Shown: positions 1 through 32,000 of the stretch, in pieces
How the letters are laid out: each line of letters opens with the position of its first letter
Numbering within the stretch: the first letter of the stretch is position 1
Source of the DNA: Nonlabens ponticola
GTDB taxonomy: Bacteria > Bacteroidota > Bacteroidia > Flavobacteriales > Flavobacteriaceae
NCBI RefSeq assembly: GCF_003966335.1
Contig: NZ_CP034549.1
Coordinates: 2,190,001 to 2,222,000, forward strand
Direction: 5' to 3'
Length of the DNA: 32,000 nt
Program-made: the position numbers and the translations under genes
Notes under the pieces: generated by a model
Told to the model about the DNA's origin: nothing
The model's database searches: none
The model's input: only the letters and a program-made list of their open reading frames with translations

Positions 1-1362
1 AATCTCATGGATTCTAGATAGCGATATTCCCATCGCAATCGCATCATACAATGCAAACACGCGATCCCAACTAGCGTTTGTCAATTTCTCGATCACCTGA
101 TTGTAATCAGTGTATCCTTTACCATCAGCGCCCAATCCATTGCGCTTAATCTCTAGCGACTGCGTCGCCTTGTGCAGCGCCTCCTGGAAAGAACGACCTA
201 TTCCCATGACCTCACCTACAGCCTTCATCTGCAGTCCTAGTGTACGGTCAGAGCCCTCAAACTTATCAAAATTCCATCGTGGAATTTTAACAATCACATA
301 GTCCAGTGTAGGTTCAAAAAGAGCACTTGTATTTCCTGTAATCTGGTTATTTAGTTCATCAAGTGAGTAACCTAGAGCCAGCTTGGTAGCTACCTTGGCG
401 ATAGGATAACCAGTCGCCTTACTAGCAAGTGCCGACGATCTAGAAACTCGTGGATTGATCTCTATCGCTATAATGTCTTCATTCTCATCGGGACTCACGG
501 CAAATTGTACATTACAACCACCTTCAAACTCACCTATGCTGCGCATCATATGGATCGCCATGTCACGCATTTTTTGGAAGGTGCGATCTGACAGTGTCAT
601 TGCTGGTGCGACCGTGATCGAGTCACCCGTATGGATTCCCATAGGATCCATATTTTCAATGGTACAAATGATGACAACATTATCATTTTTATCACGTAGT
701 AATTCTAGTTCATATTCTTTCCAACCCAATAGCGCCTTATCGATCATGACCTCATGAATAGGCGATACCTCAAGTCCACGTCTTAATAGTTCGTCATAAT
801 CCTCTTCCTTATGTACAATCGCCGCACCAGCACCACCTAATGTAAATGATGAGCGTATACACAAGGGAAAACCAAATTCCTGAGCAATTTCTTTACCTTT
901 CAGGAACGAGTTTGCAGTCGCCTGCGGCGCCATGCCTACGCCTATCTTGCCCATCAATTCTCTAAATTTCTCGCGATCCTCTGTAATATTGATGGCGTCG
1001 ATGTCCACACCTATCAAATCAACATCATGATCTTCCCAGATTCCTTTGTCTTGCGCCTCTATACATAGATTCAATGCCGTTTGACCGCCCATGGTAGGCA
1101 GTACCGCATCAATTTGTGGATGCTCTTTAAGTATTTGACGTAGCGAGTTGGTGTTAAGCGGCAACAAATACACATGATCTGCCATCGATGGATCAGTCAT
1201 GATCGTGGCTGGATTAGAATTGATCAAGATGGTCTCGATGCCTTCCTCACGCAGCGAGCGCAGCGATTGCGATCCGGCATAGTCAAATTCACAGGCCTGG
1301 CCTATGATGATGGGGCCGCTACCTATTAATAAGATGGATTTGATGTCAGTTCTTTTAGGCAT
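1..1362 (-). CDS. carB: Carbamoyl-phosphate synthase large subunit, N-terminal part (the 3' end runs off the left window edge)
   Basis: I translated the minus strand from the ATG at 1362..1360. It gives MPKRTDIKSILLIGSGPIIIGQACEFDYAGSQSLRSLREEGIETILINSNPATIMTD..., the canonical CarB ATP-grasp N-terminus. The frame stays open to position 1. It is absent from the ORF track because it is truncated. Confidence 0.93.
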   Translation of the reverse strand, partial: MPKRTDIKSILLIGSGPIIIGQACEFDYAGSQSLRSLREEGIETILINSNPATIMTDPSMADHVYLLPLNTNSLRQILKEHPQIDAVLPTMGGQTALNLCIEAQDKGIWEDHDVDLIGVDIDAINITEDREKFRELMGKIGVGMAPQATANSFLKGKEIAQEFGFPLCIRSSFTLGGAGAAIVHKEEDYDELLRRGLEVSPIHEVMIDKALLGWKEYELELLRDKNDNVVIICTIENMDPMGIHTGDSITVAPAMTLSDRTFQKMRDMAIHMMRSIGEFEGGCNVQFAVSPDENEDIIAIEINPRVSRSSALASKATGYPIAKVATKLALGYSLDELNNQITGNTSALFEPTLDYVIVKIPRWNFDKFEGSDRTLGLQMKAVGEVMGIGRSFQEALHKATQSLEIKRNGLGADGKGYTDYNQVIEKLTNASWDRVFALYDAIAMGISLSRIHEI

Positions 1363-1408
1363 GATAAAGTATTTGTAGGTGGTGTTAAATTTCGTGTTTA
1401 CAAGGCAT

Positions 1409-1440
1409 AAAAAAAGGCGTTACTTTAAAAAAGTAACGCC
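1409..1440 (-). terminator. Rho-independent terminator downstream of rpmH
   Basis: A 9-bp stem (GGCGTTACT 1416..1424 pairing with AGTAACGCC 1432..1440) has a 7-nt loop. On the minus strand it is followed by T7 (1409..1415). Confidence 0.6.
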
Positions 1441-1463
1441 AGTTATTTACAGATAATAAACCA

Positions 1464-1628
1464 TTATCGTTTGTGTCTTCTTTCAGTAGATACAGATAGT
1501 TTCTTACGACCCTTTGCTCTACGACGGGCAAGAACCTTACGACCATTTGCAGACGCCATGCGCTCGCGGAAACCGTGCTTGTTTCTTCTCTTTCTCTTAC
1601 TAGGTTGGTATGTTCTCTTTTGTGCCAT
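1464..1628 (-). CDS. rpmH: 50S ribosomal protein L34
   Basis: My minus-strand translation is [54 protein letters not shown] (54 aa), a typical L34. The + strand ORF 1471..1656 in the track is its antisense shadow. Confidence 0.93.
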
Positions 1629-1676
1629 CGCTTGTTATATCTATATAAAGGTCTAACCTTAAATTTTAATCGGGTG

Positions 1677-1684
1677 CAAAAATA
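1677..1684 (-). promoter_or_regulatory. Candidate Bacteroidetes -7 box (TATTTTTG) for rpmH
   Basis: Matches the TAnnTTTG consensus on the minus strand, 48 nt upstream of the rpmH ATG. Confidence 0.3.
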
Positions 1685-1850
1685 GGATACTTATATGTAA
1701 ATACACAACCCAAACATAAATATTTATAGACGCTGGCAATTTTTTTTATGGGCGTGTTCCGGATGCTGGTATGGCTATCGCCTACCAGCCTATCGCTGCA
1801 ATCTGCTATCGCAGGATTTCCGCTCTATCCTTCACGCGGTTGCTGTTACT

Positions 1851-2046
1851 AGTTATTGGTGATTGATTATTTGTGATTGGTTATTGTTTGTTAGTTATAG
1901 GTTGTTGGTTGATGTGGTACGTGATATGTGGTGTGTGGTGTGTGGTATATGGTATGTGGTATGTGGTAGGTGGTAGGTGGTAGGTGGTATGTGGTATGTG
2001 GTATGTGGTATGTGGTATGTGGTATGTGGTATGTGGTATGTGGTAA
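1851..2046 (+). repeat. Heptanucleotide tandem array: degenerate (GGTTATT-like) units grading into about 19 near-perfect GTGGTAT/GTGGTAG units
   Basis: Direct reading shows period 7 in register from 1914 to 2046: GTGGTAC, GTGATAT, GTGGTGT x2, GTGGTAT, ATGGTAT, GTGGTAT, GTGGTAG x3, GTGGTAT x8, GTGGTAA. Positions 1851..1913 hold degenerate heptads in the same register. Confidence 0.95.
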
Positions 2047-2135
2047 AATTAAAATACGTACGGAACATTGACTCCACATAATCGAGTTGAATTGAAACTT
2101 GAAGTTTAACTCGAACTAAAATTGACATTGACATT

Positions 2136-2210
2136 GTCACCCTGAACTGGTTTCAGGGTCCTTAGAAAATATAAAGTGTAGTGAGATGCTGAGACAAAAT
2201 CAGCATGACA
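2136..2210. repeat. Small double-hairpin intergenic element with TGTCA/TGACA termini (REP/MITE-like)
   Basis: Hairpin 1 is ACCCTGAA 2140..2147 pairing with TTCAGGGT 2153..2160. Hairpin 2 is ATGCTGA 2186..2192 pairing with TCAGCAT 2200..2206. The ends TGTCA (2136..2140) and TGACA (2206..2210) are inverted. From memory it resembles a repeat common in flavobacterial intergenic DNA; this is unverified. Confidence 0.45.
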
Positions 2211-2405
2211 AAGAAACTCATAAGTTACATCTTAAACTCAATTTTGGTTGACAAAAGTATATTTCACTTGTTTCCCTTATTGCATCCGACGAGCGAGCGA
2301 GAGGAATGCATACCAACGGCAAAGGGTGTTCGCTGCTGAAATCAGTCCTACATAACCGTAAAGCACACAAACCTTATCAAACTATTATACCTTAACAAAC
2401 CATAG

Positions 2406-2413
2406 TATCTTTG
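2406..2413 (+). promoter_or_regulatory. Candidate -7 box (TATCTTTG) for the 2440 ORF
   Basis: TAnnTTTG match 26 nt upstream of the ATG at 2440. Confidence 0.35.
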
Positions 2414-2439
2414 CAAATTCAAAACAGAGATCATCCATT

Positions 2440-2955
2440 ATGTATAATAAAAATATCAAACTTGTCCTCGCAGCACTAGTAGTAGCTTTTGCGGTTTACC
2501 AATTCACTCGTAATGAAATCCTCACGGGAATCATGCTCATTTTATTAGCTGGTATATTTGTATTTCTATACTTCAAGAATGAGATTATCTTATTGGCATT
2601 TTTAAGGTTACGCAAACAAGATTTTGAAGGTGCACAAAAATGGCTCGCCAAAATTAAGAATCCAGAATCTGCTCTTGTTACAAAACAACAGGGTTACTAT
2701 AACTACCTTCAAGGCTTGATGATCTCACAAACCAATATGACTAAAGCCGAAAAATACTTCCGCAAAGCCATCAACCTAGGTCTAAACATGGATCAAGATC
2801 TCGCCGTAGCAAAATTGAATCTTGCAGGCATCGCGATGACCAAACGTCGCAAACGCGAAGCCACTACGCTACTGAACGAAGCCAAAAAACTAGATAAACA
2901 CGGCATGCTTACCGATCAGGTAAAAATGATGAAGCAGCAAATGAAGAAAATCTAG
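2440..2955 (+). CDS. Hypothetical membrane-anchored protein with a TPR-like C-terminal part
   Basis: A 171-aa ORF with two N-terminal hydrophobic helices (LVLAALVVAFAVY, ILTGIMLILLAGIFVFLYF). These are followed by an amphipathic helical region (AEKYFRKAINLG...AKLNLAGIAM). Confidence 0.7.
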   Translation: MYNKNIKLVLAALVVAFAVYQFTRNEILTGIMLILLAGIFVFLYFKNEIILLAFLRLRKQDFEGAQKWLAKIKNPESALVTKQQGYYNYLQGLMISQTNMTKAEKYFRKAINLGLNMDQDLAVAKLNLAGIAMTKRRKREATTLLNEAKKLDKHGMLTDQVKMMKQQMKKI

Positions 2956-3050
2956 ATTCTAAGGCTCCAAAAGGATTTCGGAAAATAGATGTTAGATAGC
3001 AGAACTATCATAACTCTATATTCTATACTCGATAATCCATCTTCATAAGA

Positions 3051-3956
3051 TTATATCTCAAACACTTTACCGTCCAGCGCACAGTGGCTATTTTCAAAAA
3101 TAGGCCTTGCCTCGTCAGTAAACATGTCATAGGACTTGTACCTAGAACTGTAGTGACCTAGAATTAGCATTCCAGCGTTCGCCTGTTTAGCAATGTCTGC
3201 CGCTTGAGCAGCCGTACTGTGTTTTGTTTTTTTGCACAAATGCTCATGAGGTATTAGAAAGGTGCTTTCATGATATAGCGCAGTGACACCTTGAATTTGT
3301 GGAATTATGTCTGGCTTGTAAACAGTATCGCTACAAAATGCATAGCTCTTAGGCGCATCACCATCCGTGGTAAGCTCGTTATTAGGGATGATCTCACCAG
3401 ATTCGGCAACGTAGTCTGCGCCTTTTTTGATACCTCTATAATAGGCTTTATCAACACCATATTCCTCGCAGGCAACTATATCTAGGTGTCGCTCGCCAGG
3501 TTTTTGCTGGAACAGGAATCCATGAGTATACACGCGGTGATCTAGTGGTATGGTAGTTACTTGTATCTGATCATCCTCAAATAGTAGAGTGGCTGTGGTT
3601 TCTACGCTTTCGCGAAAGCGTAATTCAAATGGCATATAGCTGTTGCCCAGCTTCATTTGCAATTCTATCATCTGCTTGATGCCTTTAGGGCCATAAATAT
3701 GCAAGGGCGTTTCACGACCCAGCAGACAAAAAGTGCTGATCAACCCGACTAGCCCATAAACATGATCGCCGTGCAAGTGTGAAATAAATATGTGCTTAAT
3801 GCGCGAAAACTTGACGCCATGCTTGCGCAGCGCCATTTGTGTGCCCTCGCCACAATCGATTAAAAATAAATGACCGCCAGTTTCTAACACTTGTGATGTA
3901 GGACGTGCATTATCTCGTGGTGTGGCGCTGTGGCAACCTAGAATGGTAAGTTTCAA
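3051..3956 (-). CDS. rnz: Ribonuclease Z (tRNA 3' endonuclease, metallo-beta-lactamase fold)
   Basis: 301 aa with N-terminus MKLTILGCHSATP and the HLHGDH zinc motif, of typical RNase Z length. The start codon is TTG (3956..3954). Confidence 0.88.
   Translation of the reverse strand: MKLTILGCHSATPRDNARPTSQVLETGGHLFLIDCGEGTQMALRKHGVKFSRIKHIFISHLHGDHVYGLVGLISTFCLLGRETPLHIYGPKGIKQMIELQMKLGNSYMPFELRFRESVETTATLLFEDDQIQVTTIPLDHRVYTHGFLFQQKPGERHLDIVACEEYGVDKAYYRGIKKGADYVAESGEIIPNNELTTDGDAPKSYAFCSDTVYKPDIIPQIQGVTALYHESTFLIPHEHLCKKTKHSTAAQAADIAKQANAGMLILGHYSSRYKSYDMFTDEARPIFENSHCALDGKVFEI
3606..3619. repeat. Iterated palindrome GCTTTCGCGAAAGC, copy 1 (inside rnz; extended 20-bp palindrome at 3603..3622)
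   Basis: Exact 14-mer. Context is TACGCTTTCGCGAAAGCGTA. It encodes RFRES in RNase Z. Confidence 0.95.
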
Positions 3957-4022
3957 TACTTTTTTTGTGGAAGTTACAATGTGATGTGTCTAGGTATGCG
4001 GTAAAGAAGTATTAAAATCCTC

Positions 4023-4355
4023 CTAGAACCCTAGATCGCGCTCGATTTCTTCCATCTCAATGACATCTTGTGCCTCTTGAATCGTAGGAACCACAAGCAA
4101 CTCATCAGGAATTTCATCTACAGGTACTGCGTCGTTGACAATAACTAGAGACTTTTTGCCGGCTCTATGTGTGTTACTTAAAGACAGATAACATAGTAAA
4201 TCTTGCAAACTCATTTCATTATACTTGAGCAAGTCGATAACCAAATTTTGATCTGCAAAGCCTTCGTGGATTTTAGTCAGGAAGGTGGCAAAGTCGCAAA
4301 CGCCATCTTGATCATCTTGAAGTAAGGTATAGTTATCTTGAACGGTACTAGTCAT
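4023..4355 (-). CDS. Hypothetical acidic protein (possible STAS-like fold)
   Basis: A 110-aa ORF whose start overlaps the pyrB stop by 8 nt (GATGACTAG), suggesting translational coupling. The pattern LVIDL...KKSLVIVND...VVPTIQEAQDVIEME resembles STAS or anti-sigma-antagonist topology; this is only weak recognition. Confidence 0.6.
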   Translation of the reverse strand: MTSTVQDNYTLLQDDQDGVCDFATFLTKIHEGFADQNLVIDLLKYNEMSLQDLLCYLSLSNTHRAGKKSLVIVNDAVPVDEIPDELLVVPTIQEAQDVIEMEEIERDLGF

Positions 4356-5283
4356 CTCGCTTAATTTTTGATGCGATCAAATATAAAACTGCCATGCGAA
4401 TGGCGACACCATTTTCTACTTGATTTAAGATTATTGCCTGATCTGAGTCTGCTACCTCACTGGTTATTTCAACACCACGGTTGATAGGACCTGGATGCAT
4501 GATGACAATTTCCTTATCTAGACTGTCAAGTATCTTGCGCGTCACACCGTATTGCTGGACATATTCACGTACACTAGGAAAATAGCTTATGTCCATACGT
4601 TCGTTTTGTACGCGCAGCATGTTGGCCACATCACACCATTGCAGGGCCTTCTTCAAATTATGTTCAACAAGAACACCTAGGCTCTCAATATGTTTAGGAA
4701 TTAGGGTGGCTGGGCCACAAACCATAACCTCAGCACCTAATTTTTTAAGGCAGTAGATATTTGATAGAGCTACACGACTATGGAGAATATCGCCGACAAT
4801 GACTACTTTTTTACCATCCAGAGATCCTAATTTCTCTTTGATGGAATAACTATCCAACAACGCTTGGGTAGGATGCTCGTGAGCACCATCGCCTGCATTC
4901 ACTATTCTCGCATTCACATTCTTGGAAAGGAACACACCAGCTCCAGGATTGGGGTGACGCATCACGACGATGTCCACTTTCATTGCGAGAATGTTATTGA
5001 CTGTATCAATTAAAGTCTCACCCTTCTTTACAGAACTTTGTGCTGCGCTAAAATTGATAACATCTGCACTTAGTCTCTTTTCGGCTAGTTCAAAACTTAG
5101 CTTGGTACGTGTGGAATTCTCAAAAAATAAATTGGCAATCGTAATGTCTCTCAGTGATGGTACTTTCTTGATAGGTCGATTGATCACTTCCTTAAACTGA
5201 TTTGCTGTAGTATGGATGAGTTCAATATCTTCTCGAGTAAGATATTTGATCCCTAGCAAGTGGTCTACGCTCAGACTGCTCAT
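4348..5283 (-). CDS. pyrB: Aspartate carbamoyltransferase catalytic subunit
   Basis: 311 aa with motifs STRTKLSFE, HEHPTQALLD and MHPGPINRG. Confidence 0.93.
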   Translation of the reverse strand: MSSLSVDHLLGIKYLTREDIELIHTTANQFKEVINRPIKKVPSLRDITIANLFFENSTRTKLSFELAEKRLSADVINFSAAQSSVKKGETLIDTVNNILAMKVDIVVMRHPNPGAGVFLSKNVNARIVNAGDGAHEHPTQALLDSYSIKEKLGSLDGKKVVIVGDILHSRVALSNIYCLKKLGAEVMVCGPATLIPKHIESLGVLVEHNLKKALQWCDVANMLRVQNERMDISYFPSVREYVQQYGVTRKILDSLDKEIVIMHPGPINRGVEITSEVADSDQAIILNQVENGVAIRMAVLYLIASKIKRDD

Positions 5284-5828
5284 GAATTCTCAGTTTTAAG
5301 AAGATAGACTGCATCTACTCCATCGTTTTCTTTCCATGACACCTTGACTTTTTGGTTTCCCAAGGCATCAACTTGCCTACCATTGTAATCTGGCTGGATA
5401 GGTAAATGTCTTGAAAATCTGCGATCGATAAGTGTTAGTAACTCAACGGTTTCAGGACGTCCAAAAGACTGCAAAGCTGTCAGTGCTGCACGAATGCTGC
5501 GACCTGTATAAAGAACATCATCAACGATGACTACATTTTTGTTTTCTAAAATAAAGTCAATTTGAGTGCTATTTGCTTGCAGTGGCTCTTCACCTCTTCG
5601 AAAATCATCTCTATAAAAAGTGATATCTAATTTACCTGTCTTGAGGTTTGAAATATTGTATTCTGATTGAAGCAATCTTGCAATACGATCTAACAGAAAT
5701 GAACCTCGAGGTTGAACACCGATAAGTGCTGTATTTGAAAAATCATCATGATTTTCAATCAACTGACAAACGAGACGATGCAAGGTCATGTCTAGCTGTG
5801 CGGCGTTGAGTAGTGTCTTTTGACTCAT
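5280..5828 (-). CDS. pyrR: Bifunctional pyrimidine regulatory protein PyrR / uracil phosphoribosyltransferase
   Basis: 182 aa with the PRPP-binding loop VVIVDDVLYTGRSIRAAL. An ATGA stop/start overlap with pyrB indicates an operon. Confidence 0.88.
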   Translation of the reverse strand: MSQKTLLNAAQLDMTLHRLVCQLIENHDDFSNTALIGVQPRGSFLLDRIARLLQSEYNISNLKTGKLDITFYRDDFRRGEEPLQANSTQIDFILENKNVVIVDDVLYTGRSIRAALTALQSFGRPETVELLTLIDRRFSRHLPIQPDYNGRQVDALGNQKVKVSWKENDGVDAVYLLKTENS

Positions 5829-5844
5829 TTAAATATGATTGAGT

Positions 5845-5852
5845 CAAAGATA
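5845..5852 (-). promoter_or_regulatory. Candidate -7 box (TATCTTTG) for the pyrR-pyrB operon
   Basis: TAnnTTTG on the minus strand, 16 nt upstream of the pyrR ATG. This implies a very short leader. Confidence 0.35.
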
Positions 5853-5972
5853 CAGTATTTAAAAAACCATTTTAAATTCTAGTTCTGAAACTATTTCTCA
5901 ATAAAATTGAACGCTTATAAGCACAACATAGGGATCTTTTAATTCTTATTTTCACAGTAAATTTTGATCATC

Positions 5973-7496
5973 ATGCGTTTTTATGTTGTCTGCATTGTTT
6001 TTTCATTAGCTGCTTTACATATAAGCGCACAAAAGGATGCTACTCCAGACTTAAAAGAGCAGCAAGCATTTATAGAGCTTGACTTCCTATCAATACCTCG
6101 AGATGCTGGCGAGGCCAACCTTACCTTATCAGGATCACATTTCAATTTAAAATTTGACAATGGCCTATATACTGGTATCGGAATTTATGGTGCAATCATT
6201 GGAGAGCGCGGTGGTTTCTTCACTCTTGGAGCTAACGCTGGGTATCAAGGCGATCTCACTGAAAACCTGTTTTATGATTTAGGTCTGCACATAGGTGGTG
6301 GTGGTGGCGATAGTGCACCAGATGGTGGTGGCGCATTCTTAATACCACAGGCAAAGCTAGGATACCGTTTTGAAAATTTTAATTTAAGCGCCGGTTATAG
6401 TTATATAAACTTTTTTGACAATGGTGATATTAATGAACATCAGGTCATAGCTGGAATTCAATTCCCGATTGAATTTGATCATACTGATTATTCAAATGCT
6501 AATCAGGACTATTCATTGAAGGATCTAAAAAATACATCGTGGGATAAAGAGAAATCAAGACTAGGCTTCATGGTTCATTTAAATAATCTCAAAACTTCAG
6601 GTCAGTCTCAAAATACAAGAGGTGTTCTATATAACGGTGCGACTATAAGATTAGTAGGTGTTGAAGTTTCTGCTCCTTTGAAAAATGGCTTCTTTACCTA
6701 TGCACGATTTGATGGCGCCTATGATGGCATTAAGTCCGGCTACATGGACGTCTTCTTGGGTGCTGGTCATGAATTCGCCTTTAATAGAAATCGTACGAGA
6801 ATTCTAGCAAAATTTGCTGCTGGTGCTGGCGGCGGTGGCGGCGTGGATACGCAAGGCGGTTTTCTGGTGTATCCGGATTTAAGCCTCGAACAGCAATTAT
6901 TCAACAATACTTATCTGGCTTTAAACCTGGGTTCTGTTTTATCGCCTAATCAACATTTTATAAGCACAGCTTACGGTCTAGGCTTAAAATATGATGTGAA
7001 CTATAATGGACTTGATCAGCGCGATCAGAATAAGGAAAGACGTTCTAAGTTTTATGGCTTGCAAGTAATACTCAAAGAAGATCTGTATTTGAACGCTGGA
7101 CGTATTGATGAAGCAGATCAAGATCTTTATCAGATTGCGTTACAAGTAAATCTAGATTTAGGAAACCACTTTTATCTCGCTGGACAGACTGCATTTGCAA
7201 ACTTCGGCGGTGCTGGCGCATATGCTGAAGGTCTTGTAGGTGCTGGTTTGCATACCAAACCATTCATAAATGATCGTGCGCGACTATTTGGTCAGGTGCT
7301 GGCTGGTGCGGCTGGTGGTGGACAAGTAAGCACCGGTCAAGGATTGATCGTCAAACCTAGTCTGGGCCTTGAGGTATTTCTCAGTGACCGATTTGGCCTG
7401 AGAGCTGCTGGTGGTTATGTGGATGCCGTAAGAGGCGATTTAAGTAGCCCGATATTGAATCTAGGTCTTACTTATAACATTGCTATTCTTAAGTAG
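5973..7496 (+). CDS. Hypothetical secreted or outer-membrane protein with three Gly-rich internal repeats
   Basis: The ORF track starts at a TTG (5964); the ATG at 5973 gives the signal peptide MRFYVVCIVFSLAALHISAQ. Alternating beta-strand-like segments are present. Three related blocks contain G4-5 runs: HIGGGGGDSAPDGGGAFLIPQAKLGY, AAGAGGGGGVDTQGGFLVYPDLSLE and LAGAAGGGQVSTGQGLIVKPSLGLE. Confidence 0.75.
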   Translation: MRFYVVCIVFSLAALHISAQKDATPDLKEQQAFIELDFLSIPRDAGEANLTLSGSHFNLKFDNGLYTGIGIYGAIIGERGGFFTLGANAGYQGDLTENLFYDLGLHIGGGGGDSAPDGGGAFLIPQAKLGYRFENFNLSAGYSYINFFDNGDINEHQVIAGIQFPIEFDHTDYSNANQDYSLKDLKNTSWDKEKSRLGFMVHLNNLKTSGQSQNTRGVLYNGATIRLVGVEVSAPLKNGFFTYARFDGAYDGIKSGYMDVFLGAGHEFAFNRNRTRILAKFAAGAGGGGGVDTQGGFLVYPDLSLEQQLFNNTYLALNLGSVLSPNQHFISTAYGLGLKYDVNYNGLDQRDQNKERRSKFYGLQVILKEDLYLNAGRIDEADQDLYQIALQVNLDLGNHFYLAGQTAFANFGGAGAYAEGLVGAGLHTKPFINDRARLFGQVLAGAAGGGQVSTGQGLIVKPSLGLEVFLSDRFGLRAAGGYVDAVRGDLSSPILNLGLTYNIAILK

Positions 7497-7500
7497 ACGT

Positions 7501-7569
7501 TAGTTATTCGTCATCGATAAGTGGTTATCAGTTATTATTAATGGTAATTCGTTATTCGTTGTAGGTTAT
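7501..7569 (+). repeat. Decayed heptad repeat (NNGTTAT-like, about 10 units)
   Basis: The units read TAGTTAT TCGTCAT CGATAAG TGGTTAT CAGTTAT TATTAAT GGTAAT(T) TCGTTAT TCGTTGT AGGTTAT. They resemble the degenerate 5' flank of the 1851..2046 array, with a one-nt phase slip. Confidence 0.4.
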
Positions 7570-7672
7570 CAGCATATAGCTTGACTCCAGCTATTATAGG
7601 TATTCCATAGTATTGAACTGTCTACCGGATTATTAACGTGTGAAAGTAATCAATACGTCACAATCAAGCCAT

Positions 7673-7707
7673 AAAAAAATCCCTTGCAATTATTTGCAAG
7701 GGATTTT
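7673..7707. terminator. Bidirectional rho-independent terminator (rpsA end and end of the Gly-rich OMP gene)
   Basis: An 11-bp perfect stem (ATCCCTTGCAA 7679..7689 pairing with TTGCAAGGGAT 7694..7704) has a 4-nt loop. It is flanked by A7 on one side and T4 on the other, which gives T7 on the minus strand after the stem. Confidence 0.75.
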
Positions 7708-7731
7708 ATCATTATTCAAATGAAGTGAGAT

Positions 7732-9639
7732 TTACTCTTCTTCTTTTGCTGCTTTCTTAGACTTCTTCTTGGCTGGTGCAGCTTTCACTTTACCTTCCAT
7801 TTGATCTTTCAATGCTTGTAGTTTAGAATTAGCATCACCTAGCGTTGGCTTTTCAGCTTCTTGTTGCTGCTTAGCCGCTTGCTTAACGATTTTTGCTTCT
7901 TCTTCTTTGTGGATTACCATATGTGATCCAACTACACGTTTGAATTCCTTATTGAACTCGATGATCTCGATCTTAGCAGTCTCACCTTTCTTCAATTTAG
8001 TTCCGTCTTCTTTCTCAAGGTGACGTGAAGGAATGAATACTGTGATATCGTCGTTGAAAGTTACAACTGCACCCTTATCAACCATATCAGTAATCTCAAC
8101 CTCGTGAGTTGTTCCTAGACCAAATTCAGCCTCATACTTATCCCATGGGTTATCCTTAGTCTGCTTGTGTCCTAGAGACAACTTGCGACCATTAACATCT
8201 AGTTCAAGAACTACTACATCAAGCTTGTCACCTACCGCACAGAATTCTGATGGGTGCTTCACTTTCTTAGTCCATGATAGGTCAGAGATGTAGATCAATC
8301 CATCAACGCCTTCTTCAAGCTCTACAAACACACCAAAGTTGGTGAAGTTTCTAACGATACCTGTGTGGCGTGAACCAACAGGATACTTAGTTGTGATATC
8401 AGTCCATGGATCTTGTGATAGCTGCTTCATACCAAGAGACATCTTGCGGTCTTCTCTATCAATAGTAAGAACCTCTGCATCGATGATGTCACCTACTTTT
8501 ACAAAGTCACCAGCACTTCTCAAGTGCGTTGACCATGACATTTCAGATACGTGAACGAGTCCTTCAACACCTTCTTCTACCTCTACAAACGCACCGTAGT
8601 CTGCGATGACAACAACCTTACCTTTGACTTTATCGCCTGGTTTGATCTTGTCAGATAGCGCTTCCCATGGGTGAGCCTCTAGTTGCTTCATACCTAACTG
8701 GATACGTGACTTATCTTCATCAAAGTCAAGGATTACCACATTAAGCGTCTGGTCTAGTTCTACCACCTCATTAGGGTGGTTGATACGTGACCATGATAGG
8801 TCAGTAATGTGTACCAGTCCATCAACACCACCTAGATCAACAAACACACCGTAAGAAGTGATGTTCTTCACAACACCTTCCAATACTTGTCCTTTCTCTA
8901 GACGAGAGATGATTTCTTTTTTCTGCTCTTCAATATCTGCCTCGATAAGCGCTTTGTGCGATACAACAACATTCTTGAACTCGTGGTTAATTTTCACCAC
9001 CTTGAATTCCATGCTCTTGTCAACGTATGCATCATAATCACGGATAGGTTTAACGTCAATTTGGGATCCTGGCAAGAATGCCTCAATTCCAAAAACGTCA
9101 ACGATCATACCACCTTTGGTACGACATTTTACATAACCATTTACGATCTCGCCAGTGTCATGTGCATTGTTTACACGTTCCCATGCTTTGATCAAGCGTG
9201 CTTTACGGTGAGACAATACTAGTTGACCTGTGGCGTCTTCACGTACATCAACCAATACCTCAACCTTATCACCTTCTTTAAGGTTCTGGTTGTAACGGAA
9301 CTCGTTGAGTGAGATTACACCTTCAGATTTTGCATTGATGTCGATGATAGCATCACGATCAGTGATTTTGATCACGGTACCCTCAATCACATCGTTATCA
9401 ATAGTGTCTACAAAGTTTTCAGCTACTAGCTTTTCAAAAGCCTTAAGTTGATCTTCGTCTACTTTCTCGATACCTTCACTGTAACGTTCCCAGTCAAAAG
9501 TGTCTAGGAATTCAGTAGGATTTTTTTGTGCTTCAGAAATGGTGACTGGTGTCGCCTTTTCTACCTGCTCTTGAACTTGTTCTTGAGTAACACCATCTTG
9601 TGCTGCCTCTAGTTCTTGTTTTGTTGTTTCTTCAGCCAT
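7732..9639 (-). CDS. rpsA: 30S ribosomal protein S1
   Basis: 635 aa with repeated S1 (OB-fold) modules (GxVxxVxxxGAFVxL-type blocks such as YGVFVDLGGVDGLVHITD and YGAFVEVEEGVEGLVHVSE). It has an acidic N-terminal extension and a Lys-rich tail. Confidence 0.93.
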   Translation of the reverse strand: MAEETTKQELEAAQDGVTQEQVQEQVEKATPVTISEAQKNPTEFLDTFDWERYSEGIEKVDEDQLKAFEKLVAENFVDTIDNDVIEGTVIKITDRDAIIDINAKSEGVISLNEFRYNQNLKEGDKVEVLVDVREDATGQLVLSHRKARLIKAWERVNNAHDTGEIVNGYVKCRTKGGMIVDVFGIEAFLPGSQIDVKPIRDYDAYVDKSMEFKVVKINHEFKNVVVSHKALIEADIEEQKKEIISRLEKGQVLEGVVKNITSYGVFVDLGGVDGLVHITDLSWSRINHPNEVVELDQTLNVVILDFDEDKSRIQLGMKQLEAHPWEALSDKIKPGDKVKGKVVVIADYGAFVEVEEGVEGLVHVSEMSWSTHLRSAGDFVKVGDIIDAEVLTIDREDRKMSLGMKQLSQDPWTDITTKYPVGSRHTGIVRNFTNFGVFVELEEGVDGLIYISDLSWTKKVKHPSEFCAVGDKLDVVVLELDVNGRKLSLGHKQTKDNPWDKYEAEFGLGTTHEVEITDMVDKGAVVTFNDDITVFIPSRHLEKEDGTKLKKGETAKIEIIEFNKEFKRVVGSHMVIHKEEEAKIVKQAAKQQQEAEKPTLGDANSKLQALKDQMEGKVKAAPAKKKSKKAAKEEE

Positions 9640-9757
9640 GTTTGTTGCTGATTAAAATTTGTATTCAAGGTGCGCCGGAAACTTATAGAACTTCCCTTGA
9701 AGATTTTATATAAGTTTTTGATTCCCAAACGGTTTCCGTTTTCTCGATTTGGGCTGG

Positions 9758-9765
9758 CAAAAGTA
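9758..9765 (-). promoter_or_regulatory. Candidate -7 box (TACTTTTG) for rpsA
   Basis: TAnnTTTG on the minus strand about 120 nt upstream of the rpsA ATG. The leader contains a small hairpin, AACGGAAACCGTT. Confidence 0.35.
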
Positions 9766-9824
9766 CAATCTTTTTCAATTAATTCATAGTCCACTTGCCT
9801 GTTATTGAGCAGTTTTGTGGTTAC

Positions 9825-9838
9825 GCTTTCGCGAAAGC
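9825..9838. repeat. Iterated palindrome, copy 2 (intergenic, between the rpsA and DUF1801 promoters)
   Basis: Exact 14-mer. Context is TTACGCTTTCGCGAAAGCATAA. Confidence 0.95.
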
Positions 9839-9844
9839 ATAATC

Positions 9845-9852
9845 TATATTTG
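9845..9852 (+). promoter_or_regulatory. Candidate -7 box (TATATTTG) for the DUF1801 gene
   Basis: TAnnTTTG 28 nt upstream of the ATG at 9881, and 6 nt downstream of palindrome copy 2. Confidence 0.35.
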
Positions 9853-9880
9853 CTATCTTACCATTAAAAGTCTTTTTTTA

Positions 9881-10339
9881 ATGACATCAACCGCAACAAC
9901 ACCAGAGCAATACCTCGACGAATTAACTGAAGAGCGACATCAGGCAGTGCGCAAATTGAGAGATACCGTAAGAGAAAATCTGCCCGACGGGTTTGAGGAA
10001 TCCATGGGTTATGGCATGATTGCTTATCAAGTGCCTTTATCCAGCTATCCTAAAGGTTATCATGCTGGCAAAGAGCCTACACCACTACCTTTTATCAATA
10101 TTGCTTCACAGAAAAATCATATTGCTCTGTATCATATGGGTCTATATTCCAGGCCTGATTTGCTAGACTGGTTCAAAGATGAATTTCCTAAACACAGCAA
10201 GCGAAAACTCGATATGGGAAAGAGCTGCATCCGTTTTAAGAATATTGACGATATTCCCTATGATTTGATAGGCGACTTATGTGGCAAGGTTCATGTGCAG
10301 GATTGGATCAAAGTTTATGAATCAGTAATTAAAAGATAG
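9881..10339 (+). CDS. DUF1801 (YdhG-like) domain protein
   Basis: The ORF in the track starts at a TTG (9815) that overlaps the palindrome and -7 box; the ATG at 9881 (MTSTATTPEQYLDEL...) is more plausible. The sequence pattern EQYLDEL...RHQAVRKLRDTVRENLP...MIAY recalls the DUF1801 family. Confidence 0.65.
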   Translation: MTSTATTPEQYLDELTEERHQAVRKLRDTVRENLPDGFEESMGYGMIAYQVPLSSYPKGYHAGKEPTPLPFINIASQKNHIALYHMGLYSRPDLLDWFKDEFPKHSKRKLDMGKSCIRFKNIDDIPYDLIGDLCGKVHVQDWIKVYESVIKR

Positions 10340-10340
10340 A

Positions 10341-10811
10341 ATGAGAATTTATTTATTACCGCTTGTGATCGTCATGTTTCTAGCATCTTGCAATGAGAAA
10401 CCAGTAACTATTGACGACCCAAGAAATCATCCAGAACGATACAGGAAAGTGGATACAGCCACTACTGTAAAAATGCAGGAAGTACTCAAGCAGGATGTTT
10501 ATCTCAATGATCTAGATCCCAATGCTGGCATGGATATCCAGCCTAAAACCATCACAATGTTTTATTATACAGAACAGGATAGCACTGAGACGATCTATGA
10601 ATATGTGGTTGACCAAAAACTCGACGGTCAGGATTACAAGGATGAAGGCGTGAGCTTTTTACACTTGAAAAAGGATGGACAAGTGCTGGACTATAAATTT
10701 CTAGCAAACAATCGTGATGTATTGCGTTTTGAATATGTAAAGGATGGAACGGTACACGAGTATTTTCCTAAAAACAGACCTACTGCGCCGCCTGTAATAT
10801 TGCCTGATTAG
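10341..10811 (+). CDS. Hypothetical lipoprotein
   Basis: 156 aa with a signal peptide and lipobox (MRIYLLPLVIVMFLASC). It starts 1 nt after the DUF1801 stop. Its 3' end overlaps the cmk 3' end by 32 nt. Confidence 0.65.
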   Translation: MRIYLLPLVIVMFLASCNEKPVTIDDPRNHPERYRKVDTATTVKMQEVLKQDVYLNDLDPNAGMDIQPKTITMFYYTEQDSTETIYEYVVDQKLDGQDYKDEGVSFLHLKKDGQVLDYKFLANNRDVLRFEYVKDGTVHEYFPKNRPTAPPVILPD

Positions 10812-11481
10812 CCCAATGCATCAATTGTTCGAACTGCTGCTCTCGATTCATGGTGCTGGTATCAAGTAGCATGGCATCATCTGCCTGACGTAATGGACTA
10901 TCTTCTCTAGTAGAATCAATCTCATCACGCTCTAAAACATTTTCTAGCACTTGCTGGTAATCCACATCATCACCACGTTCTTTCAATTCATCATATCGAC
11001 GTTGCGCGCGTACATCTGCGGCTGCAGTCATAAATACCTTAAGCTCTGCATCTGGGAAGACTACGGTGCCTATATCACGACCATCCATTACTAGACCTTT
11101 ATTCTTGCCCATGGCTTGTTGTTGCTCGACCAGTTTGGCACGCACCTCGCTTACTGATGCTATGATACTGACAACGTTGCTTACCTCGAGAGTGCGAATT
11201 TCCTTCTCCACGTTCTCACCATTGAGGTAAACTTCATTGATATGAGTTTCAGGGTTACGTTGAAAATTTATTGAAATACCTGGCAATTCTTCTATGAGCT
11301 TTTCAGTGTTTAATTGCTGGTCGGTAATTAAGTTTTCGCGTAAAGCAAAATAAGATATCGCCCTATACATCGCGCCTGTATCCACAAACAGGTAACCCAA
11401 TTCATGAGCCAGTCGCCTGGCGCTGGTACTTTTTCCCGTACTTGAATGGCCGTCAATTGCAATGTTAATCTTATTACTCAT
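10780..11481 (-). CDS. cmk: (d)CMP kinase
   Basis: 233 aa with P-loop IAIDGHSSTGKST, then FVDTGAMYRA and MDGRDIGTVVFPDAELKVFMTA. Confidence 0.92.
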   Translation of the reverse strand: MSNKINIAIDGHSSTGKSTSARRLAHELGYLFVDTGAMYRAISYFALRENLITDQQLNTEKLIEELPGISINFQRNPETHINEVYLNGENVEKEIRTLEVSNVVSIIASVSEVRAKLVEQQQAMGKNKGLVMDGRDIGTVVFPDAELKVFMTAAADVRAQRRYDELKERGDDVDYQQVLENVLERDEIDSTREDSPLRQADDAMLLDTSTMNREQQFEQLMHWANQAILQAAQ

Positions 11482-11484
11482 AGA

Positions 11485-12498
11485 TTATTGCAAGTTAATG
11501 TTTACGCCAATAAAACTAGTGTGTGCTGCCCGAGAGTATCGAGCATGTGAATAACTAAAACGCATCTTATTGATCTTGAGTGAGAAACCAGCACTGAGAC
11601 CAGAAAAAGCTCTTGTGTCTTCAATCCGTAGTTCCTCGGCACGGCGGAAGCTGTAGCCTAATCTTAATTGAAAAGCTCCTGCAGGAAACACTTCTACTCC
11701 TAGTACAGTATGGCGCAGCGCATTGTTGAAAAAGCCAGGATCATCCTCGATCACATTACCGTCTAGATCACGCTGAGCATTGGCGTCGTTTGAAAAAGCA
11801 AGATCCCATTGCTGTAAATTTTCAAGTGTCACGTGTAAGCGCACAGGTATGTTGCGCATGGTGTTTGAAAAACCTGCAGCGATTTCTAGTGGTAGATCTT
11901 CATAAATCTCATTATATGGCGTGAACTGCGTGCCTAAATTGCGCACAACCAGTGCTGCTCGCATCGTTTTATCCTGGTCATAATATAAAAAACCAATATC
12001 AACAGCACCACCTATTGAAGTGTATTCTTCCAGTTGCGAACTGATGAGTTTGATATTAGCACCTACATAGAAATCAGTCCAAGGTATGTTGTAGGCATAA
12101 CCAAGGCTCACGGCAACCTCATTACCGCCGAATTCGCCAGTTGAATTGCCTTGCTCGTCAAAACCGTCAAAATTCCCATAGTTGAGATAAGTCACACCAG
12201 CATGAAAAGTTTGAACATGGCGATCCCAAGTGTAAGCATAACTGGCCGTACCATAGTTCACATCGCCTAGATAGTTGGCATAGTTTACTTGTAACTGATT
12301 ATGCATATCTCTATTGATCGTTGCAGGATTGTACAGCGCCATGGTAGGATCATAATCTACCGCAGTGAGTACGCGACCGCCTAATGCAGCTTGCTTTGTT
12401 CCAGAAACTAGATTGAGAAATTGATAAGTCGATCTACCGCCTATTTGCGCATTGCTGCACACGCACGTGAAAAGAATTACAATATATAGGTAGCGCAT
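11485..12498 (-). CDS. porQ: Outer-membrane beta-barrel protein, probably type IX secretion component PorQ
   Basis: 337 aa with a signal peptide, then GGRSTYQFLNLVSGTKQAALGG, which I recognise as PorQ-like. Alternating beta strands continue to the C-terminus. It lies immediately upstream of cmk (3-nt gap), which from memory is the usual flavobacterial arrangement. Confidence 0.55.
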   Translation of the reverse strand: MRYLYIVILFTCVCSNAQIGGRSTYQFLNLVSGTKQAALGGRVLTAVDYDPTMALYNPATINRDMHNQLQVNYANYLGDVNYGTASYAYTWDRHVQTFHAGVTYLNYGNFDGFDEQGNSTGEFGGNEVAVSLGYAYNIPWTDFYVGANIKLISSQLEEYTSIGGAVDIGFLYYDQDKTMRAALVVRNLGTQFTPYNEIYEDLPLEIAAGFSNTMRNIPVRLHVTLENLQQWDLAFSNDANAQRDLDGNVIEDDPGFFNNALRHTVLGVEVFPAGAFQLRLGYSFRRAEELRIEDTRAFSGLSAGFSLKINKMRFSYSHARYSRAAHTSFIGVNINLQ

Positions 12499-12612
12499 GC
12501 GGTAATTGTGATCTCGATAGGGATAACGACTGCAAGTTTAATTTATTTTTGACGTCTCTTAAAGAGTTTGACTGGATACTTCGCTACCTATTGTTTGATA
12601 ATGTGAATACTG

Positions 12613-13041
12613 ATGATTGAATTGAGTTTACTAGAATTATTGAAACTATCCTGCGATGTAGGTCTTGTCGTTCTTATATGGATTGTGCAATTACTTATCT
12701 ATCCTAGCTTTATCTATTTTGCGGGCGATGGCCTGGCGCGATGGCATACTATTTACACACGCAACATCACTTTTATTGTATTGCCTTTGATGCTGGGTCA
12801 GTTATTGTTATCAGGCTGGCTGTTATTCGGTAATGCAGATTATACAGCTGTGAGAATTGCCGACTTTATTCTTGTGGGAAGCATGTGGGCAAGCACGGCT
12901 TTTTACTACAAGCCACTGCATGAGAAATTGCAAAAGGAGCCGCATCGTAAGGAATTGTGTATAGAGTTGACGACATCCAACTGGTGGCGTGTTGCAGTGT
13001 GGACGGTAATTTTGGTGTTGAATTTTATTGTTATTTGGTGA
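12613..13041 (+). CDS. Hypothetical 4-TM membrane protein
   Basis: A 142-aa ORF with four hydrophobic segments; the family is not recognised with confidence (possibly DUF1772-like). Confidence 0.6.
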   Translation: MIELSLLELLKLSCDVGLVVLIWIVQLLIYPSFIYFAGDGLARWHTIYTRNITFIVLPLMLGQLLLSGWLLFGNADYTAVRIADFILVGSMWASTAFYYKPLHEKLQKEPHRKELCIELTTSNWWRVAVWTVILVLNFIVIW

Positions 13042-13048
13042 TTGATCA

Positions 13049-13155
13049 TTGGAGCTTGGAGCTTGGAGCTTGGAGCTTGGAGCTTGGAACTTGGAACTTG
13101 GAACTTGGAACTTGGAACTTGGAACTTGGAACTTGGAACTTGGAACTTGGAACTT
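13049..13155 (+). repeat. Pure heptanucleotide tandem array (TTGGAGC)x5 (TTGGAAC)x10
   Basis: Direct count: TTGGAGC units start at 13049, 13056, 13063, 13070 and 13077. TTGGAAC units start at 13084 through 13147 in steps of 7. There are no interruptions. Confidence 0.97.
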
Positions 13156-13166
13156 AAAAAGATACT

Positions 13167-13565
13167 ATGAGTGAAAAAAGCATGAGTTTGACATTAAAAC
13201 TAGCAGCCATCTACAACATTTTATGGGGCGCATGGGTAGTGATCTTTCCTGATATGTTTTGGGATCTTGTGGGCATGGAGCGACTCAACCAACCTATGGT
13301 CTGGCAAGGAATGGGAATGGTGATTGGTGTTTATGGATTAGGATACTGGTGGGCAAGCTATAACCCGATGAGGCACTGGCCTATTGTCGCGGTTGGTATG
13401 CTGGGTAAAATCTTTGGGCCGCTAGGGTTTGTATTCAACCATGCGCAAGGCAAGGTTCCGTTTGAATTTATCTATACCTTGATTACCAACGATTTTATCT
13501 GGTGGATACCGTTTTTCTTGATTTTGAAAAAGGTGCATACTGATTATCAATGGAAGCTCAACTAG
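13167..13565 (+). CDS. Hypothetical Trp-rich 4-TM membrane protein
   Basis: A 132-aa ORF with four hydrophobic helices (IYNILWGAWVVIF, GMGMVIGVYGLGYWWA, WPIVAVGMLGKIFGPLGFVF, FIWWIPFFLIL). The ATG is 11 nt after the heptamer array. Confidence 0.65.
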   Translation: MSEKSMSLTLKLAAIYNILWGAWVVIFPDMFWDLVGMERLNQPMVWQGMGMVIGVYGLGYWWASYNPMRHWPIVAVGMLGKIFGPLGFVFNHAQGKVPFEFIYTLITNDFIWWIPFFLILKKVHTDYQWKLN

Positions 13566-13758
13566 AGCAAAGCCTACTGAAAAAAAACGATTCTATTTCA
13601 TTCATAGTAGGCAACAAGTAATACGACAATCCTATCAAGAAATAAAGAAATTGTAAATTTCAAAAAGCATTTCTGGAGCACTGCTTATCAGGTATCATAG
13701 AATCGTTGGAACTTTGGAGCTAGATTAAATTGCTTGTCTATTGTAGATATATTAGAAT

Positions 13759-13766
13759 TACTTTTG
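13759..13766 (+). promoter_or_regulatory. Candidate -7 box (TACTTTTG) for the island GT2 gene
   Basis: TAnnTTTG 82 nt upstream of the ATG at 13849. Confidence 0.3.
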
Positions 13767-13848
13767 TACTTATGTGCGAGTTTCTAAAGTCACAAATTAA
13801 ACAAAATGTAATTTTAGATAATCTAGGTTAATCTCAAAACCGTATTAA

Positions 13849-14790
13849 ATGAAGAAAATTGCAGTGATCCTGCCATGTTATAATGAGAGCAATTTAATAC
13901 ATAAATTCAATCATAAAATAGTTGAGCATCTAGAGCACCTGTCCTACAAATTTGATTTACTTTACGTCAACGATGGTTCTATAGACGACACGGTTAAATA
14001 TATAAAATCCATTACATGCAAAGCCTCAAATATTAACATCAAATTGCTGGACCTAACCTACAATGTAGGCCACCAATCAGCCATATATCAAGGGCTACTT
14101 TATAGCAGCAATAAACCCTATGATAATGTTCTAATAATGGATTCAGATGGTGAAGATGATCCCAATGCTATCTCGACCATTCTAGATCATAGCGACCATG
14201 ATATCGTACAGGTAAGTCGCGGGAAAAGAAGTGAATCGCTAGTTTTCAAACTGTTGTATAAGATTTATAAACTGATCTTTTATTTCCTCATCGGCAAAAA
14301 AATAGATTATGGTAATTTTTCCCTAATTAAACCACGACTGGTAGCTGCTGCTGTCGATAATTCTTTTATACATCTAGGGGCTTTTCTAGATAATCAAAAA
14401 GGCACTAAAGGTAAAGTGAAATGGAATCGAAGTAAAAGACTAGACGGTCAATCAAAAATGAGTTTCACTAATCTTTTCTACCATGGTATTAGCTCGTTGA
14501 CCGAAAATGCTCAGAGCTTACTATTCTTTTTTATAAGATTATCAATTTTGATATTGATAGGTATTATTGTGCTTTCGGTTACTATTATTTATAAAAAATA
14601 CATTTTGAATATAGCCATTCTAGGATGGTCTAGTACCCTATTATCCAATTTGCTCAATTCTCTATTGATATGTATTGGATTTTTTGTGATGGGATCACTC
14701 CAGCTTAATTTATTGAGCAAGCAAGGAAAAAAGCGCCGTGAAAAAATCTTCATACCGCACACCATTGTTGAAAATTGGAAAGACAATTAG
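13849..14790 (+). CDS. Family 2 glycosyltransferase, polyprenyl-phosphate sugar synthase type (GtrB/ArnC/DPM1-like)
   Basis: 313 aa with IAVILPCYNES, YVNDGSIDDT and the MDSDGEDDP (DxD) motif, plus two C-terminal TM helices typical of the GtrB/ArnC architecture. Confidence 0.8.
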   Translation: MKKIAVILPCYNESNLIHKFNHKIVEHLEHLSYKFDLLYVNDGSIDDTVKYIKSITCKASNINIKLLDLTYNVGHQSAIYQGLLYSSNKPYDNVLIMDSDGEDDPNAISTILDHSDHDIVQVSRGKRSESLVFKLLYKIYKLIFYFLIGKKIDYGNFSLIKPRLVAAAVDNSFIHLGAFLDNQKGTKGKVKWNRSKRLDGQSKMSFTNLFYHGISSLTENAQSLLFFFIRLSILILIGIIVLSVTIIYKKYILNIAILGWSSTLLSNLLNSLLICIGFFVMGSLQLNLLSKQGKKRREKIFIPHTIVENWKDN

Positions 14791-14797
14791 CACCACG

Positions 14798-16054
14798 ATG
14801 AAAAAACAAACTATCGCTTACCTAGCCATATCCATAGGACTTCTAATCATTCTTTTTGTAGTTACAATGCTACGTCAACAGCTACCGTTCTGGGATGAGG
14901 CTTATTACCTTGAGAATTTAGTTCTACTAGAGAATTTAGGGTTTACTAGAGAGTTTCTCTTGGCATATAAAGGTCCAGCAGGACCTACCTATGCCTGGAT
15001 TCATTATATTTTAAGTCCGTTGACAAATTTGCAGACGCCCTATGTAAGAATCGTGAATACAATTTTTCTAGCGCTTACAGTTTTTGTCATTTATCTAACT
15101 GCCAGAACAATTGATCCTTCCAGTAAGAACAACGAGGTGATAGCTCTATCGGCTATGTCGATACCTACCGTATATACTATCGCAGGGATGGCATTGACTG
15201 AAATGTTTTCGGTTTTCTTTCTTTCAGTCTTTATTTACTTGATCACCTATGTTTATGTAAAACGTAAGAACTTATGGATCCTTGCTGTCGTCGCTGGAAT
15301 AGCATTGTCCTTGGCGATTTTAGGCAGACAACCATTACTTATGGTACTGCTTGCCTTACCGATTTTCTTTGTCAGTTATGAAAAGAAAGTTATTTTAAAT
15401 CAACCGTTTAAGCGATATGGCCTATTTATCGGTGTGACCGTACTTGCGGCTCTAATACTTCCGATTTTTGTATTTAGCATTTGGGGAAATATACAACCAG
15501 CTGCAGAAGCTTCTACAGGCGTGGGCTTTGAACCTAAGCACCTGGTACTAGCATTAGGCTATTCTGCATTGCACTTATGCTTCATAAACCCCACTTACTT
15601 CAATTTTTCCAAAGATATTTCAAGCTGGTTTGAACTGGCAGGAGTGCTCGTAGTATCTGTAATACTCAACGTGTTTCTTTTGAAAGTAAGTTTCAACCCA
15701 TTTGCGGTGATCGTATCAAAAATTTTACCTGAAGACTTAATGTCACTTTATAGCATAGCGTGTGGTAGTTTACTAGCTTCCTTAGGCATACTTTTCCTTT
15801 ACTATTTCCTTAAAAAGCAACTTACCTCTTATGATAAAATGAGTGCATTTTTAAGCCTTGGTTTTTTGCTCATTATTGCCACATCGATAAAAGTGACACA
15901 TCAATTCTCAGCGCGATATGTTGCACAAGCGTTCCCGTTGCTCATTCTAGCTGCGCATTATAAACGAGAAAAATTAAAAACGATTCATATCATAACGTTG
16001 GTTATAGGTGGGATTTTGGGTATGATAAGTCTTGATAATTATTTCGTTGACTAG
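14798..16054 (+). CDS. GT-C fold integral-membrane glycosyltransferase (ArnT/PMT_2-like)
   Basis: The ATG at 14798 (MKKQTIAYLAISIGLL...) follows the GT2 stop; the track's 14738 start overlaps the GT2 gene. About 11-12 hydrophobic helices are present. The first-loop motif PFWDEAYY is characteristic of the acidic loop in GT-C enzymes. Confidence 0.65.
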   Translation: MKKQTIAYLAISIGLLIILFVVTMLRQQLPFWDEAYYLENLVLLENLGFTREFLLAYKGPAGPTYAWIHYILSPLTNLQTPYVRIVNTIFLALTVFVIYLTARTIDPSSKNNEVIALSAMSIPTVYTIAGMALTEMFSVFFLSVFIYLITYVYVKRKNLWILAVVAGIALSLAILGRQPLLMVLLALPIFFVSYEKKVILNQPFKRYGLFIGVTVLAALILPIFVFSIWGNIQPAAEASTGVGFEPKHLVLALGYSALHLCFINPTYFNFSKDISSWFELAGVLVVSVILNVFLLKVSFNPFAVIVSKILPEDLMSLYSIACGSLLASLGILFLYYFLKKQLTSYDKMSAFLSLGFLLIIATSIKVTHQFSARYVAQAFPLLILAAHYKREKLKTIHIITLVIGGILGMISLDNYFVD

Positions 16055-16485
16055 CAGTTGATTTTCCTTCTTAGATTAAAAAATACCGTTATGAATCTGA
16101 ATCTCAAAGGGCAACTTGACGCGATATTGTAAGCAAACCTTAGTACCGTATCCAGTAATCCATGGATGAAGTTAAGACAGTTACACTTCATATCAACCAT
16201 ATTTTTGCTCAAGACCGCAGTTTTTGATATGAGCCTAGAAATGGAAAGAATGATGTCATTTTCTCATTGAACTGATCTTACTGCGATGTGCAATGTTCAA
16301 CATGACAGTTTTGTTTATCACAATGGTCTCAGCCTGACATTCTTAATAATTAAAAGTTATTTTAGATTTGAATTATTAGACCTTAGTAACCTTAAAATGT
16401 TGTTTCTTTAAGTTTTATTAGATCGCGCAAAATTTTCGTGGTTTTCTCCTACAACGTGGTAGTACTGATGGTTGTTGAGAATTTT

Positions 16486-16499
16486 GCTTTCGCGAAAGC
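16486..16499. repeat. Iterated palindrome, copy 3 (intergenic, 181 nt upstream of rpoD)
   Basis: Exact 14-mer. Context is TTTTGCTTTCGCGAAAGCGTAAC. Confidence 0.95.
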
Positions 16500-16679
16500 G
16501 TAACTAAACAAATAATGTGTAACATGATTGATGTAATTGCGACTAATAAATCGTAGCGAAAGTCGCACCACCACAAGGCTGAATAAGTGACAGAGCAAAG
16601 CTGTATGGTATGATTATTGCTACTCTTATTTTGGATCGCAAAAGCTGTCATCCACCCTTAATTAAACTTTATCATTTAA

Positions 16680-17543
16680 ATGAGACAACTCAAAATCACC
16701 AAGCAGGTAACTAATCGTGAGTCAAAATCACTTGACAAATACTTGCAGGACATCAGTAAGATAGACCTGATTACTGCAGAGGAAGAAGTGGAACTCGCGC
16801 AACGTATCAAAAAAGGTGATCAGAGAGCACTTGAGAGATTGACGACTGCAAACTTACGTTTTGTGGTTTCTGTTGCAAAGCAGTATCAAAATCAAGGGCT
16901 TAAATTACCCGATCTTATTAATGAAGGAAATGCCGGACTTGTAAAGGCTGCCAAAAGGTTTGATGAAACTCGCGGATTTAAATTCATATCATACGCTGTA
17001 TGGTGGATACGCCAGTCGATCTTACAGGCACTAGCAGAGCAGTCACGTATCGTGCGATTACCTCTTAATAAAATTGGTTCTATCAACAAGATTAATAAAG
17101 CATTTTCACACCTTGAGCAACTGCACGAGCGTCCACCATCGCCAGAAGAGCTAGCTAATGAGTTAGATATGACGGTAAGTGATGTGAAGCAATCGCTTAA
17201 AAATGCGGGACGTCACGTATCGATGGATGCACCTCTTAAAGAAGGTGAGACATCAAATCTATATGACGTTGTGCGCAGTGGTGAGTCACCTAATCCTGAT
17301 CGTGTATTGTTGCACGAGTCACTAACGCTAGAGATTACTCGCGCGCTGGAGACGCTTTCTCAAAAGGAGGCAGATGTGATCTCGCTATACTTCGGTATCG
17401 GGAACCAGCAGCCTATGAGTCTGGAAGAAATAGGTGAAACCTTTGACCTTACTCGTGAGCGCGTGCGCCAGATCAAGGAAAAAGGTATCAAGAGACTGCG
17501 TCAAAACAGCCGCAGTAAGATCTTGAAGTCTTACCTAGGATAA
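16680..17543 (+). CDS. rpoD: Primary RNA polymerase sigma factor (sigma-70 family, Bacteroidetes SigA)
   Basis: 287 aa with region 2 ([35 protein letters not shown]) and region 4.2 ([18 protein letters not shown]). Confidence 0.93.
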
Positions 17544-17570
17544 GCCTACATATTATAATTTTATTACTGA

Positions 17571-17594
17571 AGCGCCCGCAAGGGCGCTTTTTTA
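17571..17594 (+). terminator. Rho-independent terminator of rpoD
   Basis: AGCGCCC 17571..17577, loop GCAA, GGGCGCT 17582..17588, then T6. Confidence 0.8.
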
Positions 17595-17643
17595 ATTAGA
17601 TGATTTACCCAATCAAATGACAGTAATTATAGAAATCAGTATT

Positions 17644-17651
17644 TAGGTTTG
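17644..17651 (+). promoter_or_regulatory. Candidate -7 box (TAGGTTTG); a second match, TAGATTTG, lies at 17658..17665
   Basis: TAnnTTTG matches 27 and 13 nt upstream of the ATG at 17679. Confidence 0.3.
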
Positions 17652-17678
17652 TAGATATAGATTTGAAATAATTAGACT

Positions 17679-17924
17679 ATGAGCGGAAGAAAATATACCA
17701 ATCAACAACTGCGACGTCGCTATTGGATATTTGGCGGTTTGGGTACTGGAATTCTAGGTTTTGGATTAACATGCTTAATTGAAAGTGGGTTTTTAAAACA
17801 CGGCGAAGCAGAGTCATGGCAATGGATTACAGCAGGAACCCTATCTCTTGTCCTGATTATGACAGGTCTCAATCTTATGCTAGAATCTTTAGCATGCAAA
17901 TTGAAACTGCAGAACCATCTGTAG
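17679..17924 (+). CDS. Hypothetical small 2-TM membrane protein
   Basis: An 81-aa ORF with two hydrophobic helices (YWIFGGLGTGILGFGLTCLI, ITAGTLSLVLIMTGLNLML). Confidence 0.5.
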   Translation: MSGRKYTNQQLRRRYWIFGGLGTGILGFGLTCLIESGFLKHGEAESWQWITAGTLSLVLIMTGLNLMLESLACKLKLQNHL

Positions 17925-18041
17925 ATTTATGAATGTATGATATCATTGAAATCGCGGAATCATGCTCAAGTCTCCCTGAAAAAGGCCTACCTTAAAAAAG
18001 GTAATATAGATTGTAAATTTGACATTAGAAACCGAATATCC

Positions 18042-18470
18042 ATGAACCTAAAACAAGGAGACAAAGTACATCTTACCATACAAAATGAAACGCCGCTAGG
18101 ATACAACGTAATCATTGAAAATGAGCATGAAGGATTGCTATATCACGACGAGGTTTTTGAAGCCATAGAAGAAGGTATGGAAGGCATAGGTTTTATTAAA
18201 AATATAAGACCTGATGGCAAGATTGATATATCGATGCGACCGCAAGGATTTCTTAAGGTCATCGATGCAGACGTCAATACCATACTGCAACGTCTCAAGG
18301 ATAGCCCGAGTGGTTTCCTAATGGTGACTGACAAGAGCTCGCCAGACATTATAAGATCAGAGTTTGCCATGAGTAAAAAGGCATTTAAAAAAGCTATTGG
18401 ACATTTATACAGAGAGCGAATTATTGAAATTCAAAAGGATAGGATTGTCCTAGCTAATACTGTTACTTAA
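18042..18470 (+). CDS. S1-like RNA-binding protein with C-terminal winged helix (short CvfB/YitL-like)
   Basis: From the ATG at 18042 (MNLKQGDKVHLTIQNETPLGYNVIIENEHEGLLYHDEV), followed by GFIKNIRPDGKIDISMRPQG and KKAFKKAIGHLYRERIIE. The track start at 17937 is a possible but less likely extension. Confidence 0.6.
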   Translation: MNLKQGDKVHLTIQNETPLGYNVIIENEHEGLLYHDEVFEAIEEGMEGIGFIKNIRPDGKIDISMRPQGFLKVIDADVNTILQRLKDSPSGFLMVTDKSSPDIIRSEFAMSKKAFKKAIGHLYRERIIEIQKDRIVLANTVT

Positions 18471-18503
18471 ATAAGACAGAAACAGTACTTTTAAAATAAG
18501 AGT

Positions 18504-19118
18504 ATGCCAGGCGGAGGAAGCATGCAATCCATGATAACGATATTATCTAACAACAAAAAGTTGCTTAGATCAAAGCGTTATTTTCATAAAGAGAAATCTT
18601 TCCTGAATTACAAAAAGGAATATCTCAAAGCAGCTGGCGGCAAGTTGAAATTAGAACAGGCTTCTCAAGAAGAACTTCTGAAAATTAGAAAGAAGATTCT
18701 AGCCAATCGCAAACGTGAACGCAACATCTACCTTTTTGCGTCTTTATTAATCGCATGTATTTGTGTTTTTTCTGGTTACTGGATTTATAAAAATCAAGAC
18801 TCAATCAACAGCAATCAACAGACTATTATAGCTCAAGAAAAGCAACAAGAGGCTTTAAGATTTATCCAATATGGTGATGAATTCTACAGTGCTGGCAAAT
18901 GGAACAACGCGATCTATAATTATAAAAAGGCACGGCAAATGGTTCCAGCTGATTTTGATGTGAATTATCGATTAGTAAGAACCTATGCACTGCAATGCGA
19001 TCGTGAATTTATAAATTGTGCTGAGGCGAAGACTTTACTAGATAAAATGTACACGAAGTTTCCATCAAGAACCAGTCAACTTAATATTGTGAAGGAACAA
19101 TTATCCTATGAATATTAA
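18504..19118 (+). CDS. Hypothetical single-pass membrane protein with TPR-like C-terminus
   Basis: 204 aa with a basic N-terminal region, one TM helix (IYLFASLLIACICVFSGYWIY), then YGDEFYSAGKWNNAIYNYKKARQM. Confidence 0.6.
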   Translation: MPGGGSMQSMITILSNNKKLLRSKRYFHKEKSFLNYKKEYLKAAGGKLKLEQASQEELLKIRKKILANRKRERNIYLFASLLIACICVFSGYWIYKNQDSINSNQQTIIAQEKQQEALRFIQYGDEFYSAGKWNNAIYNYKKARQMVPADFDVNYRLVRTYALQCDREFINCAEAKTLLDKMYTKFPSRTSQLNIVKEQLSYEY

Positions 19119-19123
19119 TTTTG
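19116..19123 (+). promoter_or_regulatory. Candidate -7 box (TAATTTTG) for the CotH-family gene
   Basis: TAnnTTTG 59 nt upstream of the ATG at 19183, overlapping the end of the preceding ORF. Confidence 0.25.
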
Positions 19124-19182
19124 AAATTCATGGTACAATCCGTGACTTAGAATCTAGAAAAGAGCCACTACCCTATTTATTT

Positions 19183-20631
19183 ATGAAGCTACCACGATTA
19201 CTTACCTTTTTACTTGCTATAGTTATTACATCGCTCTGCACTGCTCAAACAGCAATGATCGAGCAAACGCTTGTCGTACCGCAAGGATATTTTCAAGTTG
19301 ATGAGGAACACCAGATTATACTGGCAAACATGCCAATAGCTGATATCAATGAACAAGTAAACTTTGTACTTCTAGAAGAAGATATTTACACGCTAGTAGA
19401 CACTCAAGAATCCATCAATACGAGAACGGCTTATGAGGTTACCAAAGAAGATGAAACCTACACGTTATTTTTCACCGCATTGCCTATTATAAGCATTGAA
19501 AGCAACTCCAGAATTGATGATGAGCCTAAAGTGCCGGCAACGCTACATTATGCCGATTCCACCCAACAATTCACCTCGTATATAGGTATAGAATTGCGTG
19601 GTAGATCGAGCCGTATCTATTCTAAAAAGACTTATGACCTAGAATTTTGGGAAGATGTTGCTGGTGATGATACTCGTGATGTCGCACTCGACGGATTGAG
19701 AGAAGATGACGATTATATTTTGGACGCCATTTATAATGAACCGTTGAGATTGCGCAGTCATATATCGCATCAACTATGGCTTGATCTCCACCAACCTTAT
19801 TACCTAGATCAAGAACCAGAAGCCAAGTCAGGTGCAGACGTAAGATTCGTCGAAGTGTTTTTAAACAACCAATATCAAGGTGTTTTCAATCTGTCTGAAC
19901 AAATCGACCGCAAACAACTAAAGCTTAAAAAGTTCAAGAAATCAAAGCAGGTCATCCGTGGTGAATTATTTCAGGGTGATAATTGGGGTGATGCAACCGT
20001 TCTATATAAAGCAACAGATTATGATAATGACAAGCGCGACTGGAACGGCTTTATCTTGAAGTATCCGCAGGATACGACAGACTGGAGCAATTTGCATCAA
20101 ATGGTTTCCACAGCGACAGCTAAGAATCAAGAATTATTTGAAGACAATATCTGGCAGCAATTTAATTACGATAACTTTATCGACTACTTCATTTTTGTCA
20201 ACGTGGTAAGAGCGACAGATAACACAGGAAAAAATATCTATGTTGCTCGATACGATAACGATCAGCCCTACTTCTATGTGCCATGGGATCTCGATGGTGT
20301 TTTTGGAACACAGTACTACGGGAAAGTAGATAATATCACAGATGATGTTCTTGGCAACTCTTTGCAAAATCGATTGATGCGTGAATCGTCATCAAAATTT
20401 AAGAAAGACCTTGAAACTCGCTGGAAAGAGTTGCGCAAGAATCTCTTATCAACGCCGAATCTTATCAAACTTTTTGAAGACAAGTATAATTACCTCAACG
20501 ATCATAAAATTTATGAGCGTGAATCAATGGTCCAGGAAGAATTTGACAGCCACCAATTACAGCTGGAATACATCAAAAGCTGGACAAATAGAAGAATGGA
20601 TTACCTAGATACCGTTTTTATTCAGAACTAA
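19183..20631 (+). CDS. CotH-family protein (atypical kinase fold), secreted
   Basis: The ATG at 19183 gives the signal peptide MKLPRLLTFLLAIVITSLCTAQ. Motifs include KKTYDLEFWE, LRSHISHQLW, GKNIYVARYD and YVPWDLDGVFG, as in the CotH family. Confidence 0.7.
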   Translation: MKLPRLLTFLLAIVITSLCTAQTAMIEQTLVVPQGYFQVDEEHQIILANMPIADINEQVNFVLLEEDIYTLVDTQESINTRTAYEVTKEDETYTLFFTALPIISIESNSRIDDEPKVPATLHYADSTQQFTSYIGIELRGRSSRIYSKKTYDLEFWEDVAGDDTRDVALDGLREDDDYILDAIYNEPLRLRSHISHQLWLDLHQPYYLDQEPEAKSGADVRFVEVFLNNQYQGVFNLSEQIDRKQLKLKKFKKSKQVIRGELFQGDNWGDATVLYKATDYDNDKRDWNGFILKYPQDTTDWSNLHQMVSTATAKNQELFEDNIWQQFNYDNFIDYFIFVNVVRATDNTGKNIYVARYDNDQPYFYVPWDLDGVFGTQYYGKVDNITDDVLGNSLQNRLMRESSSKFKKDLETRWKELRKNLLSTPNLIKLFEDKYNYLNDHKIYERESMVQEEFDSHQLQLEYIKSWTNRRMDYLDTVFIQN

Positions 20632-20638
20632 GTAATTA

Positions 20639-21415
20639 CTAGGCTAACTCTGGCGGCCTATATTCACGCAAGGATCGCTGCAGCTTCATGCGCTTCCATG
20701 ATTTTTTGTTGGTCATTTTATATAGCCATAGACTGCCCAGGTCAAGGGAAAAATAGAAAAAGCTGATTCCAGTAGGTGGATTTGCGCTAGGCAACCACTC
20801 AAAAGTATTGAATGCCGTGTCTGGCCAGTACCAGGCTTCATAGTTAGTTCCCACAATCTCTAACCACACCACTACTAGATACATGGAAAGGTAAAACAAA
20901 CGTTCTCTAGGAAATCGTTTTAAAATAAGCAGCACAGCCATACTCATTACAAAGCCAAAAACGTCTCGCATAAAAACCAGCCAAATAGCAGAATAAGCCA
21001 AAATAAATATTTGCAATACCTGCTCAAGAACGTCACGATGAATCTTTACAGCCTTAGTTTTTACAAATAACAAAACACTCGCGAGCACCACTGCATGACC
21101 CAATGGTATATAATGTGGCACATTGCCCAGTCGATAGGTGTACATACCTAAACCTTTTGAAAACAGGTATTCACCACCTATACCTATGATGACTGCAAAT
21201 ACCATCTGTATGCGCAGTCGCCTATTACATCGCCACATTTTTCTCGCTAGAGCTAGAACCAACATGAGCAAAGCGATCTCTTGCCCATATTCAAAATGCT
21301 GTGCCAAGTGTTTGCTGTCTAGATACAAACCCACGAGCATGAGTATGAACAGCTTGCCTAGCGTGCGGGTAAATGCTGGCGTTAGTCTAGCTTCCGTTAC
21401 AAAATTGATATTCAT
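20639..21415 (-). CDS. Hypothetical multi-pass membrane protein
   Basis: A 258-aa ORF with about 7 hydrophobic segments; no family recognised. Confidence 0.55.
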   Translation of the reverse strand: MNINFVTEARLTPAFTRTLGKLFILMLVGLYLDSKHLAQHFEYGQEIALLMLVLALARKMWRCNRRLRIQMVFAVIIGIGGEYLFSKGLGMYTYRLGNVPHYIPLGHAVVLASVLLFVKTKAVKIHRDVLEQVLQIFILAYSAIWLVFMRDVFGFVMSMAVLLILKRFPRERLFYLSMYLVVVWLEIVGTNYEAWYWPDTAFNTFEWLPSANPPTGISFFYFSLDLGSLWLYKMTNKKSWKRMKLQRSLREYRPPELA

Positions 21416-21429
21416 GAAACCAAATTAAA

Positions 21430-21457
21430 TAAAAAAGCCCGGCTATAAAGCCAGGCT
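21430..21457 (-). terminator. Rho-independent terminator of rpmE2
   Basis: The minus strand reads AGCCTGGC-TTTAT-AGCCGGGCT followed by T6: an 8-bp stem with one G-U pair. Confidence 0.6.
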
Positions 21458-21478
21458 GTATTTTGAAACGTCCTAGAA

Positions 21479-21730
21479 TTACTTCTTGAACTTCTTGTAT
21501 TTGTTCTTGAACTTGTCAATACGACCAGCAGTATCGATAAGTTTTGTCTGCCCAGTGTAAAAAGGGTGTGATGTTCTTGAGATCTCCAATTTGATAAGTG
21601 GATACTCTGTGCCATCAACATCGATAGTTTCTTTACTATTGGCGGTGGACTTTGTTATAAAAACCTCTTCGTTAGACATGTCTTTAAAAGCGACTAGTCT
21701 ATAATCCTGTGGGTGAATTTCTTTTTGCAT
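21479..21730 (-). CDS. rpmE2: 50S ribosomal protein L31, type B
   Basis: From the internal ATG at 21730: MQKEIHPQDYRLVAFKDMSNEEVFITKST...HPFYTGQTKLIDTAGRIDKFKNKY (83 aa). It lacks the CxxC zinc motif, so it is type B. The track's 109-aa version adds an implausible N-terminal extension. Confidence 0.9.
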   Translation of the reverse strand: MQKEIHPQDYRLVAFKDMSNEEVFITKSTANSKETIDVDGTEYPLIKLEISRTSHPFYTGQTKLIDTAGRIDKFKNKYKKFKK

Positions 21731-21757
21731 GATCGTGTACTTTATCTTTAGCGGCTG

Positions 21758-21765
21758 CAAATTTA
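21758..21765 (-). promoter_or_regulatory. Candidate -7 box (TAAATTTG) for rpmE2
   Basis: TAnnTTTG on the minus strand, 27 nt upstream of the ATG at 21730. Confidence 0.4.
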
Positions 21766-21844
21766 ACCTTTTTGCTACAATACACAATACTACAGCCTTA
21801 AAAATCAAACAAATCTCACCTCAACCGCTAGCAAAGTCCTTTAC

Positions 21845-21852
21845 TATATTTG
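21845..21852 (+). promoter_or_regulatory. Candidate -7 box (TATATTTG) for the DUF4199-GT2 operon
   Basis: TAnnTTTG 25 nt upstream of the TTG start at 21878. Confidence 0.4.
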
Positions 21853-21877
21853 CAACTTGTAATTTAACAACCATCCA

Positions 21878-22369
21878 TTGGATAACATAGTAAAGAAAAC
21901 GGCTGCAATTTACGGTATCATAGGCGCACTGATTACCATAGGTAGCTATGTTTATATCTGGCAAACCAGGGATTTCGACAACCTATCGATAGGCATTGGT
22001 TTATTAATTGTTCATTTGATTCTTGCCGTTGGCGCCCAGATTCACAGTAAGAAAAAGTTGGGTGGCTACCTTAGTTTAAAGCAGGCTGTGCTTGCCTTTG
22101 TGGCTTGTGCAGCGATCATGTTTTTATCTGAGGCTATTATAAATTACTTGATTTACGTGGTTTGGGATCCAGCGGCACAGGAACAAGTGGCTCAAATGAC
22201 CGCAGAGTTGGCTGAACAACGTCGAGCAAATTCAAATCAGGAAATTGAAGAAGCAACCATAGATTACACCATTGCTGGCTATGCACAGGCAGCCGTTTCA
22301 AAATTACTGATCTATACCGTTTTTGGTATCATTGCTGGACTCATCATTAAGAAAAACCCACCAGCCTAG
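21878..22369 (+). CDS. DUF4199-like membrane protein
   Basis: 163 aa with a TTG start and four hydrophobic helices. It sits immediately upstream of, and overlaps by 1 nt, a GT2 gene, as I recall for DUF4199 genes in Flavobacteriia. Confidence 0.6.
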   Translation: MDNIVKKTAAIYGIIGALITIGSYVYIWQTRDFDNLSIGIGLLIVHLILAVGAQIHSKKKLGGYLSLKQAVLAFVACAAIMFLSEAIINYLIYVVWDPAAQEQVAQMTAELAEQRRANSNQEIEEATIDYTIAGYAQAAVSKLLIYTVFGIIAGLIIKKNPPA

Positions 22370-23319
22370 TGGATCTATCCATCGTCATACCGCTACTCAA
22401 CGAGGCGCAATCACTACCTGAATTGCAGGAATGGATCGATCGCGTACTAGCCACCACGACGCTAGAATACGAGGTCATTTACATAGACGATGGCAGTACA
22501 GATGCAAGTTGGACATTTTTGAGTCAGCTTTCGCGAAAGCGTAACAACATATCAGCCATACAATTCCTTTCTAACTACGGTAAATCTCAAGCGCTACATG
22601 CAGGATTTGCTCGTGCGCAAGGCAATGTGGTCGTGACCATGGATGCAGATTTGCAGGACAGTCCAGAAGAGATTCCTGCACTTTATGATATGATCGCAAA
22701 CGACGGTTATGACCTGGTAAGTGGCTGGAAGAAGAAGCGTTACGACTCAGTCCTTTCTAAAAATTTACCAAGTAAATTATTCAATTGGGCAGCGCGAAGA
22801 ACTAGTGGTGTCAAGCTCAATGACTTTAATTGTGGTCTTAAGGCCTATCGAAAGGATGTGGTAAAAAATATCGACGTGCATGGCGAGATGCATAGGTATA
22901 TTCCTGTACTAGCGTCAAACGCTGGTTATACCAACATCACCCAAAAAGTCGTCCAGCATCAGGCTCGCAAATATGGTGAGACAAAATTTGGTTATGACAG
23001 GTTCATAAAAGGTTTTCTGGATCTGGTGACGATTGCTTTTATCTCAAGATTTGGTAAGCGTCCCATGCACTTGTTTGGTACAATTGGGTTTGTCATGTTT
23101 ATTTTGGGATTTGTGATTGCTGCCTACACAGGCGCTTCAAAACTCTACAAAATGGCAGCCGATTTACCGTATGAATTAGTGACACGCAATCCATGGTTTT
23201 ACATCGCATTGACTTCCATGATTTTGGGTAGTTTGTTCTTTATCGCTGGATTTTTAGGAGAATTGATCATTCGCACAGGACCCACTACAGACCGCTACAA
23301 AATAGCCGATAAACAGTAG
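22369..23319 (+). CDS. Family 2 glycosyltransferase (polyprenyl-phosphate glycosyltransferase type), core copy
   Basis: 316 aa with a GTG start. Motifs include LSIVIPLLNE, YIDDGSTD, NYGKSQAL, MDADLQDSPEE and two C-terminal TM helices. Confidence 0.85.
   Translation: MDLSIVIPLLNEAQSLPELQEWIDRVLATTTLEYEVIYIDDGSTDASWTFLSQLSRKRNNISAIQFLSNYGKSQALHAGFARAQGNVVVTMDADLQDSPEEIPALYDMIANDGYDLVSGWKKKRYDSVLSKNLPSKLFNWAARRTSGVKLNDFNCGLKAYRKDVVKNIDVHGEMHRYIPVLASNAGYTNITQKVVQHQARKYGETKFGYDRFIKGFLDLVTIAFISRFGKRPMHLFGTIGFVMFILGFVIAAYTGASKLYKMAADLPYELVTRNPWFYIALTSMILGSLFFIAGFLGELIIRTGPTTDRYKIADKQ
22527..22540. repeat. Iterated palindrome, copy 4 (inside the core GT2 gene)
   Basis: Exact 14-mer. Context is TCAGCTTTCGCGAAAGCGTAAC. 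It encodes QLSRKR. Confidence 0.95.
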
Positions 23320-23385
23320 CGTTTGACTACCATAATTGGCTTGTTTGTTATAGAACACTATCTTAGTTTTTCTAAATAACAGCAC

Positions 23386-25266
23386 ATGACCGCTAGGTTT
23401 TTTCTACTAAGTATCTTCTTCTCTATTTTTTCAACACACGCAAGCGCACAAAACCAATTTGAAATCGAGTTCCCTTATGGTAATGAACGCGGTATCGCAT
23501 GTCAAGTTTTTGAACAAGCATTCCAGAACAAGCCTAAGGAAACGTCATTTGTTATCAAGCGAGAATCCAACAAGCTATTTTTTGAGACTAACGATCCTAA
23601 ATGGTTCAAGCAATTATTTAAAAAATCTAAAGACGGTATCGCGGTAGATATAGTTTCAAAAGATCGTTATGCCTGTGAGACGAGTGTTGAGCCATCACAG
23701 ATTAAAGGAAAATTACTCAAACCAGTTTATGCCGGCGATCTTAAGCGAGGTTTGAAACCACATGAACAAAACCGCTATCGCGTCGAGGTAGGCACCATAC
23801 CTATCTCAATGCTCAAGAGTGATCTTGAATTCAACATCCTTTTTCTTAATAATAATAAGTTGTGTAAGTATTATACGATCTACAACCTAGAATCCTATCC
23901 TTGGGGTTTGCTGGATATGGGTGTTTATCTGGATTCCATTACCTATAAAAACGATAAGATTGTCACCCAAAACGAGCAAGCGGTTACTCGATACAAGACG
24001 CTGCAATTCATCATACCGTTTGAGAAAAATAAATCGGTTTATGACTCGTCAGACATCAAGCCATTGTACGATTCCTTGCGCCTGACAGATTTTAATATCA
24101 AGACCATTGATATAAAAGCCTATGCCAGTGTAGAAGGTAGCAAGCAGCGCAATATGGAATTGCAACAAGAGCGTGGCAGCAGTATTGCTGCTTCTCTACA
24201 ATCCTTTCAATCACCAGAAATTGAAACCAACATCACCACTTCTGAAAATTGGGTCGAGTTCTTCAATGATGTGAAAAATACCTCTTATGCTACCTTAACT
24301 TCTAAAAGCAAAGAGCAAATAAAAGCTGCACTGACTGGTTCTACCGCAAACGAATTAGAACCAATCCTAGCGCAACACCGCAAGGCAGTTGTGACCATGG
24401 AATTGGACAAAATTGATGTCTACAAAAACAAATCTATAAATGAGCTCACAAGTCTATTTAATACCAGCATCGCTACCGACGAGCTGGATGAAGCAAGAAT
24501 AATTCAAAATTCACTCCTAGAAAAAATTAGAATTGCGGCATCACCAGAATCGCTTGAAGGCATTGAGGTTCCCAACCAGAAGAAGTACATTGATTTCATG
24601 AATAAAAACTTGATGTATGACTACTTGATTGATGTGAGAAAATCACTGATCGTTTATAACAAACTGCAGGAACTAGAGAAACAAGATCCCAAAAACAAAA
24701 GAATTCAATACAACCTTGCGGTACTCAAATTCATCTTATGGCGCAATAACGCTCTTGATGTAAAACCACAGGACTTCAAGAAGGAAATCAAATCGTTGAC
24801 CAACTATGGTATCAATCCATCGCTGGTGGATCGCATGATGATCAATTATCACATCGTCAACGCAGAGCGTGAAATGCGCAAACGCAATTACAATGAAAAA
24901 GACAAGTCTGTACTCAATATCCTGAGCACCTACAACCGCGTACCGCTTACTGATCAAGATTACTTGAGTCTAGCTCAATTCTTGACATATTATGCCCAAA
25001 ATATGGAAGCAGTAAAACTACTAGCTCCACGCGTGCAGGAAATTACCATTGATGAAGATTTGCTGTTCTATTATTTAAACTTAACACTAATTGATAAGCG
25101 ACTCACTCAAACTAATGCGTATCGCACGATTCTATTGAACGCTTCAAACCTCAATCAAGAGCGCTTTTGTAAACTCTTCAATCCATCACTGGAAGGTGGT
25201 GTTACATTTCAGCTGCTAGAGGATGGTTACCTTAAGAATAGCTATTGTGAGAATTGCGTTAACTAG
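23386..25266 (+). CDS. Hypothetical secreted protein (626 aa)
   Basis: It has a signal peptide (MTARFFLLSIFFSIFSTHASAQ). A central segment, IKAYASVEGSKQRNMELQQERGSSIAASL, faintly resembles an OmpA-like motif. The C-terminal half is helical-repeat-like. Confidence 0.65.
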   Translation: MTARFFLLSIFFSIFSTHASAQNQFEIEFPYGNERGIACQVFEQAFQNKPKETSFVIKRESNKLFFETNDPKWFKQLFKKSKDGIAVDIVSKDRYACETSVEPSQIKGKLLKPVYAGDLKRGLKPHEQNRYRVEVGTIPISMLKSDLEFNILFLNNNKLCKYYTIYNLESYPWGLLDMGVYLDSITYKNDKIVTQNEQAVTRYKTLQFIIPFEKNKSVYDSSDIKPLYDSLRLTDFNIKTIDIKAYASVEGSKQRNMELQQERGSSIAASLQSFQSPEIETNITTSENWVEFFNDVKNTSYATLTSKSKEQIKAALTGSTANELEPILAQHRKAVVTMELDKIDVYKNKSINELTSLFNTSIATDELDEARIIQNSLLEKIRIAASPESLEGIEVPNQKKYIDFMNKNLMYDYLIDVRKSLIVYNKLQELEKQDPKNKRIQYNLAVLKFILWRNNALDVKPQDFKKEIKSLTNYGINPSLVDRMMINYHIVNAEREMRKRNYNEKDKSVLNILSTYNRVPLTDQDYLSLAQFLTYYAQNMEAVKLLAPRVQEITIDEDLLFYYLNLTLIDKRLTQTNAYRTILLNASNLNQERFCKLFNPSLEGGVTFQLLEDGYLKNSYCENCVN

Positions 25267-25303
25267 ATATAGTAGTGCAAATCATGTGACCATCATAAAT
25301 CAG

Positions 25304-25311
25304 TACCTTTG
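25304..25311 (+). promoter_or_regulatory. Candidate -7 box (TACCTTTG) for the pgm-ABC-rluA cluster
   Basis: TAnnTTTG 23 nt upstream of the ATG at 25335. Confidence 0.4.
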
Positions 25312-25334
25312 TAGACTATTTGACCTACAATTTT

Positions 25335-27050
25335 ATGGACAAGGAACATATATTAAAAGTCGCTCAAGCATGGACGCAAGCACCATTTGACGCGCAAACC
25401 ATTGCAACGACACAACAACTTATTGACTCACAGTCTGATGAGTACCTAGAGAGTTTTTATAAAGATCTAGAATTTGGTACTGGTGGCATGCGAGGTATCA
25501 TGGGAATAGGCACCAACCGCATCAATAAGTACACACTAGGCAAAAACACTCAAGGCCTCGCGACTTATCTCAAGACCAGTTTTCCTGGCGAGCAGCTCAA
25601 GGTTGCCATCGCTTATGATTGCCGCCACAACAGCAAGGAATTGGCACAAGTAGTCGCACAGGTTTTGAGCGCTAACGATATCCAAGTATTACTGTTTGAA
25701 GATTTAAGGCCTACTCCACTATTATCTTACACGGTTAAAGCTCGCAATTGTCACGCAGGTATTGTGCTAACTGCAAGTCATAATCCACCAGAATATAATG
25801 GTTACAAAGTGTACTGGCAGGATGGTGGTCAACTGGTACCACCGCAGGATAAAGAACTGTTGCAAACCATTAATGATACCCAATTTGCCGACATCAAATT
25901 CGATGGTGACAACGATACAATCGAATTGTTGGGCGATGATGCTGATGCAGCTTTTATCAAAGACAGCGTTAAGGCTGGAAAAGTAGCTGGCGATGTAGAT
26001 CGCAGTAAGGTAAAAGTAGTTTTTACTAGTCTTCACGGTACGAGCATTACCATTTTACCAGATACACTTGAAGCTGCTGGATATACCGATGTAAACATAG
26101 TACAAGAACAAGCAAAGCCTGATGGCGATTTCCCAACCGTGGAATCACCCAATCCTGAAGAACCAGAAGCACTGGCACTTGCCGTGCAATTGGCCAACAA
26201 AATTCATGCAGACATCGTCATAGGCACAGATCCTGACAGCGATCGATTAGGTATTGCCGTGCGCGACAATGACCATAAATTATTGCTGCTCAACGGTAAT
26301 CAGACCATGATTGCCATGACTGCTTTTTTACTAGAACAGACAGAACTGACGAATAAGAAAGATCCTTTTATAGGATCCACCATCGTGAGTACGCCCATGA
26401 TGAAAGATCTAGCAGCTGGTTTTAATGTTGAGTGTAAAGAAGGCCTTACCGGTTTCAAATGGATCGCGCAGATGATCCAGAATCATCCAAATCAAGATTT
26501 CATTGGTGGCGGCGAGGAAAGTTTTGGATATATGGTAGGCGATTTTGTTCGTGACAAGGATGCCGTTACCGCAAGTTTATTGGCTTGTGAACTGTTAGCT
26601 TTCGCGAAAGCTAAAAAAACAACACCCTACAACTACCTACTGGAATTGTATGTCAAATACGGTTGTTACCAGGAACGCCTTGTGAGCCTAGTCAAAAAAG
26701 GAATAAGCGGCGCGCAGGAAATCAAGCAAATGATGATCGAATTACGTGATAATCCACCACAGGAAATCGCAGGATTTAAGGTGTCCCGTATTGAGGATTA
26801 TCAATCAGGTAGCTCTCTAAATACAGCAACGGGAAACAAAGAAAATATCGAGTTACCATCATCAAATGTGCTTATTTTTTACCTAGAAAACGGCAGTAAA
26901 ATAGCGGCTAGACCTAGCGGTACAGAGCCTAAAATCAAATTTTACATCTCAGTAAAAGAAGAGCTGGATCACGCTGATAATTATGATGTTGTAAAGAGTC
27001 AATTGGATCAACAAATAGACGCTATTCTTAACAGCCTACAAGTCAATTAA
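25335..27050 (+). CDS. Phosphoglucomutase/phosphomannomutase family protein (alpha-D-phosphohexomutase)
   Basis: Active-site loop TASHNPPEYNGYK, metal loop GTDPDSDR, sugar loop GGEESFG and phosphate loop RPSGTEPK. The ATG at 25335 is preferred over the track's TTG at 25320. Confidence 0.9.
   Translation: MDKEHILKVAQAWTQAPFDAQTIATTQQLIDSQSDEYLESFYKDLEFGTGGMRGIMGIGTNRINKYTLGKNTQGLATYLKTSFPGEQLKVAIAYDCRHNSKELAQVVAQVLSANDIQVLLFEDLRPTPLLSYTVKARNCHAGIVLTASHNPPEYNGYKVYWQDGGQLVPPQDKELLQTINDTQFADIKFDGDNDTIELLGDDADAAFIKDSVKAGKVAGDVDRSKVKVVFTSLHGTSITILPDTLEAAGYTDVNIVQEQAKPDGDFPTVESPNPEEPEALALAVQLANKIHADIVIGTDPDSDRLGIAVRDNDHKLLLLNGNQTMIAMTAFLLEQTELTNKKDPFIGSTIVSTPMMKDLAAGFNVECKEGLTGFKWIAQMIQNHPNQDFIGGGEESFGYMVGDFVRDKDAVTASLLACELLAFAKAKKTTPYNYLLELYVKYGCYQERLVSLVKKGISGAQEIKQMMIELRDNPPQEIAGFKVSRIEDYQSGSSLNTATGNKENIELPSSNVLIFYLENGSKIAARPSGTEPKIKFYISVKEELDHADNYDVVKSQLDQQIDAILNSLQVN
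26598..26611. repeat. Iterated palindrome, copy 5 (inside pgm; extended 18-bp palindrome at 26596..26613)
   Basis: Exact 14-mer. Context is TAGCTTTCGCGAAAGCTA. It encodes AFAKA. Confidence 0.95.
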
Positions 27051-28873
27051 TGAATTACTTTAAGGAAATCCTGCAGTACGCAAAGCCTTACAAGGCCTAT
27101 GGTATAGGGAATATTATTAGTAACATATTTTACGCGCTGTTCAGTACATTGTCATTTTTGGCACTTATTCCTGTACTGCAAGTACTTTTTGAGGAAACGG
27201 ATCAAGTTTTTGAAAAACCAGTGTGGACTGGTATCGCCACGGCTCGTGATTTCCTGGAAGGTTATGTGAACTACTATGTGTCTGTGGTGGCAGATAACGA
27301 CAAACAACAGGCTTTGATCATCATGATTGTGCTTGTGCTAAGTATGTTTTTACTCAAGAATGTATTCTCGTACCTAGGTATGTATTTTATAACATTCCTG
27401 CGCAATGGTGTGGTGCGAGATCTGCGCAACGCGATGTATCAAAAGATTGTTCATTTGCCAATATCATTCTTTTCTGAGAAGCGCAAAGGTGATGTCATCG
27501 CTAGATCAACGAGTGACATCCATGAGGTGCAAAGCAGTTTTCTATCCATTCTCGAACTTATCGTCAAGGAACCGCTCAACATCATATTTACTTTAGGCGC
27601 CATGTTATTGTTGAGCATCAAGCTCACGATCTTTGTTTTGGTGTTCATTCCTGTAAGTGGTTACATTATCTCGCTGGTAGGTAAAAAATTAAAAAGCAAA
27701 TCGCTCAAGGTGCAGCGCGAGCAAGGAACATTTTTATCTCTGCTGGAAGAAACTCTTGGTGGGCTTAAGGTTATCAAAGGATTCAATGCTGAAAGTCGAA
27801 TGACTGATACTTTTCAAGACAGTACGCAGCGACTGTATCGTCATAGCAATAGTTTGAGTTTGCGTAAAAATCTAGCCAGTCCAGTGAGTGAATTTCTAGG
27901 TATTCTCGTGATCGGTGTTCTCCTATGGTTTGGTGGTAGAATGGTACTGTTGGATGGCACTATCAACGGTTCTACATTCATTACCTTTATGGGACTTGCT
28001 TACGGTATTTTGACGCCAGCAAAAGCGCTTTCAAAGGCAAGTTATGACGTCAAGAAAGGTAATGCCAGTGCAGAGCGTGTTCTGCAGATTTTGCATACCA
28101 AAAACCACATAAAAGATCGTGACGATGCTGTTGAGATATCCGCTTTCGCGAAAGCGGTACAAATCAAAAACCTATCCTTTGCCTATGAGGATGAGAACGT
28201 CTTGACCAATTTCTCGCTAGACATTCCTATTGGGTCCACCGTGGCGCTGGTAGGTCAATCAGGTAGTGGAAAAAGTACCATAGCAAATCTTGTAACCCGA
28301 TTTTATGATGTGAGTGAAGGAACGATCGAGATCGATGGTCATAATATTAAGGATGTGACTCTTAAAAGTTTGCGAGATCAGATGGCAATTGTGACGCAAG
28401 ACTCTATTCTTTTTAACGATACGGTCGCAGTCAACGTGGCACTGAGCAATAAAAATGCAAGCAATGAAGAAGTCATCGAGGCACTCAAAATCGCTAACGC
28501 ATGGGAATTTGTATCGCAACTACCAGAAGGTATCCATACCAACATAGGTGATAGCGGTAATAAATTAAGTGGTGGTCAAAAACAGCGATTGAGCATTGCC
28601 CGCGCCGTTCTTAAAAATGCACCAATTCTAGTACTCGACGAGGCGACAAGTGCTCTGGATACTGAAAGTGAACGACTGGTTCAAGATGCGCTTGAAAAAG
28701 TCATGAAAGACCGTACGTCTATTGTAATCGCTCACCGATTGAGTACCATTCAAAAAGCAGATCACATCGTGGTCATGAGCCGTGGCGAGATTGTAGAACA
28801 AGGAACTCACGAGGAATTGATTGCACAACAAGGTGCGTATGCTAATCTTGTGAATATGCAGAGTTTGGCTTAG
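27050..28873 (+). CDS. ABC transporter permease/ATPase fusion (MsbA/lipid exporter-like)
   Basis: 607 aa with a 6-TM N-terminal domain, Walker A GQSGSGKST, signature LSGGQKQR and Walker B ILVLDEATSALD. A TAATG overlap with the pgm stop is present. Confidence 0.9.
   Translation: MNYFKEILQYAKPYKAYGIGNIISNIFYALFSTLSFLALIPVLQVLFEETDQVFEKPVWTGIATARDFLEGYVNYYVSVVADNDKQQALIIMIVLVLSMFLLKNVFSYLGMYFITFLRNGVVRDLRNAMYQKIVHLPISFFSEKRKGDVIARSTSDIHEVQSSFLSILELIVKEPLNIIFTLGAMLLLSIKLTIFVLVFIPVSGYIISLVGKKLKSKSLKVQREQGTFLSLLEETLGGLKVIKGFNAESRMTDTFQDSTQRLYRHSNSLSLRKNLASPVSEFLGILVIGVLLWFGGRMVLLDGTINGSTFITFMGLAYGILTPAKALSKASYDVKKGNASAERVLQILHTKNHIKDRDDAVEISAFAKAVQIKNLSFAYEDENVLTNFSLDIPIGSTVALVGQSGSGKSTIANLVTRFYDVSEGTIEIDGHNIKDVTLKSLRDQMAIVTQDSILFNDTVAVNVALSNKNASNEEVIEALKIANAWEFVSQLPEGIHTNIGDSGNKLSGGQKQRLSIARAVLKNAPILVLDEATSALDTESERLVQDALEKVMKDRTSIVIAHRLSTIQKADHIVVMSRGEIVEQGTHEELIAQQGAYANLVNMQSLA
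28142..28155. repeat. Iterated palindrome, copy 6 (inside the ABC exporter gene; extended 18-bp palindrome at 28140..28157)
   Basis: Exact 14-mer. Context is CCGCTTTCGCGAAAGCGG. It encodes AFAKA. Confidence 0.95.
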
Positions 28874-28876
28874 GTT

Positions 28877-30538
28877 ATGGATCAAATCTTCCATGAATTT
28901 GAGGATGATGTATCCCATATCACATTGCCTGAAAAATTCAATTTCCCATTTTACTATGAGCCGCATGAACTCGCAGTAAAAGCTGCCAGCGAGCTGCAAG
29001 ATTATCTAAGCAAGCAACCTTGGTTTACCAAAGGTAGTGCGCAGGAAAGCGGTAAGATGTTCGGCGTTCTGGTGGTGAAAAGAGATGATGACTCGTTAGG
29101 TTTTTTGGCTTCGTTTTCAGGTAAGTTGGCTGGTGAGACTACGCAGCCTTATTTTGTACCACCAGTGTATGAGCTGGAACGAGTTGATCAATTTTTTAAA
29201 CTGGAAACGGACAAGCTTGACGCGCTCACCGCACAATTACAAGAATTAGAAAATGATCCTGCAAGCATTGAATTGATACGATCATTTGAATCTACAAGAT
29301 CACGACACGCTAGCCGGATAGAACAAGAACAGCTGCGCATCAAACGCATCAAGAGAGAACGACGCAAGTTCTTAAGGTCACAAGAAGCCGTACTTAATGC
29401 ACAAGAGTTTGAACAGCTCACGGCCCAACAACGCCAATTAAGTCTTAATAACAACTTCTTTCTTAGAGAGTATGAAGAATATCTAGATCAAACAATTCAG
29501 CCATTAGAAAAATCCTATAGCTATCTAATCGCTAGAATAACTGATCTAAAAACGAGACGTCGCGATGGATCCAACTGGTTGCAGGATTGGTTGTTTGATC
29601 AGTATAACTTCCTGAATGGCAGCAGTGAGGTCAAAAATGTAAAAGCCTTATTTAAAAACAGAACACCAGACATGCCACCAGCAGGAACTGGTGATTGTGC
29701 TGCACCCAAGTTATTACAGTATGCTTACCAGCATAACTTCACTCCTATCACCATGGCAGAATTCTGGTATGGACCATCGCCAGCTTCCAAAATCAGGAAA
29801 CATGGGAATTACTATCCAGCTTGTCGCAGCAAGTGTGAGCCAGTTCTGGAGTTCATGCTACATGGTCTTGCGGTAGATGATAACCCGCTTTTGGAAAATC
29901 CTGCGGTTGATAAAGAGTTAGAAATTATCTATGAAGACCAGCACATGCTCGCCATTGTTAAACCGGCCGAATTCCTATCAGTTCCTGGTAAGACCATAAG
30001 TGATTGTGTGCAATCTAGAATGAAAGCTGCTTATCCTGATGCCACTGGTCCCATGATTGTTCATAGGCTGGACATGAGCACCTCTGGAATTATGCTTATT
30101 GCCAAAACGCTGGAAGCCTATCACCACCTACAGCAGCAATTCATAAAACGTACGATCACCAAAAGATATACCGCTGTGCTTGTTGGAGTACCTAAGAAAG
30201 ATAACGGCTTTATTGACTTGCCCATGCGTGTAGATCTCGATAATAGGCCTTATCAACTAGTAGATCATGAGTATGGCAAATCTGCTCGCACCAAATATAA
30301 AGTTATAGGACAGTCTGATAAGCAAACACTCATTCATTTCTTTCCAATTACTGGCCGTACACATCAATTGAGAGTTCATGCAGCGCATCGTGATGGATTG
30401 AACGCTCCTATAAAAGGCGATGATCTCTATGGGACAACATCAGATAGAATGTACTTGCACGCAGATCGTATTGTGTTTGTTCATCCAGCAAGCAATGAAT
30501 CTATTGTTTTAGAGTCACCATCAGGATTTGGCGTATAA
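28877..30538 (+). CDS. RluA-family pseudouridine synthase with a roughly 345-aa uncharacterised N-terminal extension
   Basis: The C-terminal part carries HRLDMSTSGIMLIAK (catalytic Asp motif) and GRTHQLRVH. The N-terminal part has GKMFGVLVV, a long coiled-coil insert and the Cys motifs GDCAAPKLL and YYPACRSKCEP. Confidence 0.85.
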   Translation: MDQIFHEFEDDVSHITLPEKFNFPFYYEPHELAVKAASELQDYLSKQPWFTKGSAQESGKMFGVLVVKRDDDSLGFLASFSGKLAGETTQPYFVPPVYELERVDQFFKLETDKLDALTAQLQELENDPASIELIRSFESTRSRHASRIEQEQLRIKRIKRERRKFLRSQEAVLNAQEFEQLTAQQRQLSLNNNFFLREYEEYLDQTIQPLEKSYSYLIARITDLKTRRRDGSNWLQDWLFDQYNFLNGSSEVKNVKALFKNRTPDMPPAGTGDCAAPKLLQYAYQHNFTPITMAEFWYGPSPASKIRKHGNYYPACRSKCEPVLEFMLHGLAVDDNPLLENPAVDKELEIIYEDQHMLAIVKPAEFLSVPGKTISDCVQSRMKAAYPDATGPMIVHRLDMSTSGIMLIAKTLEAYHHLQQQFIKRTITKRYTAVLVGVPKKDNGFIDLPMRVDLDNRPYQLVDHEYGKSARTKYKVIGQSDKQTLIHFFPITGRTHQLRVHAAHRDGLNAPIKGDDLYGTTSDRMYLHADRIVFVHPASNESIVLESPSGFGV

Positions 30539-30540
30539 AA

Positions 30541-30570
30541 AAATCTGCAAGAAATAATTCCTGCAGATTT
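30541..30570. terminator. Bidirectional terminator hairpin between convergent genes
   Basis: AAATCTGCA 30541..30549 pairs with TGCAGATTT 30562..30570. It is flanked by an A-run upstream (30537..30543) and T3 downstream. Confidence 0.55.
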
Positions 30571-30590
30571 CTAATAATATTTATCACTTA

Positions 30591-31181
30591 TTATAGTACG
30601 AGACTAAGTGCTATGATTACTTGTTCTGGTCTGGTATCGATTCTTACATTGTCAAACATATCATTTGCATAACGCGCTTCATTCTCATTGAGACCACGCT
30701 CATAACGCACGTCAACACCTAGATTACCTAGATTCACGCCTACTCCAAATTGAAGACCAACCGTGAAATCATCTTGTGCATCACGCAGATCAAAGTTTAC
30801 TGCACCAGTATCAAAATCTGTATCTAGAATATATTGCAGCGATGGACCAGCAAAAACATGCAATGGACCTAACACCTCAAGGCCTACCAATATTGGAGCG
30901 TCAAGTTTTTTAACCTCAAAGTCACCAGCGTTGTACTCACTATTTAATTTTGTGTATATAAGTTCTGGTCTGAAATATATCGGGCCAAGATCTACTTTAC
31001 CAAAAACACCGACATGATATCCTACTCGATCGTCTGGATTTTCAGTAATGTTATTAAAATTGTCTTGAAAATCACCAACAGACCCATAGTTGAGTCCACC
31101 TTTGATCCCGAAGCCACCATCTGTCTGGGCATAGCTCAATCCTGCTAACAATAGGGTTGCTGCAATAAATAAATTTTTCAT
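30591..31181 (-). CDS. Small outer-membrane beta-barrel (porin-family) protein
   Basis: 196 aa with signal peptide MKNLFIAATLLLAGLSYAQ. Alternating-residue beta strands and Gly/aromatic girdles continue to the C-terminus. Confidence 0.75.
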   Translation of the reverse strand: MKNLFIAATLLLAGLSYAQTDGGFGIKGGLNYGSVGDFQDNFNNITENPDDRVGYHVGVFGKVDLGPIYFRPELIYTKLNSEYNAGDFEVKKLDAPILVGLEVLGPLHVFAGPSLQYILDTDFDTGAVNFDLRDAQDDFTVGLQFGVGVNLGNLGVDVRYERGLNENEARYANDMFDNVRIDTRPEQVIIALSLVL

Positions 31182-31322
31182 AGTATAAGGGTTTATAAAA
31201 GCAAAACGCTTAGTTCATAATTTTATTGACTAATAATTATGCCAAAAACTTAAAGACGGTATCTTTCTTCAAGGATAAAGTTAATTAGTTCCCTAAATAT
31301 TTCGGATATTGCTAGAATAGTA

Positions 31323-31342
31323 TATATTTGTACATACAATTA
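31323..31342 (+). promoter_or_regulatory. Candidate marR promoter -7 box (TATATTTG) overlapping a palindromic operator-like motif (TTGTACATACAATTA)
   Basis: TAnnTTTG lies at 31323..31330. The 15-nt motif at 31328..31342 recurs 14/15 at 31806..31820, upstream of the yceI-like gene. Confidence 0.4.
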
Positions 31343-31357
31343 ATACAAATACAATAG

Positions 31358-31789
31358 ATGAGTAATAAGGTTGTTGATATTCCGCTTTCGCGAAAGCTAA
31401 TCACCACGCTAATTAAAAAAGGCGCAGGGATGACTGAAGCTATTGCGAGTGTCTTGAAAGAGGAAAAACTGACAATCCAACAATTCAATGTGTTGCGTAT
31501 TCTACGTGGCCGAAAAGGCGAACCTGCAACGCTACAAGATGTAAGTAAGAATATGTTACATGCAAATTCTAATACCACACGTGTTATTGACAAGCTTGTT
31601 GACAAGAAGTATGTTGAGCGCGTACAATGTTGTGATGATAGAAGGCAAATCCAGCTCACTATTACAAAAACAGGCCTTTCCCTACTTAAAAGATTGGATC
31701 AAAAAGTAGATGATAAAGAAAATGCCTTGCTTGATAATATGTCTTTGAATGACAAAAAGACTTTGACCGATCTATTGGAAAAACTATAA
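31358..31789 (+). CDS. MarR-family transcriptional regulator
   Basis: 143 aa with a winged-HTH pattern: LTIQQFNVLRILRG...ATLQDVSKNMLHANSNTTRVIDKLVDKKYVERV...DRRQIQLTITKTG. Confidence 0.85.
   Translation: MSNKVVDIPLSRKLITTLIKKGAGMTEAIASVLKEEKLTIQQFNVLRILRGRKGEPATLQDVSKNMLHANSNTTRVIDKLVDKKYVERVQCCDDRRQIQLTITKTGLSLLKRLDQKVDDKENALLDNMSLNDKKTLTDLLEKL
31384..31397. repeat. Iterated palindrome, copy 7 (inside marR)
   Basis: Exact 14-mer. Context is TCCGCTTTCGCGAAAGCTAA. It encodes PLSRKL. Confidence 0.95.
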
Positions 31790-31805
31790 AAATTTATTTT
31801 AATAC

Positions 31806-31829
31806 TTGTATATACAATTAGTTCCTAAA
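31806..31829 (+). promoter_or_regulatory. Second copy of the operator-like motifs (TTGTATATACAATTA fused to AATTAGTTCCTAAA)
   Basis: TTGTATATACAA is a perfect 12-bp palindrome. It lies 20 nt upstream of the yceI-like ATG. Confidence 0.4.
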
Positions 31830-31839
31830 CAATTAAATC

Positions 31840-32000
31840 ATGAATGTAATTTTTAAAACCGCTGTCGTTCTAGCCGTTGTTGCTAGCACCAGCACAATCT
31901 CAAACAAAATGAAAACAGTAAACACAAACAAGAGCACGGTCACATGGACTGGTAAAAAGTTAGGCGGTAGCCATAATGGTACCATCAAATTGAAATCTGG
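31840..32000 (+). CDS. YceI-like periplasmic protein, N-terminal part (runs off the right window edge)
   Basis: My translation is MNVIFKTAVVLAVVASTSTISNKMKTVNTNKSTVTWTGKKLGGSHNGTIKLKSG. The xSxVxWxGxKxxGxHxGxI pattern is typical of the YceI family. Confidence 0.7.
   Translation, partial: MNVIFKTAVVLAVVASTSTISNKMKTVNTNKSTVTWTGKKLGGSHNGTIKLKS

Follow-up and report, generated by a model that had tools for sequence, protein, structure and literature searches.

DNA uptake sequences, known as DUS in Neisseriaceae and USS in Pasteurellaceae, are present in thousands of copies with a relatively even distribution. Within ORFs they show frame preferences and peptide enrichment, they are under-represented in newly acquired DNA, and their AT-rich flanks contribute (PMC7811141, PMC2817400, PMC2397512). 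HIP1, the palindrome GCGATCGC of cyanobacteria, was argued to be selected and tied to nucleoid structure (PMC5861425), and it is associated with methyltransferases recognising sequences internal to HIP1 (PMC4390886). The Riemerella lineage is naturally competent, and R. columbina favours its own DNA, although a search for the signal has yielded none so far (PMC7965970).

Here, we describe a 14-bp palindrome, GCTTTCGCGAAAGC, which may well be an equivalent of HIP1 or of the DNA uptake sequences that has not been described before. It is a lineage-specific genomic signature. The initial annotation knew of no equivalent in flavobacteria, and full-text searches of the literature retrieved no description of the motif.

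Motif copies in the window

Exact matching recovers all seven copies that had been reported for the window, i.e. the whole stretch of 32,000 nt from Nonlabens ponticola that was analysed. Their positions and reading within genes are as follows:

Copy 1, 3606..3619: in a tRNase Z / metallo-beta-lactamase gene (3051..3956, minus strand), read R-F-R-E-S
Copy 2, 9825..9838: 186 bp upstream of the rpsA start, in the spacer that separates rpsA (7732..9639, minus strand) from a divergently oriented DUF1801 gene (9878..10339, plus strand)
Copy 3, 16486..16499: intergenic, 180 bp upstream of an rpoD-type sigma-70 gene (16680..17543, plus strand)
Copy 4, 22527..22540: in a family-2 glycosyltransferase gene (22369..23319, plus strand), read L-S-R-K
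Copy 5, 26598..26611: in a phosphoglucomutase gene (25335..27050, plus strand), read A-F-A-K-A
Copy 6, 28142..28155: in an ABC transporter gene (27050..28873, plus strand), read A-F-A-K-A
Copy 7, 31384..31397: codons 9-13 of a MarR-family gene (31358..31789, plus strand), read L-S-R-K

Allowing one or two mismatches adds no further copy in the 32,000 nt. The earlier independent-base estimate of about 6e-5 chance copies is arithmetically correct. Markov models of order 1 to 5 trained on the window expect between 1e-6 and 1e-2 copies against the seven seen, and 100 dinucleotide-preserving shuffles yielded none, which confirms that the motif lies far above k-mer expectation.

The sequence TTCGCGAA is confined, within the window, to the interior of the GCTTTCGCGAAAGC-bearing motif. 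TCGCGA occurs 12 times in the window, and the five occurrences outside the motif are near expectation; in total, 73 occurrences outside the motif were counted vs. approximately 78 expected, which is neither a deficit nor an excess. These counts lend no support to restriction pressure of the NruI type. The same counts speak against a neutral drive, that is, a repair- or methylation-linked process which would convert near-matches and restore mutants with no benefit to the cell, e.g., by very-short-patch-like correction or by an orphan methyltransferase together with a nuclease acting on CGCG or TCGCGA.

Symmetry, conservation and origin of the copies

The true core is a 16-bp perfect palindrome, CGCTTTCGCGAAAGCG, i.e. 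(C)GCTTTCGCGAAAGC(G). The flanks of the window copies are as quoted in the initial annotation (e.g., ctac on the left and gtaa on the right of copy 1), and 135 copies pooled from related genomes agree with the putative 22-bp consensus given there, TTAC...GTAA. In these pooled copies, the left flank carries T in 61% at -4, T in 70% at -3, A in 44% at -2 and C in 82% at -1, and the right flank mirrors these preferences, where flank as well as density statistics derive mostly from loci chosen for containing the motif. Dokdonia favours TAC..GTA flanks, and Nonlabens is mixed. Over approximately 25-30 bp per side, the 5' flank is T-rich and C-poor (C 2-10%) and the 3' flank is A-rich and G-poor (G 2-10%). 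This composition holds for copies between genes and for those in any of the three frames, whatever the strand of the gene, and it was not seen around 26 chance copies from other bacteria. The claim that the copies share no longer element holds for the sequence itself, but every copy is embedded in a dyad-symmetric composition pattern of about 60 bp. A neutral drive leaves these long strand-asymmetric flanks unexplained.

Outside full copies, the half-site GCGAAAGC is barely enriched, and its occurrences are mostly decayed full copies. What is kept as a unit is the whole dyad, not one half-site and not a hairpin whose sequence is free to vary, from which we infer that the putative reader is probably a two-fold symmetric (homodimeric) protein binding duplex DNA. 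Its footprint would reach into the flanks. A hairpin in RNA or single-stranded DNA, at which transcripts of either strand would be terminated, paused, processed or stabilised, is a very improbable reading. The palindrome can indeed fold into a stem of 5-9 bp, the flanks are unstructured by composition, and there is some complementarity past the core. At -2/+15 in Nonlabens, 29 complementary pairs were observed vs. 17 expected from base frequencies (p=2e-4), which hints that intrastrand pairing or arm-to-arm correction is also involved. However, a U-tract is missing, the A-rich 3' flank having only 13-25% T, folding energies are near the values of shuffled sequences, and there are no Rfam matches in the window. 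Spacers between convergent genes hold only 5 of the 55 intergenic copies, and two thirds of all copies are located in coding sequence. Furthermore, the stem is invariant, and no symmetric (compensatory) double changes within the core occur among the 2-mismatch variants listed, which argues for recognition of sequence rather than structure.

Once formed, the copies stay invariant while the neighbouring DNA diverges to saturation. At approximately 70% DNA identity, 16 out of 17 aligned motif sites are conserved, vs. 0.7-4.7% of the other 14-mers in the same alignments. Copy 6 is kept in all five other Nonlabens species and copy 5 in four, N. dokdonensis showing a 1-mismatch variant. Copy 4 is kept in N. 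marinus, N. dokdonensis, N. agnitus and Hel1_33_55, copy 7 in N. marinus and N. agnitus while missing in Hel1_33_55, and copy 3 in N. agnitus (L164 151); the position of copy 2 is filled in Nonlabens sp. BBFL7 (L073 5824) as well. About one third of the copies are intergenic and all three reading frames are used by the remainder. This agrees with the initial view of a DNA-level element, and we regard it as very likely that the motif is maintained at the DNA level.

New copies form where they stand, through base substitutions that alter the encoded amino acids. Orthologue alignments without any indel show AQAKA (the state of the outgroup genera) replaced by AFAKA in phosphoglucomutase (copy 5), KKDFNSNI of the outgroup replaced by SAFAKAV in the ABC transporter (copy 6), NLAQKSD of the outgroup replaced by SLSRKRD in the family-2 glycosyltransferase (copy 4), and HPVAQK replaced by HPLSRK in an RluA-like protein. 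The creation of one copy takes approximately 8 substitutions, and no intermediates were seen.

Some of these observations fit a neutral drive: copies formed in place in many unrelated genes, and exact copies outnumber one-mismatch variants 144 to 13 (11 to 1), three of these 13 being CpG transitions. HIP1, too, has been tied to methyltransferases acting on HIP1-internal sequences (PMC4390886). The number of substitutions per new copy and the lack of intermediates stand against it, and altogether we consider such a drive unlikely.

A remnant or end of a mobile element (MITE, REP/REPIN or IS terminus) would account for a multi-copy inverted repeat and for the weak flank similarity of some copy pairs (65-80% over 29-40 nt). 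Yet there is no extra DNA in comparison to motif-less orthologues, the frame is intact at all four in-gene copies compared with them, the window shows neither target-site duplications nor a nearby transposase, and positions are kept across species. The absence of indels and of a long shared flank supports the initial annotation on this point, and the mobile-element reading is effectively refuted.

Distribution, spacing and a possible self-DNA tag

The 14-mer scan covered one genome per species for 185,579 species, and 120 matches were sampled. Of these, 85 come from Dokdonia, from Nonlabens or from unnamed Flavobacteriaceae, many of them showing 2-3 copies within 8 kb, and the sampled matches beyond Flavobacteriaceae are single copies without exception. 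Six Nonlabens species together have 43 copies in 140.6 kb, with 5-9 copies per 21.7 kb in each of the five species besides N. ponticola, and the outgroup genus Pontimicrobium has none in 21.7 kb. The motif is hence clade-wide, being present across Nonlabens and Dokdonia. Density in both genera is about 1 per 3 kb in largely motif-selected loci, and extrapolation gives an estimate of approximately 900 copies per genome.

Spacing is far from random. None of 89 intervals is shorter than 856 bp, where about 20 are expected, and the coefficient of variation of the intervals is 0.48 vs. 0.85 under the null, a value matched by none of 5000 simulations. The copies repel each other, contrary to what spread by purely local conversion, as suggested initially, predicts; likewise, a purely local neutral process should give Poisson spacing, yet close pairs are wholly missing.

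The cultured Nonlabens phages P12024S and P12024L contain no motif copies, even at 2 mismatches, which a neutral drive would not explain for phages replicating in Nonlabens. In temperate-phage contigs, which encode an integrase or a Mu-like portal, stretches of 11-14 kb hold 2-3 copies each, and the flanks of these copies are typical.

Taken together, the sequence data suggest, with a rough probability of 0.35, that the motif is a selected tag of the cell's own DNA, most likely an uptake or recombination signal. In DNA exchange it would mark own chromosomal DNA, as DUS do in Neisseriaceae and USS do in Pasteurellaceae. We propose that a single tag may suffice per fragment of a few kb, which would account for the even spacing and the lack of close pairs. 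Copies would build up in DNA that is resident in the chromosome and recombines there, and this requirement may be why the motif is found in temperate phages but not in the two cultured ones. Between related genera, the core would be common and the flanks would differ slightly, in the manner of dialects.

A binding site in nucleoid architecture is a close rival, possible though somewhat doubtful. Here, the copies would be regularly spaced nucleoid anchors whose dimeric reader organises or segregates the chromosome, in the manner of ParB/parS, Noc/NBS, SlmA/SBS or MatP/matS. A part in chromosome and nucleoid structure has been proposed for HIP1, argued to be selected (PMC5861425). The perfect 14-16 bp dyad with its extended symmetric flank pattern, the regular spacing without close pairs, positions kept over long divergence, and presence in resident prophages but not in the two cultured phages are all in agreement with it. 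So is the spread of sampled motif blocks along complete chromosomes, e.g., at 0.88, 1.38, 2.15 and 2.82 Mb in Dokdonia sp. R86516. On the other hand, the extrapolated 900 copies per genome exceed the numbers of NBS (about 70), SBS (about 50) and matS (23) more than 10 times. Such sites are usually degenerate, in contrast to the 11 to 1 excess of exact copies, the TTTC block is presumably offset by 1 bp relative to parS or NBS, and tight binding inside many coding regions would hinder transcription. We note that an architecture site would account for the strict dyad, the conserved positions and the regular spacing just as well as an uptake or recombination role would.

Quite improbable is a Chi-like site, i.e. 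a two-way motif that would stop or switch a break-degrading helicase-nuclease and so mark DNA as self, arrest from either side leaving a G/T-rich 3' tail for RecA. The density of 1 per 3-5 kb is near that of Chi in E. coli (about 1 per 4.5 kb), the copies are evenly spaced, and the two motif-free phages resemble wild-type lambda, which is without Chi. On each strand, the 5' flank to be preserved is G/T-rich and C-poor, RecA favouring GT-rich DNA, and the motif ends with GCGAAAGC, an unusually stable DNA mini-hairpin. However, known Chi sequences are short (5-8 nt), lack symmetry and point in the direction of replication, the half-site alone is not enriched, and the stability predicted for the hairpins is low (-3 to -7 kcal/mol, z-scores +0.5 to -1.8).

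Comparison with known systems

Like Chi, the motif has a comparable density, occurs in genes, and could be an own-DNA marker that phages can lack; Chi differs in being a short, asymmetric, replication-oriented sequence that is read as single-stranded DNA.

With parS and the Noc-binding site, the 14-16 bp palindromes of the ParB family, it shares a similar length, a perfect dyad and a chromosomal location partly inside genes. The half-sites presumably have the same T-T-T-C ... G-A-A-A flavour, with the TTTC block of the motif, as we take it, 1 bp nearer to the dyad. Those sites number from a few to about 70 and tolerate mismatches, whereas the motif has hundreds of copies.

The expectation of HIP1- or DUS/USS-like behaviour held, as the motif is clade-wide and its positions are conserved. 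HIP1 is likewise short and perfectly palindromic, far more abundant than k-mer models predict, found in genes and spacers, with a non-random distribution and sites conserved between genomes beyond background (PMC5861425, PMC4390886). Its sequence and phylum are unrelated, its core has 8 bp instead of 14-16 bp, and the density of the motif, about 1 per 3 kb, is several-fold lower than that of HIP1, of which there can be more than one per gene. Long strand-asymmetric flanks and a hard minimum spacing of approximately 0.85 kb are features of the motif for which we found no report in HIP1.

DUS and USS are asymmetric, 9-12 bp long and, at about 1 per kb, approximately 3 times denser than the perfect 14-16 bp dyad described here. 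They often form inverted pairs as terminators, and the motif is not terminator-associated; its palindromic nature and its rarity between convergent genes are unlike known DUS and USS. Uptake experiments, together with an identified competence machinery, have established their role, and for the motif such a role is a proposal. In common with them, the motif has exact copies far in excess of variants, occurs in related genera in slightly different dialects, and lies in ORFs in several frames, altering peptides. Its relatively even spacing, its AT-rich flanks and its absence from DNA that has not long been chromosome-resident follow the same pattern (PMC7811141, PMC2817400, PMC2397512, PMC3630211).

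Copies in the window and across genomes

The perfect 14-bp palindrome GCTTTCGCGAAAGC occurs in seven exact copies, starting at 3606, 9825, 16486, 22527, 26598, 28142 and 31384 of the window, and no further copy was found there at up to two mismatches. For a stretch of 32 kb, Markov chains of order 1 to 5 predict 1e-6 to 1e-2 copies, and dinucleotide shuffles of the window contain none. The strong over-representation stated in the initial annotation is thus confirmed together with all seven starts, and a chance origin is rejected. A maximal-order Markov test on nested words is uninformative in 32 kb because TTCGCGAA is found in the window solely within motif copies; the chains of order 1 to 5 were used instead. 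The NruI hexamer TCGCGA has five further occurrences outside the motif, which is near expectation.

A scan for the 14-mer over 185,579 species, each represented by a single genome, returned at least 120 stretches, mostly 8-kb blocks with some shorter contigs and contig ends. Among the 120 blocks listed, 85 stem from Dokdonia, Nonlabens or unnamed Flavobacteriaceae and together hold 137 copies, many blocks having two or three. Another 29 come from unrelated bacteria with a single copy each, a count that would equal the chance prediction if the listed sample comprised about 1% of all matches, a sampling fraction that we infer. Six single matches among those listed, from Aquimarina, Leeuwenhoekiella, Altibacter and Flavobacterium sp., have flanks of the same type as the main group. 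In the comparison loci, other genera have single copies flanked in the usual C-poor and G-poor manner, at L071 7055, L110 157 and 1090 (Aquimarina), L030 and L112 (Leeuwenhoekiella), L107 (Altibacter) and L101. One Aquimarina site is kept in two species; at another, one species has the motif and the second a degenerate version of it. The motif system may extend past Dokdonia and Nonlabens at lower density.

Density was estimated from loci centred on the following gene, which form a less biased sample than most other pooled loci, picked for containing the motif:

25335-27047 of the window: phosphoglucomutase (PGM) gene

Five other Nonlabens species hold 5-9 copies per 21.7 kb of PGM-centred locus, and the six species including the window hold 43 copies in 140.6 kb, that is 1 per 3.3 kb; in the outgroup Pontimicrobium, the 21.7-kb PGM-centred locus has no copies. 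Chi in E. coli is of similar density, at about 1 per 4.5 kb. A genome total of about 900 copies is extrapolated solely from the density in the PGM-centred loci. Close by, positions 23386-25266 of the window encode a 626-aa protein without Pfam match, whose N-terminus resembles a signal peptide by eye. It is conserved beside the PGM gene in N. marinus, N. agnitus and Hel1_33_55 and has been replaced in N. dokdonensis, N. spongiae and Pontimicrobium.

The window also carries two intergenic heptamer tandem arrays, (ATGTGGT)x19 at 1850-2045 and (TTGGAAC)x15 at 13021-13155, both preceded by a similar leader, TTGGTGATTGAT(T/C)ATT. Short-period arrays are present in other Nonlabens loci as well (an octamer in L162, 19568-19670, and a heptamer in L012, 7071-7132). 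All of them could be phase-variable or regulatory repeats and have no relation to the palindrome.

Core, flanks and maintenance of the palindrome

The true core comprises 16 bp, CGCTTTCGCGAAAGCG, with C at position -1 (the base 5' of the 14-mer) and G at +14 (the first base 3' of it) in 82% each of 135 pooled copies. The 22-bp consensus proposed initially is recovered in the same copies as TT at -4/-3 and AA at +16/+17. In the 5' flank C is nearly absent (2-10%) and T prevails, with some G; the 3' flank is its mirror image, A-rich with some C and nearly devoid of G. This depletion is too deep for a one-sided feature viewed in two orientations, and the composition pattern fades out by about 30 bp from the core. 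It does not differ between intergenic copies and those in each of the reading frames, irrespective of gene strand, and none of it is seen in 26 chance copies from unrelated bacteria. The initial view that the copies have no longer shared element therefore stands for sequence, which is not shared beyond about 22 bp, but not for composition, as all copies sit in mirror-symmetric flanks.

Within the 5' flank, T is preferred at -13, -10, -7, -4 and -3, and the wobble positions of the preferred reading frame (peptide AFAKA) coincide with T-preferring positions. Since intergenic copies prefer T at the same positions, this preference acts at the DNA level, and a codon artefact was rejected as the source of the 3-nt periodicity. 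The flanks show dialects, with Dokdonia favouring TAC..GTA and Nonlabens being mixed. The -2/+15 pair is complementary in 29 Nonlabens copies against 17 expected from base frequencies (p = 2e-4), and in Dokdonia the -1/+14 pair exceeds the corresponding expectation (p = 0.004). Flank complementarity is in part confounded by the genus dialects, yet holds within each genus. Such an excess just outside the core is compatible with occasional intrastrand pairing or arm-to-arm correction.

The sites are strongly maintained. Five Nonlabens species were aligned to the window, with an identity of about 70%. Of 17 motif sites, 16 were intact, compared with 0.7-4.7% of other 14-mers, and the remaining site differed by one base; independent locus pairs gave the same site conservation. 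A spacer copy upstream of rpsA is also kept in Nonlabens sp. BBFL7. About 150 bp upstream of rpsA (window 9640-9790; comparison locus L073, 5880-6030) are strongly conserved between N. ponticola and this strain, well above the adjoining spacer. The block may be either a leader of rpsA or an autoregulatory RNA, and it matched no Rfam family. Between Nonlabens and Dokdonia few loci overlap: in two cases the same spacer carries the site at differing distances, and in the others the site is not shared.

Ingroup DNA totalling 642 kb contains 144 exact copies alongside 13 one-mismatch and 14 two-mismatch variants, and no symmetric double change within the core is found among the two-mismatch variants listed. 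The half-site GCGAAAGC is scarcely enriched outside full copies, so the full dyad is the unit. TCGCGA outside copies is at expectation in the ingroup DNA, which gives no hint that the hexamer is avoided as a restriction target would be. A Chi-like stop signal working in two directions would account for the G/T-rich preserved strand, RecA preferring GT-rich DNA; the oligonucleotide d(GCGAAAGC) is a mini-hairpin. The idea is at odds with motif length and the missing half-site enrichment, and we regard it as very improbable.

Spacing is regular. None of 89 neighbour intervals is shorter than 856 bp, whereas random placement of the same copy numbers in the same loci predicts about 20 intervals below 800 bp. 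The coefficient of variation is 0.48 compared with 0.85 under the null, and none of 5000 simulations matched the observed spacing; some of the 89 intervals are orthologous duplicates, and the effect is judged far too large for that to explain.

About two thirds of the copies lie within coding sequence, where all three frames are used. Named by the peptides they encode, the frames account for 56 (AFAKA), 29 (LSRK) and 26 (FRES) copies, with 33 intergenic; a second gene caller places 118 copies in coding and 55 in intergenic sequence. Several copies can be followed to their origin in place. PGM reads A-Q-A-K-A in outgroup genera versus A-F-A-K-A in Nonlabens, and in N. ponticola its codons downstream of the motif are without G. 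An ABC transporter changed from KKDFNSNI to SAFAKAV and a glycosyltransferase from NLAQKSD to SLSRKRD. One copy was gained solely in the lineage of N. agnitus and Hel1_33_55, where HPVAQK or HPVTLK became HPLSRK by about eight substitutions, with no intermediates seen in the orthologue alignment. Read from these alignments, the exchanges show a DNA-level pressure strong enough to alter amino acids.

No indel relative to orthologues was found at any site aligned, which excludes a MITE-type insertion. Together with the coding location of two thirds of the copies and the end of shared sequence at about 22 bp, this bears out the initial statement that they are neither MITE nor IS ends; REP/MITE-type mobile repeats and IS are ruled out, and the probability that the motif is a mobile element, which the data contradict, is practically negligible. 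The 55 intergenic copies lie in co-directional (34), divergent (16) and convergent (5) spacers. As convergent spacers are disfavoured, the copies are not terminators; moreover, T makes up just 13-25% of the 3' flank and most copies lie in coding sequence or in 5' regions; an intrinsic terminator was rejected. An action as RNA or hairpin is scarcely credible. The data contradict such a role: hairpin stability of the copies is indistinguishable from that of shuffles, on which ground a purely structural hairpin was set aside, and no Rfam family matches in the window.

Chromosome-resident and phage DNA

The 16-mer is present in 40 IMG/VR stretches, including several low-GC contigs with two or three copies per stretch and typical flanks. 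These are genuine phages: one family of contigs encodes a tape measure protein, a major head protein and a portal. A contig sharing motif sites and flanks with this siphovirus-type family carries a tyrosine integrase, and other motif-bearing contigs have Mu-type portals; both are temperate types. Intervals in phage contigs have a floor of 841 bp, similar to that of the chromosomes. No close cultured relatives of the motif-bearing contigs were found. In the uncultured temperate phages L150 (IMGVR_UViG_3300039191_000376), L126, L140 and L124, the host palindrome occurs at near-host spacing, also inside structural genes.

The cultured Nonlabens phages P12024S and P12024L (L167 and L168; about 35.7 kb each), in which an integrase is not annotated, contain no copy even at two mismatches, where the host density predicts about ten. 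As to foreign DNA, two cultured phages have zero copies, and temperate-phage contigs carry the motif. The motif is not in every DNA replicating in these cells; as temperate contigs carry it and the cultured phages do not, it appears to accumulate in chromosome-resident DNA. It could serve as a marker of host assignment and residence time for Flavobacteriaceae prophages. A neutral drive, in which repair or methylation makes the motif, does not account for spacing, flanks or cultured phages, and we consider it improbable.

The genes of P12024L include those for a 2OG-Fe oxygenase, a methyltransferase and a glucosyltransferase with the annotation beta-glucosyl-HMC-alpha-glucosyltransferase, a set that suggests hypermodified DNA. 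In N. marinus only, an MmeI-family restriction-modification gene is inserted downstream of an rpoD-type sigma gene (L161, 463-3192); this 2.7-kb insert has no copy of the palindrome.

Possible roles and comparison with known systems

The phenomenon itself is solid. The motif is a clade-specific signature of the chromosomes, either selected or actively restored; it operates at the DNA level and combines a dyad core with symmetric flanks and regularly spaced copies. A homodimeric protein would presumably read it as duplex DNA, with a footprint reaching into the flanks.

By analogy with the DNA uptake sequences DUS and USS, the role we favour, at a probability of roughly one in three, is that of a tag of self DNA in DNA exchange. 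Against it stand the perfect palindrome, which exceeds all known uptake signals in length and is less dense than any of them, and the lack of association with terminators. A binding site for nucleoid architecture fits dyad, spacing and conservation about as well and is possible, if unlikely. We put forward only tentatively, and with some doubt, that the palindrome is the recognition tag of a novel DNA-exchange system in marine Flavobacteriaceae, which would make it the first known uptake or self-recognition signal outside the Proteobacteria and the first perfect dyad with a dimeric receptor. If true, abundant ocean flavobacteria (Dokdonia, Nonlabens) would be naturally transformable and exchange DNA preferentially with their own kind.

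To our knowledge, few short words recur by the hundred in bacterial chromosomes at the expense of the proteins whose genes they cross, namely DUS, USS, Chi, KOPS and HIP1. Each of them has led to insight into DNA uptake, repair or the organisation of chromosomes. The motif would add such a word in a different phylum, in cultivable and ecologically important marine bacteria, and with unusually clean features: an exact 16-bp dyad, long symmetric flanks, a hard minimum spacing and the contrast between resident DNA and cultured Nonlabens phages. The 40-bp duplex TTTTKNTRWTTAC-GCTTTCGCGAAAGC-GTAAWYANMAAAA is a concrete probe for pull-down, uptake and ChIP work. The motif could also mark the residence time of DNA in such genomes and might help in manipulating Dokdonia and Nonlabens genetically.

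With the parS/NBS sites of ParB-family proteins the motif shares a dyad of 14-16 bp, the half-site register of which presumably differs by 1 bp. Those sites number from a few to about 70 and are regionally restricted, whereas here the copies are far more numerous by extrapolation and the sampled blocks are spread along the chromosomes.

The motif also resembles HIP1: both are short perfect palindromes far above k-mer expectation, lie within and between ORFs in no single reading frame, and are kept between genomes beyond background (16 of 17 sites here). Sequence and phylum differ, however: HIP1 is GCGATCGC, is found in cyanobacteria and has cognate methyltransferases that recognise sites inside it. 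HIP1 also has a long-range periodicity of 10-90 kb along the chromosome; the present stretches, of at most 32 kb, cover the short range, in which copies repel each other.

DUS and USS occur in many exact copies, in ORFs with frame preferences and peptide effects, are relatively evenly distributed and scarce in newly acquired DNA, and have AT-rich flanks that contribute (PMC7811141, PMC2817400, PMC2397512). The motif resembles them in its near-exact copies across a family-level clade with genus dialects, the genome total being extrapolated, and in its relatively even genomic spacing. Those signals are asymmetric and often form inverted terminator pairs; here we find a perfect palindrome, 5 of 55 intergenic copies in convergent spacers and an A-rich 3' flank. 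The literature found on competence concerns the Riemerella lineage, in which it occurs; R. columbina favours its own DNA, with no signal identified (PMC7965970).

The open-access full text covered here holds no mention of the motif sequence or of any such palindrome in Dokdonia or Nonlabens, in good agreement with the initial annotation, which knew of no described equivalent in Flavobacteriia. The likeness to HIP1 and DUS that it pointed out is upheld for abundance, use of frames, conservation and even spacing, but sequence, phylum, length, symmetry, flanks and minimum spacing differ. The motif behaves like HIP1 and DUS/USS, yet it belongs to neither family.

Follow-up and report, generated by a model that had tools for sequence, protein, structure and literature searches.

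A highly iterated, letter-perfect palindrome of Nonlabens and Dokdonia that appears to be assembled in place by point substitutions

The window analysed here is a 32-kb stretch of the Nonlabens ponticola genome, in which the word GCTTTCGCGAAAGC occurs in seven exact copies where approximately none are expected. The word is a perfect 14-bp palindrome whose dyad includes the central CG. Five copies are located inside genes and two are intergenic. These counts, given by an earlier sequence-only reading, were borne out by an exact-match scan and gene calls, and the identities of all five host genes are backed by Pfam. Copies with one or two mismatches are absent from the window, and shuffled sequence yielded 0.09 matches even with two mismatches tolerated. 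The copies and the extended element are as follows.

3606..3619, in rnz (RNase Z, 3051-3956, minus strand): encodes R-F-R-E-S, aa 113-118, phase 1
9825..9838, intergenic: 43 bp upstream of the likely DUF1801 ATG (9881) and ~190 bp upstream of rpsA (7732-9639, minus strand)
16486..16499, intergenic: ~190 bp upstream of an rpoD-like sigma-70 gene (16680-17543)
22527..22540, in a family-2 glycosyltransferase (GT2) gene (22369-23319, plus strand): encodes L-S-R-K(R), aa 53, phase 2
26598..26611, in pgm (phosphoglucomutase, 25320/25335-27050, plus strand): encodes A-F-A-K-A, aa 427-431, phase 0
28142..28155, in an MsbA-like ABC exporter gene (27050-28873, plus strand): encodes A-F-A-K-A, aa 365-369, phase 0
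31384..31397, in marR (31358-31789, plus strand): encodes (P)L-S-R-K, codons 9-13 (aa 9-10), phase 2
3581..31422, extended element, outer bounds of the first to the last copy with flanks: consensus and C-poor flanks

The window translations agree with the earlier description of three reading frames giving AFAKA, LSRK and FRES. The suggestion that the sites fall in loops, linkers or surface helices held for two of the proteins. In the ABC exporter, AFAKA falls in the linker that joins the membrane domain (aa 77-315) to the ATPase domain (aa 385-534), and in MarR, LSRK belongs to the N-terminal tail ahead of the winged-helix domain (aa 38-98). The rnz site, however, is not a loop but a predicted β-strand (E112-117, pLDDT ~91), where outgroups have a conserved FHEL, and pgm already had a conserved, pre-adapted A-x-A-K stretch at its site.

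Between the two origins considered at the outset, substitution and indel, the codon alignments favour the former, with several substitutions per site, including nonsynonymous ones, and no indels. The outgroup residues LAQKS/LSNTH became LSRKR in the GT2 of Nonlabens, and xFHEL (TAT TTT CAT GAA TTG) became RFRES in rnz, neither with an indel; the corresponding changes are DFNSN/TFDEK to AFAKA in the ABC exporter, AYAKN/AQAKA to AFAKA in pgm and LAKNT/ALNRKL to PLSRKL in MarR. Lineages without a copy keep ancestral-like residues, namely HFTEL in rnz of N. agnitus and AYAKA followed by D/G codons in pgm. The AFAKA, LSRK and FRES segments are thus lineage-specific, and the outgroup peptides differ instead of being retained with other codons. 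Judging from these alignments, the copies were not inserted or spread as units but were assembled in place by point substitutions. The earlier proposal of selection or a spreading mechanism therefore stands as regards action on the DNA, which is supported by the orthologues, the frozen synonymous sites and the three phases, but not as regards spread or insertion of whole units.

Once present, the motif is conserved. Orthologous positions are shared by N. ponticola, N. marinus, N. agnitus and N. dokdonensis, and at such sites three to four Nonlabens species have exactly the same 14 nt, although synonymous sites elsewhere are scrambled; the GT2 copy, for instance, has identical DNA in N. marinus, N. 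agnitus and N. dokdonensis. Codons of conserved amino acids are identical in 18 of 20 cases inside the motif, compared with 175 of 979 (18 %) elsewhere (Fisher p=9e-12). Copies in Dokdonia are positionally conserved too, at just 52 % amino-acid identity. The motif imposes minor codons (GCG 14 %, TCG 9 %, CGA 17 %). Since minor codons are forced and amino acids replaced, the constraint acts on DNA. As far as the compared sequences tell, the motif stays letter-perfect even in essential genes, overriding ancestral amino acids.

A palindromic, highly repeated word could also be a miniature mobile element of the REP/REPIN/MITE kind or reflect amino-acid selection on a protein motif, and AFAKA partly pre-existed in the conserved A-x-A-K of pgm. 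This reading is contradicted by the lack of an indel at any site, by a single DNA word yielding three unrelated peptides that differ from those of the outgroups, and by the frozen synonymous positions. In addition, the copies are mostly intragenic and form no clusters or pairs, the smallest gap being 629 bp, so that next to no probability is assigned to it.

To determine the distribution of the motif, GCTTTCGCGAAAGC was searched in the genomes of 185,579 species, with at least 120 blocks listed. Among 120 listed blocks, approximately 85 belong to Flavobacteriaceae, comprising 33 from Dokdonia, 24 from Nonlabens and 28 from other Flavobacteriaceae-type genomes, and many of these hold two to three copies per 8 kb. 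In Nonlabens, six loci contain 38 copies in 139 kb, or one per ~3.7 kb, which extrapolates to roughly 800 copies per genome. Judging from the loci sampled, copies would be found at intervals of about 4 kb all along the genomes of the marine flavobacterial genera Nonlabens and Dokdonia; in Dokdonia sp. R86516, blocks with copies are found at 0.88, 1.38, 2.15 and 2.82 Mb. No copy was found at the syntenic loci of four outgroup genera (Pontimicrobium, Robertkochia, Altibacter and, with Aquimarina spongiae, Aquimarina). In 86 Nonlabens/Dokdonia-type loci, 103 of the 144 copies (72 %) are in long open frames, with 54 read as AFAKA, 24 as FRES and 25 as LSRK. All three phases are thus used genome- and clade-wide, and neither of the two findings that the earlier reading named as refuting its claim was made.

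The intergenic copies are also conserved. The copy upstream of rpsA (window 9825) is matched in N. agnitus (L246 5708) and N. dokdonensis (L245 4352), and N. agnitus has a copy at an equal offset upstream of the sigma-70 gene (window 16486; L122 151). Some of them bear on the idea of a recombination site, in which copies would mark the ends of gene blocks gained, lost or swapped through site-specific or microhomology-mediated events. In N. agnitus, a 4.3-kb LRR/CHU_C gene lies between two copies forming a 20-bp direct repeat, and the matching junction of N. ponticola, which is empty, carries just one (window 9825). Several intergenic copies are located at synteny breakpoints, for instance next to the MmeI island of N. 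marinus and at the edge of the HisKA/thioredoxin insertion of N. dokdonensis. This association is confounded, however, as conserved junctions are short operon spacers without room for a copy. Copies do not flank other indels of these loci, such as a 510-aa ORF (window 5964-7496), no recombinase is linked to the motif, and recombination at the 72 % of copies that are intragenic and positionally conserved would be destructive. A recombination site is therefore considered highly improbable.

The copies are more evenly spaced than expected by chance. Within 8-kb blocks, none of 53 gaps is shorter than 500 bp (7.6 expected) and two are shorter than 1 kb (14.5 expected), a shortage that was reached in 0 of 5000 simulations. 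The coefficient of variation of the gaps is 0.34-0.49, compared with ~0.8 under random placement. The lytic Nonlabens phage P12024S (35.7 kb) contains no copy. Some IMG/VR contigs with phage head genes (L214, L178) carry two to three typical copies with host-like spacing, which weakens the notion of absence from phage. Copies on such contigs are not predicted by a simple uptake model.

Without constraint, the consensus extends to a 22-bp palindrome, TTAC-GCTTTCGCGAAAGC-GTAA; at the rnz copy (3606), the palindrome reaches 20 bp. On each side follows a strand-skewed flank of ~25 nt, the 5' flank of each strand being C-poor and G/T-rich, and the 29 nt after the pgm copy (26598) contain no G. The signature consists of C at -1 in 81-89 %, T at -3 and 8-10 % C in the 5' flank compared with a background of 18 %. 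It is common to Dokdonia and Nonlabens, to all three phases and to non-coding copies, and it is absent around chance matches in other phyla. None of the proposed functions explains these skewed flanks.

Within the clade loci, copies with 0, 1, 2 and 3 mismatches number 144, 13, 14 and 18, and outside the motif TCGCGA, CGCG and half-sites occur at chance level. The dyad is perfect, half-sites and the inner NruI/CGCG words show no enrichment, and one-mismatch copies are very rare; on these sequence grounds, the probable reader is a sequence-specific, symmetric dimeric protein that binds the duplex and whose footprint would extend into the flanks. RNA or a short methylation word fits the dyad, the unenriched sub-words and the sharp mismatch spectrum less well.

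One alternative of the latter kind is repair- or methylation-linked biased conversion, in which an enzyme recognizing the palindrome corrects near-matches and copies persist without benefit to the organism. Such a process has reportedly been proposed for HIP1 by Elhai. The excess of perfect copies over one-off variants (144 to 13) would fit, and it is nearer to that of the HIP1 10-mer (5648 to 1830) than to that of the USS (438 to 947) (PMC1939737). TCGCGA/CGCG in the core are typical methyltransferase words, and (pro)phage-like contigs resident in these hosts carry copies as well. Nevertheless, unlike the HIP1 sub-motifs, the inner words show no enrichment by themselves, conversion would need a tract defining 14-22 bp and the skewed flanks as well, and biased repair alone does not predict even spacing and positional conservation. 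Biased conversion is therefore regarded as unlikely.

Very doubtful is a functional hairpin of RNA or single-stranded DNA with a CGCG loop on a 5-9 bp stem, whose reader would be an RNA-binding protein, Rho or a nuclease (RNase or single-strand nuclease). Either strand would give the identical hairpin, making sense and antisense transcripts alike, and flanks without upstream C and without downstream G would be unstructured, with a C>G (rut-like) tract downstream in both directions. Ssn nucleases are known to read hairpin repeats with oriented flanks (PMC11893778). However, the core hairpin alone is weak (-1.9 kcal/mol), and native and chimeric folding energies are equal, so instance-specific flank pairing is not indicated. 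A hairpin requires neither a self-complementary loop nor an exact stem sequence, the flanks, T-rich 5' and A-rich 3', are opposite to those of a terminator, and no Rfam match was found. Furthermore, conserved copies ~190 bp upstream of start codons lie in intergenic DNA that is possibly untranscribed.

Taken together, GCTTTCGCGAAAGC is very probably an in-place, letter-perfect, DNA-constrained and lineage-wide 'highly iterated palindrome' of Nonlabens and Dokdonia. Point substitutions build copies wherever the local sequence, coding or not, tolerates them, and these then persist letter-perfect at orthologous positions over long divergence. The motif may serve as a 'self' tag useful once per few kb, a guess made because the even kb-scale spacing, the restriction to a single lineage and the absence from a lytic phage fit it. 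It could mark DNA for uptake and homologous replacement, in the manner of USS/DUS and of the role proposed for HIP1, with copies accumulating through molecular drive plus selection. Uptake/recombination is our leading guess for the function, if a tentative one. No report of competence in Nonlabens or Dokdonia was found in the literature searched; Riemerella, assigned to the Flavobacteriaceae by the authors concerned, is naturally competent and prefers its own DNA, with no uptake sequence identified (PMC7965970). As a whole, we lean towards a new HIP1/USS-like genomic signature that would be read as duplex and possibly serve self-tagging.

Alternatively, the copies could form an array of anchoring sites for a nucleoid-organizing or segregation protein (Noc/SlmA/ParB-like or a bridging nucleoid-associated protein) that would structure the chromosome by binding a 16-22-bp palindrome at regular kb intervals, which is possible though less likely. 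The relevant systems, parS/ParB, NBS/Noc, SBS/SlmA and matS/MatP, use perfect or nearly perfect palindromes of 12-16 bp (parS 16 bp, Noc NBS 14 bp, SlmA SBS 12 bp) that are often intragenic and have dimeric readers. The perfect 14-22-bp dyad of GCTTTCGCGAAAGC resembles them, as do its mostly intragenic copies at conserved positions. The over-dispersed spacing, the occurrence along whole chromosomes, as in Dokdonia sp. R86516, and the unenriched half-sites agree with this role, and the periodicity of HIP1 has been interpreted likewise (PMC5861425). In contrast, the known systems have tens of sites with regional bias, compared with ~800 evenly spread copies by extrapolation here, and no candidate protein is known. 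The half-site geometry also differs, with TTTC/GAAA blocks 2 nt apart instead of 4 nt as in parS and NBS, and for this reason the motif is not a parS variant.

Among abundant short palindromic repeats, REP/REPIN and the Ssn-associated NTS/SRM hairpin repeats are comparable. These are extragenic, imperfect, often clustered or paired and flank their RAYT or GIY-YIG gene, whereas copies of GCTTTCGCGAAAGC are exact, arise by substitution, mostly lie within genes and never cluster. In NTS, the bases beside the hairpin matter (PMC11893778).

The USS of Pasteurellaceae such as Haemophilus and the DUS of Neisseriaceae such as Neisseria are likewise lineage-specific words with hundreds to thousands of copies. 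Like GCTTTCGCGAAAGC, they originate by point mutation, share homologous positions among several species, occur in coding DNA in several frames, alter peptide frequencies and thereby reshape proteomes, tend to tolerant protein positions and have an extended flanking consensus and fairly even spacing (PMC2817400, PMC1939737). They differ in being asymmetric 9-12-mers at ~1 per kb with many one-mismatch relatives, compared with a long palindrome with a very sharp mismatch spectrum, and their uptake role has been demonstrated experimentally. Their asymmetry, shortness, higher density and many variants count against an uptake reading of GCTTTCGCGAAAGC.

Compared with HIP1 (GCGATCGC) of cyanobacteria, the motif is found in Bacteroidota, is longer (14-22 bp versus 8-10 bp) and is sparser (~1 per 3.7 kb versus once per gene or denser). 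Unlike in HIP1, no link to orphan methyltransferases is known, and TCGCGA and CGCG are not enriched on their own in the clade. Its regularity is of the kb scale, copies rarely having a close neighbour, compared with a reported periodicity of 10-90 kb for HIP1, and to our knowledge strand-skewed flanks of ~25 nt have not been described for HIP1. Each is a perfect palindrome around a CG-containing core, hyper-abundant lineage-wide, and occurs inside and between genes and in all frames. An uptake-signal role has been proposed for HIP1 (bioRxiv 10.64898/2026.06.24.733823; 10.1101/2024.09.10.611283), and perfect copies of HIP1 also outnumber one-off variants (PMC1939737). Its sites are periodically distributed and conserved within and between ORFs under selection (PMC5861425), and both motifs share conservation at orthologous positions, which implies selection on DNA, and non-random spacing (PMC5861425, PMC4390886).

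The 14-bp core GCTTTCGCGAAAGC is a perfect palindrome with an NruI site (TCGCGA) inside it. It occurs seven times in exact form in the 32-kb window (3606, 9825, 16486, 22527, 26598, 28142 and 31384), while copies with one or two mismatches number zero. Dinucleotide-preserving shuffles lead to an expectation of 0.09 matches at up to two mismatches for the window, and the seven exact copies stand against about zero expected. The proteins encoded by pgm, rnz and marR are 100 % identical to Nonlabens ponticola proteins. Pfam matches and the translation of each site bear out the five host genes and the reading frames that the sequence-only reading had assigned to the intragenic copies. The seven copies are placed as follows.

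3051-3956, minus strand: RNase Z (rnz); motif copy at 3606, peptide (R)FRES
9825: intergenic copy, 43 bp upstream of the likely DUF1801 ATG and about 190 bp upstream of rpsA
16486: intergenic copy, about 190 bp upstream of an rpoD-like gene
22369-23319: family-2 glycosyltransferase (GT2); motif copy at 22527, peptide LSRK
25335-27050: phosphoglucomutase (pgm); motif copy at 26598, peptide AFAKA
27050-28873: MsbA-like ABC exporter; motif copy at 28142, peptide AFAKA
31358-31789: MarR regulator (marR); motif copy at 31384, peptide LSRK

The centre of the intergenic motif lies about 187-195 bp upstream of the start codon both at rpsA and at rpoD, which are distinct housekeeping genes. This near-constant offset is kept in two to three Nonlabens species (9825 and 16486 in the window, 5708 and 151 in the N. 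agnitus loci L246 and L122, and 4352 in the N. dokdonensis locus L245). Copy 9825 is flanked by TTTG and TAtaTTTG, which resemble the Bacteroidetes -33/-7 promoter elements, ahead of DUF1801. Apart from the motif, the window contains two heptanucleotide tandem arrays with 99 % matches, ATGTGGT repeated 19 times (1912-2045) and TTGGAAC repeated 15 times (13049-13155), the latter between the ORFs 12613-13041 and 13167-13565. Since each 7-base unit gained or lost shifts the frame or the promoter spacing, these arrays are candidate phase-variation tracts.

The motif was built by substitution. Neither the codon alignments of GT2, pgm, the ABC exporter and rnz nor the protein alignment of MarR contain a gap at the motif site, so that none of the five sites shows an indel, and the outgroup residues differ at all five, which makes the encoded peptides lineage-specific. 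Given gap-free alignments and changed peptides, several point substitutions were needed per copy, some of them nonsynonymous. Nonlabens lineages without a given copy have ancestral-like residues, for example HFTEL in rnz of N. agnitus and AYAKA in pgm.

Peptides at the five intragenic motif sites (gene: outgroup or motif-less lineages; motif-bearing Nonlabens).
GT2: LAQKS / LSNTH; LSRKR
ABC exporter: DFNSN / TFDEK; AFAKA
pgm: AYAKN / AQAKA; AFAKA
rnz: well-conserved x-F-H-E-L (TAT TTT CAT GAA TTG); R-F-R-E-S (CGC TTT CGC GAA AGC)
MarR: LAKNT, ALNRKL, PIARRL; PLSRKL

The absence of indels from the codon and protein alignments rules out an origin by insertion or from a MITE, and the motif as a mobile element is excluded, as is the motif as a protein motif. 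Biased repair that itself produces the motif is another explanation, which we rate as weaker than the signal and anchoring roles discussed below. The suggestion that the sites fall in loops or linkers was only partly correct. It fits the ABC exporter, where the membrane domain (aa 77-315) and the ATPase domain (aa 385-534) lie on either side of the site, and MarR, where the site is within the N-terminal tail. It does not fit rnz, where the site is a predicted β-strand (residues 112-117 of a model with a mean pLDDT of 90.7). In pgm, the site is a conserved A-x-A-K stretch that was close to the motif beforehand.

Once in place, the motif stays fixed at orthologous sites despite codon preference and ancestral residues. 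N. ponticola, N. marinus and N. agnitus and, for most sites, also N. dokdonensis share all 14 bases at orthologous positions, with positions occupied in three to four species for intragenic and intergenic copies alike, and this at a pgm protein identity of only about 72-79 % among these species. The 8-kb scan blocks that are orthologous by chance also agree in motif position, one Dokdonia protein pair being 52 % identical. When only codons with an amino acid conserved across species are considered, 18 of the 20 motif codons are identical in all species, compared with 175 of 979 (18 %) in the rest of the same genes (Fisher p=9e-12). The proposed check of codon usage showed that the motif imposes minor codons, with shares of 14 % for GCG among Ala codons, 9 % for TCG among Ser codons and 17 % for CGA among Arg codons. 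With synonymous codons frozen and peptides replaced, the constraint acts at the level of the DNA and not of the protein, as had been claimed. The use of all three reading phases likewise extends to the whole clade: 103 of 144 copies (72 %) lie in open frames, assigned in 8-kb blocks from long ORFs (at least 120 codons) and not from gene calls, and encode AFAKA (54), FRES (24) or LSRK (25), with the other 41 outside long frames.

The motif is not local to the window but marks a clade genome-wide, because the scan matches cluster in Nonlabens, Dokdonia and related MAGs, the loci are dense and the outgroup loci are empty. An exact scan for the 14-mer in one genome per species, covering 185,579 species, matched at least 120 8-kb blocks. 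Among the matches listed, which were grouped by us using the MAG taxon labels as deposited, 33 blocks belong to Dokdonia, 24 to Nonlabens and 28 to Flavobacteriaceae-type MAGs (about 85 together), and many of these blocks contain two or three copies per 8 kb. Another 6 listed blocks are from other flavobacteria, and 29 are chance-like single matches scattered over unrelated phyla. The density, estimated from sampled loci, is one copy per 3.7 kb (38 copies in 138,962 bp) in six longer Nonlabens loci, consisting of the window and the syntenic pgm- and rnz-region loci from N. marinus, N. agnitus and N. dokdonensis. The syntenic loci of the four outgroups Pontimicrobium, Robertkochia, Altibacter lentus and Aquimarina spongiae contain no copy, and those of Pontimicrobium and Robertkochia contain none even if three mismatches are allowed. 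A search for 'dialect' palindromes in Pontimicrobium, Robertkochia and the phage P12024S found none. For a site common to Nonlabens and Dokdonia there is a single candidate, which lies upstream of an ABC gene that is orthologous in the two.

Two records labelled 'uncultured Aquimarina sp.' (L071 and L110) have the motif at the same position of an orthologous protein with 71 % identity, and one of them has a second copy. Either the records carry wrong labels or the motif extends to one more lineage; in Aquimarina spongiae, the syntenic locus is free of the motif. The motif appears to be undescribed in the searchable literature; the 14-mer and its 12-mer core are absent from about 8 million searchable full texts, and the Elhai HIP survey does not mention Bacteroidetes.

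The footprint of the motif far exceeds the core. Among the half-sites, C occupies position -1 in 81-89 %, T occupies -3 in about 70 % and -4 in about 60 %, with A or C at -2, and the consensus of non-coding copies is a 22-bp palindrome, TTAC-core-GTAA. Read in frame 0, GTAA would introduce a TAA stop; the codons present are those closest to it that are not stops, namely GAA, CAA and TAY. Out to about ±25 nt, the 5' flank on each strand is C-poor (8-10 % vs 18 % background) and G/T-rich, and the 3' flank mirrors it. This skew holds for each side taken alone, for every reading frame and for non-coding copies, both in Nonlabens and in Dokdonia, and it is absent from the chance matches in other phyla. 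After the pgm copy 26598, the following 29 nt (window 26612-26640) are G-free and encode KKTTPYNYLL, while D or G codons occur there in outgroups and in Nonlabens that lack the motif. Judging from such sequence comparisons, the proteins seem to have adapted to the flanks too.

No complementarity between positions -i and +i was found beyond ±2, and native flanks fold no better than flanks exchanged between copies; a longer stem or structured element was rejected on these grounds. An RNA hairpin as the functional form of the motif is rated weaker than a signal read on DNA. A known RNA family or terminator was rejected as well, as the window has no Rfam match and its terminator-like sites do not include the motif. 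The flank skew is independent of reading frame and coding status and does not come from pairing between the flanks.

The mismatch spectrum of the motif is sharp. The loci of the clade contain 144 perfect copies compared with 13, 14 and 18 copies at one, two and three mismatches, and the ratio of perfect to one-off copies is still about 4.5:1 after removal of the one copy per block required by the scan. This is sharper than the spectrum of USS (438 perfect vs 947 one-off) and nearer to that of the HIP1 10-mer (5648 vs 1830; counts from PMC1939737). Outside the motif, TCGCGA (21 observed vs 17.8 expected) and the half-sites GCTTTCG (6 vs 5.2) and CGAAAGC (4 vs 5.8) occur at chance frequency, and CGCG is not enriched, which places the 'value' in the whole dyad only. 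Because the internal TCGCGA and CGCG are not enriched, a short methylation word is argued against as the driver, and this model was rejected. Chi sites are asymmetric 5-8-mers that are oriented with replication and recognised on one strand. A Chi-like half-site model was therefore also rejected, the motif being palindromic and its 7-mer half-sites being at chance.

The copies are evenly spaced. Within 8-kb blocks, 53 gaps could be measured, none of them below 500 bp (7.6 expected) and two below 1 kb (14.5 expected), deficits that were matched by 0 of 5000 simulations. Gap lengths in the long loci have a coefficient of variation of 0.34-0.49, compared with about 0.8 at random placement. The smallest gap anywhere is 629 bp, and close pairs do not occur. 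This over-dispersion was measured in short loci and applies to the kilobase scale.

The statement that the motif is absent from phages holds for the lytic Nonlabens phage P12024S (35.7 kb), which has no copy, but fails for some (pro)phage-like contigs from IMG/VR. The cultured-phage collection yielded only chance-like single matches, all in non-flavobacterial phages. Several phage-like IMG/VR contigs contain two or three copies with typical flanks and a host-like spacing of 3-6 kb. Three copies each are found in L214 (191, 6705 and 11185) and L178 (4210, 7851 and 10955), and contigs of this type encode an HNH endonuclease, a portal protein, a head protease and a major head protein, with copies even inside head genes. 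These contigs are probably prophages or temperate phages of the same hosts, and their copies mean that the motif is not strictly chromosomal.

Some copies adjoin variable gene blocks. In the N. agnitus locus L246, DUF1801 and rpsA are separated by a 4.3-kb LRR/CHU_C gene with motif copies on either side (1373 and 5708) that form the 20-bp direct repeat CGCTTTCGCGAAAGCGAAAT, and N. ponticola has a single copy (9825) at the matching empty junction. The arrangement resembles the outcome of either an insertion at one copy or the loss of DNA between two. Further intergenic copies lie next to an MmeI island in N. marinus (L121, 307) and at the edge of a HisKA/thioredoxin insertion in N. dokdonensis (L123, 16261). 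The longest motif-free stretches hold defence-type islands (463-3192 in L121 of N. marinus and 14458-18266 in L245 of N. dokdonensis), one with an MmeI-family restriction-modification gene, the other with a C5 DNA methylase, a GHKL-ATPase (HATPase_c) and an HTH gene. Their position fits recently acquired DNA that lacks the motif. In the Nonlabens loci (W, the window, and L121-L123, L245 and L246), CCGG is strongly under-represented (79 vs 188 expected from base composition), and in the outgroup loci (L124, L125, L247 and L248) it is over-represented (196 vs 119). This suggests that Nonlabens may have a restriction system specific for CCGG. Both groups of loci show an excess of GATC.

Since the dyad is perfect including its centre, half-sites are worthless and the mismatch spectrum is sharp, we infer that a symmetric dimer recognises the motif in duplex DNA. 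No gene for such a reader protein was found within the window, which holds only ordinary housekeeping genes. As a guess, the motif could be a 'self' tag required once per few kb. Two readings of such a tag fit best, and the others are rated weaker, including a role as a recombination site. The motif may be a putative signal for DNA uptake or homologous replacement, parallel to USS/DUS, to proposals for HIP1 and to Riemerella. Alternatively, it may be a putative site array for a nucleoid-organising protein, a role proposed for HIP1 from its periodicity along the chromosome (10-90 kb; PMC5861425).

Taken together, these readings would amount to an undescribed system of self-DNA recognition in Bacteroidota, either a palindromic uptake or recombination signal or a dense anchoring array, a picture that we consider tentative and would sooner expect to fail than to hold. 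The motif would be recognised by a dimeric protein whose footprint spans about 60 bp. About 20 codons (5 in the core plus the skewed flanks) would be rewritten in several hundred proteins per genome, as extrapolated from the sampled loci. Owing to the demand for a site, copies would remain at gene-block edges, and resident (pro)phages would copy the motif.

To our knowledge, iterated words that override coding are rare and well studied only as USS/DUS in two proteobacterial families and as HIP1 in cyanobacteria, and the function of HIP1 has been disputed for 30 years. The motif would be a third, independent case, from another phylum, with a much longer and sharper word, clean outgroups and culturable hosts (Nonlabens and Dokdonia), and for these reasons it offers a new and experimentally accessible setting in which to study the purpose of such words. 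The 22-bp duplex clearly lends itself to use as bait in a search for the reader protein. In practice, the motif can be used as a taxonomic marker in the binning of metagenomic contigs, and it may be required for, or help, the genetic manipulation of these marine flavobacteria. Caution is also needed, as some 'lineage-specific residues' in Nonlabens and Dokdonia proteins are by-products of a DNA signal.

Several known repeat classes differ from the motif. REP, REPIN and MITE palindromes lie outside genes, come and go as complete units and frequently form clusters or pairs; they were ruled out by the 72 % of copies in long ORFs, the lack of indels at the sites and the smallest gap of 629 bp. The palindromes parS, NBS and SBS, bound by ParB, Noc and SlmA, occur in tens of copies with a regional distribution. 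Their length fits, but their half-site spacing and copy number do not, the latter extrapolating to hundreds per genome for the motif, and a parS variant was rejected because the half-site spacing differs by inspection. The Ssn-related NTS/SRM are hairpin repeats 20-50 nt long; they border a GIY-YIG ssn gene and are cleaved in single-stranded DNA form. The motif is unrelated in sequence to the NTS consensus (PMC11893778), and no ssn-like gene was seen within the window.

By its phenomenology, the motif is a highly iterated palindrome, as it combines a palindromic word, a lineage-wide excess and conserved sites. HIP1 is the closest known phenomenon, followed by USS/DUS. As in HIP1, sites are conserved between genomes, within and between ORFs, beyond neutral expectation. 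In HIP1, orphan DNA methyltransferases recognise internal words. The motif differs from HIP1 in its inner words, which are not enriched, and in its length (14-22 bp vs 8-10 bp), density, phylum and skewed flanks. In USS/DUS systems, competent cells preferentially take up DNA bearing the word. The motif shares with USS/DUS its accumulation by point mutation, homologous positions, several coding frames and affected peptides, but it is palindromic and lacks their graded excess of one-mismatch variants (144 perfect vs 13 one-off). Competent Riemerella species prefer their own DNA, with no uptake sequence identified for them (PMC7965970), and HIP1 has recently been proposed as a DNA uptake signal (bioRxiv 10.1101/2024.09.10.611283; 10.64898/2026.06.24.733823). 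In its evolutionary behaviour, USS/DUS parallels the motif (PMC2817400, PMC1939737).
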